The translations under genes were made by a program, and so were the position numbers. A stretch of 64,000 nucleotides of DNA, from the NCBI GenBank assembly GCA_965218695.1, contig OZ244651.1:608001-672000 (forward strand), in the 5' to 3' direction. Positions within the stretch are counted from its first letter, which is position 1. Each line of letters opens with the position of its first letter. This document shows positions 1-64,000 of the stretch, piece after piece. The notes below the pieces were generated by a model, which saw only the letters and a list, made by a program, of their open reading frames with translations, was not told the origin of the DNA and made no database searches. This DNA comes from Nitrosopumilus sp. GTDB taxonomy: Archaea; Thermoproteota; Nitrososphaeria; Nitrososphaerales; Nitrosopumilaceae.

Positions 1-41
1 TTGCCGCTTCCGGATATGCCCACCATGAGTACTATTTCCAC
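1..41 (-). CDS. P-loop kinase/ATPase (AAA_33/PNK-like), 5' end only, runs off the window
   Basis: Reverse strand reads ATG GAA ATA GTA CTC ATG GTG GGC ATA TCC GGA AGC GGC AA = MEIVLMVGISGSGK, a hydrophobic strand followed by a Walker A motif; not in the ORF track. Confidence 0.6.
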   Translation of the reverse strand, partial: MEIVLMVGISGSG

Positions 42-426
42 ATACATAACGAGTCTTTCAGATCGTAAATTTCTTACGCTGTTTCAACCTTCCTTGAACC
101 TATATCGGCACACAAAAGTTCGTGTGCAAATAATCGAAAAGTTTGCAGATCAGATTTCACTTCATGGGTGCATGGACTACTATCTGCGGCAACACTTGAC
201 TCCAAACTGGTTCGTGTCAACCTCATGGATGGTATGTCTATATGTCATGATTACGAATCCTTGTTGTGCTTGATTTTTGTAATGGTTTTCTTGGAAAATG
301 AGCGGATCTTTATGGCTTCAACTATGCGTCACTTGGGGCAACAACGCTTGCTGCTGTACAGACTTGACTTTTTATCCAGCATGAGTAGGAAACATGTCTA
401 ATACTGTCCCTTCGAGTCGCTATCGA

Positions 427-2250
427 TCAGAGACCCTTGGCCGAGACCTTCCCGATCATGTCGGTAAGCTCGTTCTCAAAGTCGATTGTCATGTCTTTGG
501 CCCCACTAAGCGCATGGACCGCCTCATGCAGTAGCGTTCCTGCATACGATTCAACCGAGTTCAGCACGGTGCGCTTGATGATGATTCTTCCCGTACCGGG
601 TTCCCATATGCCGCCCGCATCCGTCCCATAGCCCTCCCGCATGGTCTCAGATACCAAGACATCTCGCACGTTTTCTGGCCTGCCTCCGGCCAACCTGAAT
701 ATGCTCTCAGTCTTGTCATAGACGAAACGTTCACTTGCGCTCAGCCTGCTTGGTTCTACAAACTCAAACTCGAAGCTCTCGTTGAATTCCATTACGTACT
801 GATCCATGTTTCGTAATGGGCTGCCTGAACTGTCCATCACTCCGCGTATCTTTTGCTCTACTGCACTTGGCACCACCACAACTGATAGTCCATCCCGCCT
901 TGCATGGTCTACCAAGTTTACGTCATGTTGCAAATTATCTGATGTCACGTAGATGACGTCTTTGGACGCGCTCAGTACTGAGCACGCATGTTCCGATACG
1001 TCTTGCCACTTTATCTCATCGTGCTGTGTTCCAGCGCCGTAGTTCTGAAGATCATCAGTTATGGATCGGAGTACTTCCCCACTCTTGCTTGAGATGAGTA
1101 TGCTCTTCACTCTTCCCGTGTACGCGCCCCGTCCGACGTGCGTCCTCTCCCGGTTCAAGGATTTTTTCATTGCATCCGTCAGTGAGGTGATGTTGTATGA
1201 GAACAGGAAGTTGTCTTCTTCGGCGACCAAGACCCCGTTTATGTAAATTCGCGAGGACCTGCTCGGCTTTCTCTCCAAGACCTCACCGTACTTTGTGGCA
1301 TCCAGCCTCCTCTCATCGGAAAACCTCAGGAAGAGGCTCATTGCCTTTTCCAGATCGGGGCCGGTGCATCCGGTCAGGACCACCACTGTGCCAGGCATTC
1401 CGGGATTGGATGCCGGGCTTACTACCGCGTGAAGCGTAATGACATCGTCAAACTCATGTTTGGATGATCTGCTGATCGTTATGTCGCCGTGCCTAGATCT
1501 TATCATGATGCCGATCCCATGCCTGTCAAACGTGGCCAGTGCGTCCTTCAGCCCGACACCGAACTTTCCCACGATCTGCTTCTCGCTAGAGATCTTTTCC
1601 GTATTCTCGTTTTGGGTCAAGTGCTCGTACCTGATGCCGCGCCCAAAGTCCCTTACCGTGATTTTCCCTCCGTCCATCTGGATTTCAACATCTCTTGTGC
1701 CGGTCAGGACTTGCTCATCGATGGCATTTGCAATGATCTCTCGTATGGCGTGGTGCACCTCCCAGTCTTCAAGAACCCTTTCAATGTTAAGATCAAACCT
1801 ACGGTCGCCCCACGTTCCATCCGTAGTGGGCATCGTTCTATGCTCATCGATCCCCTCATGTGCGACGGGTGCAGGCAGCTCGTTGTGGTTATGTGGCTGT
1901 ACCACTCCTGCTTGCATCCCTGGCGATGCGTCGGACATGGACGCTGGTGTGTTGGATGAAGTGTTTGTATGTTTTTTAGAAACCGGAGGTGTTTCGGTGC
2001 CCGGTTTTTTGCTAGGCGGTTCCATGTCATATTTTTTGATATTGGTGTCCACCTCCTCATAGTGACGTCGTACATGCCGCGGATTGTAGAACGTGACGCT
2101 TGTGATGCCATGTCTGGACTCCAGTACATTCGGTAGTGGAATTGGAGATCTGTCGTGTGAATCGGGCGGTACGGTGCCGGACTCGTAGCAGTCAGATAGA
2201 CTCGGGAACGTTCCGCGGGTTCCGTCCTTTATCTTAACGCGTCTTGTCAT
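427..2250 (-). CDS. GHKL (HATPase_c) ATPase with C-terminal HExxH zincin-like motif
   Basis: AIREIIANAID (N box), VRDFGRGI (G1), GKFGVGLKDA (G2), PGTVV, and C-terminal LLHEAVH; conserved part starts near ATG 1833. Confidence 0.75.
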   Translation of the reverse strand: MTRRVKIKDGTRGTFPSLSDCYESGTVPPDSHDRSPIPLPNVLESRHGITSVTFYNPRHVRRHYEEVDTNIKKYDMEPPSKKPGTETPPVSKKHTNTSSNTPASMSDASPGMQAGVVQPHNHNELPAPVAHEGIDEHRTMPTTDGTWGDRRFDLNIERVLEDWEVHHAIREIIANAIDEQVLTGTRDVEIQMDGGKITVRDFGRGIRYEHLTQNENTEKISSEKQIVGKFGVGLKDALATFDRHGIGIMIRSRHGDITISRSSKHEFDDVITLHAVVSPASNPGMPGTVVVLTGCTGPDLEKAMSLFLRFSDERRLDATKYGEVLERKPSRSSRIYINGVLVAEEDNFLFSYNITSLTDAMKKSLNRERTHVGRGAYTGRVKSILISSKSGEVLRSITDDLQNYGAGTQHDEIKWQDVSEHACSVLSASKDVIYVTSDNLQHDVNLVDHARRDGLSVVVVPSAVEQKIRGVMDSSGSPLRNMDQYVMEFNESFEFEFVEPSRLSASERFVYDKTESIFRLAGGRPENVRDVLVSETMREGYGTDAGGIWEPGTGRIIIKRTVLNSVESYAGTLLHEAVHALSGAKDMTIDFENELTDMIGKVSAKGL

Positions 2251-2298
2251 GATATTCTAGTGGATACTGCATGTGCTAGTAAATGTTCCCAAGACGCT

Positions 2299-2742
2299 AG
2301 CGTGTTGCATAATTCAACCCAGTCACCCAAGACTTGCACTGGATTCGCCTATCCGACTCTACATTACCCTTGCTCCCATGTCTATCAGCTTGTTGTAGGC
2401 GGCCACCTTGAGATTGACCTCCTGAATCATGTTCTTCCATTTCAATGAGTACAGGTGCTCTCCAAACATTCTCTTGAAGGCAGAAAATACAATCTCCACT
2501 ATCCATCTCTTGCCATATCCGACTCGAGCCTTCCACTCCTTTTGGTTGCTTTTCTTCTCCTCATCAGGCAGCCATTTCACCCGATTGGGATCAGAGCCGC
2601 CAAACTGATCCCGGACTGCCATGCCCCACACGTCGCCTGCACCTTTTCCCTTTGGGGTGGAGCTTACCTTGAGTTTGATGAGTGGGGTCACGTTGCGGTC
2701 CCTGCATGCCTTTAGGTTGTCCCTGAAGGCGCGAAAATCCAT
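2299..2742 (-). mobile_element. IS5-family (IS903-like) transposase C-terminal fragment with right end
   Basis: EWKARVGYGKRWIVEIVFSAFKRMFGE..L motif; GCGTGTTGCATAA near 2300 resembles an IS903-group inverted repeat; N-terminus missing. Confidence 0.75.
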
Positions 2743-2744
2743 CT

Positions 2745-3115
2745 CATCTAAGAGTTATACCGCGTGCGTGCTCATGTGCCGCAAGATTCTCATGAATGTC
2801 GCAGTAGAAAAGGGGGCTTCTCAAGGAGAAGCGTTTACGGAATACATTGATTACATGATCAAGACAGGACATATCACGGTCACAATGAAGGAGTGGGTCG
2901 ACAAAATAAGAGATAACGGAAACGATGCGACACACGAAATCCCATCACCAGATTCCGAAAAAGCCAACACCACCTTGGCGTTTACGGCACTTCTCCTGAA
3001 GAACGTGTACGAAGCCGAGTGCCACATGAATTTAGCCAACCAACGTGGTTCCCCGACTTCTATCACGGATTTGATCATAAAAACATACAACCCCTCCAAA
3101 TCGGGACGGGAATAG
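2745..3115 (+). pseudogene. DUF4145 (HEPN-like) domain protein, 5'-truncated
   Basis: YTACVLMCRKIL...KIRDNGNDATHE (R-x2-GN-x2-H pattern); directly abuts the IS5 fragment. Confidence 0.65.
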
Positions 3116-3350
3116 AATGTGATACTTTTATGAACATGATGGCGGTTCTATTGCATCTTCTGGACTTGTCCATAAGACCGGCCTGGCAAGTACTGCCATA
3201 TCGAACCGTGTCGTTGTTGGTTATGCTCCTTGACACGAATGCACGGTGCCACGATCAACAGACGTGTTCTGTCATCCAGAAATAACACCCATCTTGACTG
3301 CCATCTGTGGAGAGCGGTATATTAGCCACGCATGACGCATCAAATGGCGA

Positions 3351-4676
3351 TTGAGCATTTTCACAGTGTCAAGGCAGGATGTGTATGACTACCTAAAGTG
3401 CCCCAAGATCGTAGCATTCAAAACATACATGAACCTACGCGAAAGGCCGTCCGCATCCAGACGCGCTGGTGGCCTGAGGCATGAAACCGGCGTGATAGGC
3501 GAGATAACCGCGAGGCGCATGCTGGCTGAGGATGTTCCCGAATACACTCCATCTGGGCTAGAGGGCGACAAGCCCGGCGGCCATGACATACAGGAAGATT
3601 ATGCGCAAAGGATAGCCCTGATGAAGAAGGACTTGGGGGAGCACAGAATAGCACTGGACGAAACCATAGGGGGCATATTCAAGGAAACCCTCAAGGGCTT
3701 GGAAGTGATCAAGAGGCAGATCAACGACCGGTACGGGAAGATCAACGTCATAGGGCGCGGCGAGTCCCGCAACGGATTGTTGTCAAGCACTTCTAGGCCG
3801 GACTTTGTAGCAGTGCTAGGCGATCGAAGAAAGCTTGTCATGGTTGAGATCAAGAACGCCAAGACGGCAGGCACCAAACCGGACAAGTTTCAGGCCACGT
3901 TTTACAACACTGTGGGGGCAAAGTTCGGCATAACGGTAATGGAGGAATACAGGGAGCTCTCGTCACTTAAGATCGCGCCAATGACGACGCGCCAGCGGAT
4001 CTCAGAGACCATACTGGTCTACCCGATGCGCGGAGAGTTTGAAGTGATCAAGGACAGGGTGGACATAGGCAGAAAAATGGTGCATGGCATATGGATGGCA
4101 AAGCAGCTCGGGATGAAGGGCAAGGCACCAGAGACGGACTGCGACAGCAGCTGCCCGCACCACCGACGTAAGAGGTTTCCCGAGGGAAATGCTGATGTCG
4201 CCATCCCGCTCCCACTGGTATATTCAAAGGGCAGAGCGGAACAGGATGTCGACCTTGATGCAGTGTACTGGGAGCACTTCCTCAAAAAGAAAAAAATTAC
4301 GGGTATTATGCAGAGATTCAGACAAGATTGGATCTCGGAAAAGATAAGAATTGACAGGATCAAGAATCCCGTAGCGCGCAAGGAAGAATTGGATCGTCTG
4401 AACAATGAAAGGCTGGACTTTGCCAAGACTGTTTCACGCAAGACAGGATTAGAGTTGAAATGGCTCTCAAACAGAGCACGCGTACATTATGATGCCAAAA
4501 TGGACAAAAACCTAGAAAGAGATATGGCAGACGAGATCGAAGCATGGAAAAAAATATTGGGAGCAAGACGATTCAAGCAAAGCAAGGATAGTGCAAAGGG
4601 GCAAGGAACGCGGATATACGCGCTTCCAAAAAACAGCGTGCGTTTTGTAGAAAAGTCTTGGAACGAGTGGGATTGA
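3351..4676 (+). CDS. PD-(D/E)xK nuclease-superfamily protein (RecB/Cas4-like fold)
   Basis: N-terminal DYLKCPK, RPDFV, MVEIK, FQATFY (QxxxY) and downstream CDSSCP. Confidence 0.55.
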   Translation: MSIFTVSRQDVYDYLKCPKIVAFKTYMNLRERPSASRRAGGLRHETGVIGEITARRMLAEDVPEYTPSGLEGDKPGGHDIQEDYAQRIALMKKDLGEHRIALDETIGGIFKETLKGLEVIKRQINDRYGKINVIGRGESRNGLLSSTSRPDFVAVLGDRRKLVMVEIKNAKTAGTKPDKFQATFYNTVGAKFGITVMEEYRELSSLKIAPMTTRQRISETILVYPMRGEFEVIKDRVDIGRKMVHGIWMAKQLGMKGKAPETDCDSSCPHHRRKRFPEGNADVAIPLPLVYSKGRAEQDVDLDAVYWEHFLKKKKITGIMQRFRQDWISEKIRIDRIKNPVARKEELDRLNNERLDFAKTVSRKTGLELKWLSNRARVHYDAKMDKNLERDMADEIEAWKKILGARRFKQSKDSAKGQGTRIYALPKNSVRFVEKSWNEWD

Positions 4677-4899
4677 CTTGAGGGGGATTCGGCCTGTAAT
4701 GTTACCTTTTTTAGGTTCCACACATAGGATGTTTTTGTATTCATATGTATATGAAAGCATAATTGTATCAATTATCATCATCCATGCTGGGGTTTACAGG
4801 CGTCTCTATGCATTGTAAAAAATTGATTTTTTGGGTACCGGCATGATCCCTGACATCATTCTACGAGTACAATAAAGTGTTGATCAGCATGTACGAAGA

Positions 4900-5124
4900 T
4901 TTTGTGTTTATGTCATAGATTCCACACTGAGGTAAGTTTCCGATGACATCAAAGTCTTCATTGGCGCAGTGTCGCCACTGCCGATTCAGTTTAAGCGCCA
5001 AACCAAGATCGGCGGTTTCATTCACGGATGCGTTTCGTACACGAACCATGCACGCCATGATTCGAACCTTGTAGCTCTTCTTTTTGCACGCTTTTCCAAT
5101 TTTTTTTTGTTGGGCATTACCCAC
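4900..5124 (-). pseudogene. Degenerate IS630 N-terminal HTH remnant
   Basis: KKKSYKVRIMACMVRVRNASVNETA..W..DFDVIGNLPQCG resembles the N-terminus of the neighbouring IS630 transposase. Confidence 0.4.
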
Positions 5125-5193
5125 ACCTTAAGAATAGAAGTATTAATCTATGTTTTTTGGAATTTAGATTATTTGTCCACAAACTTTAGCGCG

Positions 5194-5759
5194 TCATAGT
5201 TCCCAAACTTCTCTTGCCTTATCAATAAAATATTCGTCTCGATCGTCAATAGTTTTTTGGGTCCACTCATCTCCCTTCAAATCACTATTTATATTCAGGA
5301 GCAAATCGTTATAGCCAGGCTTTCCTCCCTCTCCATTTTTCTTTTTTTCAAACGATTTATTTTGAAGTTCTGAATTAAGTTTTTGCGGCAGCAGTCCCAT
5401 GTTGCCCAAATGGTTCCGATATTGTTTCATTTTTGTCTCACAACTTTTGGCAATTTCAGGACCCTTGAGGTTAAAAAAGTCCTTGATGGACCACTCATCC
5501 TCAGTGTAATTGTCTGGAAGCACATGTTCAAGTGTAATACAAGGTGCGGGATTAACATCCGGGTGCACGCCAAAATGCTTCTCGAATTCTAGTAAAATAT
5601 AAGTAGCAATGTTAGATTCGGGTTTTTTCACATATTTTTCAAACTTTTCTTCGAACTCAGATCTATCAATATCCATTTCTTTTAACAAATTAATAGCACC
5701 TTGAACATTACCGTCTTTAATTTTTTGAACAATCTCAAATGTTACATCAGCAATGACAC
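5194..5759 (-). pseudogene. GmrSD-type DUF1524/HNH C-terminal domain, truncated by IS630
   Basis: TLEHVLP...NHLGNMGLLPQKLNSELQNKSFEKKK signature; AT-rich; upstream part cut off at the IS630 end. Confidence 0.8.
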
Positions 5760-5761
5760 TA

Positions 5762-6860
5762 TAGTGGCGATCAAAAGTTCCTGCAAAATAATTCGGCTTT
5801 TCTGTTAAAGAATTTGATTAAATCCAGATTGAATCTCGCAGTTCGATAGTACTGGGAGACGGCACTGTGCATGTCCAAGAAGGTTTTGTAGTATTCTGAG
5901 ACAAGCAGGTTCCGTTTTCCTTGGTGCCAGCATTCTTCCACGGCGTTGAGATACGGCGAGCCTTTTGGCAGGTATATGATCCTGATGTCCTTGTTCTCGC
6001 GCAGCAGCGTCCGGACGGCTTTTGCGCGGTGCGGGGACGCCCGATCCACCATGACGGCCACCTTCCCAAAATGCCTCTGCATGGCCTTGAGATACGCAAC
6101 AAAAGTGGGCGCGTTAAATCCGCTGGCAGTCCTGAAGAACTGCCTGCCATCCATTGTAATTGAACCGTACGCGGCGATTCTTTTGTGGCTTCCCGTGTAT
6201 GGCACGGTTATTGGCACCCCCACGGGGGACCAATACTTGCGACCTGATTTTACGTCGTGTATGAAGAACGCCTCGTCCTCCATGGCTATGACAAAACCGT
6301 CTTTTTCTAGGCGTGAAATTCTCTTTTTGAGGCGATATTGCCAACTTTTTACGGCCGTTTTGGTGGCCCTGTTGATGTGGATTTTTTGCGACTCCTTGGG
6401 AGACAGGCCGTATTTTTGCATGATTTTCCTGACATTCGTCCTGTGCATCCTTGTTCCCGTTTCCTTGTGTATGACCTGTTGCAGTTCGGCAGGAGTGGTC
6501 TTGAACCGGTCTACCTTGCCCAGTATGCCGTCCATCGCTTCCGGCGAAATCTTGGGCGGTCTGCCGGATCTGGGAAGATCCCGGAGGCCTTCAAGGCCTC
6601 CCTTCTCGAAGCGTTCCAGCCAGTTGCGCACCCATCGCGGGCATCGCAGAAGGCTGACGGCTGCATCATCCATGCTCACTTTGCGAAAATGTACCATGTG
6701 TACTGCAAGCATTCTGACTACCACTCTGGATCCTTCTCTTTTTTGTATGCTGCCTCGAGTTCTTCCCGTGTTACTTTGCTCATGCCGCGTTAGGCGACCG
6801 GCTGATCTACATAGCTTTCGGTGAGGTGCTGAACTTGGAACGAACTTTCGCTTTTCACTA
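5762..6860 (-). mobile_element. IS630-family insertion sequence (transposase 5771-6783 with a frameshift near 6730)
   Basis: DEAFF, DRASPH and PYLNAVEECW DDE motifs; imperfect ends TAGTG...AAAGTTC flanked by TA (5760-61, 6861-62); ATG 6783 gives MSKVTREELEAAYKKEKDP, then the frame shifts by -1. Confidence 0.9.
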
Positions 6861-6877
6861 TAGGCATTGACGTTGCC

Positions 6878-7164
6878 GTGTATGATCTGAGATGGGGAAT
6901 AGAGACCGGCTACAAGATGCCCGGGGCGATGAGGTCCAGGACGTACAGCCAAAACATCGCTACGAGGGATTTTTGTTTTCTGCACGTGGTGGTAATATTC
7001 AATGCATGGGCGCTGGCAAACGCAATGCTTGCCACTTGCCAAACTGGGAGGAACAGACGGACGCAGCAATCACCCAGACCCATTTCAAATTCATGATAGA
7101 AAGTATGCTTCTTTTACAAAGCATCATACCGCCCGAGCCACCGCCCGATCCTGTCGCGCCGTGA
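6878..7164 (+). pseudogene. ISH3/IS4-like transposase C-terminal remnant
   Basis: YDLRWGIETGYK (Y-x2-R-W-x-I-E) and FNAWALAN; frameshifted. Confidence 0.65.
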
Positions 7165-7434
7165 CCACATCTGGGTTATCTGATACGCCTCACAAGGTTT
7201 ACATGAATTCGGAAACAAGACCAGTTAGCGCAAATGTGCTCCAAGTGAACCTACATGACAGTCCCGCATACGGTCCGGCACCAGATGAATGCCGTTTTCG
7301 TACGTAAAATCATTGGGCAGGCACAGGATGCAGAGTAAAACACGTCCGAACCCAAACCGGCTCCATGGTTGGACGGGCACATTTGCGTTAACTGAAGACA
7401 ACCCATGGCCTATAGCAAAGAGAAGGTATGCGTA

Positions 7435-7670
7435 TACCAACAATGAAAAATTCATGTCAAAATCGCTCATAAATTTTTGATGCGACAGCCATCCCTGGAA
7501 ATTACGAGGTGCGTTGAATGCCCAAACAACAAGAAAAAACGTCCCGGGCATTAGGCATTGCATGCTCTGATGCGCCGTGCATGGCGCACGCTAGGTTGCA
7601 TGGATCCGGTGCGGCTTGATGTTGTTCTAGATGGCCCTGTACATGAAATCCTTGACTACCAGATTTGGTC
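7435..7670 (-). mobile_element. Orphan right-end fragment of the IS630 family found at 22447-23701
   Basis: Colinear similarity to the reverse complement of ~23470-23701, including TACC(A/G)ACAATGAAAAATTCAT and AGATGGCCCTGTACA. Confidence 0.7.
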
Positions 7671-7819
7671 ATCATAAATTACGTTGGTTTGACTACAGAC
7701 ATTCCAGACTGCGTGCATTCTGCACGATTTGGATCGAATGCCGGGGGATGGCATCAGTCTGATCATTTAGTGTGGCGGCCATTCTGTCCCGGTATGAACC
7801 AGGCAGGCCTGCTTTTGTC

Positions 7820-9010
7820 TCAGCTGTATTCGGCGGGTGCTGCTGTCTGACTGTCTTTTCTGTATGTGAATCCGCATTCGCCTAAGCGGTTGCGGATGTC
7901 CAGCGGAATCACTGCAATCTTTTCCTTCTTAAAGACAGGCGGATCGTCGATGGGGTACCACGCACGCACGTTCTTGCGCATCCCGACGAACAAAAGGCCC
8001 CTGCACCGTAGGGAGCCGATTGTGGACAATGGCCCACCCTTGAGCAGTCGTTTTATGGTATCGTCTGTGCCAAATTTCTTTTGCAGGCCGGCATGCCCTG
8101 CAACCCATCCGTTCCTGACTACGAACAGCAGGCAGTCCCTCTCAGATTCAGAAAGGCCGCCCACCACTTTTTGCAGCCTCTCAGACCGGAGTACCGATGA
8201 GATCACCCTTGCCTTCTCCCTTTTGGTGCTGCACTGCTCCTCAATTTCCAGGTTCTTCCATACGAGATTTATCATTGCCGCCGGAAGCCTGTTGAGTTCG
8301 GCAAGGATCTTGGCGTCAGGCGAGATTGGCGGTGTCGTGACGCGCCTTTTGGGTTTCATCTTGGGTCCGCCGGACATTTTGCCGTACCCTGCGTACTCCC
8401 GGAGAAGATCGTCCATCCCAAGTATTCGGTGGGTGGAATCGGTCACTGCAGTTCCATGAAGAGAGTAGGGACCGCCATCAAAACGGTACAGCATTCCTAC
8501 AAAGGATCTTGCAACCCTGAGCCTTTCGGCCGTGGTTTGGTCGGGGTGGATGCGATAAATGGTGCCGTCGCTGCGCGATCTTGCCATGATCTCCTCGCCG
8601 TTCCACTCCGTCAGATCAAACTCGTCAAGGATTCCCCTCTTCATCATGAGGATCATGGATGTCAGTAAGTCGCCGTGCACGTAGCGTTCAACAAAGTCGT
8701 CAATAGGAGATTTTCCACTGACAGGATCTGCAGTAATGCTGAACCACAAGACGATCATCTCGTTGTTGAACCTGTCTAGATCCACGTCTGTCCTGTACGG
8801 GTACCGACTGCGGGCCGCCTCTAGGTCATCGATCCGCTCATTTAGCACATACTCCCGAAAGACATCCGGGAAATTCTCTGTCGTGACATCGCGACCCATA
8901 CAGCTGGATGGGTGTATGCACATAATATGTTTTGAGGTAATTGAGGGGTTGTCGCGAAAATAGGTTTCAGGCATCTGCCTCGTCTCCCAGTTTCGTCTGG
9001 CGTATTGCAT
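7820..9010 (-). CDS. Hypothetical protein (two-domain; C-terminal helical/wHTH-like); start uncertain
   Basis: 396-codon ORF with protein-like composition; C-terminal SLRCRGLLFVG...IPLDIR. Confidence 0.6.
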   Translation of the reverse strand: MQYARRNWETRQMPETYFRDNPSITSKHIMCIHPSSCMGRDVTTENFPDVFREYVLNERIDDLEAARSRYPYRTDVDLDRFNNEMIVLWFSITADPVSGKSPIDDFVERYVHGDLLTSMILMMKRGILDEFDLTEWNGEEIMARSRSDGTIYRIHPDQTTAERLRVARSFVGMLYRFDGGPYSLHGTAVTDSTHRILGMDDLLREYAGYGKMSGGPKMKPKRRVTTPPISPDAKILAELNRLPAAMINLVWKNLEIEEQCSTKREKARVISSVLRSERLQKVVGGLSESERDCLLFVVRNGWVAGHAGLQKKFGTDDTIKRLLKGGPLSTIGSLRCRGLLFVGMRKNVRAWYPIDDPPVFKKEKIAVIPLDIRNRLGECGFTYRKDSQTAAPAEYS

Positions 9011-9032
9011 TCATCAGGGTTTTTTTGAAGTG

Positions 9033-9240
9033 TCAGGCATAGGCTACCTTGACTTCCAGATCCGTGGCATGCTCCAGCCTGTTGAGAACCTCGAGATTCC
9101 AACCTATCGCCTTTAGCAACCAAACTTTCTCTGGTTTACGCCTTTGCGGAACCTGCAGTACAGCTGGTGGTGTTCTGTCTCCTCGGCTCCGAATATTCCC
9201 TCGATCATCCCGCGCTACTTGTAGGCGGTAACATGTCTGG
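9033..9240 (-). pseudogene. Transposase C-terminal remnant
   Basis: Reverse frame YK*RGMIEGIFGAEETEHHQLYCRFRK (YxxRxxIE motif interrupted by a stop) plus a frameshift. Confidence 0.55.
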
Positions 9241-9246
9241 TCGTCA

Positions 9247-9822
9247 TTACCGGTCGCTCCTGCCGGCGGCCTCAAGCTCTTCACGTATCATGTCTGAAAT
9301 CGTGTATGAGCCTGAAAACTGGTCCGGTTCCAGGCCGGACTCCATGCAGACAGTCACGTCTGCCTCCGCCTTGTCAATGACAGGTTTCCAGGCAGGCTCC
9401 CACGGCCCGGCCACATCAACGCGCTTGAAGAACAGGTCATGTTTTCCTATCGCGTTCAGGATCGCGTTTACGCCGACCATGTCCGGAACACCAGGTCCGG
9501 CGTGCGGCCATTGGTTGCCGCGCACCCGTATGCGGCTCTTTTCCACGGTGGCCGTGAACACGCCAATCGGCGCGTCGGTCTTTTTTAGCTCTGAGGCAAA
9601 CGACTCCCCCTCCCTGGTGACTTTCCCGGGCAGGCGCTTGTCCCACTCTTTTGCCTCGTACACGTTTAGCCGCACGACGCGCTTGTCGGTTCCGTCCGGC
9701 AGCACGCAGGCCCGCAACGAGTCAAATGCGGCATAGTACGGATCCCTGGAGGCCACCGTTTCAACCCACACCGTGTTGTCTTTCTTTGTCCCAACCACGT
9801 GGAAACTATTCATGGCCGTCAA
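9247..9822 (-). CDS. Hypothetical protein
   Basis: 191-aa ORF overlapping the upstream ORF end, operon-like. Confidence 0.6.
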   Translation of the reverse strand: MTAMNSFHVVGTKKDNTVWVETVASRDPYYAAFDSLRACVLPDGTDKRVVRLNVYEAKEWDKRLPGKVTREGESFASELKKTDAPIGVFTATVEKSRIRVRGNQWPHAGPGVPDMVGVNAILNAIGKHDLFFKRVDVAGPWEPAWKPVIDKAEADVTVCMESGLEPDQFSGSYTISDMIREELEAAGRSDR

Positions 9823-10369
9823 TCCTCGCGTCGTGTTCGTTGATCATCCTGTCAATTGTGCCGTCGGCGTCTTCGTATTCGGTTTTGCTCAAAGGCAGCA
9901 ACATGGAATTGCAGTCGACCTCGTGTCCGTCTTCTACCCTGCCGGCCAGCTCCCACACGCCGCATCCTTGGCGTCTCATCACCAGGTCGTGGCTCCCGCA
10001 CGCATCCTTGATTACGTCCGGCGTCAGCGCGCCTTCAAACTGGCCGTGATGGGTCTTGATAACATTCAGGGAGTTCCTACACGTGACGTCAAACGCCGCA
10101 TAGAACCTGTGCTTCCCGCCGTACATTTTTTCGGCAAACTCTTTTTCTTCTGCAGGATGATGTCCGTCATGATACATGTCGCCGTCCTGAAATTCAAATA
10201 CAAGCACGTTCATGTCTATGGCGTCGTCCTGGTTCAGGCCGAGCGTCTGGATAAGGTTCAGTACAGCATGGAACGGTTTGCCTGCTTCTGTCGTGCGAAC
10301 GCCCCTGACGTGTTTGCGCCGAATCGTGCCGGAATAGGCCGCGTGATAGTACGGCATCAGGCCACCCAC
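9806..10369 (-). CDS. Hypothetical protein
   Basis: 187-aa acidic ORF, GC3-biased codons. Confidence 0.6.
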   Translation of the reverse strand: MGGLMPYYHAAYSGTIRRKHVRGVRTTEAGKPFHAVLNLIQTLGLNQDDAIDMNVLVFEFQDGDMYHDGHHPAEEKEFAEKMYGGKHRFYAAFDVTCRNSLNVIKTHHGQFEGALTPDVIKDACGSHDLVMRRQGCGVWELAGRVEDGHEVDCNSMLLPLSKTEYEDADGTIDRMINEHDARIDGHE

Positions 10370-10444
10370 CCCTCTTGAATCAATTCCAATCCCACTTCAC
10401 AATACAACTGCCATTACAATAAAAGCCACAAATTTCCCTCGAAT

Positions 10445-10575
10445 ATGCACCATCAGCGTGCACCATCAATGTCGGCGCTCATGCGCAACATAGTTGTGCA
10501 GCATAGATGTTCAACATGGCGTTAACCTTGGTGTTCAACATGGTTGTTCAACACGGTTGTTCAACACGGTTGTGC
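10445..10575. repeat. Degenerate 12-13 bp tandem repeat array (GTTCAACAYGGTT)
   Basis: Units at 10533, 10546 and 10559 are near-perfect; degenerate units at 10483, 10496, 10509, 10521; TGCACCATCA twice at 13-bp spacing upstream. Confidence 0.75.
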
Positions 10576-10621
10576 TACAACTCCCGCCATGGCGCCAATA
10601 AAAAATAGAAAAAATGGGGTG

Positions 10622-11056
10622 TTAGTCTGCCTGGTTCTTGCGCTCGTAATCGCTGATGCAGTCGTCCAATTCGTCCCAGAGCTGCGATATCAACGAGTCC
10701 TTGTCTGACTTGGTGTATTTCTTGAATACGGCCTCGACTTCTTCCCTGGTCGGCTCCTCTTTGCCCCGGTTAAAGTACGCCTGGGCCACGTCTTCCCATG
10801 AAAGCCACATGATTGCTTCCATGGCCGGCATCCCAATCCATTCGGGCATGTCGTCTGCCATCCTCATTTTGAGATACTCGCCGTCGCGCACGATCTGCCC
10901 GAAACCTTCTGCCATACCGTCTATGATTTTCTTGGCGTCGTCGTAGCTGGTGCCGGTGGCCTCTGCCGCATGCACCGCTGCCACATACCACTTGATGAAT
11001 TTTTTTTCCTTGATCTCAGTGATAACATGGTTTTGGAATTCGGCTATCTGTTTCAT
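10622..11056 (-). CDS. Hypothetical protein
   Basis: 144-aa ORF with an AT-rich TATA-like element upstream. Confidence 0.7.
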   Translation of the reverse strand: MKQIAEFQNHVITEIKEKKFIKWYVAAVHAAEATGTSYDDAKKIIDGMAEGFGQIVRDGEYLKMRMADDMPEWIGMPAMEAIMWLSWEDVAQAYFNRGKEEPTREEVEAVFKKYTKSDKDSLISQLWDELDDCISDYERKNQAD

Positions 11057-11423
11057 AGTTATTATACGGTGTTAGTACATATAAATATTATGAATACATA
11101 TACTATGTATGGTTCAAACCAAACAAGAACTTCTGACTGTCAATCAGGTGCGTAGTACTGTCCACTGCTATCCGCTCACTTTGACGTAAAAATACGGCAA
11201 AAATCCAATCCCTACGTGGCATTATTGTTGATGTTTTGCAGTCTTTCCAAACGCGACGCGGGGGTAGGTGGGTGGGGTTATCGTGTGTTCAATCACTACA
11301 ACCGTGACTATGACAGCAGACGCCACAGGTAAGCCGTAAACCATGGCCAAAAGAACTCCATCGGCCAGTGTAATCCAACCCGGTTCCTGTTTTTGATGGG
11401 ATTTTGCAAGTGTGTCATGTCAG

Positions 11424-11672
11424 TCAAGGCACGGGCATGGGACTTGAAATGCTCAGATCACCAAACTCCAATACGAGTCCATCCACCTCGCATCTCTCGT
11501 ACCCGAGCTGGTTCTGGAGGTCGCATATGTGGAAGCGGTAAGAGAGCGTGGCCGACTCCTCTTGGGCCGGCAAAAAGTCTGCGACGTACAGGTACACGTA
11601 CGTCATGTACGAGAAGAACACTATCCCAGATACCAGCACAGCGATGACTGCCAACCAGAACAGCGTCCTCAT
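11424..11672 (-). CDS. Small single-pass membrane protein (paralog of 11669-11914)
   Basis: N-terminal TM helix; YRFHICDLQNQLGYERCEVDG. Confidence 0.7.
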   Translation of the reverse strand: MRTLFWLAVIAVLVSGIVFFSYMTYVYLYVADFLPAQEESATLSYRFHICDLQNQLGYERCEVDGLVLEFGDLSISSPMPVP

Positions 11673-11914
11673 GGAGAGATCCTCCCTGACTCGTCCAGAT
11701 TCTTGACCTGGACAAATTCGCCATCAATGAAGCACGCAGGGTAACCCAGATCCCGCTCCAGATCGCAAATCTGCCATTCGTACTCGAGTCTTTTTTCCTC
11801 GGAGAGATGTGGTTTGTCCCCGATTAAACTGAAGGAGAGTGCGGCGAGCACAAACGTGACCAACATCGTTGCTGCTAAAGCAATCGTGATCTTCTTGTAG
11901 GGGAATGCGGTCAT
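11669..11914 (-). CDS. Small single-pass membrane protein (paralog of 11424-11672)
   Basis: N-terminal TM helix; YEWQICDLERDLGYPACFIDG; ATGA overlap with the next gene. Confidence 0.7.
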   Translation of the reverse strand: MTAFPYKKITIALAATMLVTFVLAALSFSLIGDKPHLSEEKRLEYEWQICDLERDLGYPACFIDGEFVQVKNLDESGRISP

Positions 11915-12020
11915 ATTTAAAAAAGAAAGGAAGGTATCGAGGTAAAGTTCTTTGCGAAACTATGTAGTTTTTTGACATAAAACCAGGCCCTCGCGCCGGA
12001 TAGGCGGCAAGTTCTTCAAG

Positions 12021-12167
12021 ATGACTGAGAAAGAGCGCGAGGTTGGATTGAAGTACATGCCATGGCTTGCATACACCAACAACCCGGACATTACCTGGAT
12101 CAAGCCGTATAAGATTATTCCATTGGATGAAGAACAGGCAGCCAAGCCCCAAGCCGATCACTTGTAA
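12021..12167 (+). CDS. Hypothetical 48-aa protein
   Basis: MTEKEREVGLKYMPWLAYTNNPDITWIKPYKIIPLDEEQAAKPQADHL; its stop abuts the TnpB element. Confidence 0.35.
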   Translation: MTEKEREVGLKYMPWLAYTNNPDITWIKPYKIIPLDEEQAAKPQADHL

Positions 12168-12210
12168 CGAGTTCTGCCGCGCTTAAATCAAATGCGGCCC
12201 ATAATTACAC

Positions 12211-13560
12211 ATGTACAAGACGGTCCGCGTGCCAATATACTATGATTCAAGATTCGAGGAGTCCTTCGAGGAGCAGCTGAAAAATTACGATACCGCGTAC
12301 AAGCACGCGATAGCCTGGTATTACGACGAGGCCGAAGCCGTGCGGGAGTTTTTGGAGGAACAGGGCGCGGAGCCGGATTCCATACCCGGACTGGTATGGA
12401 CGAGCCTGCCCGGAACGTACCATGCGTACTACAGGCTTACCGAATTCAGGCGCGGCAAAAACCTGGGACCCGCGCGCCTGCAAAGGGCCGCGTGCTGCCG
12501 CGCGCGTGAGGCGGTTTCCAAGTTCCTGCATTCCAACATGAAGAAGCGATGGTCCAGAGACAGACTGGCCAAAGACGGCCGCAAGCCCAGATGCAAAAAA
12601 CCAGAAACGCTTCTAAAAAACCAACACACCGTGCTATCGCAGGCCGCACCCATAGCCAAAAAAGGTGGCATGTTGTACCTGCCTGGCGTTGGCCAAATCC
12701 AACTGGCCCGCAAGATACCCAACATGGATATGCGGTCGTACTCATTAACAAGGAAGAGCGGATACATTGAACTGCATGTCTACATACGTGAACCAGATCC
12801 CCCTCTGAAGAGGAATGCGGGCGAGCCGATAATCTGCATAGACGCAGGAGTAAAGCACGCGCTGGCAGTATCGCTCCAGCAGGACGGAACCAACCACGTC
12901 TGGTTCATGGATCCGCCAGAAAATGCAAGAAGGCACAAGGACGATGATATCTCCTGGCTGTACTCCAAGCGTTCCAAGAAGAAGCGCGGCTCCCGCGACT
13001 ACAAGGCAATAACCAGACGGATCCAGGCCAAAGCCAAAAAGATTGCAAACCGCGCCCAAAACTGGGAGCGCCAGGCTGCGAGCTTTTTGTCCGGACTTGC
13101 CGGCAAGATAGTCGTGGAGGATCTGAACCTTCAGGCAATGGCCAAGCGAAAATACGACACGCCAGGCAACCGCGGTTTGAACCGCAGCATGGCATATTCT
13201 CGGATCGGCTCCCTTCTGGATACGATAGAATGGGGTTGCAAAAAGGGCGGCACCATACATGAAACCGTGCCCGCAGCATACACGTCCCAAACGTGCTGCA
13301 TGTGCGGGACCACAGATTCCAGATCCAGGGAAAACCAGGCAGACTTTCACTGCACGTGTTGCAGGTCCGCAATGAACGCGGACGAAAACGCCTCCGTGAG
13401 CATATCGGTTCGGGGAGGCGCGGCGGCAGGTATGGCCGTCGTCAAGCAGGAGGACGGTGCCCGTTTGTTCGGGCTTCCAAGGAAGGAACCGCCGACGCGC
13501 GGCCATTCCATGATAGCTCAAATTGCTCGGAGCCGCCGGACTGTCGGCAGACCCCGATAA
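12211..13560 (+). CDS. tnpB: TnpB RNA-guided endonuclease (IS200/IS605/IS607-derived, no TnpA)
   Basis: RuvC triad CIDAG / VVEDL / NADENAS; YTSQTCCMCG...FHCTCC zinc finger. Confidence 0.9.
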   Translation: MYKTVRVPIYYDSRFEESFEEQLKNYDTAYKHAIAWYYDEAEAVREFLEEQGAEPDSIPGLVWTSLPGTYHAYYRLTEFRRGKNLGPARLQRAACCRAREAVSKFLHSNMKKRWSRDRLAKDGRKPRCKKPETLLKNQHTVLSQAAPIAKKGGMLYLPGVGQIQLARKIPNMDMRSYSLTRKSGYIELHVYIREPDPPLKRNAGEPIICIDAGVKHALAVSLQQDGTNHVWFMDPPENARRHKDDDISWLYSKRSKKKRGSRDYKAITRRIQAKAKKIANRAQNWERQAASFLSGLAGKIVVEDLNLQAMAKRKYDTPGNRGLNRSMAYSRIGSLLDTIEWGCKKGGTIHETVPAAYTSQTCCMCGTTDSRSRENQADFHCTCCRSAMNADENASVSISVRGGAAAGMAVVKQEDGARLFGLPRKEPPTRGHSMIAQIARSRRTVGRPR

Positions 13561-13767
13561 GTTAACAATACCTCGTACGCCCTGACCAGCCTGCGCTTGT
13601 CCGGATACGTCTCTGTCAGGTACTGCATTGCCGACTTTAGCGCAGATCTCTGATTGCTTGCCGATATGTCAGACCACTTGTGCTCGGACATGGGTTGGCC
13701 AGGACTGCCGGCGGTTGGAAACTGCATGACGTTTTGCCCCTTTTAACGAAAGCAGCCACGATCCAGC

Positions 13768-14037
13768 ATGGCAAAGGATTTCCAGGTCAAATACGACGGG
13801 CATGATGCCGTGCTGGCCGTGGGCGACTCCGTAACGTGCAAGACAGACGACAACAAGCAGCACGCGTTCTTTGACGTGCAGCTGGACCGCGTGTGTTTGG
13901 CGGCGCTGTCGGACAAAAAGTCAGTCAGGCTCAACTGGTTCGTGCAGGACGGCGTGGAGACGGCGTCGTTCAAGTCCAAGTACGCGGCTAGAATAGTGGA
14001 AGAGATACGCGCCGGGGGTGCTGCGCTGCATGGATGA
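13768..14037 (+). CDS. Hypothetical protein
   Basis: 89-aa ORF; CCCC-TTTTAA 27 nt upstream. Confidence 0.65.
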   Translation: MAKDFQVKYDGHDAVLAVGDSVTCKTDDNKQHAFFDVQLDRVCLAALSDKKSVRLNWFVQDGVETASFKSKYAARIVEEIRAGGAALHG

Positions 14038-15442
14038 TGATAATGACGGCATAGACAACATGTATGACGTGGACAGGCCTGCAGAAGGTGCCGGCCAGGC
14101 AGAGGCCCAAGAACCGGCCGGAAGCCGGAAGTCCGCAGAAGGCCCGGAACCGGCCGGAAGCCGGCCTGCAGGCGGGCCCGCAGAAACAAAGGAGTCTGAC
14201 AAGGATGCTGCGAATTCGGACGGCAAGAAATACTCGTCCACCGTCGAGCAGGGCACGGAGTTTGAAAAGCAGGTGGCCGATCTCATGAAATCATACGGCT
14301 ACAATGTGACGCACGACGTCACGTTGGTTGGGACTTCAGGAAACACGCACCAGATAGACGTGTATGCCGAGTACAAGTGCCCGATGCACACCAGCAAGAT
14401 GATAGTCGAGACCAAGTCGTACAAACACAATCTGAGCAAGGACATAGTGATGAAGCTGATGCGCCAGATGGAGGATCTCGGCATAGACAGGACGGTGCTG
14501 GCAACAACCAGCGACTTTTCCATCGGCGCCAAAAAAGAGGCAGCCGCGTACGGCACCATAGAACTGTGGAACGGCGACAAGATCAAGGAATTCATGGCAA
14601 ACAAGGGAATTGACACAAGCGACGCGGGACTGCTCGGTGCTGCCAAGCGATTCATACGGGCCAAGGTCAACGGCAAGCGGATCCGCAAGAACGCGTCCAA
14701 ATCCGCAAAAAGCAGGTCCGGCGGCGCCATATTCGGCAGGGGCAAACCGAAGGAAAGCGTCACCCAGGTCGAGATGGTATCGTACCCGTATCTGGACGTC
14801 AGCGTCCAGACCAACATAACCAGGATGGAAAAGACCGGCTGGAGGAAGCGCGAATCCGTGACCCGCACGGTGGTGGAACACGTCACGCTGGACGGCCGCA
14901 CGGGCGTGCTGGCGGATTTTGCGAAAAACGGCCCGTCGTACAAGTATGCGTATCTTGATTCCATGCTTGACGACGAGATGGCGATCCTGCACGAAGTCGC
15001 CGGAAAGCAGTCGTTCGGGCGTGAAGAGATCAGCAAGACCGGCCTGTCGTCGGGTGCCGCAAACACAGCCTTGCTGAAGATGGCCGGCATCGGCATCGTC
15101 AAACAAATGGGCACAAAACCAGTCAAGTACGTCTCGAAAGCGCCGTTTCCGGCGGCTCCGGCCGCGTTGAGGGGCATAGGGAAACTGTTCGGCAAGGGCA
15201 TGATTGACCGGGATCCCGGGAACCGAATAATAGACATCCGCGCCAGGATCGGCGACATGGAAAAGAGCCTTGGCAGATATTGGAATGGATGCAAGGTCAT
15301 TTCAGTCGAGCAGGTATATTACCCGTACTATGACGTGCGCTACGAATCCACCGACGACAGCAAGCGCAACGAGATGATAGACGGCATCACCGGCAGGCCG
15401 CAAAAGTACCTGGCAAAAGTCATGGCAGCCGACGATGATTGA
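14030..15442 (+). CDS. Mrr-like restriction endonuclease domain protein with C-terminal extension
   Basis: GTEFEKQVADLM..GY, QIDVYA, IVETKSY, LATTSDFS..A, IELWNGD (Mrr_cat pattern); disordered N-terminus with an EPAGSR repeat. Confidence 0.8.
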   Translation: MDDDNDGIDNMYDVDRPAEGAGQAEAQEPAGSRKSAEGPEPAGSRPAGGPAETKESDKDAANSDGKKYSSTVEQGTEFEKQVADLMKSYGYNVTHDVTLVGTSGNTHQIDVYAEYKCPMHTSKMIVETKSYKHNLSKDIVMKLMRQMEDLGIDRTVLATTSDFSIGAKKEAAAYGTIELWNGDKIKEFMANKGIDTSDAGLLGAAKRFIRAKVNGKRIRKNASKSAKSRSGGAIFGRGKPKESVTQVEMVSYPYLDVSVQTNITRMEKTGWRKRESVTRTVVEHVTLDGRTGVLADFAKNGPSYKYAYLDSMLDDEMAILHEVAGKQSFGREEISKTGLSSGAANTALLKMAGIGIVKQMGTKPVKYVSKAPFPAAPAALRGIGKLFGKGMIDRDPGNRIIDIRARIGDMEKSLGRYWNGCKVISVEQVYYPYYDVRYESTDDSKRNEMIDGITGRPQKYLAKVMAADDD

Positions 15443-15472
15443 TTCTTATACAGTTTTGGACCATTCTGTTCC

Positions 15473-15601
15473 ATGGAATTGATATTCCATTGTCCTGGTT
15501 GCGGCCATTGCATGTCATACGCGAGCCATGAATACGACAGGTTGGAGCGCGACTGCGAGGATTGGGACGTTGGCGGATGTCCGTCATGCGGCAAAAAATA
15601 A
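15473..15601 (+). CDS. 42-aa CPxCG zinc-ribbon micro-protein
   Basis: MELIFHCPGCGHC...GGCPSCGKK; TC-TTATA 27 nt upstream; below ORF-track cutoff. Confidence 0.7.
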   Translation: MELIFHCPGCGHCMSYASHEYDRLERDCEDWDVGGCPSCGKK

Positions 15602-15714
15602 TTTGGCGCGTAGTGCTTTTACCATTTTCCCCGCATCATTACGTGAAAAAAACCTGTGATATCTGCTGGTATCAATATGACCGCAGGACGCGTAATTCTT
15701 GTCCCAACTGCGGG

Positions 15715-16206
15715 TCAAGCGATTAACCCGGCCCACCTTTTCACGTCTATCGGGTCCAGCATGGTGCATTCTATGCCAGCCGCCTTCAGCAGTTTGTCGT
15801 CATTTTCAGCATACGTCCCAATGCAGACAATCCTCCTGATTCCTGCCGTGATTAACATTTTGGTGCACTCCAAACATGGAACCAGCGTCGTGTACATTGT
15901 GGAGCCGCCGACTGCCACGCCCAGCGTGGCGCAGTGCACTATGGCGTTGGATTCTGCGTGGCTGCAAAGGCAGCGTTCAAGTGATTCGCCCGATCTTATC
16001 TTGCCTGCCTTTCGTTTTGCGCACCTGTCGCACCCGCCCTCGTAACAGTTGGCTAGCCCGGACGGCGTGCCGTTGTATCCCGCAGAAAGCTGTATGTGGT
16101 CACGTACAATCACGGCCCCGATCTTGCGCGTGAGGCAGTTGGAGCGCAATTTGACCAGCTCGGCCTGCAGCATGAAGTACGTGTCCCAGTCCGGCCTTGC
16201 GTCCAT
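15715..16206 (-). CDS. dCMP deaminase
   Basis: RPDWDTYFM, RSNCLTRKIGAVIV, GYNGTP, HAESNA, PCLEC zinc motifs. Confidence 0.92.
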   Translation of the reverse strand: MDARPDWDTYFMLQAELVKLRSNCLTRKIGAVIVRDHIQLSAGYNGTPSGLANCYEGGCDRCAKRKAGKIRSGESLERCLCSHAESNAIVHCATLGVAVGGSTMYTTLVPCLECTKMLITAGIRRIVCIGTYAENDDKLLKAAGIECTMLDPIDVKRWAGLIA

Positions 16207-16279
16207 GCATTGAATGGACGGTTTTGTTTTAAGGAGAACTTCAAGTTGGTTCCTTTTATCCAAACACGCCCTTTATTCC

Positions 16280-16465
16280 ATGCCGCCTGTAGTAATACGG
16301 ATAACCGAGTTGAGCTGCGAGCATTGCGGCCATTCATTTTTACGGGCACGGCGAGTTTTACCGGATGGTTCAGGATGCCAACGCCTGGGGGAAGAACGGC
16401 TGTCCGCAATGCGGCAGACGCTAGGCCGTAATTTTCCGTTCTGCATGATGCGCCCTAGTGTGTAA
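16280..16465 (+). CDS. Small protein with a CxxC motif
   Basis: MPPVVIRITELSCEHCGHSF; CC-TTTTAT 26 nt upstream. Confidence 0.5.
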   Translation: MPPVVIRITELSCEHCGHSFLRARRVLPDGSGCQRLGEERLSAMRQTLGRNFPFCMMRPSV

Positions 16466-16517
16466 AGACAGGCGTTAATGAGATGAACTCCTTTTATCTG
16501 ATTCAAATCTGCCCTGC

Positions 16518-19500
16518 ATGCCAGAGATTAGTCGGTTCAAAAAGCGAAGCGGCACGGTCGTGGATTTTGACTCTGACAAGATAAAGAACGTCATACAGCG
16601 GGCGCTGTCGGCAGACGGCGGCGACGAGTCTTTGGCAGAATCGCTTACCGCCCAGGTGGTAGAACGGCTCGGCAAGGAGGGACAGGAGATGCAGTCCTCC
16701 GAGCACGTCCAGGACTTGGTCGAACTGGTGCTTATCGACAACGGCCACAGCAGCGTCGCAAAGTCGCTCATCATTCACCGCCACGAGAACCGCAAACTCA
16801 AGGACGAGAAGAAGGCGCTGCTGAACGTAAAGGTGCTGGATCCGGTGGCCAAGAAATTCGGGATCAACAGCCTGCGCGTGCTGGCCTCGCGCTGCCTGGC
16901 AAAGAACCCGGACGGCGAGATTATCGAGACGCCCACGCAGTGCCTTGAAAGGGTGGCAGTCGGAGTCGGCCTGGCCGGCATACTGTACGGACGCGAAGTG
17001 TTTGACCGCGACGGCGGGCACGCGCAGGACAGGTCCGAGGCGATAGCATACCTGGAAAAACTCGACGCGTTTGACAACAAGTTCTACATTGGCAAATATT
17101 ACCTGAACAAGTGGCATTTTCGCTCCCTGATAAACCAGTACGTGCGGCTTTGCGACGCCGGCTGCATGAAGGCGTCGTTCAAGACCGTGCTTACCATGCT
17201 GGCCAAGAACCGGTTCGCGTGCCTGGAGACGACAATCCAGCACTATTATGCCATGATGGAGGCACAGGATTTCCTGCCCAATTCCCCGACGCTGATGAAC
17301 GCCGGGGGCCGGCTGGGCCAACTGTCAGCGTGCTTCGTGCTGGACATGGAAGACAATCTGGATGACATCATGAAGACTACCAGCCAGACGGCCGTAATAT
17401 TCCAGAGCGGGGGCGGGGTCGGAATCAACTATTCAAAAATAAGGCCGGAAGGCGAGATGGTCGCCTCGACATTCGGCGTCGCGTCCGGCCCGGTATCGTT
17501 CATGAATATCATCAACGAGGTGACTGAAGTAGTCAAGCAGGGTGGAAAGAGGCGCGGCGCCAACATGGGGATCATGGAGGTCTGGCACCCGGACATCGAG
17601 AAGTTCATCACCAAAAAGATGGAGCCCGGCGAGCTGGAGAACTTCAACGTCAGCGTCGGCGTGTGGGAGGACTTTTGGGATGCCCTGGAAAAGGGTGAGG
17701 AATACTACGTGTTGCACGACCCGCGGAACCAGAAGGTCGTCGGCAGGATAAACCTGCACCATTTGGTTGATGTCATAGCGCACTCCGCGTGGGAAAGCGG
17801 CGAGCCTGGCATGCTGTTCTTTGACCGCATCAACCAGTACAACGTGTTTGCCAAGGCGAGGAACGGGCCGCTGAGGGCTACAAACCCGTGCGTGACTGCA
17901 GACACGCTGGTATTCACGAAGTTCGGCCTGCAGAAGATTGGCGACATGTGGGACACGCAGGAGGACGTCATACCGGCCATAGATGGCAGGATGGGTGCCG
18001 AGCCATTCAGGTGCGGCTCAGCTGTCAAGGCAAGCGGCGTGAAACCAGTGTACAGGTTGGTAACCCGCGAAGGCTACGAGGTCAGGCTTACCGCGGATCA
18101 CAAGGTCATGACGGAACGGGGCTGGGTAAGGGCAATTGATCTTAAGGGGTCTGACCAGATATATCTGACGAACCGTCCTGGCGGGTTTGGCGATCAGGGG
18201 GATGCCAAACTCGGGAAGGTATTGGGCTGGCTTGTCGGGGACGGGACGCTTTACGGCAAGAGGGCAGTACTGCCGTTCTTTGGCGAAAAGCAGGAATTGG
18301 CAACAGAGTTTGCCGGCATGATGGAGGCGTGCGTGCCCGCGCCGGTCGGTACCAGAAAACACTATTCCATCGGGGCCTCAAAGATCAAGGACCGGGACGA
18401 GACGCGCGTGGGATCGATGAGGTTTTACAGGGTGGCTTCCGCTCATGGGTTGACGCCCGGGCACAAGCTCGTGGTGCCTGAGAGCGTGTTCCTCGGGACC
18501 AAGGCCATGCAGGCAGGATTCTTGAGTGCGCTGTTTACCGCCGACGGGCACGTGGAAGGCGGCAGACACCGTGGCACAGCTATTATACTCTCGTCAATCT
18601 CGCACGAATTGCTGTCCGGCGTGCAAAAACTGTTACTCAATTTTGGCATAGCCAGCAGGATATACAGGGACAGGTGGAACGAACGAGTCAAGATGATGCC
18701 GGATGGCAGGGGCGACAAAAAGGAATACAGGTGCAAGCCGTGCCACCAGATACAGATAAGCAAGGACAACGTACTCAGATTCAAATCCGAAATAGGTTTC
18801 ATGCTAAAATCAAAAAATAACAGAATTGAATTAAATTTGTCATGCAACAAGAACGGCCCCAAATCTGAACTCTTCCTGGCTAGGTTCAAGGAGATAGTTC
18901 CAGAAGGAAATGAGCAGGTGTTTGACATTACCGAGCCCAACACACATTCGTTTGCCGCAAACGGCATAATCGTATCAAATTGCGCCGAACAAAGCATGTA
19001 TCCCTATGAATCCTGCAACCTCGGCTCCATAAACCTGTCCAACATGACAAGGGACGGCAAGTTCGACTGGGAAAGATACGAGGCAGCGATACGCGTCTGC
19101 ACCAGGTTCCTGGATTCCATCATAGACGTCACGAACTATCCGATACCGGAGATTGAAAAGGCCAGCATAGAAAGCAGGCGCACCGGGCTGGGGGTAATGG
19201 GCGTGGCCGACCTGCTGTACAAGCTCGGCATACCGTACAACTCCAAGAAGGGATACGAACTGCAGGACAGGCTGGCCGAGGCGCTGTCATACTATTCCAT
19301 GGACGAGAGCGTCGCGCTTGCAAAAGAACGCGGCGAGTTCGCGCTGTGCCCAAAATCCGAATACCCTGACGGCAAGATCCCGATTGCCGGATACTATGAA
19401 AAGGCCGCAAGGCACGACTGGGACGGCCTCATCGAACGGATCAAGGAGCACGGCATACGAAACGTCCTCACCACCACGATAGCCCCCACAGGCTCGCTGG

Positions 19501-20210
19501 CCATGATAGCAGAATGCTCAAACGGCATGGAGCCGGTATTTGCCATATCGTATGAAAAGCGCGTCGCGGTGGGCAAGTTTGTATACACGAACAGCGTGGT
19601 GCGCCGGATCTTGGAGGAAGAGGGCATATACAGCGACGAGCTGGCGCAAAAGATATCCGACAGCGGCGGCTCGCTGCGCGGGATTGCCGAGATTCCGGCC
19701 AAGTACCGCAACCTGTTTGTCACGGCCATGGACATACACTGGGCGGACCACGTCATGGCGCAGGCGACGTGGCAGAACTGGATAGGAAACGCCATCAGCA
19801 AGACGATAAACATGCCGCACGACGCCTCCCCTGAGTCGGTAAAGTCGGCGTACCTGCTGGCCCACGAGCTTGGCGTGAAGGGGATTACCATTTACCGCGA
19901 CGGCTCCAGGCACGCGCAGGTGCTGCACAAGTCGGGCGGGGGGAAGGACTCGTGCACCGCACCGGTCATGCCGCCCAGCAAACACGTCATGGAATACGTG
20001 CAAAACGGCATCACCAACGCCTACGTGCGGAAGAACATGAGCGGCCTGGACGGCACGGTGCAGATAAGCGTGGAGCGGCCCCACAGGGAACCTACAGTCC
20101 AGGACAAGCAGGAACGCGACATCTGCCCTAACTGCAAGAGCCGCTTGACGTTTGCCGAAGGCTGCTCGATGTGCGTCGAGTGCGGGTACAGTGGCTGCTC
20201 GTCTGGATGA
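16518..20210 (+). CDS. nrdJ: Class II (adenosylcobalamin-dependent) ribonucleotide reductase with ATP cone, intein and C-terminal zinc ribbon
   Basis: ATP cone KKRSG..VDFDSDKI; PNSPTLMNAG, QLSACFV, RRGANMG, TNP|C-A-E-Q, TIAPTG, ISKTIN, GVKGITIYRDG, EGCSMCVECGYS. Confidence 0.95.
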   Translation: MPEISRFKKRSGTVVDFDSDKIKNVIQRALSADGGDESLAESLTAQVVERLGKEGQEMQSSEHVQDLVELVLIDNGHSSVAKSLIIHRHENRKLKDEKKALLNVKVLDPVAKKFGINSLRVLASRCLAKNPDGEIIETPTQCLERVAVGVGLAGILYGREVFDRDGGHAQDRSEAIAYLEKLDAFDNKFYIGKYYLNKWHFRSLINQYVRLCDAGCMKASFKTVLTMLAKNRFACLETTIQHYYAMMEAQDFLPNSPTLMNAGGRLGQLSACFVLDMEDNLDDIMKTTSQTAVIFQSGGGVGINYSKIRPEGEMVASTFGVASGPVSFMNIINEVTEVVKQGGKRRGANMGIMEVWHPDIEKFITKKMEPGELENFNVSVGVWEDFWDALEKGEEYYVLHDPRNQKVVGRINLHHLVDVIAHSAWESGEPGMLFFDRINQYNVFAKARNGPLRATNPCVTADTLVFTKFGLQKIGDMWDTQEDVIPAIDGRMGAEPFRCGSAVKASGVKPVYRLVTREGYEVRLTADHKVMTERGWVRAIDLKGSDQIYLTNRPGGFGDQGDAKLGKVLGWLVGDGTLYGKRAVLPFFGEKQELATEFAGMMEACVPAPVGTRKHYSIGASKIKDRDETRVGSMRFYRVASAHGLTPGHKLVVPESVFLGTKAMQAGFLSALFTADGHVEGGRHRGTAIILSSISHELLSGVQKLLLNFGIASRIYRDRWNERVKMMPDGRGDKKEYRCKPCHQIQISKDNVLRFKSEIGFMLKSKNNRIELNLSCNKNGPKSELFLARFKEIVPEGNEQVFDITEPNTHSFAANGIIVSNCAEQSMYPYESCNLGSINLSNMTRDGKFDWERYEAAIRVCTRFLDSIIDVTNYPIPEIEKASIESRRTGLGVMGVADLLYKLGIPYNSKKGYELQDRLAEALSYYSMDESVALAKERGEFALCPKSEYPDGKIPIAGYYEKAARHDWDGLIERIKEHGIRNVLTTTIAPTGSLAMIAECSNGMEPVFAISYEKRVAVGKFVYTNSVVRRILEEEGIYSDELAQKISDSGGSLRGIAEIPAKYRNLFVTAMDIHWADHVMAQATWQNWIGNAISKTINMPHDASPESVKSAYLLAHELGVKGITIYRDGSRHAQVLHKSGGGKDSCTAPVMPPSKHVMEYVQNGITNAYVRKNMSGLDGTVQISVERPHREPTVQDKQERDICPNCKSRLTFAEGCSMCVECGYSGCSSG
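17889..18980 (+). mobile_element. Intein with LAGLIDADG homing endonuclease in RNR (364 aa)
   Basis: Starts CVTADT, block B LTADH, LGWLVGDG and FLSALFTADG, ends NGIIVSN before the +1 Cys of NP|CAE. Confidence 0.92.
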
Positions 20211-20258
20211 GTCCAGTCCGCATCAGACTGCCTTTTTAGCAAACCACGCAATGCTTGC

Positions 20259-20627
20259 ATGGTAACGACCGTGCGCCTGATGTACGCGCTGCTGGGAGGC
20301 GGTTCCATGAAGACCGACGGGGCAAAGGCCGGATGGCTGGCCGGGTTCGTCAGGAACATGCCCGACGGGAACGCGGCAATCGTGTACGGCATGTGCGCCG
20401 CGTGCGCGTACATCGGACGCGAAAACAAGGCATACAAGGAGTTGGAAATCGGCCATGCTGCAAATTACAGGGATTCAATATTGCGTGCAATCGACGTGTC
20501 GATGCGGTCCAGAACAGACGGCGGCCTGCGGTGCGCAAAATGCAAGGACGGCATCGACATCACCGACGAGATAATCCAGAACTACAGGAACGGCAAGATA
20601 TTCTGTGCCGCGTGCGCGAAGCGCTGA
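20259..20627 (+). CDS. Hypothetical protein with C-terminal zinc ribbon
   Basis: CAKC...FCAAC; CC-TTTTTA 26 nt upstream. Confidence 0.7.
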   Translation: MVTTVRLMYALLGGGSMKTDGAKAGWLAGFVRNMPDGNAAIVYGMCAACAYIGRENKAYKELEIGHAANYRDSILRAIDVSMRSRTDGGLRCAKCKDGIDITDEIIQNYRNGKIFCAACAKR

Positions 20628-20689
20628 CATGAAGCGGGTGCCAGAACGCGGCTAACAACAATTTTATAAAATCCATACCATTGCACGGT

Positions 20690-21034
20690 ATGGCATACAC
20701 GTGTCCGGCCTGCCAGAGGGCCGAACCCGGACGGACAAAGGAACAATATTGGAAGTGGGTTGACAGGGGCACGAAGAGGTATCTGTGCGACGACTGTACC
20801 AAGGAGATGAACCGTGATCTTAAATCCGGGGAACACAAAAAATACGTCAGAAAGACCCAGCTTGGCACGCCGCACCCGCCTTCTTGGCAGCGGGCATGGA
20901 CAGACGGCGACATCAAACGGCTCGGCGAGCCTGACTTTTTTGGCGCAAACATGTCACCCGGGGGCGGGAAGCATCCAAGTCGGATATACATGGTGGCAAG
21001 GATAAGGAAGGCCGAAGAGTGCTTTCTCTCATAG
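20690..21034 (+). CDS. Hypothetical protein with N-terminal zinc finger
   Basis: MAYTCPAC...YLCDDC; TTTTATAA upstream. Confidence 0.7.
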   Translation: MAYTCPACQRAEPGRTKEQYWKWVDRGTKRYLCDDCTKEMNRDLKSGEHKKYVRKTQLGTPHPPSWQRAWTDGDIKRLGEPDFFGANMSPGGGKHPSRIYMVARIRKAEECFLS

Positions 21035-21301
21035 CACGTCATCTGATGATGCCGTCAATTGACGCGTATACGTGCATCCAATCCAAACCACGGATTGCAT
21101 CACATGCAGCGTCTGCAGTAACGAGTAGCGGGCAAAGAATAGCGGCCGGTGCAATTATGCCTACTCCGTACTTCACCTGATTTCAGGTTTGATGATGCAA
21201 TAGAAGAGGCATGGCCTGATGGCGTTGACCCCAATGCGGTTTTTTATTTTGGGAAGAGTCCAGCACACTAATGATGCCCCACGGCCAGATCCGGCTACCA
21301 A

Positions 21302-21730
21302 TCATGAATCAAGTTTCTGTATGATGTCTGTCGTATGGGTGTCTGTCAGAAACGTGTCAGGGCCGGACGCAAACTCCAGTGCAAAATCGAGTCCGTCTGA
21401 GGGATTCACGTGCTTCCCTATGATGGTGCCACAATACTCCGCCCGGTCGCAACGAATCTCAAGTATAAAGTCGGCCGAACCGCCGGCCTTGATGAAAGAT
21501 TCAGTCGTCATGCCACCACCGGCCGAATCGCTCGTGCCTGCCGAAAAACCCACGGATTTGGTCAGCATCTTGTTGCATGAATACGCGCTGTGGCAATACT
21601 CGGCACGCGCTCCGTCCCTTTCCAGCACCACGAGCCCGTATTCATCCTGGGTTATCGTGATGTTGCCTGCCGTGATCCGGTGTATGAATAGAAAATATGC
21701 GTAATCCATCCATTTTGCCAGTCCGGCCAT
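21302..21730 (-). CDS. Hypothetical protein, possibly truncated
   Basis: 142-codon ORF next to an IS fragment. Confidence 0.35.
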   Translation of the reverse strand: MAGLAKWMDYAYFLFIHRITAGNITITQDEYGLVVLERDGARAEYCHSAYSCNKMLTKSVGFSAGTSDSAGGGMTTESFIKAGGSADFILEIRCDRAEYCGTIIGKHVNPSDGLDFALEFASGPDTFLTDTHTTDIIQKLDS

Positions 21731-21879
21731 AAAAAACCGGAAAAATACGGCCCAAAACTACTCGTGTCGGGCATGTGGCAAGTCCGCTCGCCTCAAAATC
21801 CAAAACAACATGCGCAGCCTTGCAGCACTTCATCGTGCCCTGAATTCTACTAAACCGGAGCTTTGGAGCAGGCCCTGTC

Positions 21880-22369
21880 CCAGTCGACTGACGTCTTCCA
21901 CTGCACCGGCGGCGGCGGACCCTTTTCCATAAAGTCCCACAATGTTCAGGTTTACCAGTCCGGTGATCACGTTAAACTCCCGGTTGAACTGTGCCGCGGT
22001 CCCGTCATACGGGTCGGCAAGACGCGCGTAGCGCTTGAGCCTGCCTATGGTGTGCTCGACTAGCACGCGTTCGGAGTGGATCCTGCGGTTGTGCTCCCTT
22101 TGCTCTGGAGTCAGGGGCGTCTTTTTGGTCTTCTTGTGCGGGATCTCCGGGGTTGTGCCGGGCAGGTGGTCTGCGACTCCCTGGTAGCCGCGGTCGACGA
22201 CGGGGTGGCACCTGTCTGATTCTGGCAGGTCCGGATCGTGCATCGCCTCCTCCCACCTTCCAAACGGCATGGGGCGTTCCTTGAGAAGCGTGATGTCGCC
22301 GACTGACCCGACGGTGCTTTTTGATATGCCAATCACCGCCCCGTTCTGGTTGGTGTACACGTTGGTGTT
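21880..22369 (-). pseudogene. IS5-family (DDE_Tnp_4) transposase fragment
   Basis: DRGYQG...PHKK...LTPEQREHNR.I.SERVLVEHTIGRLK; 5' part truncated at a TA. Confidence 0.8.
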
Positions 22370-22446
22370 ATTGAATACATGATAACCCCACCCACCCACT
22401 ACCTGTGGCGGGCTGACCCCTAAATTCACCTGGTCACAAAGACCTA

Positions 22447-23701
22447 TACCAGCAAACAAAATTTCATGTGATTATCAAATATCTTTTTCACGTGCAGGGT
22501 TATACTCATCCCAAATGGAATAGTCAATGAAGACCAAGACGATGCTGAAAAGATACGCCGCTGAGAAGGACTGCAATGTCAAGGACCGCATGATGCTGAT
22601 CATCAGAATCCAACGTGACGGGATAACCATGAGGGATTCTGCAAAGTCCCTGGGAAAGTCAGGCTCGTGGGGCTACAAGTGGTATAAGCGCTACCTGGCA
22701 GACGGATTTGACAGGCTGACTGACATGCCGCGCTCCGGCAGGCCGACCAAGGCGGGCAAGGCAGACATGAAGAAGATCAGAAAGGACGCATGCAGGAAAC
22801 CTGTCTGGATGGGCAAGGAGATGCAGGAACGCATCCAACAGAAGACGGGGATAAAGTACAACATCATGCACGTACGCTACCTGCTGCGCGGGTGGGGCTA
22901 TTCCCAAAAGGTTCCCGTAGGAAAACATGCAAGAAGGGCGCCTGACGAGGAGATCAGGAAATTCCAAAAAGAGATGCCAGAGCTTATAAAAAAAAGAACA
23001 GTGAAGGAACAGTCGTAGCGATACAGGACGAGTCCATAGTAATCTCCGATGCGCGGCCGCGAAGACGCGGCTACACCAGGAAGGGAATACGGGCGTTTTT
23101 CACGTACACCGGCTCACACTCCAAGACGATAATCCATGGACTAATCACCACGGACGGCAGGGGCATGTTCCGGCAGTACGATGCGTTTACCAAGGACACC
23201 TTTGAAGACTTTCTAAAGCAGGCAGTATACAGGTTCAAGAAGATCTGCCTGATCATGGACAAGGCCTCCCAGCACAGGGCATCAAACATACGCAAACTAC
23301 TCGAAGGCACGGACGGCCTGGAGATAGTCTTCCTGCCGACTGCGACCCCGGACCTGAGTGCCATAGAGACGTACCGGGGGATCTCAAGAGGGCAGTCCTT
23401 GACGTGCCGTACACCAGCCTGCGCATGCTTCGCGAGGCGATCACCAGGTACACGAGGTACAAAAAACCAAACCTCGTCGTTGAAAACTTTCTGTACAGGG
23501 CCATCTGAGAGCAGCAGCATCAAACCGCATGGGACACGCAGTCAGCGTATGCCATGCACGATGCTTCAAGTGCCCACGATTCCAGGCGTCCAAGGGACGT
23601 TCACCACTTATTTGGACATTAACATGCGTCATAATTCCCAGATGCAGTTGCCGTATCAGGCATTTATGGAAAATTTTGATATGAATTTTTCATTGTCGGT
23701 A
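22447..23701 (+). mobile_element. IS630-family IS; orfA 22527-23018, -1 slip at A8 (22988-22995) into the DDE region, further frameshift near 23375
   Basis: HTH plus PRSGRP; -1 frame gives IQDES...MDKASQH...PDLSAIE; imperfect TIRs TACC..CAA..AAAA.TTCAT flanked by TA at both ends. Confidence 0.88.
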
Positions 23702-23863
23702 TACATGCATAATTCGCGGTACCAATCCACCAACTAATGACGATCCTGTGCGGTGTGACGAATGTGGATTTCAGTGTACTGGTACTGGCCATGAGAACTG
23801 TCATCCAGGCTGATCACAATTCCATTTTTAATTCCCTTTATACCATTTTGGACCAATGCGTAC

Positions 23864-24094
23864 ATGGTAAATTGTGCTATATGCAATAATGCTGTTCAAG
23901 GACGGGACTGGCTGATGTGCAACGATTGCGCTCTCTCGAACAATGTCTGCGTCCTGTGCAAGAACACTATACAGTGGCGCGACGGGCTAGTATGCGACAA
24001 CTGCGCGCGTTCGAAGAACGTCTGTAGTAATTGCGGGAATCATTGGGACGGGGCAAATATTACTGGTAGCCTGGTGTGCGACGACTGCGACTGA
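23864..24094 (+). CDS. 76-aa protein of three tandem double-CxxC repeats
   Basis: CAIC..CNDC / CVLC..CDNC / CSNC..CDDC; CCC-TTTATA 27 nt upstream. Confidence 0.8.
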   Translation: MVNCAICNNAVQGRDWLMCNDCALSNNVCVLCKNTIQWRDGLVCDNCARSKNVCSNCGNHWDGANITGSLVCDDCD

Positions 24095-24407
24095 GCATTA
24101 CCTGTGCAGTGCTATAATGTGAACGTCGCACCTACTGCAATCCGAGGACAACCTGTCTTCCGGCCTGCCGCAACTGTGGACTGCGTCGAACCATTGATTT
24201 CTGGGACAACAAGACCAAACGGTACGCCCCAGCAGGAATCTTCTCATACGAAGTATCAGCCAATGATCCAGGACAGTGCGGCGAGATGCTGCGGGATCTG
24301 AACCGGCGCCTGAAGAACAAGACACAGAAGTAGTCTCACTCAGTTCAAACACACGGAACAAAAACGGCGAGACTCCTCTTAAAAGGAAAATAATCGGTAA
24401 AGATAAC

Positions 24408-25121
24408 ATGGTAGGTAAACGCATCCTCATAATACCAGACATACACAACGTCTGGCACGTAGCTGAAAAAATAATCAGAAAAGAAAAACCAGACAGGACT
24501 GTATTCCTTGGAGACTATTTTGACGACTTTGGCGATGACTGGCGCGTGGCAAAGAACACCGCAAAATGGCTCGCAGAATCCTTAAGGGATGAAACCAGGA
24601 CGCATCTGATTGGAAACCACGATCTCGGCTACATGGCAAAAAATCCCTATCTGAGATGTTCAGGATACGACGGGGAGAAACACATCGAGATACAAAAAGT
24701 CGGCATTGACTGGAACCTGTTGCAGATGTATTGTTGGGTGGACGGCTGGTTGTGCACGCACGCGGGGCTATCTGACAGTTTTCTGTCGCTGATCAGGAAG
24801 AATCCTGATGATTCCGTGAAAAAGGTATTGGGGTATTCGTGGAACGGTCTTGGCAAAACGTTGACGGACGTCGGATACGACCATCCGTTCTTTCATGTAG
24901 GATACACGCGCAGAGGCGACTTTCCGGTCGGAGGGCCATTGTGGTGCGACTATGATGAATTTGTTGACGTACCTGGAGTGAGACAGATATTCGGACACAC
25001 TAGGAGGCCTTTTGTCAGGCATCATGAAATGGGCAGTGCGGAGCATTATTGCATTGACACGGGACTTGCGCACTATGCCATTGTGGACGGCGGCACCATC
25101 AGCATACTGACTAGGCCTTGA
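24408..25121 (+). CDS. Calcineurin-like metallophosphoesterase
   Basis: DIH, GDYFD, GNHD, THAG, FGHT, IDTG motifs. Confidence 0.88.
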   Translation: MVGKRILIIPDIHNVWHVAEKIIRKEKPDRTVFLGDYFDDFGDDWRVAKNTAKWLAESLRDETRTHLIGNHDLGYMAKNPYLRCSGYDGEKHIEIQKVGIDWNLLQMYCWVDGWLCTHAGLSDSFLSLIRKNPDDSVKKVLGYSWNGLGKTLTDVGYDHPFFHVGYTRRGDFPVGGPLWCDYDEFVDVPGVRQIFGHTRRPFVRHHEMGSAEHYCIDTGLAHYAIVDGGTISILTRP

Positions 25122-25195
25122 ATGCCGCCGACATTACCAGAAACGGATTTGAATACGAATGAAAATATTTTATGCTGTGCCTGCTACACGATAGC

Positions 25196-25306
25196 ATGAG
25201 ATGTATATGTAGTGCCAAACAAGGCGGCGGCTTGGAACCCACCCCGGTAATCGTTTCCGGTGAGATGAGTTGTAAAGCATGTGGCGTCGTGTTGACACCA
25301 ACCTAA
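25196..25306 (+). CDS. 36-aa stand-alone TFIIB-type zinc ribbon
   Basis: MRCICSAKQGGGLEPTPVIVSGEMSCKACGVVLTPT matches the TFB ribbon pattern GE.xCxxCG.V[LI]; GAAAATA-TTTTAT 28 nt upstream. Confidence 0.65.
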   Translation: MRCICSAKQGGGLEPTPVIVSGEMSCKACGVVLTPT

Positions 25307-25393
25307 ACCAAATCATGGTCTTGTCAGGCAGGGCACATTTTTCAAATGCGGTCACGAATTCTGTCCTTATACGGCTCTGTATCATGCAAAACA

Positions 25394-25936
25394 ATGTCCG
25401 AGACGACTGAACAATATATCACGCCGGCCGGCTTGAAGGGCAAGCGCGGCTGGACGGACCAGATGATACGCAAACTGTTAGGTGGGCCAGACAAGGTCGC
25501 GCCCAACCCGCACTACAGGACGGCCGCTCCGATGAGACTGTATCTAGTCGGACGCGTGGAGCAGGCAGAGAAATCAGGGTTGTTTGTAAGGCACGAGCCA
25601 GATCCAAGGAGGCAGAAGGCGGCCGCAAAGGCAGTACAGACCAAGATGCGCAACCTCATGAGGTGGGCCAAATACGTCAGGATCAAGTACGATTTTCCCG
25701 AGTCCGGCAAACTCCGCGGCGACGACAGGCAGAAGGTCAACTACCTGAGGCACGAGTGCACCGCGTACGACGACACGCTGGCCTCCATGTACGGCGTGAC
25801 CGGCCGGCGCGTGGCGTATCCTGTAATCAAGGGCCGCATGCTGGAAAAGATTGCCGGGGAGTTTCCCGAACTGGCAGGCGAGGCGCGCTTGCAGTCTGCA
25901 GGACATCTGGCCGGCTTATATGAAATGCCGGCCTGA
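25394..25936 (+). CDS. Conserved-looking hypothetical protein (RGWT...NPHY...LY and NYLRH..T.YD motifs)
   Basis: 180-aa ORF; C-terminal motif reminiscent of DUF2293; CC-TTATAC 27 nt upstream. Confidence 0.7.
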   Translation: MSETTEQYITPAGLKGKRGWTDQMIRKLLGGPDKVAPNPHYRTAAPMRLYLVGRVEQAEKSGLFVRHEPDPRRQKAAAKAVQTKMRNLMRWAKYVRIKYDFPESGKLRGDDRQKVNYLRHECTAYDDTLASMYGVTGRRVAYPVIKGRMLEKIAGEFPELAGEARLQSAGHLAGLYEMPA

Positions 25937-25965
25937 CATTCCATGACACCCCGGAACGCACGCCC

Positions 25966-28900
25966 ATGACCGGGCCGCTCATGCTGGTCTCGGCGTCGTA
26001 CGACAGCGCCGACAAGCGCGTCGTGCTCAAGTTCTATGATCCCGCATCGCACAAGATTGTTCTCTGGAAGGACAACACCGGGCACAGACCGTATTGCTAT
26101 TCCAAGCTGTCCGCAGACGAACTGCGCGAAATCAGGAGCATGGACCGCGTGACCGGCATAAGCCGCGTGGTGCTGCATGACCTGGCAAAGGACAAACCCG
26201 TGGGCATGTCAAAGATAACGGCCGCGGATCCGTTTGCCATCATCGGGACGTACGACCAGCCCGGCGTGAAAAACAAGATAGAGGCGTGGGAGGCCGACAT
26301 CCGTTACCACGAGTCGTACCTGTACGACAGGAACCTCATCGTCGGCCGGTATTACAGGATAGAGGACGGGTGCGTCGTGCCGCACTCCATGGAGATATCC
26401 GGCGACGTGCAATCTGCGCTGAAGACGCTGCTGTGGGACAAAATGGACGACGGCAGCGTGGTGGATGCAGACGAGTTCAGGGAGTTCGTCACGTCGTGGG
26501 CCGACCTGCTGAACCAGCCCATCCCGGACATCAGGAGGCTGGCAGTCGACATAGAGGTGGAGTCAGAAGGCGGCAGGATTCCGGATCCCATTATAGCAGA
26601 CAAGAAGATCACCGCCGTCGGGCTCAAGGGAACCGGGCTTGACCGCGTGTTCGTTCTCAGGACGGAAGGCGTGCCGGAGGGCGAAGACGGCCTTGCAGGT
26701 AACGTCGGGGTGGCGTTTTACGACAGCGAAAAAGACATGATACGCGACGCGCTCAGGGTAATGGAATCGTTCCCGTTCGTGCTGACGTACAACGGCGACG
26801 AGTTTGACATGCCGTTTTTGTACAACCGGGCCAAGAGGCTCGGCATCGACGACAAGCAAAACCCGCTGTACATGATGAGGAACTCGGCCACGCTGAAAAA
26901 AGGGGTGCACCTGGACCTGTACCGGGTCATGTCCAACCGCTCGTTTCAGGTGTACGCGTTCAGCCAGGCGTACTCGGACTTTTCGCTTAACAGCGTGTCC
27001 AAGGCGCTTTTGGGCAAGGAGAAAATAGATTACGGGCTGAATTTCGACCAGATGTCACTCTGCCAGACCGCGAACTATTGCTACAACGACTCGCTGCTCA
27101 CGTACGAGCTTACCAGTTTCAACGGCGACATACTGATGAACCTGCTGGTAATCATATCCAGGATCGGCCGCATGCCGATTGACGGCATAGCCCGGATGGG
27201 GGTGTCGCAGTGGATCAAGAGCCTGCTGTATTACGAGCACCGGGTGCGCGGCTGCCTCATACCGAACCGGAAGGACCTGGACGCGCGCTCGCAGGGCGTG
27301 ATATCCGATGCCGTGATCAAGGACAAGAAGTACAAGGGCGGCCTGGTCGTGCAGCCCAAGGAAGGGGTGCATTTCGACGTCGTGGTGATGGACTTTGCCA
27401 GCCTGTATCCGAGCATAATCAAGGTAAGGAACCTGTCGTACGAGACCGTCAGGTGCCCGCACCCGGAGTGCCGCGCCAACGCCATACCGCTGACCAACCA
27501 CTGGGCATGCAAGAAGAGGAACGGCCTGACTGCCATGATAATCGGCTCGCTGCGCGACCTGAGGGTGAACTACTACAAGAGCCTGTCAAGGAACGAGTCG
27601 TTCACCGAAAAGCAGCGGGACCAGTATACCGTGGTGACGCAGGCACTCAAGGTCATACTGAATGCCAGTTACGGCGTGATGGGCGCCGACATATTCCCGC
27701 TGTATTTCCTGCCTGCGGCCGAGGCCACTACTGCCATAGGAAGGCATACCATCCAGGGCAGCATCGAGATTTGCAAGGCACAGGGAGTCGACGTGCTGTA
27801 TGGGGATAGTACGCCCGGGGACACGCCGGTAACATGCGAAAGAAACGGCATTAGGCAAATCATACCGATACGATCTCTGGCACCCAGCACGGTAACACAC
27901 GGCAGGCAGTCACACGCAGCGCTAAAGGTGCTGTCTGATACGGGGTTTGTTGATGTGGCGTATTCATACGTGCACACCGTGAAAAAAACAGGATACAGAA
28001 TAGGGACGAGAAAATCATACGTCGAGGTTACCGATGATCACAGCTTGATAATTGACGGGAAAGAGACGAAACCCAGCCAACTACGAATTGGGGACACAAT
28101 TGACATTTTACCGAACAACATTCGGGTGTTTGACAATGACCGCGTGCTATCAGACGACATGGCATGGCTGTTCGGGTTCTACATATCTGATGGCACGCTT
28201 GTTTGCGAGCGGGGGACCAATATATGGAGAATAGTGAAAAACGATAAGACCAAACTGGAGAAGGCGCAAAAAATAATAGCCAAACACCTAGGGTTCAAAA
28301 CCAAGGTATCACTCTGTCCATCGAGGGACAAACTGCATATGATAACATCTATGGACAAGTCCGTATCTACCATCGCCAAATATTTTGCATACCATTGTTA
28401 TTCCGGCAAGACCAAAATAATACCCGGGTGCATTCTGAATGGCACGAACCGAGTCAAGAACGCGTTTTTGCAGGGGGTGATAGACGGCGACGGACACGTG
28501 GACAAGAAAGACAAGTCAATCACGTTTGGACAAATACACAAGTCCGTGCTGGCAGGATACATCTCAATCATCACTGATTTGGGGCATGATTACTCCTTGA
28601 AGTTCAGGCGCGACAAGCCGAATTTCATATCCGTCCGGATAATCAGGAACAAGCATGACGTCAGGATCAGGCGCGCCAACGCCATAACACTTCTGGAAAA
28701 ATTCATCATAGACGAACCGGTGTATGATTTCTCTACTGCCAATGAGCATTTCCGAGGCGGCCTTGGCAACATTCTACTACACAACACCGACAGCGTCTTT
28801 TTACTGTCTCCGGATGACACACAGGTAAAATCCATAATATCGCAGGCCAAGGCAAAGTTCAAGGTTGATTTGGAGGCCGACAAGGAATACCGCTACTGCG

Positions 28901-29454
28901 TGTTCAGCAACCGCAAGAAGAACTATTTCGGCGTGACGAGGTCAGGAAAGCTGGACGTCAAGGGCCTGACTGGCAAAAAGTCTCACACCCCGCCTTTCAT
29001 CAAACAGGCGTTCAAGGAAATACTCGGCATACTGTCCGGGATCCACACGCCCGACGACTTTGAGGAGGCAAAGAAGAAGATATCGACAAGGATCGCCGAC
29101 TACGGCGGCCGCGTGGTGGCGCGGGAGATACCGCTGCAGGACCTGGCGTTTACTGTCCGGCTGAGCAAGCCGCCTGCCGAATACACCAAGACAATCCCCC
29201 AGCACATCAAGGCCGCGAAACAACTTGACAATGCCGACATGGTGAGGAGCGGCGACCGCATATCGTTTGTCAAGGTCATAGGCAAGATCGGCGTGCGGCC
29301 TGTCGAGAAGGCCAGGCGCGACGAGATCGACACCAGGAAATACATGGCGTTCATGGAGTCCACGCTGGAGCAGATCACGTCGTCGATGGGGCTGGATTTT
29401 GACACCATGCTGCAGAAGCCGAAACAATCAGGCATGGACGAATTTTTCTGGTAA
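25966..29454 (+). CDS. polB: Family B DNA polymerase (PolB1-like) with intein
   Basis: ExoI DIE, ExoII YNGDEFD, ExoIII YCYND, DFASLYPS, KVILNASYG, YGD|TDS, C-terminal PIP box QSGMDEFF. Confidence 0.95.
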   Translation: MTGPLMLVSASYDSADKRVVLKFYDPASHKIVLWKDNTGHRPYCYSKLSADELREIRSMDRVTGISRVVLHDLAKDKPVGMSKITAADPFAIIGTYDQPGVKNKIEAWEADIRYHESYLYDRNLIVGRYYRIEDGCVVPHSMEISGDVQSALKTLLWDKMDDGSVVDADEFREFVTSWADLLNQPIPDIRRLAVDIEVESEGGRIPDPIIADKKITAVGLKGTGLDRVFVLRTEGVPEGEDGLAGNVGVAFYDSEKDMIRDALRVMESFPFVLTYNGDEFDMPFLYNRAKRLGIDDKQNPLYMMRNSATLKKGVHLDLYRVMSNRSFQVYAFSQAYSDFSLNSVSKALLGKEKIDYGLNFDQMSLCQTANYCYNDSLLTYELTSFNGDILMNLLVIISRIGRMPIDGIARMGVSQWIKSLLYYEHRVRGCLIPNRKDLDARSQGVISDAVIKDKKYKGGLVVQPKEGVHFDVVVMDFASLYPSIIKVRNLSYETVRCPHPECRANAIPLTNHWACKKRNGLTAMIIGSLRDLRVNYYKSLSRNESFTEKQRDQYTVVTQALKVILNASYGVMGADIFPLYFLPAAEATTAIGRHTIQGSIEICKAQGVDVLYGDSTPGDTPVTCERNGIRQIIPIRSLAPSTVTHGRQSHAALKVLSDTGFVDVAYSYVHTVKKTGYRIGTRKSYVEVTDDHSLIIDGKETKPSQLRIGDTIDILPNNIRVFDNDRVLSDDMAWLFGFYISDGTLVCERGTNIWRIVKNDKTKLEKAQKIIAKHLGFKTKVSLCPSRDKLHMITSMDKSVSTIAKYFAYHCYSGKTKIIPGCILNGTNRVKNAFLQGVIDGDGHVDKKDKSITFGQIHKSVLAGYISIITDLGHDYSLKFRRDKPNFISVRIIRNKHDVRIRRANAITLLEKFIIDEPVYDFSTANEHFRGGLGNILLHNTDSVFLLSPDDTQVKSIISQAKAKFKVDLEADKEYRYCVFSNRKKNYFGVTRSGKLDVKGLTGKKSHTPPFIKQAFKEILGILSGIHTPDDFEEAKKKISTRIADYGGRVVAREIPLQDLAFTVRLSKPPAEYTKTIPQHIKAAKQLDNADMVRSGDRISFVKVIGKIGVRPVEKARRDEIDTRKYMAFMESTLEQITSSMGLDFDTMLQKPKQSGMDEFFW
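27808..28785 (+). mobile_element. Intein with LAGLIDADG homing endonuclease in PolB (326 aa)
   Basis: Splits YGD|TDS; starts STPGDT, block B VTDDH, FGFYISDG and FLQGVIDGDG, ends LLHN; more AT-rich than the extein. Confidence 0.92.
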
Positions 29455-29595
29455 CGTGTGCACAAGGCTCAGCATCTGTTATCAGTCCAAATCTGTTGTT
29501 CTTGTACAGGCATGAAAACCCCCTGGACTGCTGTCAGTCCAAACAGCCGATGCGAAAAATACATGGTGCTTTTATCATCATGGATCCTTCACCCC

Positions 29596-29769
29596 ATGAG
29601 CCTCTGCCAGTACTGCCGTAACGATACAGACAAGACGCATTTCGGCTGCCGCAGGGAGGCCAACCGGCGCGCCTACAATCCGAACGTCTGCTCGTGCTGC
29701 GGCGGCAACCATAACGACGGCAAGGATCATACAAAATGCATGAAGTGGGCGAATTTTCCGGGCTACTGA
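29596..29769 (+). CDS. 57-aa Cys/His-rich micro-protein
   Basis: MSLCQYC..HFGC...CSCCG...HTKC (two CxxC-x6..9-HxxC units); GC-TTTTAT 26 nt upstream. Confidence 0.7.
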   Translation: MSLCQYCRNDTDKTHFGCRREANRRAYNPNVCSCCGGNHNDGKDHTKCMKWANFPGY

Positions 29770-29816
29770 TCCTGGTCGCAAGTATGCCCTTTTTATCAAT
29801 CAGATCCAATCATTCC

Positions 29817-29891
29817 AGCGGGGTGGGGAAGTCAGGTCATCCCGGGGGGCCCATAACCCCCAGGTCGGCGGTTCGAATCCGTCTCCCGCTA
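29817..29891 (+). tRNA. tRNA-Met(CAT), initiator type
   Basis: Full cloverleaf: AGCGGGG/TCCCGCT with A1:U72, D stem GGGA/TCCC, anticodon stem GGGGG/CCCCC, loop CCCATAA, T loop TTCGAAT; no encoded CCA. Confidence 0.93.
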
Positions 29892-30332
29892 CTCCCACAT
29901 TATGTCAGGCTCTGGCCATTCTTCAACCACGCTGGGCATCCTTTTCATCTCTTTATCCAGGTAATCAAACCAAGACACCTTCAGCTCCTTGAGATCCGTG
30001 ATATCTATCACGATGAATGGTATCTTGGCAAGTTTGTAATCGGCGTTCCGCTTGGCCGTCCTTTTCGCGCCAGGCTTGGTGTGGTGGATCGAGCCGTCCA
30101 GCTCTATGACGTACTTGAGGCTGCCGTGCATGTCACGCACCATTATGTCCGGATGGTGCTGCACCGTGCCTTTCAGGTCTGGTTTTGACAGATCCTTGTA
30201 CACGCCGGTTACGGAATAGTCCCACCTTGAGATCAGGATGAAATGCTCCTTGAGTATCTGCTCGCCTGGTATGTTGTGGACGCCTTTGATGTAGGATATC
30301 AGTGAATGCAGCTGCGCGTCGTCTGTCTCCAT
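29889..30332 (-). CDS. DUF559/Vsr-like PD-(D/E)xK endonuclease
   Basis: HPDIMV...YVIELDGSIHH...RNADY..AKIPFIVI. Confidence 0.7.
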   Translation of the reverse strand: METDDAQLHSLISYIKGVHNIPGEQILKEHFILISRWDYSVTGVYKDLSKPDLKGTVQHHPDIMVRDMHGSLKYVIELDGSIHHTKPGAKRTAKRNADYKLAKIPFIVIDITDLKELKVSWFDYLDKEMKRMPSVVEEWPEPDIMWE

Positions 30333-30368
30333 GACGTGGCTGATTGGTTTGCTATTAAGGAAATGCTG

Positions 30369-30695
30369 TTACCGGCCTAACTTCGCAAGTTCCCGGCCGC
30401 CCAGTATCCTGCACCTGATTCCGCAGTATTTCGCGCCGAACTTGCGGCCGACGATCTCGTCCCCGCACTGCGCACAACGCGTCGGCGCCTCCCCGTGCTT
30501 GTGTTTTCCGCCCTTGTGGCGTGCATAGCACACCGGACCGCAAAACCTGGCGTTGGTCCTCTTGCCATCCAACATGTTCCTGCAGTACTCGCACCTGGGC
30601 TTCAGGCCCTGGCGCAGATCCTCCAAGAATGCTTCGGCGTCGTCTGTGACCATGCCGTTCTTGGCAAACACCTGGCTCATGCAGGCACCTTCCAC
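30369..30695 (-). CDS. Protein with two treble-clef-type zinc fingers
   Basis: CEYC-x11-FCGPVC and CAQC-x11-YCGIRC. Confidence 0.75.
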   Translation of the reverse strand: MEGACMSQVFAKNGMVTDDAEAFLEDLRQGLKPRCEYCRNMLDGKRTNARFCGPVCYARHKGGKHKHGEAPTRCAQCGDEIVGRKFGAKYCGIRCRILGGRELAKLGR

Positions 30696-30884
30696 ACATA
30701 TCTTTTATGCATACTTATAATAAATATTTATAATATTTAAAGATATTGAATATCTGCGACATGAACAGCGGAATATTGCACTCGGAATGTCATCTATCCA
30801 CCAGCGTGGCCATGTCGGCCGACGTTTTCCTCCTGGCATGGCCGCCTAGTTCATGCCCTTATACGCTCCCGGGTTTTTCACTCC

Positions 30885-31040
30885 ATGTCCAAGTGTTATC
30901 TGTGCAGCAGGACCGATGCCAGCAAAAAATGTGACTCGTGTGGCGCAATCGCATGTCCAGACCATTCCAAAACATGCGGCGGCAAGCCTCGCTGCAGTCA
31001 CTGTATCACGATCCATGGCAGCGGCAAGCTGGCCGGCTAG
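30885..31040 (+). CDS. 51-aa zinc-finger micro-protein (family A)
   Basis: MSKCYLCSRTDASKKCDSCGAIACPDHSKTCGGKPRCSHCITIHGSGKLAG; CCC-TTATAC 26 nt upstream. Confidence 0.75.
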   Translation: MSKCYLCSRTDASKKCDSCGAIACPDHSKTCGGKPRCSHCITIHGSGKLAG

Positions 31041-31088
31041 TCCCACCAACCCTTTTTTCTCTTTTTATGCTGAGCGTTGTTTCGTCAC

Positions 31089-31277
31089 ATGGAAAAGTGC
31101 CACATATGCCAAAAAGACGCCGCAGACGACGTGGGATGCACCAAGTGCGGGAAATACACGTGCAGGCGCCACAGGGTAGGATGCGACTCGTGCTGGGACA
31201 TGTTCTGTACGAACCATGGCCGGAAATGCGGCGGTGCCTGGTACTGCACGTACCACGCAGACAAGCACGGCAAGTAG
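31089..31277 (+). CDS. 62-aa zinc-finger micro-protein (family A)
   Basis: Shares CDSC-x4-CxxH-x3-CGG-x3-CxxH with 30885; TC-TTTTTAT 27 nt upstream. Confidence 0.8.
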   Translation: MEKCHICQKDAADDVGCTKCGKYTCRRHRVGCDSCWDMFCTNHGRKCGGAWYCTYHADKHGK

Positions 31278-31344
31278 GATGCCGCCATATCCCATGCATT
31301 TTTTGACGCGCAATGCAGATAAGGTATCCAGACCAATACAACCC

Positions 31345-31488
31345 ATGGCAGAATGCGGACATTGTGGCAAAGAGGCTGCAACCGGACGCGCCTGCGATCA
31401 GTGTTTCCGGGACGGCTGGTACCACGGCTGCGGCAAGTCCAAGCGTGCTGCCGGCAAGATGTTCTGTGATCCATGTCTGGGAAAATAA
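31345..31488 (+). CDS. 47-aa GWC-family double zinc finger (GWY variant)
   Basis: MAECGHC-x9-CDQCFRDGWYHGCG-x10-CDPC. Confidence 0.7.
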   Translation: MAECGHCGKEAATGRACDQCFRDGWYHGCGKSKRAAGKMFCDPCLGK

Positions 31489-31519
31489 CCGCTTATATCA
31501 TATCCAAATCCAGACTCGC

Positions 31520-31666
31520 ATGGAGAAATGTGTCCGCTGCAAGAAAAAACGCCAGGGCGGCGTGCTGAAGGTATGTGATGGTTGCAGGGCCGCCGGATGG
31601 TGTGCTGACTGCGGGCAAACCAAGGCACCGAGCCAAGGCACGTTCTGCGACACATGTGCTCCATAG
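31520..31666 (+). CDS. 48-aa GWC-family double zinc finger
   Basis: MEKCVRC-x11-CDGCRAAGWCADCG-x10-CDTC; TTATAT 27 nt upstream. Confidence 0.8.
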   Translation: MEKCVRCKKKRQGGVLKVCDGCRAAGWCADCGQTKAPSQGTFCDTCAP

Positions 31667-31723
31667 GCTATTCGTAGGCTATTTGTAGATCTGGTGTTTT
31701 TACGATTTTTGAGTTTTGGGTGC

Positions 31724-31864
31724 ATGAGTTTATGTTGGCACTGCCACAAATACCAATACAGCGGCAACAAGCTCTGCAGGAACTGCCGCAAAGAGGGCTG
31801 GTGTGAGTGCTGCGGGCACGAACGCGCCATACGCGGCACGAAGTGGTGCGTAAAGTGCGCGTGA
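31724..31864 (+). CDS. 46-aa GWC-family double zinc finger
   Basis: MSLCWHC-x10-CRNCRKEGWCECCG-x10-CVKC; TTTTTA 27 nt upstream; not in the ORF track. Confidence 0.8.
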   Translation: MSLCWHCHKYQYSGNKLCRNCRKEGWCECCGHERAIRGTKWCVKCA

Positions 31865-31956
31865 ACCAACTTTCCTCCAAAGATCAGGATTTCAAGCCGT
31901 GAAGCAAGTCTGGATGGACGGATTTGCCTTATACGGTTAGCGTACAATGCCATGTG

Positions 31957-32133
31957 ATGGGGGAAATCGGATGTGTTAGATGCGGCGGGCCAATCGGCAC
32001 CAATACCGGCGTCTGGCACGTCTGCAAGGAGTGCTATACGGCCGGATGGTGCTATCGTTGTGGACGGCACAAGATGACTTTGAAGGGTGAATGGTGCAAG
32101 AACTGCAAGAAGCAGGTTTACGGCCGGGTCTAA
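31957..32133 (+). CDS. 58-aa GWC-family double zinc finger
   Basis: CVRC-x13-CKECYTAGWCYRCG-x10-CKNC; CC-TTATAC upstream. Confidence 0.8.
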   Translation: MGEIGCVRCGGPIGTNTGVWHVCKECYTAGWCYRCGRHKMTLKGEWCKNCKKQVYGRV

Positions 32134-32164
32134 AGTCCTTTTATCATTATCATGTCATTTGGAC

Positions 32165-32332
32165 ATGGCCAAGTGCATAAGGTGCAGCAATACTATCACG
32201 AACGGCGGCATGTGGCATATCTGCCACGAATGCTATGCGGCCGGATGGTGCTATGACTGCGGGAAAAACCAGCGGTCCGGCGGCAACGCCTACTGTGCCA
32301 AATGCGGCAAGAGGTATTCGGGCCAAGACTGA
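32165..32332 (+). CDS. 55-aa GWC-family double zinc finger
   Basis: MAKCIRC-x12-CHECYAAGWCYDCG-x10-CAKC; CC-TTTTAT 26 nt upstream. Confidence 0.8.
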   Translation: MAKCIRCSNTITNGGMWHICHECYAAGWCYDCGKNQRSGGNAYCAKCGKRYSGQD

Positions 32333-32407
32333 CCTAATCAAGCCGGCGGTTTTTATCATTTCCATGACTGCCAGACATGGGCATCAGGCGGGTTCCACGA
32401 CAACGAC

Positions 32408-32575
32408 ATGGAAGCCGGGATCATCGAGGACAGGTGTCCCGCATGCGGCGCGTCCATGAAGAGGGTGCGGTGCAACGGGTGCGACGGCGCGGCGATTTGT
32501 TGCCAGAAATGCGGCTACGTCGACAAGTCACACGTCGCGAACAGGCCGGATGCGTTGTACCGTTTTCAGGCATGA
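32408..32575 (+). CDS. 55-aa zinc-ribbon micro-protein, possibly frameshifted from ATG 32377
   Basis: RCPACG...RCNGC...CCQKCGY; the promoter spacing points to ATG 32377, which is one base out of frame. Confidence 0.6.
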   Translation: MEAGIIEDRCPACGASMKRVRCNGCDGAAICCQKCGYVDKSHVANRPDALYRFQA

Positions 32576-32747
32576 ATGCAACCGGGTGCGCCTGAGTACT
32601 GGCTCGTGTACAGTCAGCCCAGTTGCTGGCAGACATGGCAATTACCACTGAATGTGATGAATTTGTCACATTCAGCGGCAATCAGGCAGCCATATCGGAT
32701 TCGGTCCGGATGCGTTGTCAACTGGCACGACTGTCCAAACACCGACC

Positions 32748-33068
32748 TCACGCGGCCGCTTTTTTGACGACGAACTCAAAATATCCCTCGCGGCAATAAT
32801 ACCCGGCACAGCACGTCTCCTCTGGGCAGTTTATGATGCCTATGATCCATATCGGCTTGCCGGCCACGTTAACCACCGTGTGCTTGTCGTTTAGCTCCAC
32901 AGGCGGGCCGCACCTCGGGCACGCCAGCACGAACGTGGCGTAATCCATTTTTCCTTCAGGACCGATCCAGGGCGCGTGCTTCTGTCGCTGCCAGAACGTG
33001 CATTCGCCTGGCTTCGGTTTGGACCATTTTTTGTCGACCAACACAAGGCCCGGTTTCTGTTTTCTCAT
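32748..33068 (-). CDS. Hypothetical Cys-containing protein
   Basis: CPRCG...CPEETCC; CCC-TTTTTAT 27 nt upstream on the minus strand. Confidence 0.65.
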   Translation of the reverse strand: MRKQKPGLVLVDKKWSKPKPGECTFWQRQKHAPWIGPEGKMDYATFVLACPRCGPPVELNDKHTVVNVAGKPIWIIGIINCPEETCCAGYYCREGYFEFVVKKAAA

Positions 33069-33149
33069 GGAACAACGGGCTGAATTCTATAAAAAGGGAG
33101 TTATAGCGTGCCCGCTATACTGCTTTTATGCTGAACGGTTCTTGGCAGC

Positions 33150-33371
33150 GTGGGGATGCACGTCAAGAAGATAAAGAAGAAACAGTACCTGTATTTCACT
33201 GAGATGCAGAACGGCAAAAAAGTGGAGACGTACTGCGGCTCGGTCGAGAATCCGGCCTCCAGGCTTAAGGCGCTGTCGCTGGAAAAGAAGAGACTGGAAA
33301 GGAAACAACAGGAGGATCTGGCCAACCTGGAGGCCATCCAACTGCAGTTGGGGCCGATGACCGTTTCCTAG
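33150..33371 (+). CDS. Small DNA-binding protein resembling the SSV1-type integrase N-terminal beta domain, plus coiled coil
   Basis: KKIKKKQYLYF..MQNGKKVETYCG pattern followed by a heptad-rich helix. Confidence 0.6.
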   Translation: MGMHVKKIKKKQYLYFTEMQNGKKVETYCGSVENPASRLKALSLEKKRLERKQQEDLANLEAIQLQLGPMTVS

Positions 33372-33392
33372 CCTCTTTTAAGTAGGGCTGCC

Positions 33393-34199
33393 ATGGAATG
33401 CGTGTCCGAGTATTACACGGAGGGCGAAGAGTCCGGCGGCAAAAAAAAGTACGTCATATTGGGCGCGGTTGGAGCTGCAGGCGTGGTTGCGGCATTGCTG
33501 GTGTTTTCCGGAATTTTGGATATCATGGTGAATGATGAGCCAGTCGGGGTGCCGGAGATTGACGAAGACAGGCTGTCCGTGTTTACCGACCTACCTGAGA
33601 TAATGGACGGGTTGGAGGTGCCGGAGATTGAGGTTGTCCCAGTACAGGAGGAGGAAGAGGGTGACGGCGACACCGGACTGGTTCCTGCAGAAACAGAGGT
33701 GATTGAGGACGCGCAGGAAGGCGACGTCCAAAGCCTTGCGGAACTGGCGATGGACCTGCTTGTTGACACGCAGGAGGAATACGGATTTGTCAACGAGCCT
33801 GCCGACGACAGCGGCCTGACCATGGAGGACATACTGGGCGCGGATCCGCCGGACCCGGAGGACGTGGCAGAACCCGGCGCCGACATACTTGAAAAGGTCG
33901 AGGAGTTCAAGAAGATACACGCAGAGCCGGTCCCTGATGGCGCGACGTCAGGCACCGTGACGTGGGTGCTTACAGGAAACACCATCAACATAAACGAAGT
34001 AATTATACACCTGGCCGGGGTGCGCGCAGGCGGTGTGGGCGACAGGGACGATCTGATGCGGGAATGCCCGCGCGACACGCTGGTGCTGTACACGCTTGAC
34101 GGGAGGACGGATTCAGACGGCAATCTGTATGGAAAGGCCTGGTGCTACGGGTATACCCCGACCCAACCAGAGACCAGCGTAAATAATATCCTCAAATGA
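33393..34199 (+). CDS. Membrane-anchored acidic protein with a degenerate thermonuclease (SNase)-like domain
   Basis: TM helix, long acidic linker, GTVTWVLTGNTI..IHLAGV..CP..DSDGNLYG..WC..SVN; GTG 33402 is a likely alternative start. Confidence 0.7.
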   Translation: MECVSEYYTEGEESGGKKKYVILGAVGAAGVVAALLVFSGILDIMVNDEPVGVPEIDEDRLSVFTDLPEIMDGLEVPEIEVVPVQEEEEGDGDTGLVPAETEVIEDAQEGDVQSLAELAMDLLVDTQEEYGFVNEPADDSGLTMEDILGADPPDPEDVAEPGADILEKVEEFKKIHAEPVPDGATSGTVTWVLTGNTININEVIIHLAGVRAGGVGDRDDLMRECPRDTLVLYTLDGRTDSDGNLYGKAWCYGYTPTQPETSVNNILK

Positions 34200-34292
34200 T
34201 TGCCCGCGCGACACGCCGCGCGCACAGTCTTGGCATGTTTGGACTTGCGGCCAAGACTTTGCTCCTTTTACGTGCCACAAGGTAGCAGTACG

Positions 34293-34472
34293 ATGTCAAA
34301 AGACGACAGGGAGAGGCTGGTCGAACTGCAAAACTTCCTAGCCGGCCTTCAAGAAAAGATTAACAAGTACAGCGGGGACCCGACGAAAAAGAAGGACCTT
34401 TACCTTGCCAAGAGTATGGCGCGAAAATGCAGAAACGAGATCAACGAATTGCACAAAAAACTTGGATACTAA
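34293..34472 (+). CDS. Small coiled-coil protein
   Basis: 59 aa; CC-TTTTAC 27 nt upstream. Confidence 0.65.
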   Translation: MSKDDRERLVELQNFLAGLQEKINKYSGDPTKKKDLYLAKSMARKCRNEINELHKKLGY

Positions 34473-34645
34473 TCTTCACACACATTGATCCCGTGCTCGT
34501 ACTCGATGGCGTACAAGCCGTATGACAGGCAGTCCAGCATGACGGCTATCCTTTTCCTGTGTTCGGCAGTGTCCGGATCTGGATCCTTTTCCCCGGACTG
34601 CCGCATGTATTCGGCGCCGCGCAGCAGCTCTTTACAGTAATTCAT
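34469..34645 (-). CDS. Small hypothetical protein
   Basis: MNYCKELLRGAEY... downstream of tmk on the same strand. Confidence 0.45.
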   Translation of the reverse strand: MNYCKELLRGAEYMRQSGEKDPDPDTAEHRKRIAVMLDCLSYGLYAIEYEHGINVCED

Positions 34646-34686
34646 GACATGGTAATGGCAAAGTGGGATAAATGGATTCTGCGTGA

Positions 34687-35244
34687 TCAACCCAGAATGT
34701 TCATTATTCTGGCATGGACGTCTTCTGTCGTGCCCGTCGCGTCCACGACGCGCCATCTTCTCTTTTCTGCCATGGAACGGTACACCTCACTTACCCTGCT
34801 GAGGAAGGCAAGATCGGACTCAAACACGTCGCGGTCCTTTTTTCTCCGCCTGAACGACTCTTCTGGCGGGATGTCCAGCAGTATGACGATATCGGCCTTG
34901 GGCATGCCGTCGTCCAGGTTTTCCAGCCACGCCTTGGGCATGCCGTTTACCATACCGTACACGAGGTTGGACTGGACGTAACGGTTCATTACGAGCACAT
35001 CGTGTTTTGCATGCCTGATGCCGTGCACGGCCTCCCAGTGGTTCGCGGTCATCAGGCAGTGCAGTACCTGCGGCGCAACGTAGCCGCCTGCCAGGATTTC
35101 ACCGATGACGCCACCGATCCGCGTAGTATAATCTGGAAAGTCAAACCGCCTGACTGTCTTCCCCGCGTCTTTCAGGGCGCGCTCCAGCATGATCGACTGC
35201 GTCTTCTTGCCTGCCTGGTCCACTCCCTCGATTACGATGATCAA
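34687..35244 (-). CDS. tmk: Thymidylate (dTMP) kinase
   Basis: IVIEGVDQAGKKTQ P-loop, FPDYTT, MNRYVQSNLVYG, PKADIVILLD, FESD; TTG start inferred from CC-TTTTA 28 nt upstream. Confidence 0.92.
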   Translation of the reverse strand: MIIVIEGVDQAGKKTQSIMLERALKDAGKTVRRFDFPDYTTRIGGVIGEILAGGYVAPQVLHCLMTANHWEAVHGIRHAKHDVLVMNRYVQSNLVYGMVNGMPKAWLENLDDGMPKADIVILLDIPPEESFRRRKKDRDVFESDLAFLSRVSEVYRSMAEKRRWRVVDATGTTEDVHARIMNILG

Positions 35245-35304
35245 CGGGATTGATGGAATGGTTGGCATAAAAGGAAACCCAACTCCTTGTACCAAAATGC
35301 CGCT

Positions 35305-35553
35305 ATGAAAAACAAATGCAACTGCAGGCCGTGCTCTGACACGTCTGGCAAAAACAAAACGCGCGCGTGCGGCATGTGCGGCGGGACGATGAAGAACGTC
35401 CAGGTCGTGTGTTACAACGAAAACTCCAACGTCATAGGGCAGCAATGGGTTACCAAGAGAGGCGATCCACGGACGTCGAACCACGGTTGGTCACAAATGC
35501 GGCGGCGAATGCATGGTCTAGCATGCAAGAATTCTCCCTTTTTACGTGGATGA
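35305..35553 (+). CDS. Small Cys-rich hypothetical protein
   Basis: KCNCRPC...ACGMCG. Confidence 0.5.
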   Translation: MKNKCNCRPCSDTSGKNKTRACGMCGGTMKNVQVVCYNENSNVIGQQWVTKRGDPRTSNHGWSQMRRRMHGLACKNSPFLRG

Positions 35554-35565
35554 TCCCTCGGCATC

Positions 35566-35760
35566 ATGCCAAAATACAACGTGACTGTCCAACTGTCAGG
35601 CATAAACGGCAACGCCATCGCAACGCTCAACGCCGTCAGTCGGGGGCTGAAAAGGGCAGGCGTGCAGCAGTCAGAGATAGACAAGTTTCAGAGTGAAGCC
35701 ACGTCCGGCGACTATGACCGCGTGATCCAGACGGCCATGAAATGGGTCAACGTGGCATAG
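35566..35760 (+). CDS. 64-aa phage-type conserved small protein
   Basis: LSGINGNA...LKRAG...EATSGDYDRVIQTAMKWV fits a GxDGNAF...SGDYxxL pattern I recall from phage proteins; CCC-TTTTTA 27 nt upstream. Confidence 0.75.
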   Translation: MPKYNVTVQLSGINGNAIATLNAVSRGLKRAGVQQSEIDKFQSEATSGDYDRVIQTAMKWVNVA

Positions 35761-35817
35761 CCACTTTTTTACGGAAGGAACCGACAAAGCCATATGTGGA
35801 TTTTCCACAAACCATCC

Positions 35818-36042
35818 ATGGCCATAAAGGCAGACGTATTGGAGGACAAAATTGAGAACGAGGAACCTGAAACCACCACCGATGTCGAGCACCTGGTGTG
35901 GAAATTCCTGACGCGCACCCCCGAAAATGAAAGGGAGGTACGGTTGCTGGTAGAGCGTATCAAGGCCAAGCTGCTGCTGGAGAACAAAATCGTCGAGTCC
36001 AAATACACGATGTTTGAGCTGTGGCAGCAGTCGAGACGATGA
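35818..36042 (+). CDS. Hypothetical protein
   Basis: 74-aa helical ORF. Confidence 0.6.
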   Translation: MAIKADVLEDKIENEEPETTTDVEHLVWKFLTRTPENEREVRLLVERIKAKLLLENKIVESKYTMFELWQQSRR

Positions 36043-36074
36043 GGCCGTTTTAAGCAAAAAACATCCCATAGTCC

Positions 36075-38052
36075 ATGAGTGAATGCGCCTGCCACACCCC
36101 GACGCCGGTGTTGGACGAGGTAGCAGGAGAAACCGTCTGTTCCAAATGCGCGCGCGTGCTGGATGATTCAATGGAACAACCATGCAAGAACCAGGGCCAG
36201 AACCACATGGTGCTTGGAAACCGCGTGTCATCCACGAAAATACAGGGAAACGCCAAGATGCGGCGCGCCAGCAGATGTCCAACAGGGTCGACCAAAAAGG
36301 AATGGACACGAGACATAATCCGTAATTAGAAATTGTACATATTTTCCTATACTGTGTAGGTTTTTTGACTCCTATCAGGTTGCTTCCCGGACTAGGAGAA
36401 CCCTGAGGTTGGCAAATCCGCAGACGATGTCATTGACGGTGTCGTATTTTTTCAGGCGGTTTCGGTAGACACCGCTCATTATGCGAAACCGTTTGACCCT
36501 GCGGATGGCGTGCTCCACATACACCCGTGCCTTTGAGTGCTTTTTGTTGAATTCCTTCTGCTCGGGGGACAATTCTGCGCCTTTTTGCTTCTTGTACGGC
36601 ACTACTGCATCCCGGTCAGGAAATTCTTTGTTGATCCCCTGGTATCCGTTGTCCAGGATCTCTCTGACTTTGATCCTTTCCTTGTCCTTGCTCCCGTCCT
36701 TGCGTGGAAGGTTGTCAGGGAATGTCGGGTGTTTCTTTTTGAATACTGCAAAGTCGTGGATCCTGCCCGGGGAATGCCGGGTCTTGTGAATGATGAGGCC
36801 ATCTGTGGCCGACGTGTACTGGATCTTGGACGTGTGCCTGTGTGCCTTGCCCGAGTAGTGGGACCGTTCCATGTCCTTGCGTCCGGGACGTTGTATCTGC
36901 TGCTCTGAGGCATCAATCAGGGCAGTCAGGCCCGGAATGATCTCCTCAAGATCGTCAAGCGTCTTGGTGGCCTTGATGTTGGCGTAGATCTTTGACGGAA
37001 GCGGAACGCACTGCCGGATCGACGGCTCCAGTGCCCCCATGCTGCGGGACACGCTAGCCTGGCCCATCTGAAACACCATGGCAAGAAGATCCTGCGTAGC
37101 GTATGTCCTGTAATAAAACAGGACCAGAAGAAACCTGTTTTTCAGATCCAGTTTCCACCTGCGTCCGGCACCAATGCCGCGCACCCTGCTTCTTTTGGCG
37201 AGTCGCTTTTGCTCTGCCTTGGGGTATTTTTTTGCCAGCCGCCCTGCCACCAAATTAAATTCGGAGACTGTCAGTCCAGTGCACCGGATGAACAGTTTGG
37301 GCTTTTTTGCTAATTTGTCGTATAATGACATGCTTTGACATTGGCAATCAGAATAAAACACGGCTGACGTATAGTTTTGATCATCGGGCAAGTTCGAATT
37401 GACATGCAATTCCATGCAGTCAGCCAGATTTGTCCTGCAATGCGTCCAATCTCGTGATTATGCCCAATTACGGATGATGTCTCCGGACTACATGATAAAA
37501 TCATGCTGCAACAAACTCTGGATTCCACAGACGGTAGCGGACCGCGCCATGATCATATTTGACAAGTTCAGGAAGAGTCTTGGCGGCGGAAACCCGGCCA
37601 ACCATACAGCGGCTGTCGTATACATGGCGTGTAGGGAGCGCGGCGTGGCGCGCAGCATGAAGGAGATATTTTCGGCACTTGACGCAGATTCCAAGAAGGC
37701 CCGCCGCGCGTATTACAAGCTGCACAAATCAATGGATGCTGTCTTGCCGGTCCCAGATGCGGCCGGTTTTGCCACGCGTTTGGCATCAGACCTCAACTTA
37801 CCAGAAAAGACGGCGCGCAGGGCGTTAAAGATACTGGAACGGTTGAACGATGCGGGCTTGACGACCGGACACGGTCCAACCATACTGGCCGCGTACGCCA
37901 CGTATGCCGCATTGAACCGGACAGAGGGCGTCACGCAAGGAATGATAGTCAAGGCGGCCGGGATATCCGAAGCTGTGCTGCGTGAGCTGGGCGTGGCAGT
38001 CAGGGCCGATGAGTTTGCAGTCAGGATGAACGCGACAGGTTCAGTCAGGTGA
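36075..38052 (+). pseudogene. tfb: Divergent transcription initiation factor TFB (TFIIB), interrupted by an IS5-family element
   Basis: Zinc ribbon CAC...GETVCSKCARVL; cyclin repeats AAVVYMACR..GVARSMKEI and TQGMIVKAAGISEAVLR; removing 36310-37483 restores a 267-aa frame. Confidence 0.88.
36310..37483 (-). mobile_element. IS5-family (DDE_Tnp_4, ISL2-like) insertion sequence
   Basis: TIRs GAGACAT(A/C)ATCCGTAATT; transposase with IDASEQ.I.RP, YSGK..H, DNGYQG, RVYVEHAIRRVK. Confidence 0.92.
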
Positions 38053-38248
38053 AATTTGTCTGAAATGTCGGAAAGAAAAAGAAGGATTTGCCCTTTATAC
38101 CGTTTTCATTTCTTATGCGTACAATGAATGACGTCTGCGTGCCTGCAAACCCACTATGCACATCTTTGGATCCTGTGCGCATGACCAAAAAGATCCCCCC
38201 ACCCGGGGCGGGAATAATCAACGCTGAACGGCCGGAGGCCGCGCCGCG

Positions 38249-38587
38249 ATGTTAGTGTCCGGCATAGTCATAATCGTCCTGGTCGTGGCAGGCGCGGCAG
38301 TGATGTTCTTCTTGACAGAATCAAACAACCAGACCATAGCAGCGGGTACCATAATCGCCATACATGACAACGAGCGCGTCAAGGAAGACGTGGACATCGT
38401 GTGGGGCGGCCAGGACTTGAAGATGCACAACGCCGGGCCTGAGACGGAGATACTTGAATACCGCGTGCTTGATGATGACGGCACCCTACTTCGCGTCTGT
38501 ACGGTCGAACATGAGGTGGGAGCGTCCGTGAAAGAGACGGTCAATACGGCGGCATTCGACGAATGCTGGCAGGAGTTTTTGACATGA
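38249..38587 (+). CDS. Secreted/membrane protein with N-terminal hydrophobic helix (pilin-associated-like)
   Basis: MLVSGIVIIVLVVAGAAVMFF followed by ERVKED..HNAG..EYRVLDDDG. Confidence 0.65.
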   Translation: MLVSGIVIIVLVVAGAAVMFFLTESNNQTIAAGTIIAIHDNERVKEDVDIVWGGQDLKMHNAGPETEILEYRVLDDDGTLLRVCTVEHEVGASVKETVNTAAFDECWQEFLT

Positions 38588-41286
38588 GGACAAAACTGGC
38601 TGCAGTCGCATTGGTATTGGCAATAGCCGCCGCAGCATACGCGGGATTCGCAGAGGACGCGTTTGCCAAACAGCTCCAGGTGGTTACGTCGCGCGGCAAC
38701 GTCTTTACCGTAAAGGTTGACATACCGACCAACAGCACGCATACTGTCCTGGTAATCAACAGCACGCAAATAATCAACAGCACGCAGGTGATCAACAACA
38801 CCAACCCCGGGATAACCTTCCCGATGGAAATCGTCACGAAGAACGCAGAGGGCCACATCGTCTACGGGAACGGCACGAGTGGTGCAGAAAAGCCGCTGGA
38901 CCCGTACACGTTCCCAGGCGAGTTTGAGTTTGCAGCAGTCGTGCTGGACGCGGACGCCAAGAATACGATGCCCATACCCAAACTCCTGGCAAAATACGAG
39001 ATGGTTAATGACGATTCGCTGAACTGGATAGAGGACACCGACACCGGCGACAACATCCTGGTTCCGCTGGACGTGGATCCGGCAACATACGGGAACGGGT
39101 GGAAAGTGGAAGGCGATTGGACAGTACTTGACAACACTCCAGGGGAAAGCCGCAAGACACAGGCCAGCATAGACCTCCCGCTAAACGAGCAGCTCACGAT
39201 GAAGGGCGACATTTCAAGCGGCATGACGGTCCAAATCATATCGGTCGTACGGCCTTTCAACCCCAACACCGTCAGTTATTACAGTCAATACGTATCGTCT
39301 TCTTCTTCGTCTTTGGAAAAAAAGTATTTCGAGTATGACGGCCCGACATTCAGTTATTTTGGCAGTAAATACATACCCAAACAATGTACATGGTGGCCAA
39401 ACAGTTTGACATACCAGGGATTCAAGACCAACTATCCGAGTCCCGGACAGGGACTCGGGCCAAACCACATCGTCTATAATGGATACGGACCTACCAACGT
39501 GGCCACTAGCGCGGGCTGCGCAATACAACCACATATAACCACATACATAAATGGACCCGGGTCGAATATCGGATTCGACGGCGACCGATGGACAGGTTAT
39601 ACAATATACGGAGAGATGTTGAGAAGCACCAGCGGGCTTACCCTGTATCCAAACGTTTACGCTCTTGGCTGCCAGTCGTCAACGCACATAAGCGTAACGA
39701 CAAGTTATAGGGAAGGCGGAAGTAGCGGCATACACACCGTGAATGTGCCGTACACTAAAACGCCTACTGTGACTTGTGTCAGTGAACACGGATACCAAAA
39801 AATCACGAGAATTGACATCCCAGGCGAGTCCATACGAAAGAAAATAGAACGTGTTGGTTATGGTTCTGCTCCCACCTTGACGTTTTACGTGCCTGTGACT
39901 GCATCTGTCCGGATCGACATACCGCAAATACCGCCCACAATACAGGTGCTGCACTCGTTCAGCGGGCAAGACATTAGCCATCCTTTCACTATGCAGTCGT
40001 ACAGCGGAAACCTGTATCTCAGGACGGTCGGCGGTGACGCCACGTCGACGGCACAGATCAAGGTGTTTGAGGGAGAGGAGATCCCGCCGGCATTCATAGT
40101 TACGAACATGCCAGAGAATGCGCCGTACAGGATAACGGCCGACGGCATCACCATAATATCCGGCCTGACGTCGAGCGCAGGCGGCATAGAAGTCACTCCT
40201 GCAGACATGGATTTTGATTTCTTTGAGGGCAAGAATCTTGAACTCACGATATGGCCCGACTCCCTGTCCAGACGCGGAGGCAGCAGCGATGCCGTGATGT
40301 TTGACGCATACAACAAAGAAACCAAGGACTTTCGGTGGCACGTTCCAATCATATACGTGGCCGAATCCATGCTGCAGGTAAGCATAGATCAAGACGGCAT
40401 GGACATTGCCGGAGTCATATTGGAAGGCGGGTCTGACATCAGTTTTGATGGGCGCCAGGGGTTGTACAATGACGGGGACGAGTTGCTTGTCCCGCTGTAC
40501 CCGGATGCCAATGCGATTGCAATCAGGGTCAACGGGGAATGGGCAGACGGCATCCTGGCAGATATCCAGCAGTTTCCGCATTCTGTAAGAATGACAGAGG
40601 CCGAAAACTCCGCGACCAAATACGCTTTCAGCAATGACCTGGGATTCACGGTGGCGCGCGCGTCTGACAGGATCGCCGCGTTTGCCAACAGCACCGGCGA
40701 CATGCAGATCCAATTCGTCAATGCCAAGGCGTCCGGAAGCGCGGAATTCCCGTTTGACTCCTATTACTATGGAAACTTTACCCCGCCCGGAGCGCCTGAC
40801 ACGGAGGAGTGTTTCGTGTATGACAGGTGCGGTGTATGGGTGGACAGTGCCACGCATGCAGACCCGACCAGCGTCAGTTGGGGCCCGATAACGCAGTGGG
40901 TAATAGACAACAATCCGGCGGGGGTGCAGCAGGTGATGGCAGCACAGGGGCCGCTCACGGTATACGTCAATGCGTACGTAAACGGCGAATGGGTCCAAGG
41001 CCAGACGATATTTGAAAGCACGGACGTCACTGTCGTGCCCGGCGATTACTTGGACAGGCACCTCGTATACCAGTACAACGGCGGCCTGGAATACGGCATG
41101 GAAGACGACGATGCAACCATGCGCGTGCCGGTCCAATCAGGCGACTTTGTGGAGTTTGTGGTGAGCTCCAGAACAATGGCGGCCTCGACTCCGGTGTATG
41201 CAGGCAGCGGCACTTCAGCAGACGTATGGTGGGGAAACAGCACGTCGCGAATCCACAGCGGCCTCATGCAAGTCAGCATGCCGTGA
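38584..41286 (+). CDS. Large secreted beta-rich surface protein (~900 aa)
   Basis: Signal peptide MRTKLAAVALVLAIAAAAYA; ATGA overlap with the upstream gene; repeated INSTQ sequons. Confidence 0.8.
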   Translation: MRTKLAAVALVLAIAAAAYAGFAEDAFAKQLQVVTSRGNVFTVKVDIPTNSTHTVLVINSTQIINSTQVINNTNPGITFPMEIVTKNAEGHIVYGNGTSGAEKPLDPYTFPGEFEFAAVVLDADAKNTMPIPKLLAKYEMVNDDSLNWIEDTDTGDNILVPLDVDPATYGNGWKVEGDWTVLDNTPGESRKTQASIDLPLNEQLTMKGDISSGMTVQIISVVRPFNPNTVSYYSQYVSSSSSSLEKKYFEYDGPTFSYFGSKYIPKQCTWWPNSLTYQGFKTNYPSPGQGLGPNHIVYNGYGPTNVATSAGCAIQPHITTYINGPGSNIGFDGDRWTGYTIYGEMLRSTSGLTLYPNVYALGCQSSTHISVTTSYREGGSSGIHTVNVPYTKTPTVTCVSEHGYQKITRIDIPGESIRKKIERVGYGSAPTLTFYVPVTASVRIDIPQIPPTIQVLHSFSGQDISHPFTMQSYSGNLYLRTVGGDATSTAQIKVFEGEEIPPAFIVTNMPENAPYRITADGITIISGLTSSAGGIEVTPADMDFDFFEGKNLELTIWPDSLSRRGGSSDAVMFDAYNKETKDFRWHVPIIYVAESMLQVSIDQDGMDIAGVILEGGSDISFDGRQGLYNDGDELLVPLYPDANAIAIRVNGEWADGILADIQQFPHSVRMTEAENSATKYAFSNDLGFTVARASDRIAAFANSTGDMQIQFVNAKASGSAEFPFDSYYYGNFTPPGAPDTEECFVYDRCGVWVDSATHADPTSVSWGPITQWVIDNNPAGVQQVMAAQGPLTVYVNAYVNGEWVQGQTIFESTDVTVVPGDYLDRHLVYQYNGGLEYGMEDDDATMRVPVQSGDFVEFVVSSRTMAASTPVYAGSGTSADVWWGNSTSRIHSGLMQVSMP

Positions 41287-41816
41287 TTGGCCAAAACGCG
41301 GCATAATTGAAAGATGGTACACCATACTGTACCAACAACCGTACATGCCATGTTTACTTATCATGAATACACATCCCTTTATTACTGACGGAACATCAAT
41401 AATGTCATGAACCTGACCAACCCACGGATATTCATCCCGCTGGCGTGGCTTGGCTGCACGGTCGCGTATTTCGTGGCGGCGTTCTGGCTGCCGAGGCCGG
41501 ACTTTGCGGTCCAGGAGACGGCAGTGCCGGTAAGCGGCATACTTGAGATTTGGTGGCACGAGATAATGAGGAGCGCGCCAGTGCTGATACCGGGGTTTGG
41601 TGCAGTATGGGGAATCCTTTCCAGCATGGGCTTTGCCCACTCCGTGTTCTTCATGTCAGAGAACGGTATGTTTGCCATGGGACCGCAGTTCATGTTCGTG
41701 ACGTTTCCGTTCCTTTCACTGTACTTGTTGGCGCAGTGCATCATGATCAGGCGCGGAATCCTGATACTCATGGCCTTGCGGCAGCCTGCAGAAACCGAAG
41801 AGGTGGCAGCAGCGTA

Positions 41817-43455
41817 TAGTGCCCATCATAAAGATCCGGAACGGTAAACCCAGTTTTGGTTCCGGTACTGCCTGAATAATCAAAACCTTAAGATCAGCGA
41901 TACCTCCGCGCTTAATCATGGCTGGTACAAAACGCCGAAACGAAAACATACCCAAGGGAGACGCGTTCATGGCAGGCACATCCATGAGGGAGATCCAAGA
42001 GGCCCTCAAAAAAGAGAAGAACGGCAAAGCAGTCAACATACTGCTTGCCTGCATGTGGAGGCGTGAGGGAGAAGACGGGGTATGGATCGCAGGCAAGCTG
42101 CACGTGCCGGTCAGTACCATTTACGACCGGCTGCACCGCATGCACTTGGGCGGTCTTGATGCATGTCCTGACAAGACCAAGCCCGGAAGGCCAAGAAAGA
42201 TCCAGCCAGAAATCCATTCAAAGATATCCGAGTCCATCGACAGGCAGCCGGGCGGATGTGGGATAAAATCCAACGTCTGGACCGGAAGGCTGATTCTGAT
42301 CATGATCTCCAGTCTGTTCTCCATTGACAACGTCTCTCCCAGTACGGCATACAGGACGATGCACAGGCTGAACAAGACATACAGAAAACCCGGAAGGCCG
42401 CGCCACGGCCGCTCGCCTTCTGACGAGGTAAAGGCAGAATTTAAGCGCGGCCTGGCAAAGGAGATTTTTAGCAATACCGTGGATGGACACCGCCTCTTCT
42501 GGATGGACGAGTCCCATTTTACCACAAAAACGATCCGCGGCATGACCTGGCTTGCGCGTGGCCTGTCAATACCGCAGGTGATCAAGCCGTTTGGCAGGAG
42601 CTACACGTGCTTTGGGGCACTGGGATTGGACGGTCTGCTACACCACAGGTACTATGACTGCGGCAACACCGATTCGATGATTGATTTTGTCAATGGCCTG
42701 CACGATGCCTACGGGAAGGTACTCTTGGTGATGGACAATGCATCCATCCACAAATCCAAAAAGCTGATGGCAGAGTTGAAAAAGTACGATGGGGACGTCA
42801 GGATTGCCTACCAGCCGACATATTCGCCGGATCTCAACCCAGTCGAGATGGTCTGGAAAGAACTCAAGAGGTACGTCGCCAACGGCCTGTACCGGCGTGT
42901 GGAGGACATGACGGGAGCCATGGACGAGATGATTCAGTCAGGCACGGTAAGTCTGCCCCAACTGCCAGAATACGCGACAGATGCAATCAGGCGCGCCAAG
43001 GCGACTGCTGCTGCCTGACGACTTGGGGGCGAGGTGCGCGTACCTGTGGGAGTCAGGCCCGATCCTTCGAGTATGGATCACGACACTCGTGCCGCGCATC
43101 TAGCCCGCCGTGGTGCATCCGGCACAGCCAGTCCTCGACTGTATCGGGTGACATGTAAAACATGTCTGCAATCTCCGAGCACCCGTCACCTTCCTTGCGC
43201 CGTAGGCAAATGAGTAGCGGAAAACTGCTCCAGGCATACCTGTCCATCCCGTGTACTGCCCGGATGTCATTGGCAGATATGCCCTCCATGAATTTGTCCC
43301 CCTTGGGCACCTTGTCGTCCGGGTGTTTTTCTCCGGTCACGGCATGGTCTGGGAGTGGAATGATCTAAACGTTTCTGCTGTCCCGGTAGTGCGATGCCGG
43401 ACGCGTGACGTGCCAAAATCCCCGTCACCATTCCGGATATTTATGACGGGTACTA
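41817..43455 (+). mobile_element. IS630-family IS with transposase 41918-43018 and a convergent second ORF
   Basis: ~30-bp TIRs TAGT(G/A)CCC(A/G)TCATAAA(G/T)ATCCGGAA(C/T)GGT with TA duplication; MDESHF, MDNASIH, SPDLNPVE. Confidence 0.92.
43053..43340 (-). CDS. Stand-alone paralog of the IS630 transposase N-terminal HTH domain
   Basis: PKGDKFMEG..LL.C..RKEG..IA..T..WL.RMHHGGLDA aligns with the transposase's PKGDAFMAG..LLAC..REG..IA..T..RL.RMHLGGLDA. Confidence 0.75.
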   Translation of the reverse strand: MTGEKHPDDKVPKGDKFMEGISANDIRAVHGMDRYAWSSFPLLICLRRKEGDGCSEIADMFYMSPDTVEDWLCRMHHGGLDARHECRDPYSKDRA

Positions 43456-44089
43456 TACCACGAGTCCGAACAGACCGCTGGATGGAGCGAAAGCGGTAGC
43501 GGTGGATATGACGCCTCCTTTATTGACAAACTTGCTCCGATGGCAAGGCCGTTCCTGCGAGATGCCGGCATATTCTTCGCGCTGCTGTTCGTCTCGGCTG
43601 TCCTGACGTTCGTGGCATGGGGCGAGGCGCCGTCAAGCACGACGCTCCAGGCATATTGGACATACAACGGAATGCTTGACTATTGGGCAACACTGCCAGA
43701 AAGGATCGGTGAATTTGTGCCTGTCGTTGACTGGGACACCATGGTTGGCACCGCGTGGGAATCGCTTGTTTGATCCCGGCCGGCGTGCCATGACGAGGCG
43801 TGAATCTGCCATCGCGTGAATGACCCTCAATTGGAACCATCCCGCGGTACGTACGCATGCATGCACAGTTTCTGCAACGCGATGCTGTCTGTCTTGCCGC
43901 GCAAATGCCAGGTCATCTGCCAAACCATATTGTAAACGGCTCCGAGGTGGCACCGCCAAGATGTGTATATCTTAAGCTCATTCCGGCCAGATTGCCTTCG
44001 TACCGGTGCTCAAATTCGGCATGGCCTTTCCATGACATGCTGCCATGAAGCATTATGTGTCGCGTAGGGTCGGTGCGCGTCCCTCTGTC

Positions 44090-45634
44090 GTATGAATTCA
44101 CCTGCCCCTTATATCAGTCGACCAACTTCTTCGGCCACGCTCTTGCCATGTGCCCTCCACGTGAGGACGCACGTGACAAAATCTGCAAGGCGCTTCATGG
44201 CCTTGGAGCCGCCCTTGGTCTGCCCGCTTATCTTGCGGAACACCACCAGGTAGCGCAGCGCCCTCTCGCTGGCGTTGTTTGTAGGCTCGACGCCGGGATG
44301 CTCCAGGAACGCAAACATGCGGTGCAGGTGCCTCTCGAGCTTGTCCAGCACCTTTTGCATGTCGTCATCGTCACCACCACCACCGGCATCGCGGTACCGG
44401 TCAAGCACGTCCTGCATGGTGCGGTTCATCGTATGCCGCAGCTGTGGCGAGCGCGCCTCCTGCGCGGCCAGCAGTTTTGCCCTCTCAAACACCCACTTGT
44501 GGTCCTCGTGGAGCTGCCGCCGCCGCCGCCGGACACGTTTGGTCTCGGGAGGCACGGCGCAGTATTTTTCTGCCAGGTGCCTTGTCTGCCGGAGGTCGTG
44601 CGCCCAGCACGACTGGTGCATGCCGTCCTTGTCAAACCTGTCATATCCGGTGTACCCGTCAGTTATCGCCACCCCGTCAAATTTGTCCATGGCATCGAGC
44701 ATGAGCGTGGCCCTGCTCTGGCTGATGTTTATTGCGATGTTTTTGCCCGACTGTGCCACGTTTGCGTGTACCTTCTGGCCGTCGTTTCGCCAGCTGGTTT
44801 CGTCAAACCCGGCACAGTCAGAAGCCTCCACTTCCCCGAGGATCCTGCCTGCCTCGTGGCCCGAGGCGTCCCCGACGCGTGCCATGATGTTGTTGACGGT
44901 GGATCCTGCAAGCATAATGCCCGTTATGGAGCGCACCGCGACCGAGATTCCCTTGAGCGGCACCCGTGCCGCGCGCAGTTCTGAGACGAGTCCGACCATG
45001 CCCTTGCCGAAGTTGCCCCGCCGCGGCAGGTCGTTTGGAGCATCTTCCCTGCGGCCGCATGAGCCGCATACTGCAGTCTCCACGCGGTGCCGCGTCTCGC
45101 ACGCAGTCACCCTGATGTCCGTGATGTCCCGCACGCGCGGACTGCCAATCGCCATCCGGCCGCCGCCGCCGCCGCACCCGCATTCCGGGAGCACCGGCAC
45201 CCGCCTCCTGCCCGACTTCCTGCGCCCGAACCTGTGGGATACGGTCCTTTCCGGGTCGTGGGGGCGCGACGCCCCCGCGTGTCCCTTTCTTCCCCCGCGC
45301 TTGGATTTGCCCTCCTTTTCCTGTTTTTTTGCCCGCTCCCTCTTCTGGGCCTTCCATTCCAGGGATTCAGATGAGGGCGGCGTGTTGGGGTTTGTATAGT
45401 ATGTCATGAGGCGTTCGCTGTACCCCAAGGCCCTTTCAAGACGTTCTATCCTGCCAAGTGCCTTCTCAAGATCGGATTTGAGGGTGGCAATCTCCCGGTT
45501 CCGTGCTAGGAGTTCCTCTTTTAGCTGGTCCCTGCTCATGTGCCGTGAATTTACCATGTAAAGTGATGTGTATTGCCAGCATATGGATCAGTATGATCAT
45601 TTTTTTGTGACAGGAAGGACAGGTGAATTCATAC
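44090..45634 (-). mobile_element. IS66-family insertion sequence (single transposase ORF 44109-45557)
   Basis: TIRs GTATGAATTCACCTG(C/T)CC; 8-bp TSD CCTCTGTC (44082-89, 45635-42); PPSS, DETSW, TDGY, QSCWAH, PTNNASERALR. Confidence 0.95.
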
Positions 45635-46174
45635 CCTCTGTCCGCTCAAACCTTTAAAAGAAAAGCATCCCAATACAAAACGTGGTTATTATAAACTGCA
45701 ATATTGTAGCGAAAGTTCGTATTTAAACTGCTTTTGGAAAAACTGGTATTCCCGTTTTGGCCGGTTCCGTGTAGGGCACAAGATACGGATTGCCGCCGTT
45801 GCACAACTCGATGTTTGACGCATGTCTGCAGTGTACCCTGCATGCTGGGAATCGGAGACGGCACAATGAAGAAGTTTTGCGGCCGTTTTATTAGATTCAA
45901 TGCCTGCTTCCCATGGAACGCAGGCGGGCATGTCGCTGGGGGCCGATATCGGACATGTCAGTGGTTGTGAGCATGTCGGCGTTCTGGGCCGTCTGCGGGT
46001 GGCTGTTTGCGCAGATCATGTTTCCCGAACTGCCGCACATGGTGCCAATCACGATATCCCTGATACACATAACGCATGTGGCATATTTTGCCATTGCAGA
46101 CTGGCGTGCGTCAAGAACTATCCCTTGAATGCCGAATAGTAACGTGCTTCGTGGCAGTGTCACTTGCCGCATGA

Positions 46175-46321
46175 TCATTTGAGAAAGCAGTATTTGCACT
46201 GCGATGCGTATCCGGCCTGCCTGTTCTTGCCGCAGTCGTCGCACCACCCGTTGCCTATGCATGACTCACATACGGTCACGTTACTCTCACACCGATCCAT
46301 TCTGCAATGATTGCACATCAT
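46175..46321 (-). CDS. 48-aa GWC-family double zinc finger (isolated copy)
   Basis: MMCNHC-x11-CESCIGNGWCDDCG-x10-CKYC; CCC-TTATA 27 nt upstream. Confidence 0.78.
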   Translation of the reverse strand: MMCNHCRMDRCESNVTVCESCIGNGWCDDCGKNRQAGYASQCKYCFLK

Positions 46322-46545
46322 GGACGGATATGCTCCAAAATGGTATAAGGGAAAAGTCACATGCAGGCAGACAGGCAGCACCGTATGGCGTTATGGTTCA
46401 TCCAATGTGAATGCAAATGGACCGCAAAGGCGCATCATGCACGGAATCTGGACGTGAGCGATACTGTCGTTGAGGTGGCACGCCCGTAAACCACTGCAAT
46501 CCAAGACGGGGTTTGTATAAATATCGAAAATGATCTACGTATCCC

Positions 46546-46686
46546 ATAGCAAAACGAGTTACAATCATGATCAGTGACGATCTGGACCGCAAGGTGCGGG
46601 AGTACCAGGCCAGGACAATACAGGAAACCAACAGGGCATACAGTTACTCCAAGGCCATCAACGACTTACTGAGAAAGGACATCTGA
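46546..46686 (+). CDS. Ribbon-helix-helix protein with an ATA at the expected start
   Basis: (I)AKRVTIMISDDLDRKVREYQA...YSYSKAINDLLRK; TATAAAT about 29 nt upstream. Confidence 0.6.
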   Translation: MAKRVTIMISDDLDRKVREYQARTIQETNRAYSYSKAINDLLRKDI

Positions 46687-46839
46687 CGGCGCACAGTCCG
46701 GCTCGTGTTGCTGGTGTCATGGGCCACCGGCTGGATTTCCCGGGGGGCATAGTGGCGGTACCTGCCAGATTCATGTCAGGGTGCGCAGGTCACGACTCCA
46801 TGACAACATTCAGATCCGGATGATGGTGTATCCTGCAGA

Positions 46840-47121
46840 TCAGCAGTACTTTTTGAGCTGCTCCACCATGGCATCGAGTATGACATCGCGGCTTATTAGT
46901 ATGCATGGGATGTTATTCTCCCTGCACGCCTTACCATTTTCAACATCCTCTGTAATCAGCACCATGCCGTTGTCCCTGACATAGCTGATCACAGAATAGT
47001 CGGTCTTGAGCGGATGGCCCTGGGCCAGGAGCTTCTTGACGCTGTACGCCTTGCACTTGAGGCCAAGGCTGTTAATCTTGTAATCAAAGCCGTCATACAT
47101 CTCGTCAAGCAGTACGTCCAT
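46840..47121 (-). CDS. DUF5615 PIN-like protein
   Basis: MDVLLDEM...TDYSVI...MVLITED. Confidence 0.75.
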   Translation of the reverse strand: MDVLLDEMYDGFDYKINSLGLKCKAYSVKKLLAQGHPLKTDYSVISYVRDNGMVLITEDVENGKACRENNIPCILISRDVILDAMVEQLKKYC

Positions 47122-47455
47122 ACGCGCAACTTGCAGGCTGCTTGGTATTAACATGTTTGGACATGTCCTGTCCGGGCTAGCCGGCCACATCAGTCTGGCC
47201 ACCTGCAGGCTGCTGCCAAGATCAAAAAAGGTGCTACCCCGCATGAAAGCACTGGGGTGTTCTGGAACGGCGCAATGCCTGCCAGTGCAGTGCCGTTCAG
47301 GCGCAGTACAGTTCCGGATGCTGTCGCGTGTGACGTCATATGCGTACGTGCAGAGTCATGCAGCCTGCCCGGATCGGCAGCCATGTCATATCATGCCTTG
47401 TAGAGCAGTCCCTGCAGGCGTCAGGTACTTAACCGCCAATGGCATACTGTCGATT

Positions 47456-47698
47456 GTGGAGGACAACAAGGAGGATGACCCAGGGGCATCAAAAAGGGAC
47501 CACATGGCATACTACAGATCACTGTGCAGGACCATCTCGGAGATCAAACAGGAGATGGGATCCGAGGAAGACCCCACCATAAGGAGCCATCTTGACGGAA
47601 GGGTCAGGGCCATGGAGCAGGATCTTGACAGGATAAAAAAGATGTTTCCAGATGTCACGCCAGAAGAGTGGGATGCAGAAGCCGCCCCCGGCGACTGA
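47456..47698 (+). CDS. Hypothetical protein
   Basis: Helical 80-aa ORF with GTG start. Confidence 0.6.
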   Translation: MEDNKEDDPGASKRDHMAYYRSLCRTISEIKQEMGSEEDPTIRSHLDGRVRAMEQDLDRIKKMFPDVTPEEWDAEAAPGD

Positions 47699-47751
47699 CA
47701 GGCACATTCTACAGGCACGTCGGATCCAGGCAAAGCCGCAGACTGGAACCG

Positions 47752-48084
47752 TCATTCGGGTTGGCCCTGCCCGGTTCCGCCCTGCACCATGTCATGCAGT
47801 CGGCAGCACAACGCATCCAGGTGTTCGGGGGATACGCCGTCAAACCACACCAGTTCGGGGTCTATGGAGAATCCCTCGGATGTGCCGGGACGCGATCTTA
47901 CAAAATCCGCCTCCGCCTCAAACATCTCTTGTATTGCGTCCTGTTCGCGCAATGACAGTCGGCGGCCGCACGGCACCATGTCCATCTGCACGTGGTACCT
48001 TCCGTGCACGGGACTTACCTTTGCCCTGATAAACGGCCTGCCCGAATGCTGGCACTCCCTGTAGTACCTGTCATACTCAAACAT
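47752..48084 (-). CDS. Hypothetical protein
   Basis: MFEYDRYYREC...PFIRAK. Confidence 0.6.
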   Translation of the reverse strand: MFEYDRYYRECQHSGRPFIRAKVSPVHGRYHVQMDMVPCGRRLSLREQDAIQEMFEAEADFVRSRPGTSEGFSIDPELVWFDGVSPEHLDALCCRLHDMVQGGTGQGQPE

Positions 48085-48155
48085 CTTTGAATCCCCGATG
48101 TACTTGTGCGGAACCAACAGCATCACACATGGCGCCTGCATTATCTAATGGTTTG

Positions 48156-48533
48156 CTAAATCATGGAGGTGATCTTCTTTACCTTGGTTATCAGGCGGGA
48201 CATCGTGACAGGCGGCATCTCTGCCTCTGTCGTGAAATAGATGATGCTTCGCCTTGTGTACACGACCAGTTGCGATACATGCTCCCTTTCAACATGGACA
48301 TACCTGACCTTGCCAAGCGACGTGTCAAACTCCTTGCGCATGGTACGCCTTTGTGCCACCTGCATGCAAAAGTGCTCCTGCTCCTTTTGGGACTTGAGGT
48401 TGGTCTTTCCCTTCTTCATGATGGCCTCGCGCACGTTGCCCTTTGAGTCAATGATTGCAGCAAACCTCATCTTTGGACTGATGTCTATGATGTCCTCGAC
48501 GATCTTCAGAAGGTTTGACTTTGCTACTGACAT
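48156..48533 (-). CDS. DUF6659-type (profilin/roadblock-like) thaumarchaeal protein
   Basis: PKMRFAAIID.KG...RRTMRKEFDTSLGKVRY..VERE.V. Confidence 0.75.
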   Translation of the reverse strand: MSVAKSNLLKIVEDIIDISPKMRFAAIIDSKGNVREAIMKKGKTNLKSQKEQEHFCMQVAQRRTMRKEFDTSLGKVRYVHVEREHVSQLVVYTRRSIIYFTTEAEMPPVTMSRLITKVKKITSMI

Positions 48534-48711
48534 GTATTTTTGTGAGGATAACAGGCTAAATATAAGCTATCAAAACATGCAGGTACTGCAAATCCCGGTC
48601 GTGGGATTGCCAGGCCATCGCAGCGTCAATGGATGGCCACAATCAGAATCGCACGCCAATCTTTGATGACCCCGCAGGCCTCCGAATCTGTTCATGCTGT
48701 GGCGTGCCGAG

Positions 48712-48993
48712 TCAGTCCTCTATGCGCACGCCGTTCCAGAACGCAATCCTGCCCTTGATCTTTTTGGCCGCATCGTTTGGCTCTGCATAGTACCACGCGC
48801 AGTTCCTGTTGGTCCTTCCGTTTACGGTAACAGAGTAGTAGCTTGCCATTCCCTTCCAGCCGCAGACGCTTGTAGTCTGGCTCTTTGCAAAGTATTCTGT
48901 CTTGATGGCCTCGGGCAGAAAGTACTTGGTTCCGTCAAGGTCGACTATGTCGCTTCCTTCTGCAATCACGACATCGTTCCATATGGCCCGCAT
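48712..48993 (-). CDS. DUF427 family protein
   Basis: AIWNDVVIAE..YF..CGWKGMASYY..AWYY.EP..IKGRIAFW. Confidence 0.85.
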   Translation of the reverse strand: MRAIWNDVVIAEGSDIVDLDGTKYFLPEAIKTEYFAKSQTTSVCGWKGMASYYSVTVNGRTNRNCAWYYAEPNDAAKKIKGRIAFWNGVRIED

Positions 48994-49265
48994 GAAACTC
49001 GTTCAATGGAGCCATATTTAAAAAATTGCCATGTGCCGTTCCCCCAAATGTGGGGCGCAGGCACGCCAAGACGCATCTCCTAATGTCTGGGAGTCATTGA
49101 GCCATGCCCTCCAGTCGGACAGGATTCGTCATTTCAGGATATCCGGGTTACCTGCAACATCACGGAACGGCCTTGGATACTTTGTGTGTACCGTGCCTAC
49201 CCGGAGGTTTGTCAAGATGCAGTCAGCACATGCACTGTTATTAGTCGGGGCAGGATATCCATGGT

Positions 49266-49484
49266 GTGAAGGGAGAGACTGCAGTCCTCATCGCAGGGAT
49301 GGTCATGTTTGTAGCGGGACTGGCCATGTTTTATCTCATAGAACGGGGACCCACGGAACCGGTTCTGGGATTTGTCAAGAATGCAGGCACGTTTATCGGC
49401 CTGAGCGGCATCGGGGTGTTCGTTGCAGGCATCATGCTGCGCCTGATAAGGCGGAACACGCCTCCGCTGCAGGAAGACGTCTGA
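49266..49484 (+). CDS. Small two-TM membrane protein
   Basis: Two hydrophobic helices; KNAGTFIGLSGIGV. Confidence 0.65.
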   Translation: MKGETAVLIAGMVMFVAGLAMFYLIERGPTEPVLGFVKNAGTFIGLSGIGVFVAGIMLRLIRRNTPPLQEDV

Positions 49485-49779
49485 AGGAAACAACCATTGG
49501 CATGGATTGGTACGAACACATCCGCATGACGGCTCTGCAATGCGGCAGACTTTCGTACAGGCCAGTACCAGATGACCCAAAAGGCTGCTTAGTGTGATAC
49601 TGCCTGAACCACCACCGGATCCTGTGGTGCCGTGATTACTTCTGGATTGTCTGGAGTGTCAGTCTTTGTAAATGTGCCCCCATGACGCCCTGAATTCTCA
49701 GGATCGCGCGGCAGCCTGTCAAAACAGATGTGGTGGCGTACCACGCGTTTGAACACACCGCGGATTGCCTGACAGTGAA

Positions 49780-49890
49780 GGAATTCGTGCTGGCTAGACT
49801 GGGATGCCATGGCTGGCACCGCGTGGGAATCGCTCGCCTGATCCCCGGCCAACGTGTCGCAAGGAATGAATCCGCTATCACGTGAACAAT
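49780..49890 (+). repeat. Diverged direct copy of ~43710-43822 (3' end of the SpoIIM-like gene and flank)
   Basis: GACTGGGA..CCATGG.TGGCACCGCGTGGGAATCGCT shared; DWDAMAGTAWESLA* versus DWDTMVGTAWESLV*. Confidence 0.75.
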
Positions 49891-49976
49891 ATGCAATGAG
49901 ATCATGGCGGCATGCAAGTCGGCATAACCCACGTTAGGCCATATTCAAAATAAAAAAAAGAAAAGGGGTGTGTGTT

Positions 49977-52900
49977 CTAGTTTACAGTTATTGCTATCGT
50001 TGCGGTTGGTGAGAGTGCAGTCGGGTTGTCGATGGATTCCCACACGAACGCAGTCACGTCGTACGTGCCTGCCTCGTCTGGAGTCCAAGAGACTGCCGGA
50101 CTGAGTGACTGTGATGCCGTCAGCGAACCCTTGATCCAGTCAAGTGAGACCGTGACGCCGTTTTCATCCTGTACCTGTATGAGGTAGGCAAACGCCTGTT
50201 CCTTGTCCTGTCCGTTGGTCACGTCAGACTCTAGCTGAATCTGGGTGTCAACGGATACGGTGTCCAAGGTGTTGCCGAATGAATCGACTGCTCGCAGGTC
50301 AGAGATTGGTGCCCTCTCCAGTGGCGGCACGATGGTACCGATCAGAGTGGTGGCGCCAACTCGGAGCCTTTCTGTCTCCTTGAACGGTGCCGGCAGCGTG
50401 TTGTCGTAGTACTGCGCGGTTACGGTGTCGCCCTCTACTACCCTGAGCCTGTGACCAGATGTGTCAACTCCAACACCAAAGAAGACGGTGCCTTCAAAGA
50501 TGCCGGTTGCAGCATTGGTCTCAGTCACGGTGAGGTCGATTCCGCCTCCGTCAGAGTCGGACCAGACGGTCACGTCAAAGTTGTCGACTGCCTCCGGGTT
50601 CAGGTTCATGTCTGGATCTATGATCCTGACTATTCCTGATCCGCTGGCAGGATAACTTGCCTCGAGCCACTGGACCTCTCCTACGTTCCACCTGATTAGG
50701 GCAGAGTTGCTTACTGTCTCGCCGTCAGAGAACTTGAATGATACGGATATTCCGCTTTCGCTGTCGGTTCCTATCTCGCCGTTGGTCGGTCCGCTTCCAT
50801 CCGGAGATGTCCTTCCGGTCGCGTCGCCGTCGCTGCCGTCGCCGTCTGCGTCATGATTGGAGAATCCTGTCAGGATTACCTCGCCTGTGAAGATGCCGGT
50901 GTCGGCACCAGTCTCGACAAGCTTGTACTCCTCAATGGCCTCTCCGCGTGTGGATACCCTTACCGGGTAGTCGTCGTTGTTGCCTATCTCGTCAACCTGG
51001 TCTGCATCGATGTTGTGGTCCGGTGCGACTACTGTCACGTAGACCTTGTCGGTCCACGTGTAGACGCGCTGGTCCAGCTCGATGGTTGCGCCAAAGTTGG
51101 ACGTGTAGATGGTGGCAGTTACGGATTCGTCCTTGTCTCCGACATAGTCAGAGCCGGATGGTCCCCAGTCTGTATACTCCAGTGTGATCTCCTCACCCCT
51201 CTCGAGGCGGTCATCGTCTATCTCGTTTGGAATGCTGATCACGACCTGGAATATTCCAGTGTTGGTGCCGGTTTCAAGGAGATTGGAGGGCGTCGCGCCG
51301 AACACGCCATCATCAAGTGTGGCTGTGCCCGCGTCAGAGTCCCATTCTATCAGGTCAAGGGTGTACGTCTCTGTGGAGTCGCTGTCAAGGTTCAGGTCGG
51401 GTTCGATGAGTGTCAGTATCGCGTCGCTTCCGATGATGTACGCAGTCTGGTCGGACTGGAGTACGCCGTTTCGCAAGTCGAACGTTGCAGAGTCGGTAAC
51501 GGTGTTTGGACTGCCTGATGCGTCGGATGGATCCTCGTATTCAGCATGGAGAATGTCTCCCTGCATGATACAGTTTTCCAGCTCGTCTGGACATTTGTTG
51601 CTGGATGGACCAGTCGCGTATGTGATGGTCATCTCGTGCTCAAATATGCCAGAATTGGGTGCAGTCTCAGAGATTGCATTGGCTGCTGAGTCTCCAACAG
51701 GAGCAAATTCGTAGGGAGCAGAACCGCCGCGGAGTACGCTCACCTTAAGGGATGCGTCTTCGATGGTGTCTATTCCGTTGGCTGACGTGTCATAGTCAGG
51801 ATCGTTGATGCTGACATAGACGGTCAGGTCGCCTGCTGAAAGGGTATCGCCTGCTGCCGTCTTAAAGGAGGTTGCACTGAATGGCACCGGGTAGACGGTC
51901 CTGTCAAGGCTTACGGATCCTGTTGCGGATCGTATTCCCGCAGAAGCGCTTACGCTGATGGTTGAACCAGAGTCGTCCCTGAAGTCAAGATACTTGACTG
52001 AGATGTCAGCGCCTGTGACGCCGGCTGGACTTCCGTTAGGATGACAGTAGTTTGCCGGAACCGCGAAGGTACCGGTGAACACGCCTGTGGCGGCTCCTGT
52101 CTCCTGAAGCGTAAAGTCTGTAGCGTCAAGTCCGGTCATGCCGTCACATCCTGCCTCCCATGGGTTGCTGTCGATGGATACGATGAGCAGTTCGCCGTTT
52201 GTGAATTCGGTCGAGGCGACGCCGACAATGTCACTGTCGATCGTCGTATAGACGTCGGCCTTCCCGCTATCAACGTTCAGGTCTGCGTCCTCTACGGTCA
52301 CTGTGGCTGTGTCTGCCACCTTGTAGGCGTCAGAGTCGAAGTATACCGCACCCGAGTGTGTCGGGGTGGCTGCCTCGGCCGTGAACAGCGTCTCGTCGCC
52401 ATTGGTGTCGATGTCAAGATAGTCTACGGAAACTGAGCTGTCGTCGGATATCAGTATGATGTTGTCATCGATTGCCTGAATGCCGGTGTATGTGTCATCA
52501 TTCAGTATGTTGACCTGGTTGAGTCCGATGTACTCCAGAGTGCCTGTAAAGTCACTGCTGTTGTCTCCGTCCTCTTGGAGTTCAAGCCTGTAGATGGCGT
52601 TGTTGACCAAGTCGGTTCCGTCTATAAGACCGAACGAGAATACGTCGATCACGATCATGTCATCTGATGCGTCTCCACTGTATCTGATGTTGACTGCATA
52701 GTCGTCATCGATGTACTCAGTGACGTCTACCAGACCACGTCCATCAGTATCCACGCGATTACTATTGATAGTAACCGATGCATCGTCGCCAAGTGCGCTT
52801 ACATCATAGTTCAGCATGTGCACGCCTTCGAAGTTACCGTCCGGAATGTCCAAGGTTCCCGTGGCACTACCTGAAGTGGATGCGGCAATTCTGCCGTTAT

Positions 52901-54845
52901 CATCGCCTCCAAGTGTGAACGGTTCTCCAATCGTTATGGTTGGAATGATGTGGGATGATTTCGTAACCGATAGGTCGTCGTCGTTAAGTGAGTTGGTGTT
53001 GGCGTCACTGTCTGTCAGCGTGATGCCGATCTCCTCGCCAGAGTTCCATTCGTCACCTGCGTCTATTACGATGTTGGTCTCACCGAAGCCTATGGAGGAT
53101 GTCACGGTGTTGTCATATGTTACTGAAAATGACAGTCCCCTGTCGGCATTTGCGGTGGTGCGTACGTTTGGCGTGTCGCCGGGTGCGTTGGTGAATACTG
53201 AGGTGTTCGAGTCGTCCTCGCCGAATTCTATCAGGAATTCGTCTGTGCTGCTTGTGCTACAAGATTCAACACATTCTACCAGGGCGGTGTTGCCGTTGTT
53301 GTATTTGGAGAGGCTAAAGCCCTCGTCGGTTGAAACTGCGATTCCGTTACTGTCAGTGGGATCTGGGTTGTCAGTTACAGCATCACCAGATTCTGTAGTA
53401 TAGGTAGTATTTGCGGATTCAACATCATCATCGTATGTTGCATGTGCGCTACCTTCTACGGTGCCACCTGGGCCGTCACCTGCGATTACTTCGTATTCTG
53501 CCTGTGCGGTACCCTTGTATGCAGCATCGGCTGTATCTGTGATAGTTTTGTCTCCATTGACTGCGGTGTAGGTTGCATCAGCTGAGCCGTCCGCAACAAG
53601 TGCGGTCTGTGCAGCAGCGTCGCCGTCAGTCGCATAGGCAGGTGGAGTGCCGCCCTCATAGAAGGTACTAAGCTTGGTGTTGACAGCAGTTATGTAGGCA
53701 CCTGCATCGGGAACCGTATTGATGTCATCGAATGGTTCGAATCCGGCGATTATCTCGTACTCTAGCTGCGCGATGCCCTTGTAATTGGCTATCTCCACAG
53801 CTTCAATAGGATCGCTAAATTCGATGTCTTTGTCTCCTAGTACCTCTTGTGCGCGGTTCTGTTGTTCTACTGTCAGGGTGATGTCGTCAACGGCCTGAGT
53901 GGATCTAGTGATGGCAGCGTCTCTCTTTTCTGCGGCTTCAGCAATGGCTGTAGCCGGGACTGCTGCGGCGATCTTGGCGTCTCTATCTCTTTCGGCCTCG
54001 GTGATCTTGGCGTCTCTATCCACTATGGCTTTAGCCAAAGCAGCGTCTCTTTTGTCTATGGCGGCAGATTCGGCTTCAGCTCTGTCTGCATTGCCTTGAA
54101 CAGAGTTTGGAACGTCCCTGTAGTATGAGGTCCCATCACTGCCAAGGTACCAAGTATCCGCAGATGTTGGGTCCACGTTGAGTGCCTGGTCGTCGAGCGT
54201 GATTACCACGCCTGTACCCTGCGGGTATACCGACCTGTCGAGGCTTGCGCTCTCGGACGGATCGTCATAATCCATGGATACGGTCTGGTCTGCTCCCGGC
54301 CTCTCATAAACAACGTCAAATCCGCTGCTTAGATCCTCAATGAGTTGGACTCGATGGTCAGCAAATGGTGGGTCGCCAACAAGAGAATTAACTTCTGTAC
54401 AGCCTCGCATCGCAATATTATAGAGACCAGCGTCTGTTTGAACGGGTGCTAGTGCAGCCGTACAAGCATTGCCGTCGGCGTCGTTAGCTAAACCAGACCC
54501 CCGGATTTCATCAGCTGCAAAGTATCCATACCATGCACCAGAGAAAAATTTCATTCCAAGGCGGTTTCCGTCCACGGTTACTATTGGTCGGCTAGTATTT
54601 TCGTCAGTCAGATCGTCAATAATCACGACCTCCACTATGTTGGTCGCTGCTATCTCGTTGTCGGCGTTCTGTCCCTCCGCTGATACCTTCAGGTTCGGGT
54701 TGCTTGATATCTGTGCGGCCTGTGCCGGCTCCATGCCGGGTATGGCAAACGTGAGTCCGCCGGCCACCATTATCGCCATCAGTGCTATGCTTGTAAGGTT
54801 TCTTAGATCTGTATCACTAAATTGCTTTTTAGATTTGTTTTTCAT
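49977..54845 (-). CDS. Thaumarchaeal S-layer protein (SlaA-like)
   Basis: TSIALMAIMVAGGLTFAIPG signal; repeated ETG.NTGIF.G Ig-like modules; C-terminal FVWESIDNPTALSP; very acidic. Confidence 0.88.
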   Translation of the reverse strand: MKNKSKKQFSDTDLRNLTSIALMAIMVAGGLTFAIPGMEPAQAAQISSNPNLKVSAEGQNADNEIAATNIVEVVIIDDLTDENTSRPIVTVDGNRLGMKFFSGAWYGYFAADEIRGSGLANDADGNACTAALAPVQTDAGLYNIAMRGCTEVNSLVGDPPFADHRVQLIEDLSSGFDVVYERPGADQTVSMDYDDPSESASLDRSVYPQGTGVVITLDDQALNVDPTSADTWYLGSDGTSYYRDVPNSVQGNADRAEAESAAIDKRDAALAKAIVDRDAKITEAERDRDAKIAAAVPATAIAEAAEKRDAAITRSTQAVDDITLTVEQQNRAQEVLGDKDIEFSDPIEAVEIANYKGIAQLEYEIIAGFEPFDDINTVPDAGAYITAVNTKLSTFYEGGTPPAYATDGDAAAQTALVADGSADATYTAVNGDKTITDTADAAYKGTAQAEYEVIAGDGPGGTVEGSAHATYDDDVESANTTYTTESGDAVTDNPDPTDSNGIAVSTDEGFSLSKYNNGNTALVECVESCSTSSTDEFLIEFGEDDSNTSVFTNAPGDTPNVRTTANADRGLSFSVTYDNTVTSSIGFGETNIVIDAGDEWNSGEEIGITLTDSDANTNSLNDDDLSVTKSSHIIPTITIGEPFTLGGDDNGRIAASTSGSATGTLDIPDGNFEGVHMLNYDVSALGDDASVTINSNRVDTDGRGLVDVTEYIDDDYAVNIRYSGDASDDMIVIDVFSFGLIDGTDLVNNAIYRLELQEDGDNSSDFTGTLEYIGLNQVNILNDDTYTGIQAIDDNIILISDDSSVSVDYLDIDTNGDETLFTAEAATPTHSGAVYFDSDAYKVADTATVTVEDADLNVDSGKADVYTTIDSDIVGVASTEFTNGELLIVSIDSNPWEAGCDGMTGLDATDFTLQETGAATGVFTGTFAVPANYCHPNGSPAGVTGADISVKYLDFRDDSGSTISVSASAGIRSATGSVSLDRTVYPVPFSATSFKTAAGDTLSAGDLTVYVSINDPDYDTSANGIDTIEDASLKVSVLRGGSAPYEFAPVGDSAANAISETAPNSGIFEHEMTITYATGPSSNKCPDELENCIMQGDILHAEYEDPSDASGSPNTVTDSATFDLRNGVLQSDQTAYIIGSDAILTLIEPDLNLDSDSTETYTLDLIEWDSDAGTATLDDGVFGATPSNLLETGTNTGIFQVVISIPNEIDDDRLERGEEITLEYTDWGPSGSDYVGDKDESVTATIYTSNFGATIELDQRVYTWTDKVYVTVVAPDHNIDADQVDEIGNNDDYPVRVSTRGEAIEEYKLVETGADTGIFTGEVILTGFSNHDADGDGSDGDATGRTSPDGSGPTNGEIGTDSESGISVSFKFSDGETVSNSALIRWNVGEVQWLEASYPASGSGIVRIIDPDMNLNPEAVDNFDVTVWSDSDGGGIDLTVTETNAATGIFEGTVFFGVGVDTSGHRLRVVEGDTVTAQYYDNTLPAPFKETERLRVGATTLIGTIVPPLERAPISDLRAVDSFGNTLDTVSVDTQIQLESDVTNGQDKEQAFAYLIQVQDENGVTVSLDWIKGSLTASQSLSPAVSWTPDEAGTYDVTAFVWESIDNPTALSPTATIAITVN

Positions 54846-55078
54846 GTTATTGGAATTCAATCAGGAAGACGATCCTTAGGTGTAATGAGCAACTGATCTA
54901 CATTTTTCCCCGCAGGACGGCATCCGGGTTTTCGCGGCGTTTCCCCCCAACACGAATTACATTTCTCAATGCATTCGCACACAAGTGCCAGCCGCAAGGA
55001 TGCGCGAACATGCAGCAACCGGTGTACCATCTGCAGCACGCAACCAAATTTATAATGATGAAACAGACCGGCAGTGAA

Positions 55079-55501
55079 ATGTCAGAGAAGGCATGGATTG
55101 GCGCAATCTACCTCAAGGACGAGGGCGGGTACCGGATAGTGCTCAAATCACTGCACCACTACAAAAAGAGATTGAGAACCATAGGACGCAGTCCGGAGCT
55201 CAAGGATGCAGCAGCCATGTTTGGGCCGGTCCTGGTCCAGCAGGCGGCAAAGACCATCCCGAAGATCAACGAGACGGTTCTGGCCATCCAGGAGTGCCTG
55301 GACGGCACCAGGCAGATCGACGAGCTAAGGGGAGAGCTGCCGTTTCTGAAAAAGTCGCTTTCATGCTATGAGGCAGACATCCTCAAGGCGCGGGACTCCG
55401 GATACGACTATTTTGTGGATCTTGTGGGGGACATGAGGGAGGCAGAAGGCGACCTGGCATCCATCGGCACCGCGCTGGAGAGGCTGGGACAGTTTTCATA
55501 G
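55079..55501 (+). CDS. Conserved hypothetical protein
   Basis: WIGAIYLKDEGGY.IVLKSL.HYKKRL. Confidence 0.7.
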   Translation: MSEKAWIGAIYLKDEGGYRIVLKSLHHYKKRLRTIGRSPELKDAAAMFGPVLVQQAAKTIPKINETVLAIQECLDGTRQIDELRGELPFLKKSLSCYEADILKARDSGYDYFVDLVGDMREAEGDLASIGTALERLGQFS

Positions 55502-55798
55502 TCCCTGGAGGTACCAGTCAAGGTAGGGGGTCAGCGCCCTGCAGAGGCGCTTTCGTTCGGCCCCGTCTGAGACTGCCTGAATCTTTTGAATCTTGCCCCG
55601 GAGGTACTCGGACGTGAGGCTGCTCTGAAGGCTTGGCAGAATCTGGTTGATGATTCCAAGGAACTCGTCTGCAGAGACGCCATCAAAGTTGTGCAGCGCG
55701 TTTCTTGCCTGCCGTTCCAGGGGAGAGGGGCGCCGTCGTGGTGGTGGTGCGCCTGCCGGCGGATCATGCGGCGGCGGCGGCGGCGGTTCTGCAGTCAT
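55496..55798 (-). CDS. Hypothetical protein
   Basis: Pro-rich N-terminus; C-terminal PYLDWYLQGL; ATGA overlap with the upstream gene. Confidence 0.65.
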   Translation of the reverse strand: MTAEPPPPPPHDPPAGAPPPRRRPSPLERQARNALHNFDGVSADEFLGIINQILPSLQSSLTSEYLRGKIQKIQAVSDGAERKRLCRALTPYLDWYLQGL

Positions 55799-56025
55799 TT
55801 CAGGACATCCCCGTCATCCCACGTAAGCCTGAACTTGCCGGTAACCCGGAACATCTTGAGCCGTCCGCCCTTTTTGAAGTTGAGCCGGTATGACTTGTGG
55901 GACGTGTCCTCGATCTCAATGGATACGCCGTCCTTGACTGTCTGGAATATGATGGGGTCATTGGAGATTTGATCCCATTCCTCGCTCTCAAAATCCATGT
56001 AGAACTTTGTGTACAGCAGTCCCAT
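55795..56025 (-). CDS. Conserved hypothetical protein
   Basis: MGLLYTKFYMDF...FRVTGKFRLTWDD. Confidence 0.7.
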   Translation of the reverse strand: MGLLYTKFYMDFESEEWDQISNDPIIFQTVKDGVSIEIEDTSHKSYRLNFKKGGRLKMFRVTGKFRLTWDDGDVLK

Positions 56026-56131
56026 GGAGTAGTAGCGGGGCGTACCTGAATAAATAACCTGGGGGTGCATGGGATGGCTCTGCTGCTGCTACTACCTGCT
56101 CTGCATGCACCGTGGGAGGCGTGCGCGAGTC

Positions 56132-58324
56132 CTATTCCCTGTCGATGAACTCGCTTGCGACAGGCGGGTTGGGTGCAAGCCCCTTGCGTTTTCTGATGTC
56201 AGAGACTGCCGTCTGCAGCAGGGACTTTGGGATCTCGATCCACGCCTTGAATGACGTGTTCCATGTTGCGCGTCCTGCAGTATGGCCCCTCATCTCTTCT
56301 GAGAGCGTAAAGGTCTCGGATGCCGGAATCTCGCCGGTAATGATGCTTGATGCGCCCTTTTGGACCATGTCAAGCACCTTGCCGCGCTTGCCTGACAGGA
56401 CAGTCGCCACGTTTCCCACCAGGTCGGTCGGAACGCGCACCTCCACTGCCAGCACCGGCTCGAGCACGGCGGTCCCCGCAGTGAGCAGCGCCCCCATGCA
56501 CGCCCTGCGGGATGCAGGGCCAAGCTGGGAGAGTCCCCTGTGGGCAGTATCCTCGTGCGGAACAAAATGGGTAAAGATGAACTTGCAGTCCCTCATCTGC
56601 TCCCTGCACAGCGGGCCCTCCTTCATGACATCGTCGAATCCGGAGTTTATAGAGTCGGTGGACTCCTGGACGAACTGGACCCCCTTGGTTCCGTTTATCA
56701 GGACGTTGCCGCGCGAGTCAAACCTCATGATCCTCTTGATGGTGTCAGTGTCCCATCCGGCGCCCTTTAGCAGGTCAGAGACGATCTGCTTGTCCTTGAG
56801 ATCGCTTATCTCGCCGGTCCTGAGCATGTGTGCAATCTCGGGCTCAAGGGACTCGACTTTCATGAAGATCTTGTTGTGCCTGTTGGGCGACTTTGCCATT
56901 ACCGGCTCGCATGAGGCCTTGACAGTCTCCCTGTAGTTGATCAAAGGCTCCGAGGTGACTATGGGCACCTTGGCGTCCTGGATTCGGTGCGTTGCCACGT
57001 CCAGGTGCAGCACCCCCATGCCTGCGACTATGGTCTCGCCGCTCTCCTCGTCTATCTTTACCACCAGGTTGGGATCCTCTATGGTCAGCTGCCGCAGCAC
57101 CTCTACCAGTTTGGGCAGGTCCTTGGGGTGTTTTGGCTCTACTGCCACCTGGACTACGGGTTCTGAGACGTACTTTACCCCCTCGAACATCTGAATGCCC
57201 TTGACAGAAGATATCGTGTTGCCGGCCCGGGCCTCGGTCAGCCCAAGCAGCGCGGGGATGTTTCCGGCGCCGAGATGGCCGACCTGCTCCCTCTGGTTTC
57301 CCATGAAAAAGTTCACAGACTGGATTCGCCCCTCGCGCTTCTCGTCAATTATGTTGATCGTCTGGCCGTCCCTGATGGTACCAGAGAACAGCCTGCCGAT
57401 TGCGACGGGGCCGGCGGCAGGATCCAGCACCATGTTGACTATCATCATTATGGTCGGCCCGTCGTCGCTGCATGCAAGAAGCGCCTTTCCGATGTCCGAG
57501 TCGAGATCCCCCTTCCATATCTGGGGAATCCTGTACTTTACTGCCTCGTGCGGGGCAGGATGGTGCTTTACGACCATCCCGAGCACGGCATCGGCCAGGG
57601 GCGCCTTCTCCACCAGGTCAGGGACGGTCCCCTTCTCGTAGGCGTCTATCACGTCCTTGAAGGTGATCCCCCGCTTCTTCATAAGATCAATGTTGATGGC
57701 CCACCTGTCCTTTGCAGAGCCAAACGTCACGCTTGCGTCCTGGATGGAGACCTTCCACTTCTCCCTGTACTCGGGTTCCGCGTATGTATCGAGAAGCTGG
57801 TTAAAGTTTGAGACGACGTCCACCAGCTGCTGCTGCATCTTCTCCGGGGTGAGCCTGAGCTCCTTTATGAGGCGGTCCACCTTGTTTATGAAGAGCACCG
57901 GCTTGACCCGCTCCTCGAGGGCCATCCTGGTTACAGTCTCAGTCTGGGTCATTATCCCCTCGACTGCGTCACACACCACGACTGCCCCGTCGATTGCCCT
58001 GAGGCTCCGAATGACCCTTCCGCTAAAGTCCACGTGTCCGGGGGTGTCTATCATGTTAATCACGTACTCTTTGTCGTCTTGGGAGAAGTGCAGCGTGACG
58101 TTTGCCTGGTATATGGTGATTCCCCTCTGCTGCTCCTCCTTGTCAAAGTCCATTGCAAGCGCCTTTCCGGCAGCAGAAGGCGCTATTATCCCAGAGTACG
58201 CCAAGAGGCTGTCACTCATGGTGGTCTTGCCGTGATCCACGTGGGCTATAACGCCAAAGTTCCTGATCTGGTCCTTGTTTTTGATGATCTTAAGAACTTC
58301 CCCAGTCGACTTGAATTTGACCAT
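56132..58324 (-). CDS. fusA: Translation elongation factor 2 (aEF-2)
   Basis: AHVDHGKTT, RGITI, DTPGHVDF, NKVD, SPNRHN, diphthamide loop HEDTAHRG. Confidence 0.97.
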   Translation of the reverse strand: MVKFKSTGEVLKIIKNKDQIRNFGVIAHVDHGKTTMSDSLLAYSGIIAPSAAGKALAMDFDKEEQQRGITIYQANVTLHFSQDDKEYVINMIDTPGHVDFSGRVIRSLRAIDGAVVVCDAVEGIMTQTETVTRMALEERVKPVLFINKVDRLIKELRLTPEKMQQQLVDVVSNFNQLLDTYAEPEYREKWKVSIQDASVTFGSAKDRWAINIDLMKKRGITFKDVIDAYEKGTVPDLVEKAPLADAVLGMVVKHHPAPHEAVKYRIPQIWKGDLDSDIGKALLACSDDGPTIMMIVNMVLDPAAGPVAIGRLFSGTIRDGQTINIIDEKREGRIQSVNFFMGNQREQVGHLGAGNIPALLGLTEARAGNTISSVKGIQMFEGVKYVSEPVVQVAVEPKHPKDLPKLVEVLRQLTIEDPNLVVKIDEESGETIVAGMGVLHLDVATHRIQDAKVPIVTSEPLINYRETVKASCEPVMAKSPNRHNKIFMKVESLEPEIAHMLRTGEISDLKDKQIVSDLLKGAGWDTDTIKRIMRFDSRGNVLINGTKGVQFVQESTDSINSGFDDVMKEGPLCREQMRDCKFIFTHFVPHEDTAHRGLSQLGPASRRACMGALLTAGTAVLEPVLAVEVRVPTDLVGNVATVLSGKRGKVLDMVQKGASSIITGEIPASETFTLSEEMRGHTAGRATWNTSFKAWIEIPKSLLQTAVSDIRKRKGLAPNPPVASEFIDRE

Positions 58325-58625
58325 ATCGCACAGCCTAAAACTCTGGTATTAAATCATTCCCTTATCTTAGCAACATGGGGTACTGCCTCTGCCAGCCCGC
58401 TTGGTTCTCTTCCAGCGCCGCCCGTTCTGCTAGTAGCCGTATCTGAGTACTCGAACCAAGCGATCCTGCTTGCAGCATCGAATGTGATCCCCGTACAAAT
58501 TCCTGATGACTTTAAACACTACCTCCATGATGCTCCCCGGATGGCACTCGGACTTGAGCCAGACTGGATTCTTAAAACGTGGACGGTGCTGTCCTGCATC
58601 GGAAAGAGAATACCTGCGCTCTCCG

Positions 58626-61583
58626 CTAATCCTCAGACGGGGTCTGCCAATTCTCCAGGCTGCGCCTGTCTTTCATTCTTCTGGCAACTGCATGAACCGC
58701 AAGCAAGGGCGCTACCACGTAGATTCCTGCCACGGCTGCAATTGAGAGCAGGCCAAATGCGATGACGGAGAGTTCTGATCCCGGATCTGCAAGCATCATT
58801 ATGCTCAACGCGTATACTCCTGGGGTTATCGTTGTTCTGACCACGTCCCTGAACACTGCATTCTCCCTCTCAATGTCTGCCACTACAGGAGAGAACGAGT
58901 AATAGAACTGGTTGAATCCGGTCATGAACGACGCGCCCGATGTCGTAGAGAGGAGCGAGTTGTCCCTGATCTCGCGCAGGAACTGTACCTGCGGTGCAAG
59001 CTCGCTGCCGTACGCGGCAGTCGCAATCAGGCATCCGCCTCCATCGTCAGGAGTCACAGCAGCATCATCATCCGGCGTGGCATCGTCAGGAGTCACAGCA
59101 GCAGCATCATCATCATCCGGCGTGGCATCGTCAGGAGTCACAGCAGCAGCATCATCATCATCCGGCGTGGCATCGTCCAGTCCAACTCCCTCTACAAATA
59201 CCAGTACGTCAGACGCCGAGTCGTATGACCCGAGCAGTGTCCATACAGATTCATTTATGCTGTATACGTCGTAGGTAGCCTCGGCTACATCGCCAGCATC
59301 GTTGAGTACTATCGTTCCAGTGGCTCCAGAGTAGGTCTCCAACACAACAGGCATTGCGGATATGATATCGTCCGTCTCAGTCGAGTCCCCCTCAAGTATC
59401 GAGAGTCCGATCCCCCAGACGGCATCGTACGCAGAGAGCGCGTATGTGTTCGGAGCCCTGCCGACGGTCTCGATTGCCTGTTCATTGATCCTATCTGATA
59501 CCGGGTTTGAGGACAGGGCGTACGCGGTTACAACCAGTCCGGCCTCGTTCAGGAATTTTTGGGCTATGGCGTCGTTTGCAAGCTCCTGGTCATTTACGAC
59601 CGTGTCAGTGCTAAGCCATAATACCTGCGACAGCGATTCGTACTGCGATGCGGATTGCATGATGGGTGTAATCTCGCTGAAGGTTATGACTATGACTGCA
59701 ACCTTGTCAAATCCCACCTCGGATGCGTGCTTTTCGACTGCGTCGGCAAGAAATGAGACCTCGGTGGAGAATTCGTTTGCGTCTGGATTGTACGTCACCC
59801 CGGCATCCATCACGCCCCCGATATTCGTAAACTCTGACCTTATGGCATCTATCAGCCCGTTGCCCCAAGCATCGTTCCTCCATATGGGAACCAAGTTTGT
59901 AACTCCAATTTCTGCAAAGTACCTGGCAATTGCTGGCGCCTGCTTTGTATCATCAGGTACAAACCGGAATACTTTATCCCCGGGCAGTGCAAGGGAAGGA
60001 GCCACAGAGCCGTAACTGATTAGCAACATGTTGTTTTTCTCTGCATATCCCATGACATTGCTCAGTTCGGCACTAGAGTACGTCCCTACCACGCCATTGA
60101 TGCCCTTTGCCTTGATGGCTGACAACTTGTCAAGCGCGATAACGGGACTGCTTGCCGTATCCTCGGCTACTACATTGAGCCTCCAGTCTATTCCGTTTTG
60201 TTCAAGATATCTGTTAAAGTCATCTTCTGCCAGACTTACTGTAAACCTGATGTCCTCGCCATGATCCGAGGCACCGCCCGTGACCGGAATCAGCGCGCCT
60301 ATCTCTACTGTTCCCTCAAGGGTGGACTCTGCCGAATCCTCGGGTTCAACTTCATCTACAAATGCCAGTACGTCAGACGCCGAGTCGTATGACCCGAGAA
60401 GCGTCCATACAGGCTCCCTCACGTCGTATATGTCGTAGGTGGCCTCGGCCAGATCGCCTGCATCGTTCAGCACTATCGTTCCAAGAGCCCCAGAGTATCC
60501 CTCCAACACTGTTGGAAGTACGGATGTGATGGTGTCAGCATCCGTCGAGTCTGCCTCAAGTATCGAGAGTCCGAGTCCCCAGACGACATCGTACGCAGAG
60601 AGCGCGTATGTGTTCGGAACCTTGCCGCTGATCTCGACTGCCTGCGCACTGATCCTCTCCGCTACCGGGTTTGAGGACAGGGCGTACGCGGTTACGACCA
60701 ACCCAGACTCGTTGAAGAACCTTTGGGCTATGGCGTCATTTGCAAGCTCTGCGTCGTTTACGACCGTATCCGTGCTAAACCATAATACCTGCGACAGCGA
60801 GTCGTACTGTGACGCGGATTGCGCGATGGGTGTAATCTCGCTAAAGGTTACGACTACGACTGCAACCTTGTCTTGACCCACTTCAGCTATGTGCCCCTCG
60901 GCTATCTCGGCAAGCAGCGAGACCTCGGAGGAGAACTCGATTGCATCGGGATTGTACCTCACCCCGTCATCCACTACGCCCCCGATAGCAGTAAACTCCG
61001 ACCTTACGGCATCTATCAGTCCGTTGCCCCACTCGTCATTCCTCCATATGGGAATCAGGTTTGTAATGCCGACTTCTGAAAAGTACTTGGCAATCGCCGG
61101 TGCCTGTTTTGTCTCATCCGGCACAAACCGGAATACGCTGTCCCCAGATATGGAAAGGGAAGGAGCCGTTGAGGAGTAGCTGACTAGCATCATATCATTT
61201 TTCTCGGCGTATCCCTTGATGTTGCGCAGCTCGGAACTCGAGTACGGTCCGGCCACGGCGCTGATGCCCTTTGCACTAAAGCTTGTTATCTTTTCAAGTG
61301 CTACAACAGGCATGGATGCCGTATCCTCTATGACTACGTTGAGTCTCCAGTCTATTCCGTTTTCCTCAAGATATCTGTTAAAATCAACTTCTGCAATCTC
61401 TACGGTAATCCTGATGTCCTCGCCATGACCCGAGGCGTCACCCGTAACTGGAACCAGTGCGCCTATCTCTACTGTTCCCTCAAGGGTGGACTCTGCCGGA
61501 TCCCCGGAATAATCCTGCGCATACGCTCCAGTACCCACTAGACTGACTGCAAGTACTGCAATTATCATGTATGCATGATACAT
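58626..61583 (-). CDS. ABC substrate-binding protein (branched-chain amino acid type), two tandem domains plus CFI-box-CTERM
   Basis: Duplicated ESTLEGTVEIGAL.PVTG...FRFVPD.TKQA domains; GGGCLIATAAYGSELAPQVQFLREIRDN; C-terminal TM helix. Confidence 0.9.
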   Translation of the reverse strand: MYHAYMIIAVLAVSLVGTGAYAQDYSGDPAESTLEGTVEIGALVPVTGDASGHGEDIRITVEIAEVDFNRYLEENGIDWRLNVVIEDTASMPVVALEKITSFSAKGISAVAGPYSSSELRNIKGYAEKNDMMLVSYSSTAPSLSISGDSVFRFVPDETKQAPAIAKYFSEVGITNLIPIWRNDEWGNGLIDAVRSEFTAIGGVVDDGVRYNPDAIEFSSEVSLLAEIAEGHIAEVGQDKVAVVVVTFSEITPIAQSASQYDSLSQVLWFSTDTVVNDAELANDAIAQRFFNESGLVVTAYALSSNPVAERISAQAVEISGKVPNTYALSAYDVVWGLGLSILEADSTDADTITSVLPTVLEGYSGALGTIVLNDAGDLAEATYDIYDVREPVWTLLGSYDSASDVLAFVDEVEPEDSAESTLEGTVEIGALIPVTGGASDHGEDIRFTVSLAEDDFNRYLEQNGIDWRLNVVAEDTASSPVIALDKLSAIKAKGINGVVGTYSSAELSNVMGYAEKNNMLLISYGSVAPSLALPGDKVFRFVPDDTKQAPAIARYFAEIGVTNLVPIWRNDAWGNGLIDAIRSEFTNIGGVMDAGVTYNPDANEFSTEVSFLADAVEKHASEVGFDKVAVIVITFSEITPIMQSASQYESLSQVLWLSTDTVVNDQELANDAIAQKFLNEAGLVVTAYALSSNPVSDRINEQAIETVGRAPNTYALSAYDAVWGIGLSILEGDSTETDDIISAMPVVLETYSGATGTIVLNDAGDVAEATYDVYSINESVWTLLGSYDSASDVLVFVEGVGLDDATPDDDDAAAVTPDDATPDDDDAAAVTPDDATPDDDAAVTPDDGGGCLIATAAYGSELAPQVQFLREIRDNSLLSTTSGASFMTGFNQFYYSFSPVVADIERENAVFRDVVRTTITPGVYALSIMMLADPGSELSVIAFGLLSIAAVAGIYVVAPLLAVHAVARRMKDRRSLENWQTPSED
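59042..59177. repeat. Coding tandem repeat (39-45 bp units; DDATPDDDDAAAVTP)
   Basis: Three copies of CATCGTCAGGAGTCACAGCAGCA...TCCGGCGTGG. Confidence 0.9.
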
Positions 61584-61702
61584 TACACTAATGTTACTAT
61601 CATGCAGTAAATAAGTACATCGTATCTGAAAAGCCTGAAAGCCGCATTGGCAGAAGATCAAACAGACTGCCAAGGGCTGCATGCCCACAAACCCATTACC
61701 GC

Positions 61703-62608
61703 TCAGTAGATCATGTGGTTGCTGATGCTGCGAAGATTCTTGGCGGTGACAAAATGACACTCGTTTTTGCCTTCGGCTTCTGCCTGGCGCAGAGAGAGCA
61801 GCTGTGAAAAAAACGTGCGGTATATCGTGGCCCGGATGTCGCCTGACGGAACATCAGGATGAACCACGTTGATTCCCGCGTCCTGGAGGCCGTCTGCAAG
61901 GTTCCTGTTGTGCCTGTTTCGTCCCTCGAGTAGTATTACGGTGTCCCCCCTCCCAGCAGAGAAGAGCTCCATGTGCGAGAACTGCTCTGTCCTGGAGTAG
62001 TGCGCATCATGCCCGACAGTCTCATAGAGCTTTGCCGCACAGTACATTGCAAGCGGGTATGCGGACTGGCCTCCCAGGATGTAGGGGCGCCCCGAGATAT
62101 GCGCGTCTGCCGCATCGGACTCTGCCCTCAGGAACAGCGCCTCGGGGTCAGGCATCCGAAAACGCCTCACCAGGGAGACGCAGGCAAGCGCGCTTGCCAG
62201 AAACGAGATGCTTCCCGCGGTGAATACGCCGCTGCCGGGAAACCCTAGCAGTATCGTGTCCCTGGAGGCGCAAGCAAGCCTGCTTCTGGGATTGGCAGTG
62301 ATGGCAGTGGCGTTTCCTGCGAGTTTGGCTGCCCGGATTCCGGCCACGGTCTCCCCGGATATGGAGATGATGTACGGGTGCTTTGAGCGCGCAATGGTCC
62401 TGTTCCGGGACAGATCCAGGGGATCCATTGCCCGAATGCGCCCTTCGGAGAAAGATTCTGCAAGCATCGCAGATGCCAAAGAGTCCCCGCTTCCTGAAAA
62501 GACGCACCCGTCCTGCTCATCTGCAGGTATTGGCTTTTGCATCCCAAACGACTTGAGAAATTCAGGCTGCAGCCTGATCTCCTGCCGGTATGCCTCGATG
62601 GTGTTCAC
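61703..62608 (-). CDS. SIS-domain sugar isomerase (GlmS C-terminal-like)
   Basis: EIRLQP, FSGSGDS, ISISGET, AAKLYE, EQFSHMELF. Confidence 0.85.
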   Translation of the reverse strand: MNTIEAYRQEIRLQPEFLKSFGMQKPIPADEQDGCVFSGSGDSLASAMLAESFSEGRIRAMDPLDLSRNRTIARSKHPYIISISGETVAGIRAAKLAGNATAITANPRSRLACASRDTILLGFPGSGVFTAGSISFLASALACVSLVRRFRMPDPEALFLRAESDAADAHISGRPYILGGQSAYPLAMYCAAKLYETVGHDAHYSRTEQFSHMELFSAGRGDTVILLEGRNRHNRNLADGLQDAGINVVHPDVPSGDIRATIYRTFFSQLLSLRQAEAEGKNECHFVTAKNLRSISNHMIY

Positions 62609-62772
62609 ACGGTGGTACCGTCCCTGAGATATATTAGAGGAGTGGCCGCGGCGGTGCAGGCGCATCACAGACGCCGGCCGGGACTGAGGCAGCAGGTTCG
62701 CGCCCAAGCCACGTGCCGCACCGCCCGACTTGTGGGGGATTGGTTTTTATTAATTCAGTCTCAAACCCGGTT

Positions 62773-63603
62773 GTGAGGATAACTGTAGGGCACACGCCTG
62801 ACGCAGATGACGCATTCATGTTTTATGGCATGCTGACAGGCGCCGTCCCCTCCCCGGGGTTTGAAGTAGAGCATGTAATCGGGGACATTGAGAGCCTGAA
62901 CCGCGGTGCCAAGAACCCTTCCCTTGACGTCACGGCAGTCTCTGTCCACGCCTGCGCGTACATCAGGGGGTACACGATACTGAGAAGCGGCGGAAGCTTT
63001 GGGCTGAATTACGGTCCCATCCTCATAGGACGGGACATGATGAGCCTAGACGAGGCAAGGGGGCGCAAGATCGCGGTGCCCGGAAGGATGACTTCTGCGT
63101 TTCTGCTGCTCCAGCTTATGATTGGAAGATTCGAGTATGTGGAGATGGACTTTGACAAGATCCCAGAGGCCGTAAAGAACGGGGACGTGGATGTCGGTCT
63201 TGCAATACACGAGACCCAGCTGTCGCACATGCAGGAAGGCGTCCAGAAGATCCTGGATGTCGGGGAGTGGTGGAACGATACGACCGGCGGGCTTGCCGTG
63301 CCGCTTGGCATAAACGTGATGAGGACCGAACTGGGCGAAGACACCATAGCAAGGTTTGACAGGTACCTTCAGGAATCAATAAAGTACGGCCTTGAGCACA
63401 TGGAGGATGCGCTGGACTATGCCATGCAGTACTCTAGGGGCAAGCCGCGCGAGTTGATTGGGCGGTTTGTAAGGATGTACGTGAACCATGTCACAGTCAA
63501 CATGAAAGAGTCCGGGGAGCAGTCCATCAGGAAGATGTTCGAGATGGCACGCAAGAAGGATTTGGTTCCCGACTTTGAGCTGAGCATGGCCAGGCAGTCA
63601 TGA
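62773..63603 (+). CDS. mqnD: 1,4-dihydroxy-6-naphthoate synthase (MqnA/MqnD family)
   Basis: GHTPDADDAFMFY, DIESLN, YGPIL, VPGRMTSA, IHE, PLG, MYVN. Confidence 0.88.
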   Translation: MRITVGHTPDADDAFMFYGMLTGAVPSPGFEVEHVIGDIESLNRGAKNPSLDVTAVSVHACAYIRGYTILRSGGSFGLNYGPILIGRDMMSLDEARGRKIAVPGRMTSAFLLLQLMIGRFEYVEMDFDKIPEAVKNGDVDVGLAIHETQLSHMQEGVQKILDVGEWWNDTTGGLAVPLGINVMRTELGEDTIARFDRYLQESIKYGLEHMEDALDYAMQYSRGKPRELIGRFVRMYVNHVTVNMKESGEQSIRKMFEMARKKDLVPDFELSMARQS

Positions 63604-63622
63604 TATGGGGGAATGGTGAGGC

Positions 63623-63913
63623 TTGGGAGACGGAATCGGCGGTCCTGTGATCAGAATACTCACAGGCGACACCTTTGAGATGCTTGTAAGCCACGTCAGA
63701 AAGGACAACAAGGACGAGTACGGAAAGACCGAGAGGGTAATGGTTGCAAAGATTGACGATCCGGACAACCCGCAGTACCAGAACACCACGCAGGAGCAGC
63801 TGGAACGGACGCTCCGCGGAAGGTTTGTCTCGTGCAACGTGCAGTACAGGGACTCCAAGACCGACGTGCTTGTCTGCAACGTATTTGTCCAAAAGCCGCC
63901 CGAGGGCTTTTAG
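63623..63913 (+). CDS. Hypothetical protein (SNase/OB-like)
   Basis: VIRILTGDTF; GGTGAGG ribosome-binding site before the TTG. Confidence 0.65.
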   Translation: MGDGIGGPVIRILTGDTFEMLVSHVRKDNKDEYGKTERVMVAKIDDPDNPQYQNTTQEQLERTLRGRFVSCNVQYRDSKTDVLVCNVFVQKPPEGF

Positions 63914-64000
63914 CGGGGACAGCCCCATATCTGAAATTCTGGTATCGGGTCTGGACATGGACAATGTCTAATATATGGAGGAGCGATAGACTAGACATCA

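Follow-up and report, generated by a model that had tools for sequence, protein, structure and literature searches.

Gene content of the region

The window comprises the whole 64,000-nucleotide stretch C1:608,001–672,000 of genome G000, from an ammonia-oxidising Nitrosopumilus, which we compared with the close relatives G002 and G018. Positions without a prefix are those of the window. An earlier note on this DNA, made from the sequence alone, described a virus-like element of ~37 kb at 9247–46,350. The gene set that it listed is largely real: the dCMP deaminase, class II RNR, PolB, phosphoesterase, Tmk, TFB, tRNA and Mrr were located by Pfam or tRNA searches. The features are as follows.

427–2250, −: HATPase_c-domain protein of 607 residues (Pfam HATPase_c, E 9.6e-7), upstream of 9247
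5194–5688, −: C-terminal fragment of a GmrSD-type restriction nuclease (GmrSD_C, E 1.8e-18)
5771–7069: ORF of an IS630-like element (DDE_3; 150 further tblastn matches in the genome)
12211–13560, +: IS605-type TnpB (OrfB) (Cas12f1-like_TNB, E 1.2e-11; OrfB_IS605, E 8e-7)
13768–15442, +: module Z, an 89-aa ORF and an Mrr-family restriction endonuclease (Mrr_cat, E 5.5e-18)
15715–16263, −: second dCMP deaminase (dCMP_cyt_deam_1, PF00383, E 1.3e-21)
16518–20210, +: RNR2, class II ribonucleotide reductase (Ribonuc_red_lgC, E 7e-145; ATP-cone; intein splicing and LAGLIDADG domains)
21794–23560, strand not assigned: IS fragments (Pfam DDE_Tnp_4; HTH plus DDE_3)
24276–25121, +: calcineurin-like metallophosphoesterase (Metallophos, E 5.9e-9)
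25346–25936, +: 196-aa protein of a large uncharacterised family, ending 30 bp upstream of PolB2
25966–29454, +: PolB2, family B DNA polymerase (Pfam exonuclease and polymerase domains; LAGLIDADG/Hom_end intein)
29817–29892, +: intron-less initiator-type tRNA(CAU) with C33 (ARAGORN and Rfam)
30880–32600, +: tandem array of at least seven genes for four-CxxC zinc-ribbon mini-proteins of ~45–60 residues (translations)
34687–35484, −: second thymidylate kinase, Tmk (Thymidylate_kin, E 2.7e-27)
35566–35760, +: 64-aa protein of PHROG family 1933 (phrog_1933, E 2e-17)
36075–38052, +: IS-split, element-type TFB gene (TFIIB, E 1e-21)
38249–43773, +: module W, a 112-aa ORF, a 907-aa signal-peptide protein and 146-aa and 77-aa ORFs
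44087–45637, −: IS66-family element just within the right boundary (DDE_Tnp_IS66, E 8.5e-29; repeat block)
46102: right boundary, where synteny with G002 returns
49977–54860: inserted 1627-aa gene that breaks collinearity with G002

One item of the earlier list is misplaced, the dCMP deaminase having been put at 9247, and another, the Vsr-like nuclease, was not confirmed, the Pfam Vsr matches lying solely at C1:1624403 and C1:1784703, outside the window. Both large enzymes contain an intein. That of RNR2 covers about residues 459–821 (nucleotides ~17892–18980) and that of PolB2 residues 615–940 (27808–28785), inserted between YGD and TDS. PolB2 ends in QSGMDEFFW, which in the alignment fits what we take to be the PIP-box pattern, as the earlier note had read it; the regions that we take to be the exonuclease and polymerase motifs are conserved with the host PolB. 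The family of the adjacent 196-aa protein has 2241 representatives at E ≤ 0.001; its AF2 model has a pLDDT of 89.8, and its likeness to the XPA/Rad14 DNA-binding domain is weak and non-significant (best E 0.046). The metallophosphoesterase has a 44% homologue on a PolB-bearing 68-kb contig, G161:C3.

The small ORFs noted earlier as orphans do occur at about 30.9–32.6 kb, but they form the four-CxxC array, which consists of direct repeats with a ~200-bp period. The TFB had been called host-type; its identity is 62% with one other island TFB and no higher than 33% with the remaining TFB genes of the genome. Its Zn-ribbon piece (36075–36309) and cyclin repeats (37484–38052) are separated by an IS5-like element of 1174 bp with terminal inverted repeats (36310–37483), whose transposase has 100%-identical copies elsewhere and which is a recent insertion. 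The core-repeat match spans 37399–38052, and the Zn-ribbon match at 36075–36329 is weak (Zn_Ribbon_TF, PF08271, E 5.8e-5; 23.0 bits, cut-off 29). An intact TFB paralogue lies at C1:553809–554630. Module W, whose 907-aa protein has a hydrophobic N-terminal segment, is split by an IS630-like element at 41918–43018.

Extent and chromosomal setting

From 46,102 to the window end the sequence is collinear with G002:1732236 downward, except for the inserted gene, and collinearity with G018 begins at ~46838. The return of host-like genes noted earlier at ~46.5 kb is thus borne out; 9247, however, is no boundary and 37 kb is too small. Island-type genes reach the window start and extend 129 kb further, so that the region forms the right-hand end of an accessory stretch of ~175 kb (island A, C1:479,185–654,102). 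Upstream of 9247, the 607-aa HATPase_c protein gene has no further copy that we could find in the genome; the GmrSD fragment adjoins the IS630-like element and matches the PADLOC HEC-06/Orf5 models over the last ~150 model positions only.

The search for an empty site, proposed earlier, gave a positive answer: the ~175 kb are absent from the corresponding site in both G002 and G018. In G002 the counterparts of C1:479,185 and C1:698,790 are joined (gap 170 bp), as are those of C1:654,102 and C1:715,479 (gap 24 bp); in G018, the counterpart of C1:655,121 is joined to that of C1:764,566 (gap 48 bp). No repeat was found at the island A junction, no intact integrase or att repeat for island A and no partial tRNA repeats within C1:470–770 kb. 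GC content and codon usage are those of the host. IS elements are present, as the earlier note stressed, but do not distinguish the region: multi-copy repeats, among them blocks 21794–22373 and 22522–23560, make up 11.7% of it and 21.6% of contig C1. The IS66-family element gives 104 further tblastn matches in the genome, and the chromosome is rearranged throughout.

Island A is collinear with a paralogous island B (C1:699–764 kb). Module Z (Mrr gene, 14018–15442) is common to both, with paralogues at C1:758326–759877 (49% aa for the 89-aa ORF and 59% for Mrr), and module W is paralogous to C1:702425–706243 (68–90% aa). Homologous island pieces in G002 sit at other chromosomal positions (74–87% nt). 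The TnpB element matches G002:1933136–1934720 (87% nt), module W the G002 island at 1077–1081 kb (67–83% aa) and the 64-aa protein 1084118–1084309 of that genome's island (77%), and a 66% homologue of the 196-aa protein lies near the RNR2 of G002.

Second gene copies and their ancestry

Second copies, which the earlier note had proposed to look for, exist for PolB (73% aa by tblastn), dCMP deaminase (C1:1548526–1548996, 70%), RNR (C1:2153256–2155877, 60%), Tmk (C1:2104591–2105169, 54%) and Mrr, and the initiator tRNA, the TFB and the metallophosphoesterase recur as well; the window genes are therefore not the sole genomic copies, and the refutation that the note had specified for its reading does not hold. 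The host copies of PolB, dCMP deaminase, RNR and the tRNA are syntenic orthologues of genes in G002, the nearest relative. The host deaminase adjoins the host PolB, an arrangement shared with G002 and G018 (locus 92.6% nt identical to that of G002), the host RNR locus is 94.4% identical and the intron-bearing tRNA at C1:355971–356060 lies within a G002-syntenic block and carries a 15-nt D-loop insert, likewise in G002. The tRNA of the window folds into a cloverleaf with A1:U72 paired and an anticodon stem that has three G:C pairs at its base. G000 has three initiator tRNAs, whereas each of the other 36 genus genomes that gave a match (40 searched) has one; the second island copy, at C1:502300, adjoins an extra RNase HII. 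Besides this RNase HII (36% to that of the host), island A holds an extra Mre11-like phosphoesterase (70%) adjoining Rad50 (54%) and an extra PCNA (69%); G002 and G018 each have no more than a single locus for Mre11-Rad50 and for PCNA. A second MCM was not found, and searches aimed at other families brought up no Cdc6-type initiator in the island. These extra replication and nucleotide-supply copies are absent from the relatives at the island A site, and the second gene set is divergent but intact.

In the tree PolB2, P0002 and P0003 cluster together (100), within a larger clade of 13 rows (99) that includes the host PolBs of G000, G002 and G018; a host-only PolB clade, a group named after the tree had been seen, was rejected by the AU test (p 0.004). 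RNR2 groups with G002 P0121, P0122 and P0123 (100, stem 0.73) inside the Nitrosopumilus RNRs, a position that long branches may affect. Both genes sit on long stems within the genus and are Nitrosopumilus-derived paralogues, not members of a distant viral lineage. Both have been under purifying selection (omega 0.18 for PolB2 against host PolB and 0.19 for RNR2).

Placement inside the genus, host-like composition and a rearranged chromosome with 21.6% repeats would also suit an old host duplication kept in an IS-saturated genome with no mobile element involved. We consider this the least credible reading, since the genes would have to have been lost from almost all of the 151 genus genomes searched. 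Among these, PolB2-type genes occur in G000 only (143 with a PolB match; the extra PolBs of G137, G161 and G152 are different ones) and two RNR matches in G000 and G002 only (137 with a match). Moreover, the RNR2 genes of G000 and G002 lie at different chromosomal sites and their dS of 1.05 (host RNR1, 0.18; host PolB, 0.21) is an approximately sixfold synonymous excess over host orthologues. The second gene copies also have restriction, methylase, VirB4, TFIIB and integrase-like genes around them, in DNA missing at the relatives' syntenic site.

Origin of the accessory stretch

The wider island context gave Pfam matches to an AAA_10/TraG-P-loop ATPase, T2SSE, T2SSF, wHTH plus TFIIB, ArdC_N and TFIIB, with weak pilin_N, PrgI and integrase matches; DNA methylases and restriction genes lie in the same context. 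Homologues of the ATPase carry the NCBI name 'VirB4 family type IV secretion system protein'. Island B holds VirB4-family, FlaI-like, TadC-like and TFIIB genes and at its edge a weak integrase-like ORF (C1:762538–764364), the sole one nearby and below Pfam cut-offs. The VirB4/T2SSE/T2SSF/TFIIB/ArdC_N context matches the description of thaumarchaeal ICEs in PMC6563490. A pairing of TFIIB with ParB, described as specific to such ICEs, is missing, ParB_N being matched only at C1:2342278 and C4:2773.

PolB, RNR, nucleotide kinase and deaminase, tRNA and inteins are a typical combination in large dsDNA viruses. This combination, the match of the 64-aa ORF to a PHROG family and many ORFs of no known family speak for a relic of a large thaumarchaeal dsDNA virus whose virion genes were lost or are unrecognisable. 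Such an origin is improbable. A virion search with two families (HK97-type Phage_capsid and Terminase_6N) had no match anywhere in the genome, and nine of ten orphans had no PHROG match, the exception being the 64-aa ORF. PolB2 and RNR2 had no relatives in IMG/VR, where a profile search gave only a 22% match; identity to PolB2 reaches no more than 26.5% for GenBank phage PolBs and stays below 27% for phage and plasmid PolBs. The region is, besides, collinear with an island holding T4SS/pilus-type genes. Of the earlier proposal of a virus or extrachromosomal element, the second half is favoured, a plasmid-like origin being most likely.

The secretion module lies ~70–90 kb and many IS elements away from the PolB2/RNR2 module. 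The two may never have shared one element, the replication and nucleotide genes having come from separate cryptic integrated elements of CIE type, such as the PolB-bearing G152 element or ThaMY3-E2, that inserted into older ICE remnants or next to them. Compared with island B, island A contains two additional, separate blocks. One, Mre11-Rad50-PCNA, is flanked by the 590167 and 601037 homologues; the other, of 15 kb, runs from dCMP deaminase to PolB2 and the tRNA and is flanked by the Mrr and w30369 homologues, a position at which island B holds just 320 bp. In G152 an integrase-like gene and a tRNA-Leu ~50 kb from each other flank a PolB (38%), and the interval also holds a TFIIB-like gene; no VirB4 was found in the 60 kb examined. 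PMC6563490 describes one iMGE piggy-backing inside another and a 98.3-kb CIE with PolB and MCM. This composite origin is possible but doubtful: neither block has an integrase, att site or other boundary, and island B may merely have lost both, its G002 version being more reduced still. In addition, Mrr adjoins RNR2 in the G002 island too, so this adjacency predates G000.

We therefore favour, with a probability of roughly 0.6, the reading that the ~175 kb are the remains of at least one integrated, plasmid-like thaumarchaeal element of ICE/CIE type with a captured replisome. Transfer of the element nowadays is unlikely, because neither VirB4 gene reaches the length of its relatives and both have IS elements immediately upstream, the TFB is split and no intact integrase or att site was found for island A. 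The replication kit would descend from old copies of genes of Nitrosopumilus hosts in the same subclade, and the element or elements would have integrated and later been rearranged through IS elements and an inversion. The kit would comprise the PIP-box PolB, PCNA, RNase HII, Mre11-Rad50, the dNTP trio of RNR, dCMP deaminase and Tmk, the element-type TFB and two intron-less initiator tRNAs, adjoining a VirB4/FlaI/TadC secretion-transfer module, DNA methylases and restriction genes. All these parts may once have belonged to one element, in which the kit genes would have driven autonomous replication and transfer of an episome.

Extent and genomic setting of the island

The assembly of the source Nitrosopumilus sp. 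genome (G000) comprises 2.63 Mb in nine contigs, and the window occupies positions 608001–672000 of contig C1, which has a G+C content of 52.8%. The names attached to the near PolB and RNR homologues identify the organism as Nitrosopumilus. Its nearest complete relative is G002, with 84–94% nucleotide identity in syntenic host DNA, followed by G018. G002 1620001–1677435 corresponds to G000 411118–479185, G002 1677605–1732236 to G000 698790 down to 654102 in reversed orientation, and G002 from 1732260 onward to G000 from 715479 onward. The order in G018 is that of G002, with the counterparts of G000 655,121 and 764,566 joined across 48 bp. By this block mapping, G000 C1:479,185–654,102 (174.9 kb; island A) has no counterpart at that site, which is empty in both relatives (a 48-bp junction in G018, and 24-bp and 170-bp junctions in G002). 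The earlier note had proposed a 37-kb relic of a virus or extrachromosomal element at window 9247–46350. Its right edge was well placed, falling at window 46,102 by synteny, but 9247 is not a boundary, as the left edge actually lies 129 kb before the window start.

Because the G002 match is reversed and the G002 order is common to G018, the host block at 654–699 kb is inverted in G000 relative to both. This 45-kb block of host genes (C1:654102–698790), which includes the window EF-2 and MqnD genes, lies between island A and a paralogous island B (C1:699–764 kb). A few kilobases of island B are kept in G002 at the same junction (83–88% nucleotide identity); G018 keeps none. No repeat was seen at the G002/G000 junction and no att repeats were found flanking the islands. 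A tRNA as integration target was rejected, as no tRNA-derived repeats were found within C1:470–770 kb. The small contigs C2–C9 have no genes in common with the islands, except two at the edge between island B and the host. Pieces of island A are scattered in G002 over IS-rich places at ∼1075–1115 and 1931–1977 kb (74–87% nucleotide identity); the protein-level comparison with G002 and G018 covered parts of those genomes.

Repeats with at least three other copies make up 21.6% of C1. The IS load, which the earlier note had treated as a character of the element, was rejected as an island marker, since multi-copy repeats occupy 11.7% of the region versus 21.6% of C1. Some IS copies are 99–100% identical between G000 and G002 (e.g. 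L047:262–1597 and G002:1164873–1166208) despite the 84–94% identity of host genes, which suggests recent IS exchange between the two lineages. The syntenic host DNA of the window also contains an inserted 1627-aa gene without a Pfam family (49977–54860, minus strand) that is missing at this site in G002 and G018. Its paralogues lie at C1:484–501 and 706–712 kb (49–81% amino-acid identity) and G002:1057597–1061987 matches at 77% nucleotide identity; it appears to belong to a mobile or expanding giant-protein family.

Window genes and their host counterparts

Pfam searches bore out most of the gene inventory first read from the sequence alone (Mrr, dCMP deaminase, RNR, metallophosphoesterase, PolB, Tmk and TFB repeats), and the small protein described there as phage-type does match a PHROG family. 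The Vsr-like nuclease fell away, as the Pfam model matches just two places, both outside the window.

Features of the window (window coordinates; strand where noted)
14018–15442, Mrr (Pfam)
15715–16263, minus strand, dCMP deaminase (Pfam)
16518–20210, class II RNR (RNR2) with ATP-cone and LAGLIDADG intein (Pfam)
24276–25121, metallophosphoesterase (Pfam)
25966–29454, PolB2 with intein, DNA_pol_B and DNA_pol_B_exo1 (Pfam)
29817–29892, tRNA(CAU), the sole one found (ARAGORN, Rfam)
34687–35484, minus strand, Tmk (Pfam)
35566–35760, 64-aa ORF (phrog_1933, E = 2e-17)
37399–38052, TFB cyclin repeats (Pfam)

Aligned with the host PolB, PolB2 conserves the segments DIEVE, YNGDEFD, DFASLYPSII, KVILNASYG and YGD/TDS, which we take to be the exonuclease and polymerase motifs. 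Its 326-aa intein is located in the last of these, between YGD and TDS, and its C-terminus, QSGMDEFFW, is presumably a PIP-type motif. PolB2 is thus most likely to be an archaeal replicative family B DNA polymerase with a predicted PCNA-interacting C-terminus. RNR2 contains RNR barrel, all-alpha and ATP-cone domains by Pfam, and its homologues at 55–63% identity carry the NCBI name adenosylcobalamin-dependent ribonucleoside-diphosphate reductase. We assign it as a probable class II (adenosylcobalamin) ribonucleotide reductase, with the cofactor following from the predicted class.

The TFB gene is interrupted. Its Zn-ribbon part gives a weak match (window 36075–36329; E = 5.8e-5, below the Pfam cut-off), and an IS of 1174 bp bounded by terminal inverted repeats (window 36310–37483) separates this part from the cyclin repeats; both pieces share one frame. 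The insertion is recent, as the transposase has 100% identical copies elsewhere. The TFB had been counted among host-type genes, which its similarities do not favor: identity is 62% with a further island TFB and no more than 33% with the remaining TFB genes of the genome.

The micro-ORFs of the earlier note at ∼30.9–32.6 kb are tandem genes for mini-proteins with four CxxC pairs. At least seven such genes (window 30880–32600, plus strand) follow each other in shifting frames and encode proteins of ∼45–60 aa with a conserved GWCxxCG core. The repeats at window 30.3–33.4 kb were rejected as origin-like, as they are these small tandem genes. An ORF with the same four-CxxC motif is located where the island meets host DNA (window 46175–46381, minus strand). 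Elsewhere on C1, C1:526812–527006, C1:715579–715839 and C1:716115–716309 are mutually homologous ORFs of 64–86 aa that are conserved in G002 and G018.

Just upstream of PolB2, a 196-aa ORF (window 25346–25936, plus strand) without a Pfam match belongs to a family of 2241 representatives at E ≤ 0.001. Its AF2 model has a pLDDT of 89.8. The profile search of the PDB from its alignment gave a best E of 0.35, and Foldseek against the PDB returned nothing at E ≤ 0.001, the best match being XPA/Rad14-like (E = 0.046); we regard this possible resemblance of the model as a lead only. Apart from a GmrSD fragment, PADLOC reported only Mrr matches and weak Cas4-like ones.

tblastn located a second copy elsewhere in the genome for PolB, dCMP deaminase, RNR, Tmk and Mrr, so that sole genomic copies in the window, the outcome that would have told against the earlier note, are not what is seen.

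Other genomic copies of window genes (tblastn; amino-acid identity to the window copy)
C1:1545954–1548455, host PolB (PolB1), 73%, without intein
C1:1548526–1548996, host dCMP deaminase, 70%, adjoining host PolB
C1:2153256–2155877, host RNR (RNR1), 60%, without intein
C1:2104591, other Tmk, 54%
C1:758651, other Mrr, 59%

The host PolB/dCMP deaminase locus is 92.6% identical in nucleotides to G002:1998551–2003710 and the host RNR locus is 94.4% identical to G002:771721–780822, with collinear neighbors in both cases. Owing to this identity and collinearity, the PolB, dCMP deaminase and RNR copies outside the window are the vertically inherited ones and those in the window the extras.

Initiator tRNA matches were obtained in 37 of 41 genus genomes, with three copies in G000 and one in each of the 36 others. 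The window tRNA and a further island copy (C1:502300–502374) are intron-less and diverged in the anticodon and T arms; position 33 is C in both, compared with U in the host and genus copies. Their cloverleafs combine the CAU anticodon with an A1:U72 pair and an anticodon stem closed by three G:C pairs, which we take to be archaeal initiator marks, and both are predicted to be archaeal initiator tRNA-Met. In the host initiator tRNA (C1:355971–356060) the D-loop contains an insert of 15 nt, which is also present in the syntenic G002 copy, and the exons match the genus consensus; ARAGORN miscalls this insert-bearing gene as an odd tRNA.

Extra replication genes and their provenance

Genes of region A were called with a host codon model and then searched against the genome by tblastn. 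The region is collinear with island B over A 524–554, 586–602, 621–638 and 646–652 kb, matching B 713–744, 744–758, 758–760.6 and 702–706 kb, respectively, with protein identities of 37–90%. Compared with B, the window has 15 kb of additional sequence, beginning with dCMP deaminase and ending with the tRNA, between the Mrr and w30369 homologues. Unlike B, region A also carries a Mre11-like phosphoesterase (70% identical to the host copy) that adjoins an extra Rad50 (54%), an extra PCNA (PCNA2; 69%) and an extra RNase HII (36%) that adjoins the third initiator tRNA (C1:502300). Several DNA methylases and an MmeI-type restriction–modification enzyme are likewise located in region A. There is no extra MCM; the whole genome has one MCM gene.

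These additions are rare in the genus. G002 and G018 have single Mre11–Rad50 and PCNA loci only. PCNA was matched in 57 of the 61 genus genomes searched, with a second full copy only in G000, G043 (56%) and G059 (26%). Of the 151 genus genomes, G000 and G002 alone have two RNR matches (137 matched) and G000 alone has a PolB2-type gene (143 matched); other extra PolBs are 59% (G137), 46% (G161) and 36% (G152) identical to PolB2. In a search of 5.8 billion proteins, the nearest relatives of PolB2 were two intein-bearing metagenomic proteins (P0002 and P0003; 77 and 75%), followed by host PolBs at no more than 73%. RNR2 is closest to the second RNR of G002 (72%) and to two intein-less metagenomic proteins (P0122 and P0123; 76 and 72% over the N-extein), followed by host RNRs at no more than 63%. 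The longest contig that encodes these PolB2-type proteins measures 44.3 kb, and the longest for the RNR2-type proteins 46.7 kb. GTDB genome contigs searched with P0003 gave host-type PolBs only, mostly 41–64% in the best segment, with one 76% segment on a Nitrosotenuis chromosome and no match to the contig of P0003 itself, and a metagenome scan with RNR2 gave 80 loci, all host-type or fragments.

The second RNR of G002 (G002:C1:1106376–1110098) and RNR2 have their inteins at one and the same site; neither of the two nearest metagenomic proteins (871 aa) contains one. Several other genus genomes have a single RNR locus with a long open frame of 1227–1273 aa, which perhaps contains inteins.

In the PolB tree, PolB2 groups with P0002 and P0003 (SH-aLRT 100, stem 0.29), and this clade falls within a larger one of 13 rows (99) that includes the host PolBs of G000, G002 and G018. 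The AU test rejects the grouping of all 34 host PolBs without the PolB2 clade (p = 0.004), for a group chosen after the tree was seen. The RNR2 clade (100, stem 0.73) is located within the Nitrosopumilus RNRs, a placement to which a long-branch warning applies. dS between G000 and G002 is 1.05 for RNR2, compared with 0.18 for host RNR and 0.21 for host PolB, so the two RNR2 genes parted well before the two species did. ω is 0.19 for RNR2 (G000–G002) and 0.18 for PolB2 versus PolB1, which indicates purifying selection on both. Rarity, trees, dS and ω together suggest that the extra genes were captured long ago from this host group and were carried by a diverse and rare element lineage. The trees do not favor the viral origin suggested earlier, as PolB2 and RNR2 nest within Nitrosopumilus and are not distant viral genes. 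A casposon-type PolB was likewise rejected, as the PolBs among which PolB2 branches are cellular replicative enzymes of Nitrosopumilus.

Transfer genes and the nature of the element

The blocks shared by islands A and B encode a VirB4-family ATPase, a FlaI/T2SSE-like ATPase (524 aa, E = 4.5e-20), a TadC/T2SSF-like membrane protein (648 aa, E = 1.3e-11), a wHTH+TFIIB protein and proteins of 1652, 1000 and 907 aa with hydrophobic N-termini. In the ESM Atlas the 907-aa protein had no usable match and the 1000-aa protein only scores below 0.8. The island A VirB4-family ATPase (C1:529639–530895) matches AAA_10 (E = 4.4e-16), DUF87 and P-loop_TraG, with weak TrwB_AAD_bind and TraG-D_C matches; no separate VirD4-like protein was recognized in the 50 Pfam-scanned island proteins outside the window. 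NCBI gives the name 'VirB4 family type IV secretion system protein' to Nitrosopumilus sp. homologues of the island B ATPase (717975–719480; 39–40% identity). The two island copies, of 418 and 501 aa, fall short of the ∼600–650 aa of relatives, and each has an IS directly upstream. The islands thus probably encode a VirB4/TrbE-family ATPase of the thaumarchaeal integrative–conjugative element (ICE) type, together with putative membrane and pilus components of the same type (TadC and FlaI/PilT classes). The archaeal pilin_N match is weak (E = 0.0017, below the cut-off), and a 722-aa protein of the shared blocks with seven hydrophobic segments is VirB6-like only as a guess. ArdC_N and TFIIB models also match, and PrgI matches weakly. 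TFIIB genes are located at window 36075–38052, C1:553809–554630, C1:536495–538531 and C1:714460–715350, none beside ParB, as matches to the ParB_N model are confined to C1:2342278 and C4:2773. An integrase-like ORF at the edge of B beside the host junction (C1:762538–764364) is sub-threshold (17.6–19.3 bits).

Large DNA elements such as T4-like phages, haloarchaeal tailed viruses and Methanoperedens Borgs carry host-like replication, dNTP-supply and tRNA genes. The islands resemble them in bringing together a polymerase, RNR, nucleotide kinase and deaminase, tRNAs and inteins, and in capture from the host lineage. Unlike them, the element here is integrated and decayed, with no HK97-type capsid or Terminase_6N, and phage PolBs are at most 26.5% identical. 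Models for these two virion functions (PF05065 and PF03237) gave no match in the whole genome at E ≤ 0.01, nine of ten window orphans had no PHROG match, and IMG/VR contained no relatives of the PolB2 or RNR2 N-exteins and gave only a 22% match to the PolB alignment. All PolB matches in phage and plasmid collections were below 27%. The earlier virus-relic reading is weakened by these results, and we consider a provirus improbable.

Thaumarchaeal ICEs (NCAV2-E1/E2, NitIsl-E3, NitEve-E6 and others; Krupovic et al., 2019; PMC6563490) are described in the main text of that survey as integrated, with a median size of 64 kb, occupying DNA absent from a close relative. They encode a VirB4-type ATPase, TadC, FlaI/PilT ATPases and pilins, always have TFIIB homologues, usually just upstream of ParB, and vary in their replication modules. 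The islands match this description in their VirB4-family, T2SSE/FlaI-like and T2SSF/TadC-like proteins, weak pilin_N, TFIIBs, ArdC_N and the empty site in G018; by the main text, their gene set is that of thaumarchaeal ICEs, save for the ParB–TFIIB pairing. They differ in that ParB is not next to TFIIB, no separate VirD4 was recognized, both VirB4 genes are shortened with an IS upstream, the integrase is weak and att was not found. They differ further in carrying a cellular-type Nitrosopumilus PolB paralogue with PCNA, RNase HII, Mre11–Rad50, RNR, dCMP deaminase, Tmk and initiator tRNAs. According to the main text, elements of the survey have MCM, Cdc6, and primase-type or casposon-type polymerases; PolB among its ICEs is restricted to NitEve-E6, where it is casposon-like rather than cellular-type, and PCNA, Mre11 and ribonucleotide reductase each have no occurrence there. 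ThaMY3-E2, a 98.3-kb cryptic integrated element (CIE) with PolB and MCM and no virion or conjugation hallmarks (PMC6563490), is by its description similar as a large thaumarchaeal integrated element with PolB and a host-type replication protein, but the islands have no extra MCM and a much broader host-derived set of replication and nucleotide genes. Given the secretion-module context, we favor an ICE/CIE-type origin.

If this origin is granted, it is somewhat probable that the replisome genes and the VirB4 module once formed one element. That they are instead separate elements, one nested in the other, is a less likely but possible arrangement that draws on G152. In that genome (C1:∼1579–1630 kb), as on G161:C3, an extra cellular-type PolB accompanies the host one. 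The G152 PolB falls within the ∼50 kb that separate an integrase-like gene from a tRNA-Leu. VirB4 is missing from the 60 kb examined; a TFIIB-like gene is present in the stretch, as is, next to a tRNA, a homologue of window ORF 29889–30332. No att repeat was found at the tRNA-Leu. These PolBs are just 36–46% identical to PolB2 (over the C-extein, 46% for G161 and 36% for G152), and no RNR2, PCNA2 or VirB4 homologues occur in the G152 and G161 stretches examined. G161:C3 is a separate contig of 68,160 bp (32.7% G+C) that also carries a homologue of the window phosphoesterase and two tRNAs.

The boldest reading, to which we give a probability of about one in four, is that the 175 kb may be the remains of a giant element of symbiont-type Nitrosopumilus that could replicate itself and transfer, with its own replisome (PolB–PCNA, RNase HII and Mre11–Rad50), dNTP supply, TFB and initiator tRNAs, and with live relatives still circulating (the metagenomic P0002, P0003, P0122 and P0123, and the RNR2 island of G002). 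Under the favored ICE/CIE-type origin more generally, an episome would probably have been replicated by PolB2 clamped by PCNA2, with RNase HII, while Mre11–Rad50 would handle end processing or recombination. RNR2, dCMP deaminase and Tmk would raise the dNTP supply, especially dTTP; the element's own TFB would steer the host RNA polymerase; methylases would protect the element; the VirB4/FlaI/TadC apparatus would move it and a tyrosine recombinase would integrate it. At present the transfer genes and TFB are disrupted, and the replication and nucleotide genes are intact.

Mobile elements of ammonia-oxidizing archaea are known mostly from surveys of the 2019 era, and our full-text literature search turned up no account of an element like this from Nitrosopumilus. 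In the main text of the survey (PMC6563490), no element combines a cellular-type PolB with PCNA, RNase HII, Mre11–Rad50, RNR, dCMP deaminase, Tmk and initiator tRNAs. PolB, PCNA, RNR and the initiator tRNA are not reliably single-copy markers in these genomes. If the boldest reading is correct, the island would represent an archaeal conjugative 'mini-chromosome', in ambition near Borgs or jumbo viruses, and the first known ICE-type element with a cellular-type replisome. If all of these genes were on one element, they would show the reach of an archaeal plasmid or ICE toward replicative autonomy by the copying of host genes, and would provide natural, divergent and selected PolB/PCNA and RNR pairs for tests of element-versus-host replisome specificity.

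Follow-up and report, generated by a model that had tools for sequence, protein, structure and literature searches.

Which transcription factor reads the promoters of a mobile element that encodes a TFB of its own? This question is raised by a 64,000-nt stretch of a Nitrosopumilus sp. genome (GCA_965218695.1, OZ244651.1:608001-672000; hereafter the window), in which an island carries both a gene for a divergent TFB and many genes that share an unusual core promoter. An earlier note, drawn from the sequence alone, proposed that the island supplies a TFB with altered BRE specificity to run a private regulon of about 20 genes, in the manner of phage-encoded sigma factors, by which an element brings its own promoter-recognition subunit. 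The observation behind this proposal is real and wider than first described. The logic would be the same as for a phage sigma factor, but the island factor is broken or absent where the promoters persist.

A mobile element with spare replication genes

The island is an old integrated mobile element, riddled with insertion sequences (IS), that carries spare replication and nucleotide-metabolism genes. Pfam matches and an excess of class-I sites support this reading, class I being our name for the island-type core promoter. The cargo comprises a module for replication and nucleotide metabolism, a tRNA-Met, a broken TFB gene and many short genes, and the spare set consists of ribonucleotide reductase (RNR), dCMP deaminase, thymidylate kinase, family B DNA polymerase (PolB) and tRNA-Met.

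13731..46350: integrated mobile element, IS-ridden
14018..15442, +: Mrr-type restriction endonuclease gene (Pfam); 59% paralogue at C1:758582
15715..16206, -: dCMP deaminase gene (Pfam); 70% identity to the host copy beside host PolB
16518..20210, +: RNR gene with intein and LAGLIDADG endonuclease (Pfam); ~60% identity to the host copy
25966..29454, +: PolB gene with intein (Pfam); 73% identity to host PolB
34687..35244, -: thymidylate kinase gene (Pfam); 54% identity to the host copy
36075..36310, +: N-terminal piece of the island TFB (TFB-i), with a CxC...CxxC zinc ribbon and no B-reader (tblastn to the 554-kb copy, alignment)
36311..37482, -: insertion sequence splitting the TFB gene, DDE_Tnp_4 transposase at 36375-37415 (Pfam)
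37474..38052, +: C-terminal piece of TFB-i, two cyclin repeats; helix-turn-helix ...AAGISEAVLREL
38249..41286, +: two genes 3' of TFB, ~112 aa and ~907 aa, function unassigned; 82% paralogue at C1:702736
41918-43018, +: IS630-type transposase gene (Pfam), many copies
44109-45557, -: IS66-type transposase gene (Pfam), many copies

Identities of 54-73% show the island genes to be diverged paralogues of host genes, which indicates that the donor was a related archaeon. Promoters are host-type in the flanks of the island, as is that of the host copy of thymidylate kinase. The short genes at 13768, 20259, 23864 and 30885 have paralogues on other islands, that at 32165 has paralogues inside the window, and 35566 and the adjoining 35794 have orthologues in a sister species (G002). 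The copies of 13768 (C1:758326), 23864 (~C1:508994-509003) and 30885 (~C1:760722-760725) carry the same promoter type as their window counterparts. The ~112-aa and ~907-aa genes lack a promoter box of their own and probably form one operon with TFB.

Island genes share one core promoter

Nearly all island transcription units begin from class-I architecture, and the individual promoters are as follows.

13737..13770, +: class-I CCCC-TTTTAAC, 27 nt before ATG 13768 (89-aa gene, then the Mrr nuclease gene)
15442..15475, +: class-I-like ATTC-TTATAC, 27 nt before ATG 15473 (42-aa ORF, no homology support)
16204..16236, -: class-I CTCC-TTAAAA-CAAAACC, 26 nt before ATG 16206 (dCMP deaminase); divergent pair with the next
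16250..16282, +: class-I TTCC-TTTTAT-CCAAAC, 26 nt before ATG 16280 (61-aa ORF)
16488..16520, +: class-I CTCC-TTTTAT, 26 nt before ATG 16518 (RNR)
20229..20261, +: class-I TGCC-TTTTTA-GCAAACC, before ATG 20259 (122-aa gene)
23833..23866, +: class-I TCCC-TTTATAC, before ATG 23864 (76-aa gene)
25363..25396, +: class-I GTCC-TTATACG, before ATG 25394 (180-aa gene, probably one operon with the PolB gene that follows)
29566..29598, +: class-I-like GTGC-TTTTAT, before ATG 29596 (57-aa ORF)
29786..29892, +: class-I GCCC-TTTTTAT, 27 nt before the first base of tRNA-Met (29817-29892)
30330..30362, -: class-I TTCC-TTAATA-GCAAACC, before ATG 30332 (147-aa gene)
30855..30887, +: class-I GCCC-TTATACG, before ATG 30885 (51-aa gene)
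31058..31091, +: class-I TCTC-TTTTTAT-GC, before ATG 31089 (62-aa gene)
32135..32167, +: class-I GTCC-TTTTAT, before ATG 32165 (55-aa gene, tandem paralogues close by)
33066..33099, -: class-I TCCC-TTTTTAT, before ATG 33068 (106-aa gene)
33120..33152, +: class-I CTGC-TTTTAT-GC, before GTG 33150 (73-aa gene); absent from the earlier list
34262..34295, +: class-I CTCC-TTTTACG, before ATG 34293 (59-aa gene)
35242..35276, -: class-I TTCC-TTTTAT-GCCAACC, 28 nt before TTG 35244 (thymidylate kinase)
35535..35568, +: class-I TCCC-TTTTTACG, before ATG 35566 (64-aa gene, 77% identity in G002)
35763..35796, +: class-I-like GCCAC-TTTTTTACG, before ATG 35794 (82-aa gene, 92.5% identity in G002); absent from the earlier list
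36044..36077, +: class-I-like CCG-TTTTAAG-CAAAAAAC, 27 nt before ATG 36075 (start of the broken TFB gene); near-identical in G002
46319..46352, -: class-I TCCC-TTATACC, before ATG 46321 (48-aa ORF), right edge of the island

All 19 sites originally proposed have a T/A-rich box at the coordinate given, placed 26 nt (8 sites), 27 nt (10) or 28 nt (1) before the start and preceded by CC (16), TC (2) or GC (1). These boxes lead to an ATG in 17 cases, a TTG in one and the 5' end of tRNA-Met in one. The TTWWA motif begins at the exact base quoted in 12 of the 19; the other seven read TTTTT, TTTAT or TTAAT there, the box being real and the motif one base off or inexact. Gene starts were taken from our own promoter-blind Markov gene caller, which independently re-picked ten of the proposed starts (13768, 16206, 16518, 20259, 25394, 30332, 31089, 34293, 35244 and 35566). 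A count was made of CC, TC or GC plus TTWWA where a start codon follows after 26-28 nt and opens an ORF of 40 aa or more. It gave 16 sites in the island, compared to 1.09 +/- 1.09 expected (500 first-order Markov simulations, maximum 6), and none in window positions 1-12000 and 47000-64000. Contig C1 outside 480-780 kb has 1.09 sites per 32.6 kb.

Class I differs from host promoters in composition and spacing

The leaderless spacing of 26-28 nt is present as proposed, but it occurs genome-wide in the host rather than being island-specific. A TATA box 26-28 nt before the ATG is thus not private by itself, because the host is broadly leaderless. The proposed pyrimidine-preceded class without a purine BRE does exist as a separate class, and neither host genes nor host tRNA genes have it. 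In a blind three-class mixture model of 444 de-duplicated boxed upstream regions, the second promoter class has the consensus ccCcTTTTAagcaa. Class I is characterized by a C-tract at -31..-28, where host promoters carry an A-rich or purine-rich BRE, and by a TTTTAW box whose 5' edge at -27/-26 lies 3-4 nt nearer the start than the host box, which sits near -29/-30 with an A-rich BRE in front. GCAAAC(C) is frequent directly 3' of the class-I box, and a C is often found at -1. The box lies at -26 or -27 in 34 of the 35 class-I genes, compared to a host mode of -29 (range -33..-26), and C occupies -1 in 80% of the 35 class-I genes but in 40% of 341 host genes. As this C precedes the A of the ATG, leaderless transcripts are implied, and transcription of class-I genes would start at the ATG. 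By our reading of the sequences, the TATA box of host tRNA genes lies near -30, behind a purine-rich (A/G-rich) stretch, whereas the island tRNA-Met has GCCC-TTTTTAT at -27.

Class-I promoters are strongly clustered. The region C1:480-780 kb, which contains several integrated elements including the window island, holds 35 of the 56 class-I members that the mixture model places on C1, compared to 31 of the 324 members of the two host classes (Fisher odds ratio 15.8, p = 3e-17). Consistently, the strict pattern CCTTWWA-N20-22-CATG has 30 matches on C1, 23 of them within 480-780 kb (12% of the contig; p = 8e-16), while the control AATTWWA-N20-22-CATG places none of its 22 matches there.

Class I marks integrated elements in related genomes

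The regulon turned out not to be private to the island. The same promoter recurs in other integrated elements at C1:487-761 kb of the same genome (G000), and marks integrated elements in two sister species. In G002, 15 of 26 strict matches fall within 1,106-1,226 kb (p about 1e-13), and in G018, nine of 14 fall in two elements (p about 1e-13). In all three genomes the motif clusters in few regions, and those examined have integrase-like, IS or conjugation-related genes; one class-I element of G018, for example, has a tyrosine-recombinase-like gene and a TraG-like gene. Between the RNR copies of the window and the G002 island (76% protein identity), the box is kept and the sequence upstream of it has diverged. 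In ~160 kb sampled from G062, where the genes compared were those with a best match outside the G000 island region, most genes have purine or mixed bases in front of a box that lies at -28 or farther from the start. Class I is a hallmark of the integrated mobilome in this group of ammonia-oxidising archaea, and not the regulon of one island.

The island TFB is divergent and interrupted

A divergent TFB with an altered recognition helix is indeed encoded on the island; the helix reads G[IV]TDVxLRxL in the TFB-i clade compared to GVTEVTIRNR in host TFBs, all five of which retain the canonical ...VTIRNR. In alignment with the five host TFBs, the EWRSF B-reader segment is also lost from the clade through a 34-column deletion, and TFB-i is ~29 residues shorter than human TFIIB from ribbon to linker. 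Two human TFIIB residues that we take to contact the BRE, V283 and R286, have mostly conserved counterparts in the clade (V/I/A and R), the R286 position being kept in five of seven members.

None of the three TFB-i genes in G000 and G002 has an uninterrupted frame. In the window, the N-terminal piece matches residues 11-66 of the only other G000 copy, at 554 kb (tblastn), and the gene is split by a 1.17-kb IS with at least 18 near-identical copies in the genome, which suggests a recent insertion; public-run contigs break at 36308/36311 and 37482/37483, the edges of this IS. The 554-kb copy has a frameshift at codon 7 that puts residues 1-7 in another frame and could be an assembly error, and the G002 copy is split elsewhere, between residues 92 and 121. 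G000 has a third element TFB, very divergent and in an uninterrupted open reading frame, at C1:714523-715350. Searches of G018 with Pfam TFIIB, TFB-i and the 714-kb TFB found no TFB-i, although two class-I elements are present there. TFB-i is rare, occurring in 2 of 151 genus representatives, 2 of 401 family-sample genomes and 2 of 401 order-sample genomes. Thus, the idea of a private, element-supplied TFB holds for the gene, its rare clade and its altered helix, but not for its state, the window copy being split, the other copies broken and G018 lacking it. Likewise, motif and TFB occur together in G000 and G002, but G018 has the promoters without TFB-i.

Both genomes with TFB-i also have extra TBP genes, located within or close to class-I-rich regions. 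In G000, TFB-i adjoins one at C1:552778-554630 (552,778, inside a class-I-rich region), and another lies at 1,613,989, 7 kb from the sole nearby match; those of G002 are at 1,168,960 and 1,977,605.

Discussion

We infer the reader of class-I promoters from persistence. Because class I is kept between diverged copies where the element TFB is broken or absent, host factors are the most probable readers, and on balance we favour, with moderate confidence, a mobilome-wide core promoter read by the host. Host TBP, TFB and RNA polymerase would treat class I as a BRE-poor promoter whose spacing is among the shortest in the host range, and element-borne factors (the B-reader-less TFB clade and the extra TBP group) may modulate it when intact. 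Because the TFB gene has a class-I-like promoter of its own, host factors would have to start at least this gene, and because the gene is broken, the island TFB is probably not today's reader. Several points weigh against host reading. Class I may persist simply because the TFB genes broke only recently, the five host TFBs have the canonical helix while class-I promoters lack an A-rich BRE, the 714-kb TFB has an uninterrupted frame and the 554-kb frameshift may be artefactual, and the extra TBP genes near class-I-rich regions fit element-borne basal machinery.

Those last points would suit a widened form of the earlier note's model, with element-encoded TFBs without a B-reader (TFB-i and the 714-kb TFB), perhaps together with the element TBP group, acting as sigma-like specificity factors that read the C-tract in place of a BRE and set the shorter TATA-to-start distance; elements without a TFB gene would then depend on TFB-bearing elements in the same cell. 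The two differences in the TFB (helix and B-reader) match the two in the promoter (bases before the box and box-to-start spacing), TFB-i and class I are found together in G000 and G002 with a TBP gene beside TFB-i in G000, a class-I-like promoter on the TFB gene would allow positive feedback, and Sulfolobus TFB paralogues that serve gene sets of their own and go with a changed promoter architecture offer a precedent (bioRxiv 10.64898/2026.09.06.749720; PMC6101594). We nevertheless consider such factors rather unlikely, given three interrupted TFB-i genes, class-I elements without TFB-i in G018, the rarity of the clade, the bootstrap problem of a factor whose own promoter is class I, the mostly conserved V283- and R286-aligned residues, and a -26/-27 position that falls within the host range. 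Less likely still, the C-tract and GCAAAC could be operators of an element- or host-encoded repressor or activator that would switch the whole mobilome around a host-read TATA box, by analogy with Sulfolobus viruses, whose early promoters are flanked by common regulatory sequences; virus-wide regulatory sequences that surround core promoters and a virus-specific element 3' of TATA have been described (PMC11065993, PMC5569661). The motif spans both sides of the box and is common to unrelated genes and elements, and small, strongly conserved genes of unassigned function lie directly upstream of TFB, the 82-aa protein being 92.5% identical between islands where other genes are 66-76%. However, Pfam and atlas searches found no DNA-binding domain in the small proteins, a small-protein model (pLDDT 71.6) matched no fold at E <= 0.001, the flanks lack an obvious dyad and are both short and degenerate, and an operator leaves the 3-4 nt box shift unexplained. 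It is hardly credible that class I is simply the native promoter of the donor lineage, carried in by horizontal transfer and without a special role here. The 54-73% identity to host paralogues does fit a related donor, but most of the sampled G062 genes with a best match outside the G000 island region have host-type promoters, as do host genes and tRNA genes of G000, the motif is clustered in few regions of G000, G002 and G018 rather than spread genome-wide, and the box is conserved between diverged copies.

The host-read promoter favoured here can be placed beside several known systems. In Sulfolobus, TFB2 is tied to the promoters of a cell-division gene set that includes its own gene, and its target promoters differ from those of TFB1 in BRE-to-TATA spacing (bioRxiv 10.64898/2026.09.06.749720), whereas class I differs from host promoters in base composition and spacing. 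TFB2 is also chromosomal and cell-cycle-tied, with binding shown by ChIP, while TFB-i is element-borne, broken, without a B-reader and described from sequence. Sulfolobus TFB3, an incomplete paralogue that activates DNA-damage genes together with the main TFB (PMC6101594), is described as depending on its zinc ribbon and a coiled-coil motif; TFB-i instead retains both cyclin repeats. Sulfolobus viruses provide a likeness in promoter organization, in that many unrelated genes of one element share one promoter with conserved flanks, such as an early-gene regulatory sequence common to many genes (PMC11065993) or the GTC element after TATA in SIRV1/2 (PMC5569661). As reported there, these viral promoters retain a purine-rich BRE of the canonical kind, and host TBP and TFB are assumed to serve them, whereas class I has a C-tract for a BRE and a shifted box.

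A parallel in gene content comes from thaumarchaeal integrative-conjugative elements, which encode TFIIB homologues as predicted regulators (Krupovic et al. 2019, PMC6563490). As described, their TFIIB lies next to ParB, with VirB4 and VirD4, whereas no conjugation gene was found among 20 window-island proteins scanned with Pfam. The words 'promoter' and 'TATA' do not occur in the main text of that paper, which thus does not describe a link to a separate promoter class, the lack of a B-reader or the broken state. Archaeal type IV pilus loci likewise contain TFIIB homologues that are predicted regulators (Makarova et al. 2016, PMC4858521). The feature in common with the present island is that mobile elements of ammonia-oxidising archaea encode TFIIB/TFB homologues of their own. 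In the 530-550 kb region of the present genome, FlaI-like and TadC-like genes lie near a TFIIB/TFB homologue.

A pyrimidine-preceded promoter class in mobile DNA

The genome of the source Nitrosopumilus sp. (G000) comprises 2.63 Mb in 9 contigs, with insertion sequences (IS) abundant throughout, and no McrA was found in it. Gene starts were called with a promoter-blind caller of our own, a 3-periodic Markov model trained on long ORFs that yielded 2431 genes, and every promoter statistic reported here depends on it. Mixture models were then fitted to positions -42 to -15 of 444 boxed upstream regions with their location withheld, after 75 of 519 regions had been removed for at least 70% identity to another; a fit before this de-duplication singled out only identical IS upstream regions. 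The location-blind model separated a minor promoter class, which we call class I, with the consensus ccCcTTTTAagcaa. On the contig carrying the window (C1; the window is C1:608001-672000), 35 of the 56 class-I members lie within 480-780 kb, compared with 31 of 324 for the two host classes (odds ratio 15.8, p = 3e-17). The strict pattern CCTTWWA-N20-22-CATG is likewise clustered, with 23 of its 30 C1 matches in this interval, while the purine-preceded control AATTWWA-N20-22-CATG has 0 of 22 matches there. The earlier note had proposed a pyrimidine-preceded promoter type distinct from that of the host, and the blind separation and the clustering bear this out. Class I is a real and functional-looking promoter class that is tied to the mobilome.

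The architecture of class I departs from that of the host on several counts. As in a canonical TATA element, the T/A-rich box precedes the predicted start by 25-30 nt or so, and its 5' edge lies at -26 in 24 genes and at -27 in 10 (34 of 35), against a host mode of -29 and range of -33 to -26. The purine- or A-rich BRE expected directly 5' of the box is missing: C occupies positions -30 to -28 in 44-54% of class-I genes, where the host classes are A- or purine-rich, and the six bases before the box contain on average 1.6 purines in boxed island genes versus 3.26 elsewhere. In host tRNA genes, an independent set of strong promoters, reading by eye likewise finds purine-rich sequence ahead of a TATA box at about -30. 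In addition, C stands at -1 in 80% of the 35 class-I genes versus 40% in the host, immediately 5' of A or G in a start codon or of A in the tRNA, which is the pyrimidine-purine arrangement of an initiator. In the island tRNA-Met, GCCC-TTTTTAT places the box exactly 27 nt ahead of the first base, and this sequence supports a box-to-start distance that would be fixed independently of translation. A second tRNA-Met gene (G000:C1:502300-502374), in another class-I-rich patch, has a box from -28 behind GCG, and both element tRNA-Met genes start with AGC.

The promoters first proposed lie in the island, an integrated, IS-ridden mobile element at window 13731-46350, where the earlier note had listed 19 sites with a TTWWA box, usually behind CC, TC or GC. 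All 19 are present, each with a T/A-rich box, though a strict TTWWA begins at the quoted base in 12 and not in the other 7. The box-to-start distance is 26 nt at 8 sites, 27 nt at 10 and 28 nt at one, the preceding bases are CC at 16, TC at two and GC at one, and 10 of the start codons were also picked independently by the promoter-blind caller. A search for CC, TC or GC followed by TTWWA, with the start codon of an ORF of 40 aa or more lying 26-28 nt downstream, returned 16 sites in the island against a simulated expectation of 1.09 +/- 1.09 (maximum 6 in 500 simulations), none in either flank of the window, and 1.09 per 32.6 kb of chromosome outside 480-780 kb. For several of the island micro-genes, paralogues occur in other islands or orthologues in the sister species G002, and some of these copies carry the same promoter. 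The 26-28 nt spacing, in contrast, cannot be kept as a trait of the island. Genome-wide, TTWWA occurs 514 times at -31 to -26 over 2052 genes, with a peak at -29; this pile-up implies that the host is broadly leaderless, so a TATA box about 27 nt before the ATG is not island-specific.

Further promoters were noted elsewhere on C1. A back-to-back class-I pair (CCAGCATAAAAGCCCTTTTTAACAAATG) precedes divergent genes at G000:C1:600979-601037. Two proteins of 1652 and 1653 aa (G000:C1:540330-545288 and 732249-737210) are 84% identical, both genes are preceded by AAATCCCC-TTTTAT, and the 540-kb copy, the one scanned, has no Pfam match. A 1622-aa gene at window 49977-54845 was considered as a paralogue of this pair and shows no relation by BLAST; in G002, too, a homologue of it flanks the related island.

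Element-type TFB and TBP genes

G000 encodes five canonical TFBs, all ending their recognition helix in VTIRNR, and three element-type TFBs. The window gene belongs to a clade that we call TFB-i. The extra TBP genes are listed below with the element-type TFBs.

Element-type TFB genes and extra TBP genes
Window 36075-36310 and 37474-38052: pieces of the window TFB-i gene, cut by a 1.17-kb IS (about 36311-37482)
C1:553851-554630: second TFB-i copy (554-kb copy), 61% identical to the window gene, adjoining an extra TBP gene
C1:714523-715350: very divergent TFB (714-kb TFB)
G000:C1:552778-553335: extra TBP gene
G000:C1:1613989-1614546: extra TBP gene
G002:C1:1168960: extra TBP gene
G002:C1:1977605: extra TBP gene

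The earlier proposal that the island encodes a divergent TFB with an altered recognition helix holds: where all five host TFBs have VTIRNR, the sequence is GISEAVLREL in the window copy and G[IV]TDVxLRxL in the clade. Two cyclin-like repeats are recognised in the island TFB (PF00382 at C1:645474-645728 and 645753-645983), and the full-length relative P0002 can be aligned to human TFIIB residues 91-289 and to P. woesei TFB (1d3u, 1ais). In an alignment of 7 clade members and four host TFBs, a 34-column gap shared by all 7 clade members spans the segment in which two of the host TFBs have EWRSF, leaving the clade without a B-reader. Its putative N-terminal zinc ribbon has CxC...CxxC where the canonical form is CxxC...CxxC, and the match to the human TFIIB ribbon is not significant. 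The position aligned to human TFIIB R286, which we take to be a BRE contact, is retained in most clade members.

None of the TFB-i genes seen in a genome is a single open frame. The IS that interrupts the window gene is also found within the TFB in DNA-like contigs from four public runs. In the 554-kb copy, the first 7 codons, identical to those of P0002, are out of frame with residues 7-256 (G000:C1:553858-553880), which is either a frameshift or an assembly error and costs this copy its CxC. Its class-I box is positioned for the out-of-frame ATG. The sole TFB-i copy of G002 is split at a position other than in G000. The clade is also rare: it was detected in two genomes among the 151 genus representatives, two among the 401 of the family sample and two among the 401 of the order sample. 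Among 5.8 billion proteins there are six full-length relatives (P0002, P0003 and P0005-P0008), whose genomes are absent from the genus, family and order samples searched; no relatives were found in viral contigs, and scans of metagenome and genome contigs gave one distant match each, at 23-24% identity.

TBP genes number four in G000, four in G002 and two in a further sister species, G018. Across the three species, identity within two core groups is 98-99%, and a third group, made up of the four extra genes, evolves faster, its members being 81-93% identical to each other. The extra genes lie in or near class-I-rich regions, although the G000 gene at 1,613,989 is 7 kb from only a single match. 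An altered TBP saddle was considered and set aside: the element proteins share 81-85% identity with host TBP-A, and the substitutions inspected are not obviously at the positions that we take to contact DNA.

Other TFIIB-family genes were noted along the way. A 674-aa protein (G000:C1:536507-538531) combines an N-terminal winged helix with a single C-terminal TFIIB cyclin repeat and adjoins a FlaI-like ATPase gene; PF00382 also falls inside long open frames in G018 and G002 (715 and 732 aa), possibly its homologues. A canonical host TFB paralogue (G000:C1:1983431-1983928) is only 165-208 aa, the core domain alone, and its counterparts in G002 and G018 are open frames of about 300 aa.

Class-I promoters in other elements and species

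A regulon private to the island, as first suggested, is contradicted by the same promoters in other G000 patches, in G002 and in G018. Class-I genes in G000 occupy several patches between 487 and 761 kb, which hold FlaI-like and TadC-like genes, an MmeI-type restriction enzyme, a tyrosine-recombinase-like gene and many IS. G002 has 26 strict-pattern matches, 15 of them within 1,106-1,226 kb, and its related island carries a ribonucleotide reductase (RNR) gene behind CCCC-TTTTAT. Between the G000 and G002 RNR copies (76% protein identity), the box-to-ATG stretch is kept and the sequence upstream of the box has diverged. In G018, 9 of 14 matches fall in two elements, one of which has integrase-like and TraG-like genes and adjoins the host ATP synthase. 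No TFB of the element kind was found in G018 with Pfam TFIIB, TFB-i or 714-kb TFB queries. The expected co-occurrence of factor and motif thus fails as a rule, with both in G000 and G002 and motif clusters without the factor in G018. Two apparent extensions were discarded: a second RNR-type promoter in G002 (1,945,060) has only a 70-aa remnant downstream, and an excess of matches in genome G047 consists of sequences with a common ...TTGGGG.CATG tail, suspected to be a repeated element.

Which factor reads class I

TFIIB homologues are known from all thaumarchaeal conjugative elements (Krupovic et al. 2019, PMC6563490), in a paper whose main text does not use the words promoter or TATA, and have been predicted to regulate pilus loci (Makarova et al. 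2016, PMC4858521). Archaeal viruses are described in reviews as having canonical BRE-TATA promoters and using host factors (PMC11065993, PMC5569661), and paralogue-specific TFB gene sets are reported for Sulfolobus (bioRxiv 10.64898/2026.09.06.749720; PMC6101594). Our literature searches turned up no paper on a BRE-less promoter class that is specific to mobile elements of ammonia oxidisers. The integrative-conjugative elements of Krupovic et al. carry VirB4/VirD4-type ATPases, pilus genes and TFIIB next to ParB; in contrast, none of these was among the 20 island proteins scanned with Pfam. T2SSE-like and T2SSF-like genes lie elsewhere in G000 (C1:534780 and 548821).

The most likely reading, in which we place somewhat more belief than doubt, is that host factors would read class I as a mobilome-specific, BRE-poor promoter. 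The alternative of a private, sigma-like factor, in which TFB-i itself would read class I, has attractions: TFB-i and class-I promoters are co-located, class I has an architecture distinct from that of host promoters, as a sigma-like regulon would require, the changed recognition helix pairs with the changed base composition and the lost B-reader with the changed spacing, and the extra TBPs fit. However, every TFB-i gene seen in its genome is broken, the G018 elements have class-I promoters without a TFB, the promoter of the TFB gene is itself class I, and the class-I position at -26/-27 overlaps the host's own box range. These observations lead us to favour reading by host factors and to hold the private factor doubtful. 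An operator model seems to us quite improbable. That class I is a relic of a donor's promoter is very improbable, because in about 160 kb of the comparison genome G062 most genes with their best match outside the G000 island region have host-type promoters, which argues that class I is not a lineage's native promoter.

It is tempting to speculate about an orthogonal mobilome initiation system, unlikely as we judge it, in which the element TBP group and the B-reader-less TFBs would read the C-tract in place of a BRE and start 3-4 nt closer to TATA. Factor-less elements would then be satellites that fire only beside a factor-bearing element, and the repeated breakage of TFB genes would be silencing of the islands by the host or by the element. 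One question this raises is whether archaeal mobile elements use a TFIIB-family factor of their own to insulate their transcription, much as sigma factors serve phages. A working factor-promoter pair would offer a ready-made orthogonal expression system for archaea and a natural experiment on B-reader control of start-site distance; reading of class I by host factors would reveal the extent to which a BRE-less promoter may drift and yet function. An archaeal mobilome can hold a core-promoter grammar unlike that of its host, and the class-I motif, whose matches are concentrated in a small number of regions in three genomes, provides a simple sequence signature of integrated mobile DNA in ammonia-oxidising archaea.

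Other island genes

The island RNR (window 16518-20210) and PolB (window 25966-29454) both contain inteins with LAGLIDADG endonuclease domains; their host paralogues, shorter by about 370 and 320 residues, probably lack the intein. The conserved 82-aa protein encoded upstream of the TFB has no Pfam match and no usable atlas match, and its single-sequence model (pLDDT 71.6) has no fold match at E <= 0.001. A 907-aa protein without a Pfam match is encoded downstream of the broken TFB (window 38563-41286). Its N-terminus looks hydrophobic by eye, and it has an 82% identical paralogue at C1:702736 as well as a homologue (66%) in G002. A TnpB/Cas12f-like (IS605 OrfB) gene at window 12211-13560 lies directly at the left island edge.

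Follow-up and report, generated by a model that had tools for sequence, protein, structure and literature searches.

A 36-codon reading frame with a TFB-type zinc ribbon in a decaying genomic island of Nitrosopumilus: a possible remnant of a mobile-element TFB-like gene

The sequence window analysed here, a stretch of 64,000 nucleotides from a Nitrosopumilus genome of 2.63 Mb (C1:608001-672000), contains a 36-codon open reading frame (ORF) that encodes a zinc ribbon of the TFB type and ends almost directly after it. By sequence comparison, the likeness of this ribbon to TFB ribbons exceeds chance, and the ORF probably descends from the ribbon of a TFB-like gene carried by a mobile element. As to its present state, we give about an even chance to the reading that the ORF is a 5' stump of such a gene that is not under selection. 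The coordinates of the ORF and of the features discussed with it are collected in Table 1.

Table 1. Positions of the ORF, its neighbours and related features (window positions unless a locus is named)
Feature	Position	Strand	Basis or remark
Calcineurin-like metallophosphoesterase gene, upstream of the ORF	24408..25121	+	Pfam Metallophos, E 5.9e-9
Promoter-like element: A-tract 25162-25165 (BRE-like), TATTTTAT 25166-25173	25161..25176	+	Host-promoter matrix
36-codon ORF plus TAA, zinc ribbon	25196..25306	+	Sequence read directly
Hairpin 25318-25334, then T5 25338-25342; possible terminator of a short transcript	25318..25342	+	Terminator scan
180-aa gene, probable start 25394, preceded at about 22 nt from the ATG by a TTATAC of its own	25394..25936	+	Not part of a TFB
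Island-type short TFB ("private TFB"), broken	36075..38052	+	Intact relatives P0003-P0010, 256-267 aa
Ribbon-only ORF of Nitrosarchaeum, copy in L070	890-1099	+	Context in L179
Ribbon-only ORF of Nitrosarchaeum, copy in L071	1183-980	-	Context in L179

The encoded peptide begins with MRCICS and finishes with LTPT. Its four ribbon ligands are arranged as C3-x-C5, 20 intervening residues and C26-x2-C29, which gives two knuckles and four zinc ligands at the separation expected of a ribbon (knuckles about 15-20 residues apart). The first knuckle has the CxC form seen in mobile-element TFBs, as opposed to the CxxC of canonical TFBs. Translation from the ATG at 25196 runs to the TAA at 25304-25306, which lies three codons past the ribbon, three residues past the VVL and seven residues past the last cysteine. 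The central observation of the original prediction, a stand-alone ORF that halts right after a TFB-type zinc ribbon, is borne out by these positions, and the peptide is present in the sequence as it was given there. The span that had been assigned to the gene, 25161..25306, is correct for the ORF part (25196-25306), whereas position 25161 belongs to a promoter-like element and is not the start of the ORF. An alternative in-frame ATG at 25172 would yield a 44-aa form; because this codon falls within the TATA-like box, the 36-aa form is the likelier product. The ORF occupies a 272-nt gap between the metallophosphoesterase gene and the 180-aa gene, and all three lie on the same strand, shortly before a gene for a family B DNA polymerase with an intein. 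The ORF is absent from the protein collection, which means that no gene had been called at this place.

The nearest match of the ORF in its own genome is a 239-aa protein encoded at C1:490k, 143 kb upstream on the same contig. The N-terminus of this protein reads RCIC, a 16-residue spacer and C-x2-CGVVL, and its gene adjoins an integrase-like gene. A BLASTP comparison of the two proteins gives 14 identities in 32 residues (pairwise E 4e-6). The 490k protein belongs to a TFB-like family with frames of about 230-350 aa and a patchy distribution, with members in 70 of 401 Nitrosopumilaceae genomes, a count that takes in the unpublished genome G580. The family can be aligned with the four canonical TFBs of the genome over the cyclin core (hhalign, 96.3%, E 1.7e-9), and the Pfam TFIIB repeat scores above its cut-off in one of ten members and at E < 0.01 in three of the ten. 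In the Nitrosarchaeum genome G362, a member of the family is followed by a 392-aa gene and then by a gene for a TraG/VirD4-like ATPase. Passages of Krupovic et al. (2019, PMC6563490) state that all thaumarchaeal integrative-conjugative elements (ICEs) carry TFIIB homologues. With an integrase-like neighbour in the Nitrosopumilus genome and a TraG/VirD4-like neighbour in G362, the family fits the ICE TFIIB homologues of those passages (PMC6563490).

The relationship of the ORF to this ICE-type family was assessed with an HMM built from 23 family ribbons, all taken from other genomes; the ORF and the genome's own member were left out, and one family frame (L165) was omitted because it has no second knuckle of the searched form. 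The HMM was then applied to every stop-to-stop frame of the genome with 25 aa or more, 59,354 in all. The ORF came second of the 59,354 (E 0.0014, 19.7 bits), behind the 490k gene (E 1.4e-7) and above every canonical TFB, and TFBs occupied ranks 3, 4, 5, 7 and 8. In a profile comparison by hhalign, residues 2-34 of the ORF were placed on columns 3-29 of the family, in register at the N-terminus (92.2%, E 6e-7). C3, E23, C26, C29 and G30 are invariant across all 25 rows of the alignment, the ORF included, and the eight residues CKACGVVL of the ORF recur unchanged in two family members. The original prediction had aligned the ORF with the TFB of the surrounding island; the ribbon of the ICE-type gene at 490k is closer.

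The ICE-type proteins have CxC or CxH as their first knuckle and E-x2-C-x2-CGVVL as their second, and the ORF keeps every invariant position. They differ from the ORF in continuing, over their 230-350 aa, into a cyclin-like core, which the ORF lacks. Many of their genes are followed by a ParB-like gene, whereas an unrelated gene follows the ORF. In addition, an insertion of 6-7 residues (around SAKQGGG) is unique to the ORF and absent from all 24 family ribbons. No conjugation genes were recognised among 23 island ORFs scanned against Pfam, and a 907-aa island ORF matched the TraG/VirD4-like protein of G362 by BLASTP with E 0.032.

Generic profiles and structural comparisons bear on a different explanation, namely that the ORF arose by chance, or encodes a small zinc-ribbon protein of another kind, and that its likeness to TFB reflects generic zinc-knuckle features. 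The HMM search that the original prediction had recommended left the ORF under the cut-off: the Pfam model Zn_Ribbon_TF (PF08271) scored 15.4 bits (E 0.014) over residues 21-33 only, below the gathering cut-off of 29 bits, and Trm112p scored nearly as well. When the same model was used for a six-frame scan of the genome, the ORF reached 14.0 bits (E 0.125) and came 14th of 26, behind the ribbons of S27e, L37ae and MetRS. The island-type TFBs share with the ORF the CxC knuckle, PTPV and GE-x2-C-x2-C-x-VL, but only 11 of 24 residues are identical. The alignment with the N-terminus of the island TFB (ORF 36075-36329), from which the original prediction had started, is real as a single pairwise comparison by BLASTP (11/24 identities, E 1e-4) but not significant genome-wide, as an HMM of seven island-type TFB N-termini placed the ORF at rank 13 of the 59,354 frames with E 2.4, the top eight all being TFBs. 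Against canonical TFBs, hhalign covered the second knuckle only (77.8%).

Searches beyond the genome gave a similar picture. The 36-aa sequence had no hits among PDB sequences by phmmer. AF2 modelled it with a pLDDT of 69.4 when given the sequence alone and of 67.7 when given the ribbon alignment of 25 rows. Foldseek against pdb with the ORF model returned no hits and then none at E <= 0.001 (best E 1.6, with TFIIB and Brf chains among the weak rows), and a wide structure search with VIA-align found nothing at Z >= 2. The language-model neighbours of the ORF in the protein atlas were generic Cys-rich clusters only (scores <= 0.90). PHROGs contained nothing for the ORF or for eight of the nine island proteins scanned alongside, and the phosphoesterase had two weak matches. 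The island also holds other small Cys-rich ORFs. A mixed ribbon profile (A1) matched the ribbon of P. furiosus TFB, 1pft, with E 8.8e-4; since this profile is dominated by true TFBs, the match is no test of the ORF.

The low scores with Pfam and the island-type HMM, the PDB and fold searches without significant matches, the generic language-model neighbours and the other Cys-rich ORFs speak for a chance or unrelated origin. Such an origin is opposed by the family HMM, which was built independently of the ORF and nonetheless ranked it above every canonical TFB among 59,354 frames, by the in-register profile alignment from residue 2 to residue 34, and by the string CKACGVVL shared with two family members. 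A Cys4 pattern like that of the ORF is also found in just 202 of 46,463 short frames (0.43%). The motif GE-x2-C-x2-C-x3-[LIV], which was picked after the alignment had been seen, occurs in 12 of the 59,354 frames, eight of them being TFBs. We regard a chance or unrelated origin as quite unlikely, and descent from a mobile-element ribbon as the probable one.

The remainder of a TFB gene is missing. The ORF has neither the B-reader/linker nor the two cyclin repeats of a TFB/TFIIB protein. At E <= 1, PF00382 matched nothing in the vicinity of the ORF; between 24900 and 26100, the full-length family HMM (232 positions) detected only the ribbon on either strand; and the 209 aa encoded downstream showed no likeness to either of the two TFB-like profiles (probability 0.1%). 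A decayed cyclin core downstream, named in the original prediction as the sign of a simple TFB pseudogene, was detected by none of these three comparisons. No repeat or IS end was found at the 3' junction of the ORF.

The 180-aa protein encoded downstream belongs to no Pfam or PHROG family. The TAA of the ribbon ORF is the single stop between the two genes, which share a frame with 29 open codons between them, and read-through would yield a protein of 246 aa, a length that matches the 230-260 aa of the short TFB-like family. The ribbon could accordingly be imagined as the N-terminal module of a fusion with the 180-aa domain, separated from it by a recent nonsense mutation to TAA or joined to it by read-through. 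We consider such a fusion very improbable, because the downstream 209 aa resemble neither TFB-like profile and because the homologues of the 180-aa protein in G002, G345 and G464 have N-termini without a ribbon. Between the ribbon ORF and the 180-aa gene there is a hairpin with a T5 tract as well as a separate TATA-like box, and a shared frame has a chance of about 1 in 3. The 180-aa gene was matched in G255 and G493 as well; the statement on the ribbon covers G002, G345 and G464. No small ORF precedes the copy of the 180-aa gene in G002. A search for this neighbour in the genome contig and viral contig collections found no match, and candidate synteny matches in G009 and G007 turned out to be phosphoesterase fragments.

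The island around the ORF is in decay. Its own short TFB, the "private TFB" that the original prediction had proposed as a partner of the ORF, is a pseudogene here. The ribbon and reader extend from 36075 to about 36272, where a 1-nt frameshift occurs, and the cyclin core follows at 37486-38052, with an IS of 1,174 bp (36310-37483, DDE_Tnp_4) inserted just before it. This IS has 18 other copies on contig C1 with 87-100% identity. As the island TFB is broken, a present-day two-part takeover switch made of the ORF and this TFB is unlikely. The mobile elements of the island comprise IS630-like elements (two copies, one broken), TnpB, IS66 and DDE_Tnp_4.

Damage of a comparable kind is seen in other island-type TFBs. 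A second copy in the same genome, at C1:553.8-554.6 kb, is frameshifted within its ribbon, after the CxC knuckle and before PTPV, and for both this copy and the one at 36075 the protein collection contains only a 192-aa ribbon-less product (P0002, P0005). In the sister genome G002, a different IS, whose transposase is of the integrase-core type, interrupts the island-type TFB (L040, C1:1082-1085 kb) after about 95 residues, and the 180-aa gene of that genome lies about 30 kb away. The Nitrosopumilus genome studied here has about ten TFB or TFB-like loci in all, if broken ones are counted along with the canonical, island-type and ICE-type loci; the scans for ribbons and cyclin domains also brought up a split TFB at C1:1983-1984 kb. 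In G648 and G564, short ribbon frames proved to be parts of full TFBs with a frameshift. One protein, P0012, seen on two contigs of a public assembly, is a 49-aa internal-deletion form in which a 30-aa ribbon is joined to the last ~19 residues of an island-type TFB. It indicates that ribbon-bearing mini-ORFs do arise from island-type TFBs by deletion. P0012 retains the last ~19 residues of its parent, however, and the ORF does not.

The region upstream of the ORF resembles a host promoter. GAAAA followed by TATTTTAT (25161-25173) ends 22 nt 5' of the ATG, which is the spacing expected of a leaderless mRNA. We compared the upstream region with a 16-nt host-promoter matrix learnt from 1,754 host genes; the best match lies at -35 and scores 6.25 bits. 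This score is reached by 28% of the 1,754 long genes compared with 5.9% of 8,910 small ATG ORFs, which corresponds to a likelihood ratio of about 4.7. In host genes, the upstream region is rich in A at -35..-32 and in T/A at -30..-24 and has no Shine-Dalgarno signal, giving the picture of leaderless transcripts in this host. The matrix score supports the host-like promoter that had been predicted. The accompanying claim that this promoter is unlike those of most island genes also holds, the ORF having a purine element before its TATA where the island shows an excess of a different form, CC+TATA. This form (CC directly 5' of a TATA-like box, about 20-23 nt from the ATG) is found at 7 of 117 ORFs in the island, taken as 13.5-55.5 kb, compared with 54 of 5,947 ORFs in the remainder of the contig, and it may be an element-specific BRE that is read by an element TFB. 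On the 3' side of the ORF, the terminator scan found two terminator-like sites in the region compared with 0.5 expected from shuffles. With a host-type promoter at the correct spacing and a T5 tract, the ORF resembles a tidy transcription unit.

Conservation of the 36-aa ORF was sought in several ways, and none of them brought up a homologue, so that there is no sign of selection on it. A word-index search with the 44-aa form found no homologue. A phmmer search over 1.84 billion representatives gave one match only, P0001, which we judged to be spurious, as it is a 544-aa tandem-repeat protein with seven weak stretches. When 401 genomes of the order were searched in six frames, the best match had an E of 0.018, and many weak matches lay within TFB frames of 300-320 aa. 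A ribbon profile applied to proteins of 22-77 aa recovered no homologue of the ORF, and its own genome contains no second copy. DNA contigs from four runs cover the ORF wholly (X3, X4) or partly (X5, X6) and have no variant in the covered parts, which makes them uninformative on selection. Full-text literature searches brought up no paper on ribbon-only TFB genes; the supplementary ICE annotation of PMC6563490 might include such small ORFs.

The lack of conservation, the broken partner and the decay of the surroundings lead us to place the chances of a non-selected stump at about half. The ancestral gene would have been a member of the short TFIIB-like family of thaumarchaeal ICEs, with the ORF representing its N-terminal ribbon module, and a deletion or rearrangement in the decaying island would have cut the gene three codons after the ribbon. 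The ancestor's promoter and start codon persist in such a stump, so it may still be expressed as a leaderless mRNA that is translated into a 36-aa zinc-binding peptide. For the same reason, a decoy or other working minigene cannot be told from a relic by promoter, start codon and ribbon, as all three would be kept in a stump.

Several observations speak against a stump. All four cysteines and every invariant position of the family are intact and there is no frameshift, whereas some of these should have disappeared from a stump that had been dead for long. Upstream lies a promoter-like element of host type at the right spacing (ratio ~4.7), and a T5 tract follows the ORF. The 3' side shows neither a junction repeat nor an IS end, and the insertion of 6-7 residues is left without explanation. 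Finally, a ribbon-only ORF of a similar kind is conserved in two genomes of another genus.

This second ribbon-only ORF, of about 57 aa, is conserved between the Nitrosarchaeum genomes G362 and G183 (genus g22). It has a cysteine 14 residues before the CxxC knuckle, its ribbon ends in CGVVL, and the stop follows about 11 residues later. All four substitutions in its ribbon are synonymous (4/4), which suggests that ribbon-only genes can be maintained. An ICE-type TFB-like gene is located about 10 kb away, and the TraG/VirD4-like ATPase is also nearby. Together with the Nitrosopumilus ORF, which lies 11 kb from the island TFB, this second ORF offers a hint of two independent cases. One could speculate that thaumarchaeal mobile elements make repeated use of ribbon-only TFB minigenes, whose ribbon would occupy the docking surface of the host RNA polymerase. 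A bare ribbon made from a host-type promoter would then shift initiation off the host TFBs or towards the TFB-like factor of the element. We rate such a general device as rather improbable.

TFB ribbons use the dock and clamp surface of RNA polymerase. The Nitrosopumilus ORF could be a working ribbon-only micro-protein at this surface, where it would either compete with host TFBs as a decoy, the role assigned to it in the original prediction, or act in trans with a TFB as an auxiliary in the manner of TFB3. This is unlikely in our view, although several features would agree with it: the ribbon is of the TFB type and complete in its ligands and family invariants, the promoter is host-type with the spacing of a leaderless mRNA, a T-tract follows, and the conserved G362/G183 ORF is found at about 10 kb from an ICE-type TFB-like gene. 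Regulatory truncated TFB paralogues are established as such. TFB3 of Sulfolobus is described in passages of PMC6101594 as a truncated TFB paralogue that activates DNA-damage genes and acts via its ribbon; PMC6101591 is a further reference for this paralogue. TFB3 and the ORF both have a four-Cys ribbon and no DNA-binding core, and the action of either would need RNA polymerase or other factors. TFB3 differs in being chromosomal and crenarchaeal and in having an essential coiled coil, and it is likened to the ORF by description and not by sequence. The same passages (PMC6101594) report that a 49-aa ribbon-only TFB3 did not activate the target genes in vivo in S. islandicus, the coiled coil being required as well. 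The ORF has the ribbon without the C-terminal coiled coil of the TFB3 type; at 36 aa in all, no residues are left for one.

Small proteins that act on factor-binding sites of archaeal RNA polymerase provide a further comparison. According to passages of PMC9501531, RIP/ORF145 of ATV and TFS4 are virus- or host-encoded proteins that occupy such sites and block initiation, RIP mimicking the TFB B-linker, and a viral factor on a TFB site of the polymerase is in this sense known. RIP and TFS4 resemble the proposed decoy in their kind of action but have other folds and other sites (DNA channel, NTP channel) than the dock. The archaeal RNA polymerase inhibitors described in those passages of PMC9501531 include no dock-site competitor.

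Against a working micro-protein stand the lack of a homologue, and hence of a selection signal, the pseudogene state of the proposed partner TFB and the inactivity of the 49-aa ribbon-only TFB3 in S. islandicus (in the same passages of PMC6101594). The loop insertion, absent from all 24 relatives, might disturb the fold, and the AF2 pLDDT is only 68-69. A co-fold of the ORF with residues 1-480 of Rpo1 and 3 Zn, run without controls, had a score of 0.01 and a mark of 0.34, which lends binding no support but by the terms of the method does not count against it.

If the ORF is a stump, as we consider about evenly probable, it amounts to a small annotation point on the decay of mobile-element TFB genes in Nitrosopumilaceae, and expression of such remnants would still be conceivable, since they retain the ribbon together with promoter and start codon. 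A working ribbon-only form would be smaller than any other known derivative of a general transcription factor; it would also be the first proposed RNA polymerase dock-site competitor in archaea and would provide a simple peptide tool to probe TFB recruitment in ammonia-oxidising archaea. These archaea have many TFB paralogues which, to our knowledge, are functionally unexplored.

Some further features of the island were noted. LAGLIDADG inteins are present in its ribonucleotide reductase (16518-20210) and in its family B DNA polymerase (25966-29454), and a tRNA-Met gene lies within the island directly after the polymerase gene (29817-29892). Two other small Cys-rich ORFs, at 23864-24094 (76 aa) and 31957-32133 (58 aa), contain several CxxC pairs each and are preceded by TATA-like boxes at the spacing of leaderless transcripts; neither of them is TFB-like.

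Follow-up and report, generated by a model that had tools for sequence, protein, structure and literature searches.

Eight short open reading frames arranged in tandem on one strand most likely specify small zinc-binding proteins that fall into two rare families, with zinc binding predicted from sequence. The ORFs, of 46-62 aa, occupy ~1.7 kb at 30885-32575 (+) of the window, the 64,000-nucleotide stretch of a Nitrosopumilus genome that was analysed. The reading that we favor, at a probability of about 55%, is that they are fast-turnover intracellular zinc micro-proteins that bind macromolecules; both the zinc and the binding are predictions.

A tandem array of Cys-rich micro-genes

The first-pass annotation had proposed eight Cys-rich ORFs on the same strand, and all eight were present with the starts it had assigned. 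Micro-genes 1 (30885..31040, 51 aa, 8 Cys and 3 His) and 2 (31089..31277, 62 aa, 10 Cys and 5 His) share a scaffold distinct from that of the five genes that follow. These five, micro-genes 3 (31345..31488, 47 aa), 4 (31520..31666, 48 aa), 5 (31724..31864, 46 aa), 6 (31957..32133, 58 aa) and 7 (32165..32332, 55 aa), belong to what we call the GWC family, in which gene 3 carries GWY. Micro-gene 8 (32408..32575, 55 aa, 7 Cys) is a zinc-ribbon-like singleton. All eight lie on the plus strand, and genes 6 and 7 retain 79% nucleotide identity across 58 nt (direct repeat D1). Cysteine makes up 13-20% of the residues of the array proteins. Each of the eight has a surplus of basic residues (K+R minus D+E between +2 and +7), although the true net charge should be lower than this count implies because each Zn(Cys)4 site is net negative.

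Two related genes lie elsewhere in the window, each with a TATA box. One (23864..24094, +) encodes 76 aa with three zinc ribbons of a CRIPT-like subtype, G-V/I-C. The other (46175..46321, -) encodes a 48-aa GWC protein and is the sixth member of that family in the window; the first-pass annotation also spoke of six GWC members, although the array itself contains five. In the entire genome, 81 distinct small ORFs had at least 6 Cys and at least three CxxC/H motifs. Nine of them fall inside the 1.7 kb of the array against 0.05 expected, namely the eight array genes and one antisense by-product, and the enrichment extends more widely, with 28 of the 81 at 500-700 kb of contig 1.

Promoters and coding signal

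A TATA-like motif was defined as TT[AT]TA or TTTA[TC] starting 24-32 nt upstream of the ATG. Such a motif precedes six of the eight genes by 26-28 nt, always on the plus strand: TTATAC for gene 1 (30859-30864, 26 nt upstream of ATG), TTTTTATG for gene 2 (31062-31069, 27 nt upstream), TTATATC for gene 4 (31493-31499), TTTTTACG for gene 5 (31697-31704), TTATACG for gene 6 (31929-31935) and TTTTATCA for gene 7 (32139-32146). Genome-wide, 652 of 30,343 ATG-started ORFs of 30-100 aa (2.15%) pass the same test. Upstream of the first ATG of long ORFs (n=1,455), such motifs peak at -31..-27, with 23-37 motifs per position versus a background of ~5. The proposal that most of the ORFs have their own TATA box is therefore borne out in six of eight at the distance usual for this genome, and an organization in separate promoter-plus-gene units is supported. 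Gene 3, which the first-pass annotation had described as lacking a clear box, has no TATA-like motif at -32..-24. Gene 8 is a second exception: its box (32350-32359) precedes by 27 nt an ATG, at 32377, that is out of frame. This box and ATG (32350..32383, +) resemble the promoter and start of gene 7, and direct repeat D5 pairs 32139-32171 with 32351-32383 at 73%. A run of five or six T follows the stop within ~35 nt in four of the eight genes, with a T6 run after gene 2. In the favored reading, the eight genes would be transcribed independently and mostly without leaders, each from a TATA box ~27 nt upstream of an ORF of 46-62 codons. With eight genes in 1.7 kb and readable promoters, the locus lends itself to clean tests of how leaderless micro-genes are expressed in ammonia-oxidiser-type archaea.

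The summed codon score of the eight ORFs is only +10.8 bits over 422 codons, or 0.026 per codon compared with 0.37 in long genes; part of this deficit is explained by the Cys-rich composition. Gene 8 scores +9.2 bits, compared with -29.9 bits in the overlapping frame beginning at 32377. Comparisons between species gave dN/dS values of 0.085, 0.34 and 0.10 in three pairs. The first is the gene at 46175-46321 (-) and its orthologue in the sister species G002, which differ by 4 aa, and the last is gene 4 and its orthologue in G018, at 60% identity (dN/dS ~0.10). Contigs from four sequencing runs contained the array and one relative's variant. In the relative's contig (run X5), a copy of gene 4 with 89% nucleotide identity lies in another genomic context, and 6 of the 9 listed changes are synonymous.

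The suggestion that these are chance ORFs, or that a 190-aa antisense ORF at 31498-32070 is the genuine gene, draws on the shortness of the frames and the low summed codon score. It is already largely refuted and retains very little probability: the antisense frame scores -43 bits and is non-coding, the clustering of nine Cys-rich ORFs is far above the 0.05 expected, TATA motifs stand at the usual distance in six of eight, dN/dS is far below 1, and relatives occur in other genomes and in metagenomes. Judged by promoter motifs, dN/dS and the antisense score, the eight ORFs are real genes, with expression predicted.

The GWC scaffold

The five GWC-type proteins encoded by genes 3-7 are 37-42% identical and share 12 invariant alignment columns (M1, C4, C7, G14, C19, C22, G26, W27, C31, G32, C43 and C46). 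The alignment gives the pattern CxxC-x(9-13)-CxxC-x3-GW(C/Y)xxCG-x10-CxxC, which confirms the five-member scaffold with invariant x3 and x10 spacers proposed by the first-pass annotation and supports its description of a fixed scaffold with variable loops. Each protein contains four CxxC pairs, spaced x9-13, x5 and x11 in two family alignments. All eight Cys are invariant in four of the five array members and in most of the 11 family members; gene 3 does have the GWY noted previously, its fifth Cys being replaced.

We read the GWC proteins as two consecutive CxxC...CxxC zinc ribbons, with the zinc predicted. The AF2 model of gene 4 has a mean pLDDT of 88. In gene 4 numbering, Cys4, 7, 19 and 22 would form zinc site 1 and Cys28, 31, 43 and 46 would form site 2. 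The invariant Gly-Trp would pack between the two ribbons, and the variable hairpins of 9-13 and 10 residues would provide an exposed surface. The proteins start M-x-x-C without a hydrophobic leader, and the pairing of their CxxC motifs follows zinc-knuckle spacing, both of which argue against the earlier suggestion of secreted disulfide peptides.

Genes 1, 2 and 8

The second scaffold that had been claimed for genes 1 and 2 was found on alignment, with 17 invariant columns that include CDSC-x4-CxxH-x3-CGG. Gene 1 has the pattern CxxC-x8-CDSC-x4-CxxH-x3-CGG-x3-CxxC, and gene 2 has the same scaffold with one additional CxxC-x4-CxxH unit. A paralogue (C1:760722) aligns with both and is the third copy of a family that was found in the source genome only. 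The gene 2 protein has been called in a public collection, where the present genome is its sole source. The best PDB match of gene 1 was the FYVE domain of Vps27 (E=0.0065, 19.9 bits, 31 residues), which is borderline. In the comparison with FYVE, PHD and B-box fingers, it is the CxxC-x8-CxSCG-x3-C-x2-H segment of genes 1 and 2 that aligns, at this borderline level, to Vps27 FYVE. The Pfam ANCHR-like B-box and AN1 models gave weak matches to genes 1 and 2, below the curated cut-offs, and neither gene had a Pfam FYVE match. Gene 1 gave a poor model (pLDDT 56.8). Genes 1 and 2 may represent another type of finger, akin to the cross-brace class that includes FYVE and B-box.

For gene 8, the genome holds no paralogue at E<0.03, PDB sequence matches reach E=0.11 at best, and no family match exceeds its cut-off. 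The match of gene 8 to the TIGR04165 Cys-rich peptide family is sub-threshold (E=0.04, 14.2 bits, cut-off 60). It would be a single ribbon-like protein.

Relationship to known zinc families

None of the eight array ORFs reached a curated Pfam cut-off, and NCBIfam gave no above-cut-off match for the micro-ORFs. The first-pass annotation had not recognized the family. This stands insofar as no curated family contains it, but the assignment can be narrowed: the proteins read as double zinc ribbons, and among described proteins the C-terminal zinc module of CRIPT (cysteine-rich PDZ-binding protein) comes closest. The commonest sub-threshold Pfam matches of the array members were DZR (PF12773) and DZR_2 (PF18912), with best scores of 15.9 bits for gene 7, 15.3 for gene 6 and 12-13 for the others, below the cut-offs of 27.3 and 27. 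The same two models were also the commonest matches of those longer multi-repeat proteins that were inspected after a search of 1.84 billion proteins with the family profile. Like these families, the GWC proteins have two successive CxxC-x(n)-CxxC ribbons within ~45-55 residues, whereas two features set the GWC family apart: a G-W that never varies ahead of the third knuckle, and constant x3 and x10 spacers.

The haloarchaeal C(P)XCG micro-proteins (HVO_2753, HVO_0758, Brz) offer a second comparison. In haloarchaea, zinc-finger micro-protein genes are described as dispersed singletons, in contrast to the tandem paralogue array described here. These proteins are likewise archaeal, shorter than 70 aa and built on CxxC(G) knuckles, and a single genome may carry dozens; several show regulatory or adaptive phenotypes. 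In Haloferax volcanii, 43-49 zinc-finger micro-proteins are predicted, some of which have been connected with stress adaptation, biofilm formation and swarming. Genes 3, 6 and 7 have two CxxCG motifs and genes 4 and 5 have one CxxCG with three other CxxC, which places them in the C(P)XCG class, a motif class and not a homology family. The haloarchaea belong to another phylum, and there is no significant sequence relation: PDB entries of the haloarchaeal class appeared among the weak matches of the GWC profile (8q5b at E=0.73, 9fhl at E=7). PF07754, the HVO_2753-like zinc-binding pocket, matched none of the eight ORFs at E<=1 and scored 0.88 as an ESM Atlas feature lead, under the 0.9 line. Small zinc-finger proteins are systematically under-reported by gene callers and family databases. 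Among the open-access papers listed by our literature searches, none described archaeal CRIPT-like proteins or Cys-rich micro-gene arrays in this group.

Similarity to CRIPT

Residues 3-35 of the GWC profile align with residues 57-90 of CRIPT at E=0.0024, the top match among 177,635 PDB sequences. In structure comparisons, chain 0 of 7DVQ (CRIPT) was the top Foldseek row but weak (E=2.1, TM 0.47), and CRIPT was the only chain of 48,161 with Z of at least 2 (VIA), again weakly (Z 3.1, rmsd 3.0 over 38 residues). The gathering cut-off of the Pfam model PF10235 is 25.5 bits. It is passed by G-I/V-C members outside the array, C1:508985 (29.3 bits), P0002 (28.0 bits) and P0003 (29.7 bits); the three-ribbon gene of the window reaches 28.9 bits summed over two stretches (23858-24046). 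These matches cover only profile positions 42-81 of 90 and fall short of full length. No array ORF has PF10235 among its Pfam matches at E<=1, and two dispersed members, L006 (7.5 bits) and L011 (8.2 bits), stay below the cut-off; for the array proteins proper, the connection to CRIPT is weak. The G-I/V-C members align with the array family at 94.7% probability (hhalign). A PF10235 match above cut-off occurred in a single genome among 401 from the order and in none of 14 control genomes, indicating that the module is not a general archaeal trait. Weak PF10235 matches in two other genomes of the order (G243 and G296) proved on inspection to be unrelated generic ribbons. CRIPT was absent among 19 inspected matches from a profile search of 1.84 billion proteins.

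Both groups of proteins are small and zinc-stabilized (predicted here), start M-x-(x)-CxxC and have in common the core CxxC-x11-CxxC-x5/6-G-(I/W)-CxxCG(K). CRIPT is eukaryotic and ~100 aa in length, whereas the array GWC proteins are archaeal and 46-58 aa. CRIPT also has a PDZ-binding tail, which has no counterpart in the GWC proteins. CRIPT was solved within the human minor spliceosome (PDB 7DVQ), and its zinc sites there are Cys58/61/73/76 and Cys3/6/83/86 (PMC10676203). Cys58/61/73/76, which make up one site, are the equivalents of four Cys in the aligned GWC segment, and Cys83/86 is the counterpart of the GWC knuckle. In CRIPT, this G-I-CxxC knuckle pairs with the N-terminal Cys3/Cys6, whereas the sequence order of the GWC proteins would give it the C-terminal CxxC as partner and so a permuted topology.

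CRIPT has so far been treated as eukaryote-specific.

One speculative extension, which we consider rather unlikely, is that the GWC and G-I-C proteins are free-standing archaeal relatives of the CRIPT zinc core. CRIPT would then have been assembled from a prokaryotic double ribbon of this kind with a knuckle moved to the N-terminus, or a host-associated archaeon would have captured and multiplied a eukaryotic module. The array would be a set of loop-diversified zinc 'staples', each for a different ribonucleoprotein or protein target. If the CRIPT link is true, the origin of CRIPT's zinc module can be approached from the prokaryotic side; otherwise, the GWC family is still a new compact scaffold, with two predicted zinc sites in 46 residues and naturally varied loops.

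Proposed role and alternative explanations

In the favored reading, each product would be a small basic protein, probably cytoplasmic, held together by structural zinc. Such proteins may serve as small zinc-stabilized binding modules for a macromolecular partner, be it nucleic acid, a ribonucleoprotein or a protein complex. We think that a binding role is suggested by analogy to CRIPT in the minor spliceosome and to the haloarchaeal zinc-finger micro-proteins, and by the basic composition of all eight proteins. CRIPT stabilizes the U12 snRNP of the minor spliceosome, according to PMC10676203.

The array could instead raise the dose of Cys-rich, metallothionein-like sponges that buffer or store zinc or cadmium. 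The high Cys content agrees with this, and the tandem amplification, together with the enrichment of 28 of 81 ORFs at 500-700 kb, would fit a dosage effect. We regard it as unlikely. Metallothioneins typically show CxC and CC clusters, and the regular CxxC pairs here have the spacing of structural sites. The members are only 37-42% identical yet conserve the non-Cys residues G14, G26, W27 and G32, and the three cross-species pairs measured, gene 4 included, are under purifying selection; this combination of low identity, conserved non-Cys residues and purifying selection points to specific surfaces rather than bulk thiolate.

Slightly less likely still is mimicry of a eukaryote, in which the CRIPT-like and FYVE/B-box-like fingers would derive from a putative eukaryotic host, or target one, and act on host proteins after release. 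The best matches of both families are eukaryotic, if borderline (CRIPT, and Vps27 FYVE at E=0.0065), and the CRIPT-like module exceeds the cut-off in a single genome of the order and in no control. Yet neither a signal peptide nor a secretion system was seen, the GC content of the region is like that of the rest of the window, the similarity is limited to a Cys-dominated stretch of ~35 residues, and none of the 19 inspected profile-search matches was CRIPT.

The first-pass annotation had raised an anti-defense or host-takeover function, and we find it improbable that the genes are such cargo of a mobile element or provirus. A tRNA-Met gene lies 1 kb from the array, and the stretch is rich in insertion sequences, including two DDE transposases (36375-37415, 41918-43018) and a fragment (23165-23737). 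Array content varies between species, and a neighboring 108-aa zinc-finger ORF matches three PHROG families of unassigned function (best E=1e-4). The tRNA was the only Rfam match at 29000-34000. Its 3' end has no att-like repeat in the window, and the GC content of the region (0.536-0.553) is ordinary. The neighbors scanned included no integrase, capsid, terminase, virus hallmark or defense gene. PADLOC, whose models are of defense and not anti-defense systems, matched none of the eight ORFs and neither of two neighbors at E<=0.1, and PHROGs matched none of the four micro-ORFs scanned (genes 1, 2, 4 and 8) at E<=0.01. Pattern scans of IMG/VR viral contigs, sensitive to close relatives only, found none for either gene 6 or gene 4. 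Paralogues are moreover dispersed on the chromosome, so that neighborhood, viral contigs and paralogue distribution all speak against the anti-defense or host-takeover origin.

That the genes encode precursors of modified or secreted, RiPP-like peptides, as the tandem of several small Cys-rich genes and the sub-threshold TIGR04165 match of gene 8 might suggest, is very improbable given that the scanned neighbors include no radical-SAM enzyme, cyclase, protease or transporter gene, that no maturase stands beside family members at the loci examined, that there is no leader/core architecture, and that most of the genes have their own promoter rather than forming an operon with a maturase.

Distribution and turnover

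The GWC family was found in 4 of 151 genomes of the genus (3 of 150 besides the source) and in none of 16 genomes of other families. A profile search of 1.84 billion representative proteins returned a handful of small GWC relatives, seven of which fall in clusters of 1-3 members, as well as longer multi-repeat proteins. Metagenomic look-alikes of gene 6 include P0004 (58 aa) and P0007; a pattern scan of JGI metagenome contigs for close relatives only gave no relative of this gene. Almost confined to a few species, the family turns over quickly, and its only recognizable relative is a eukaryotic protein of the spliceosome and synapse.

Their absence from 147 of 151 genomes of the genus implies that the genes are dispensable, and it would equally fit selfish or decaying DNA. 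Family members are scattered across the source chromosome. In the sister species G002, genes 3-7 are missing between conserved anchors, and the counterpart of gene 8 has an in-frame stop. The array would accordingly comprise accessory rather than core genes that undergo rapid gain and loss. Decay of gene 3, raised in the first-pass annotation, is plausible; only its last 75 nt are left in one relative's contig, with Cys44 changed to Tyr.

Eight Cys-rich micro-genes in tandem

The first-pass annotation had proposed a run of eight Cys-rich micro-ORFs on one strand, and a reading of the ORFs in the window finds all of them. Between window positions 30885 and 32575 the + strand holds eight ORFs of 46-62 aa, here called gene 1 (start 30885, 51 aa), gene 2 (31089, 62 aa), gene 3 (31345, 47 aa, the GWY variant), gene 4 (31520, 48 aa), gene 5 (31724, 46 aa), gene 6 (31957, 58 aa), gene 7 (32165, 55 aa), and gene 8 (32408, 55 aa). 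Genes 3-7 align over their full length at 37-42% identity with 12 invariant columns (M1, C4, C7, G14, C19, C22, G26, W27, C31, G32, C43, and C46), and this five-gene alignment bears out both the proposed scaffold spacing (x9-13, x3, GWCxxCG, x10) and the GWY of gene 3. Genes 1 and 2 have a different scaffold, also as proposed, with 17 invariant columns in common. A search of the genome for a paralogue of gene 8 found none.

With Cys-rich small ORFs defined as 30-100 aa with at least six Cys and at least three CxxC/H motifs, the genome totals 81. Nine of these, the eight genes and one antisense by-product, fall within this 1.7 kb where 0.05 would be expected. The possibility that the array ORFs are not real genes draws on their codon scores, which sum to only +10.8 bits over 422 codons; the nine occurrences against an expectation of 0.05 speak against it, and it has less support than the reading of the array ORFs as genes, which, as predictions from sequence, are well supported. 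The ORF-track favourite in this stretch, a 190-aa antisense ORF at 31498-32070, was rejected as a true gene on its codon-usage score of -43 bits.

Across 1,455 long ORFs of the genome, a TATA-like motif (TT[AT]TA or TTTA[TC]) peaks 27-31 nt before the first ATG, with 23-37 counts per position at -31 to -27 compared with a background of ~5. Such a sharp peak is the signature of leaderless transcripts. In the zone from -32 to -24, the motif precedes 652 of 30,343 small ATG-started ORFs genome-wide (2.15%) and six of the eight array ORFs, the latter at -26 to -28, so that most array genes do have their own TATA box, as had been claimed. Gene 3, described as having no clear box, has only a weak one. 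Gene 8 is the second ORF without the motif in the zone; a box stands 27 nt ahead of an out-of-frame ATG at 32377. Over 33 nt, the segment upstream of gene 8 is 73% alike to the promoter-and-start region of gene 7, so it may be the leftover of a duplicated unit. Genome codon usage favours the Cys-rich reading of gene 8 (+9.2 bits) over the 32377 frame (-29.9). Runs of five or six T lie within ~35 nt after the stops of genes 1, 2, 4, and 7.

Predicted fold and a possible link to CRIPT

The array family had gone unrecognised, and no curated family takes these ORFs. None of the eight reaches a Pfam cut-off (best, NMD3 at 16.5 bits versus 24.9; DZR_2 at best 15.9 versus 27), none matches NCBIfam above cut-off or PADLOC, and genes 1, 2, 4, and 8 gave no match when scanned against PHROGs. 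The GWC proteins (genes 3-7 and their dispersed relatives) consist of two similar units, CxxC-x9-13-CxxC and CxxC-x11-CxxC, linked by x3-G-W, and are predicted to be double zinc ribbons. An AlphaFold2 model of gene 4 from an 11-sequence alignment has a mean pLDDT of 88. In all eight array proteins K+R exceeds D+E, by 2 to 7, an excess that bound zinc-thiolate sites would partly offset. The best PDB match of the gene 1/2 family is the Vps27 FYVE domain, at a borderline E=0.0065 and with a poor model (pLDDT 56.8).

Several comparisons point to CRIPT (PF10235), a eukaryotic protein solved in the human minor spliceosome (PDB 7DVQ, chain 0). An 11-member family profile searched against PDB sequences found human CRIPT as its best match (7dvq_0, E=0.0024, residues 3-35 versus 57-90). 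The same chain was the sole Z>=2 hit of the gene 4 model among 48,161 chains (Z 3.1, rmsd 3.0, 38 residues) and its top Foldseek row, although non-significant (E=2.1). The five array genes align by hhalign with a CRIPT-like G-I-C group at 94.7% probability. Paralogues of this G-I/V-C subtype exceed the PF10235 cut-off of 25.5 (C1:508985, 29.3 bits; window 23858-24046, 28.9 bits summed), as do the library proteins P0002 (28.0) and P0003 (29.7), with matches covering profile positions 42-80 only. For L006 and L011, two dispersed members of the family, the scores are 7.5 and 8.2 bits, PF10235 is missing from the Pfam matches of the array members at E<=1, and CRIPT was found in none of 19 large-library matches scanned against Pfam. 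Above cut-off, PF10235 occurs in one of 401 genomes of the order, the source genome, and in none of 14 control genomes.

According to a review (PMC10676203), CRIPT in 7DVQ holds one zinc centre at Cys3/6/83/86 and another at Cys58/61/73/76, and the protein stabilises the U12 snRNP. In the alignment, Cys4/7/19/22 of the GWC family correspond to Cys58/61/73/76, and the knuckle of the GWC motif to Cys83/86; the partner of that knuckle, however, is N-terminal in CRIPT and would have to be C-terminal in the GWC proteins. The match is short and Cys-dominated and the structural scores are low. The CRIPT link is an intriguing lead with thin homology. That the array encodes a eukaryote-directed mimic has less support than the binding-module account developed below.

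Relatives, selection, and turnover

Profile searches of the source genome recovered GWC-family members at C1:1127041 (-) and window 46175-46321 (-), a three-ribbon form at window 23864-24094 (+), a G-I-C form at C1:508994-509152 with a neighbour at C1:509233-509451, and decayed pieces at C1:1668492 and C1:599579. The G-I-C form, its neighbour, and the three-ribbon form are predicted leaderless Cys-rich micro-genes of the CRIPT-like subtype. Outside the source genome the family is rare. Among the other genomes of the genus, 150 in all, three have any match to it, and none of 16 from other families of the order does. A 5.8-billion-cluster collection gave three matches, and an HMM run exhaustively against 1.84 billion representatives gave 111 at E<=1e-3. 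Of 12 of these sequences inspected, seven are small full-length look-alikes (P0004, P0007, P0023, P0058, P0066, P0099, and P0002; 54-92 aa), and P0001 and P0003 raise the number to nine. Seven of the small relatives lie in clusters of 1-3 members. Most other matches are proteins of about 110-750 aa with 2-7 matching stretches, mainly in the latter half of the profile, which in the sequences inspected are G-x-CxxCG...CxxC ribbon repeats; among 13 of these longer proteins scanned, DZR or DZR_2 matches below threshold occur in 11, one has no match, and P0029 has HTH-type matches only. The gene 1/2 family has a third copy at C1:760722 and no copies were found outside the source genome.

The three cross-species pairs available for dN/dS gave 0.085 (window 46178 gene) and 0.34 (C1:1127041) against counterparts in the genus genome G002, and about 0.10 for gene 4 against G018, another genus genome, all from small counts (S about 25-30 sites). 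A relative's gene 4 copy with 89% nucleotide identity lies on a 15.6-kb contig of sequencing run X5 with unrelated flanks; in a sample of nine listed changes within the ORF, six are synonymous, the others being K>R, G>D, and K>R. Low-depth contigs from three other studies carry pieces identical to the window.

The right-hand flank of the array is conserved in G002 (window 33073-34729, 77-81% identity). Immediately ahead of it, the gene 2/3 spacer survives as 56 nt (89%) and the start of gene 8 as 58 nt (75%), the latter with an in-frame stop. Because these remnants are only 13 nt apart, genes 3-7 are absent from this locus. The polymerase end is 65 kb off. Genes 6 and 7 (79% over 58 nt) are, by sequence, the most recent duplicates of the array.

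Genomic setting and interpretation

The source assembly (2.63-Mb, nine contigs) is 99.99% complete, the window being C1:608001-672000 of it, and the GC content of the array region is ordinary. On the 5' side lie a ribonucleotide reductase large subunit (16518-20210, +) and a family-B DNA polymerase (25966-29454, +), each with an intein and LAGLIDADG homing-endonuclease domain, followed by tRNA-Met (29817-29892). Downstream are thymidylate kinase (34687-35484, -) and, further 3', a TFIIB-repeat ORF and two DDE transposases.

The simplest account takes the array as a group of independent, predicted leaderless genes that is lineage-specific and evolves fast, and that would encode small two-zinc proteins acting as binding modules inside the cell. 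Two comparisons back the binding-module reading by analogy only: CRIPT as a small zinc-stabilised ribonucleoprotein component (PMC10676203), and haloarchaeal zinc-finger micro-proteins, which are reported at 43-49 per genome and with regulatory and adaptive phenotypes. Metal buffering by the array proteins has less support. So does carriage as mobile-element cargo: the neighbours scanned match no integrase, virus hallmark, or defence family, and a second copy of the tRNA-Met 3' end was looked for across the window and not found. RiPP precursors are likewise less supported, with no radical-SAM or transporter match among the same neighbours.

Archaeal zinc-ribbon micro-proteins are already known as a kind; the GWC family, its tandem layout of separate promoter-plus-gene units, and the CRIPT-like core appear novel, and among the papers listed from an open-access library none deals with CRIPT-like proteins in archaea or with arrays of this sort in the group. 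The rarity of the family and the CRIPT lead are both intriguing, the genes being better supported than the homology.

Other Cys-rich and neighbouring ORFs

The 500-700 kb stretch of contig 1 accounts for 28 of the genome's 81 small ORFs rich in Cys. A 42-aa TATA-preceded ORF at window 15473-15601 (+; C1:623473-623601) has CPGCG...CPSCGKK knuckles, and a 65-aa TATA-preceded ORF at C1:809323-809520 (-) is dense in Cys/His (CxxC, CxC, CxxC, CxxC, CxxC, HKH) with no kinship to either array family. A poly-Cys ORF at C1:409767-409922 (-) comes from a Cys-codon triplet repeat and is probably a microsatellite rather than a gene.

Divergent from the array over an AT-rich spacer (30700-30760), a 108-aa ORF at 30369-30695 (-) has two CxxC...(F/Y)CGxxC units, a VATC treble-clef match below threshold (E=3.3e-4), and matches to three PHROG families of unknown function. 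Counted with the array, this ORF and a 106-aa Cys-bearing ORF at 32748-33068 (-) make up a 2.7-kb cluster of ten putative genes for zinc-finger proteins. The TFIIB-repeat ORF (37399-38052, TTG start, 217 aa) adjoins, with a slight overlap, a gene for a DDE_Tnp_4 transposase (36375-37415, -), and may be a TFB gene disrupted by an IS insertion. Neither a 907-aa ORF (38563-41286, +) nor a 268-aa ORF (33393-34199, +) matches Pfam, PHROG, or PADLOC; the latter is kept in G002 at ~81% nucleotide identity.
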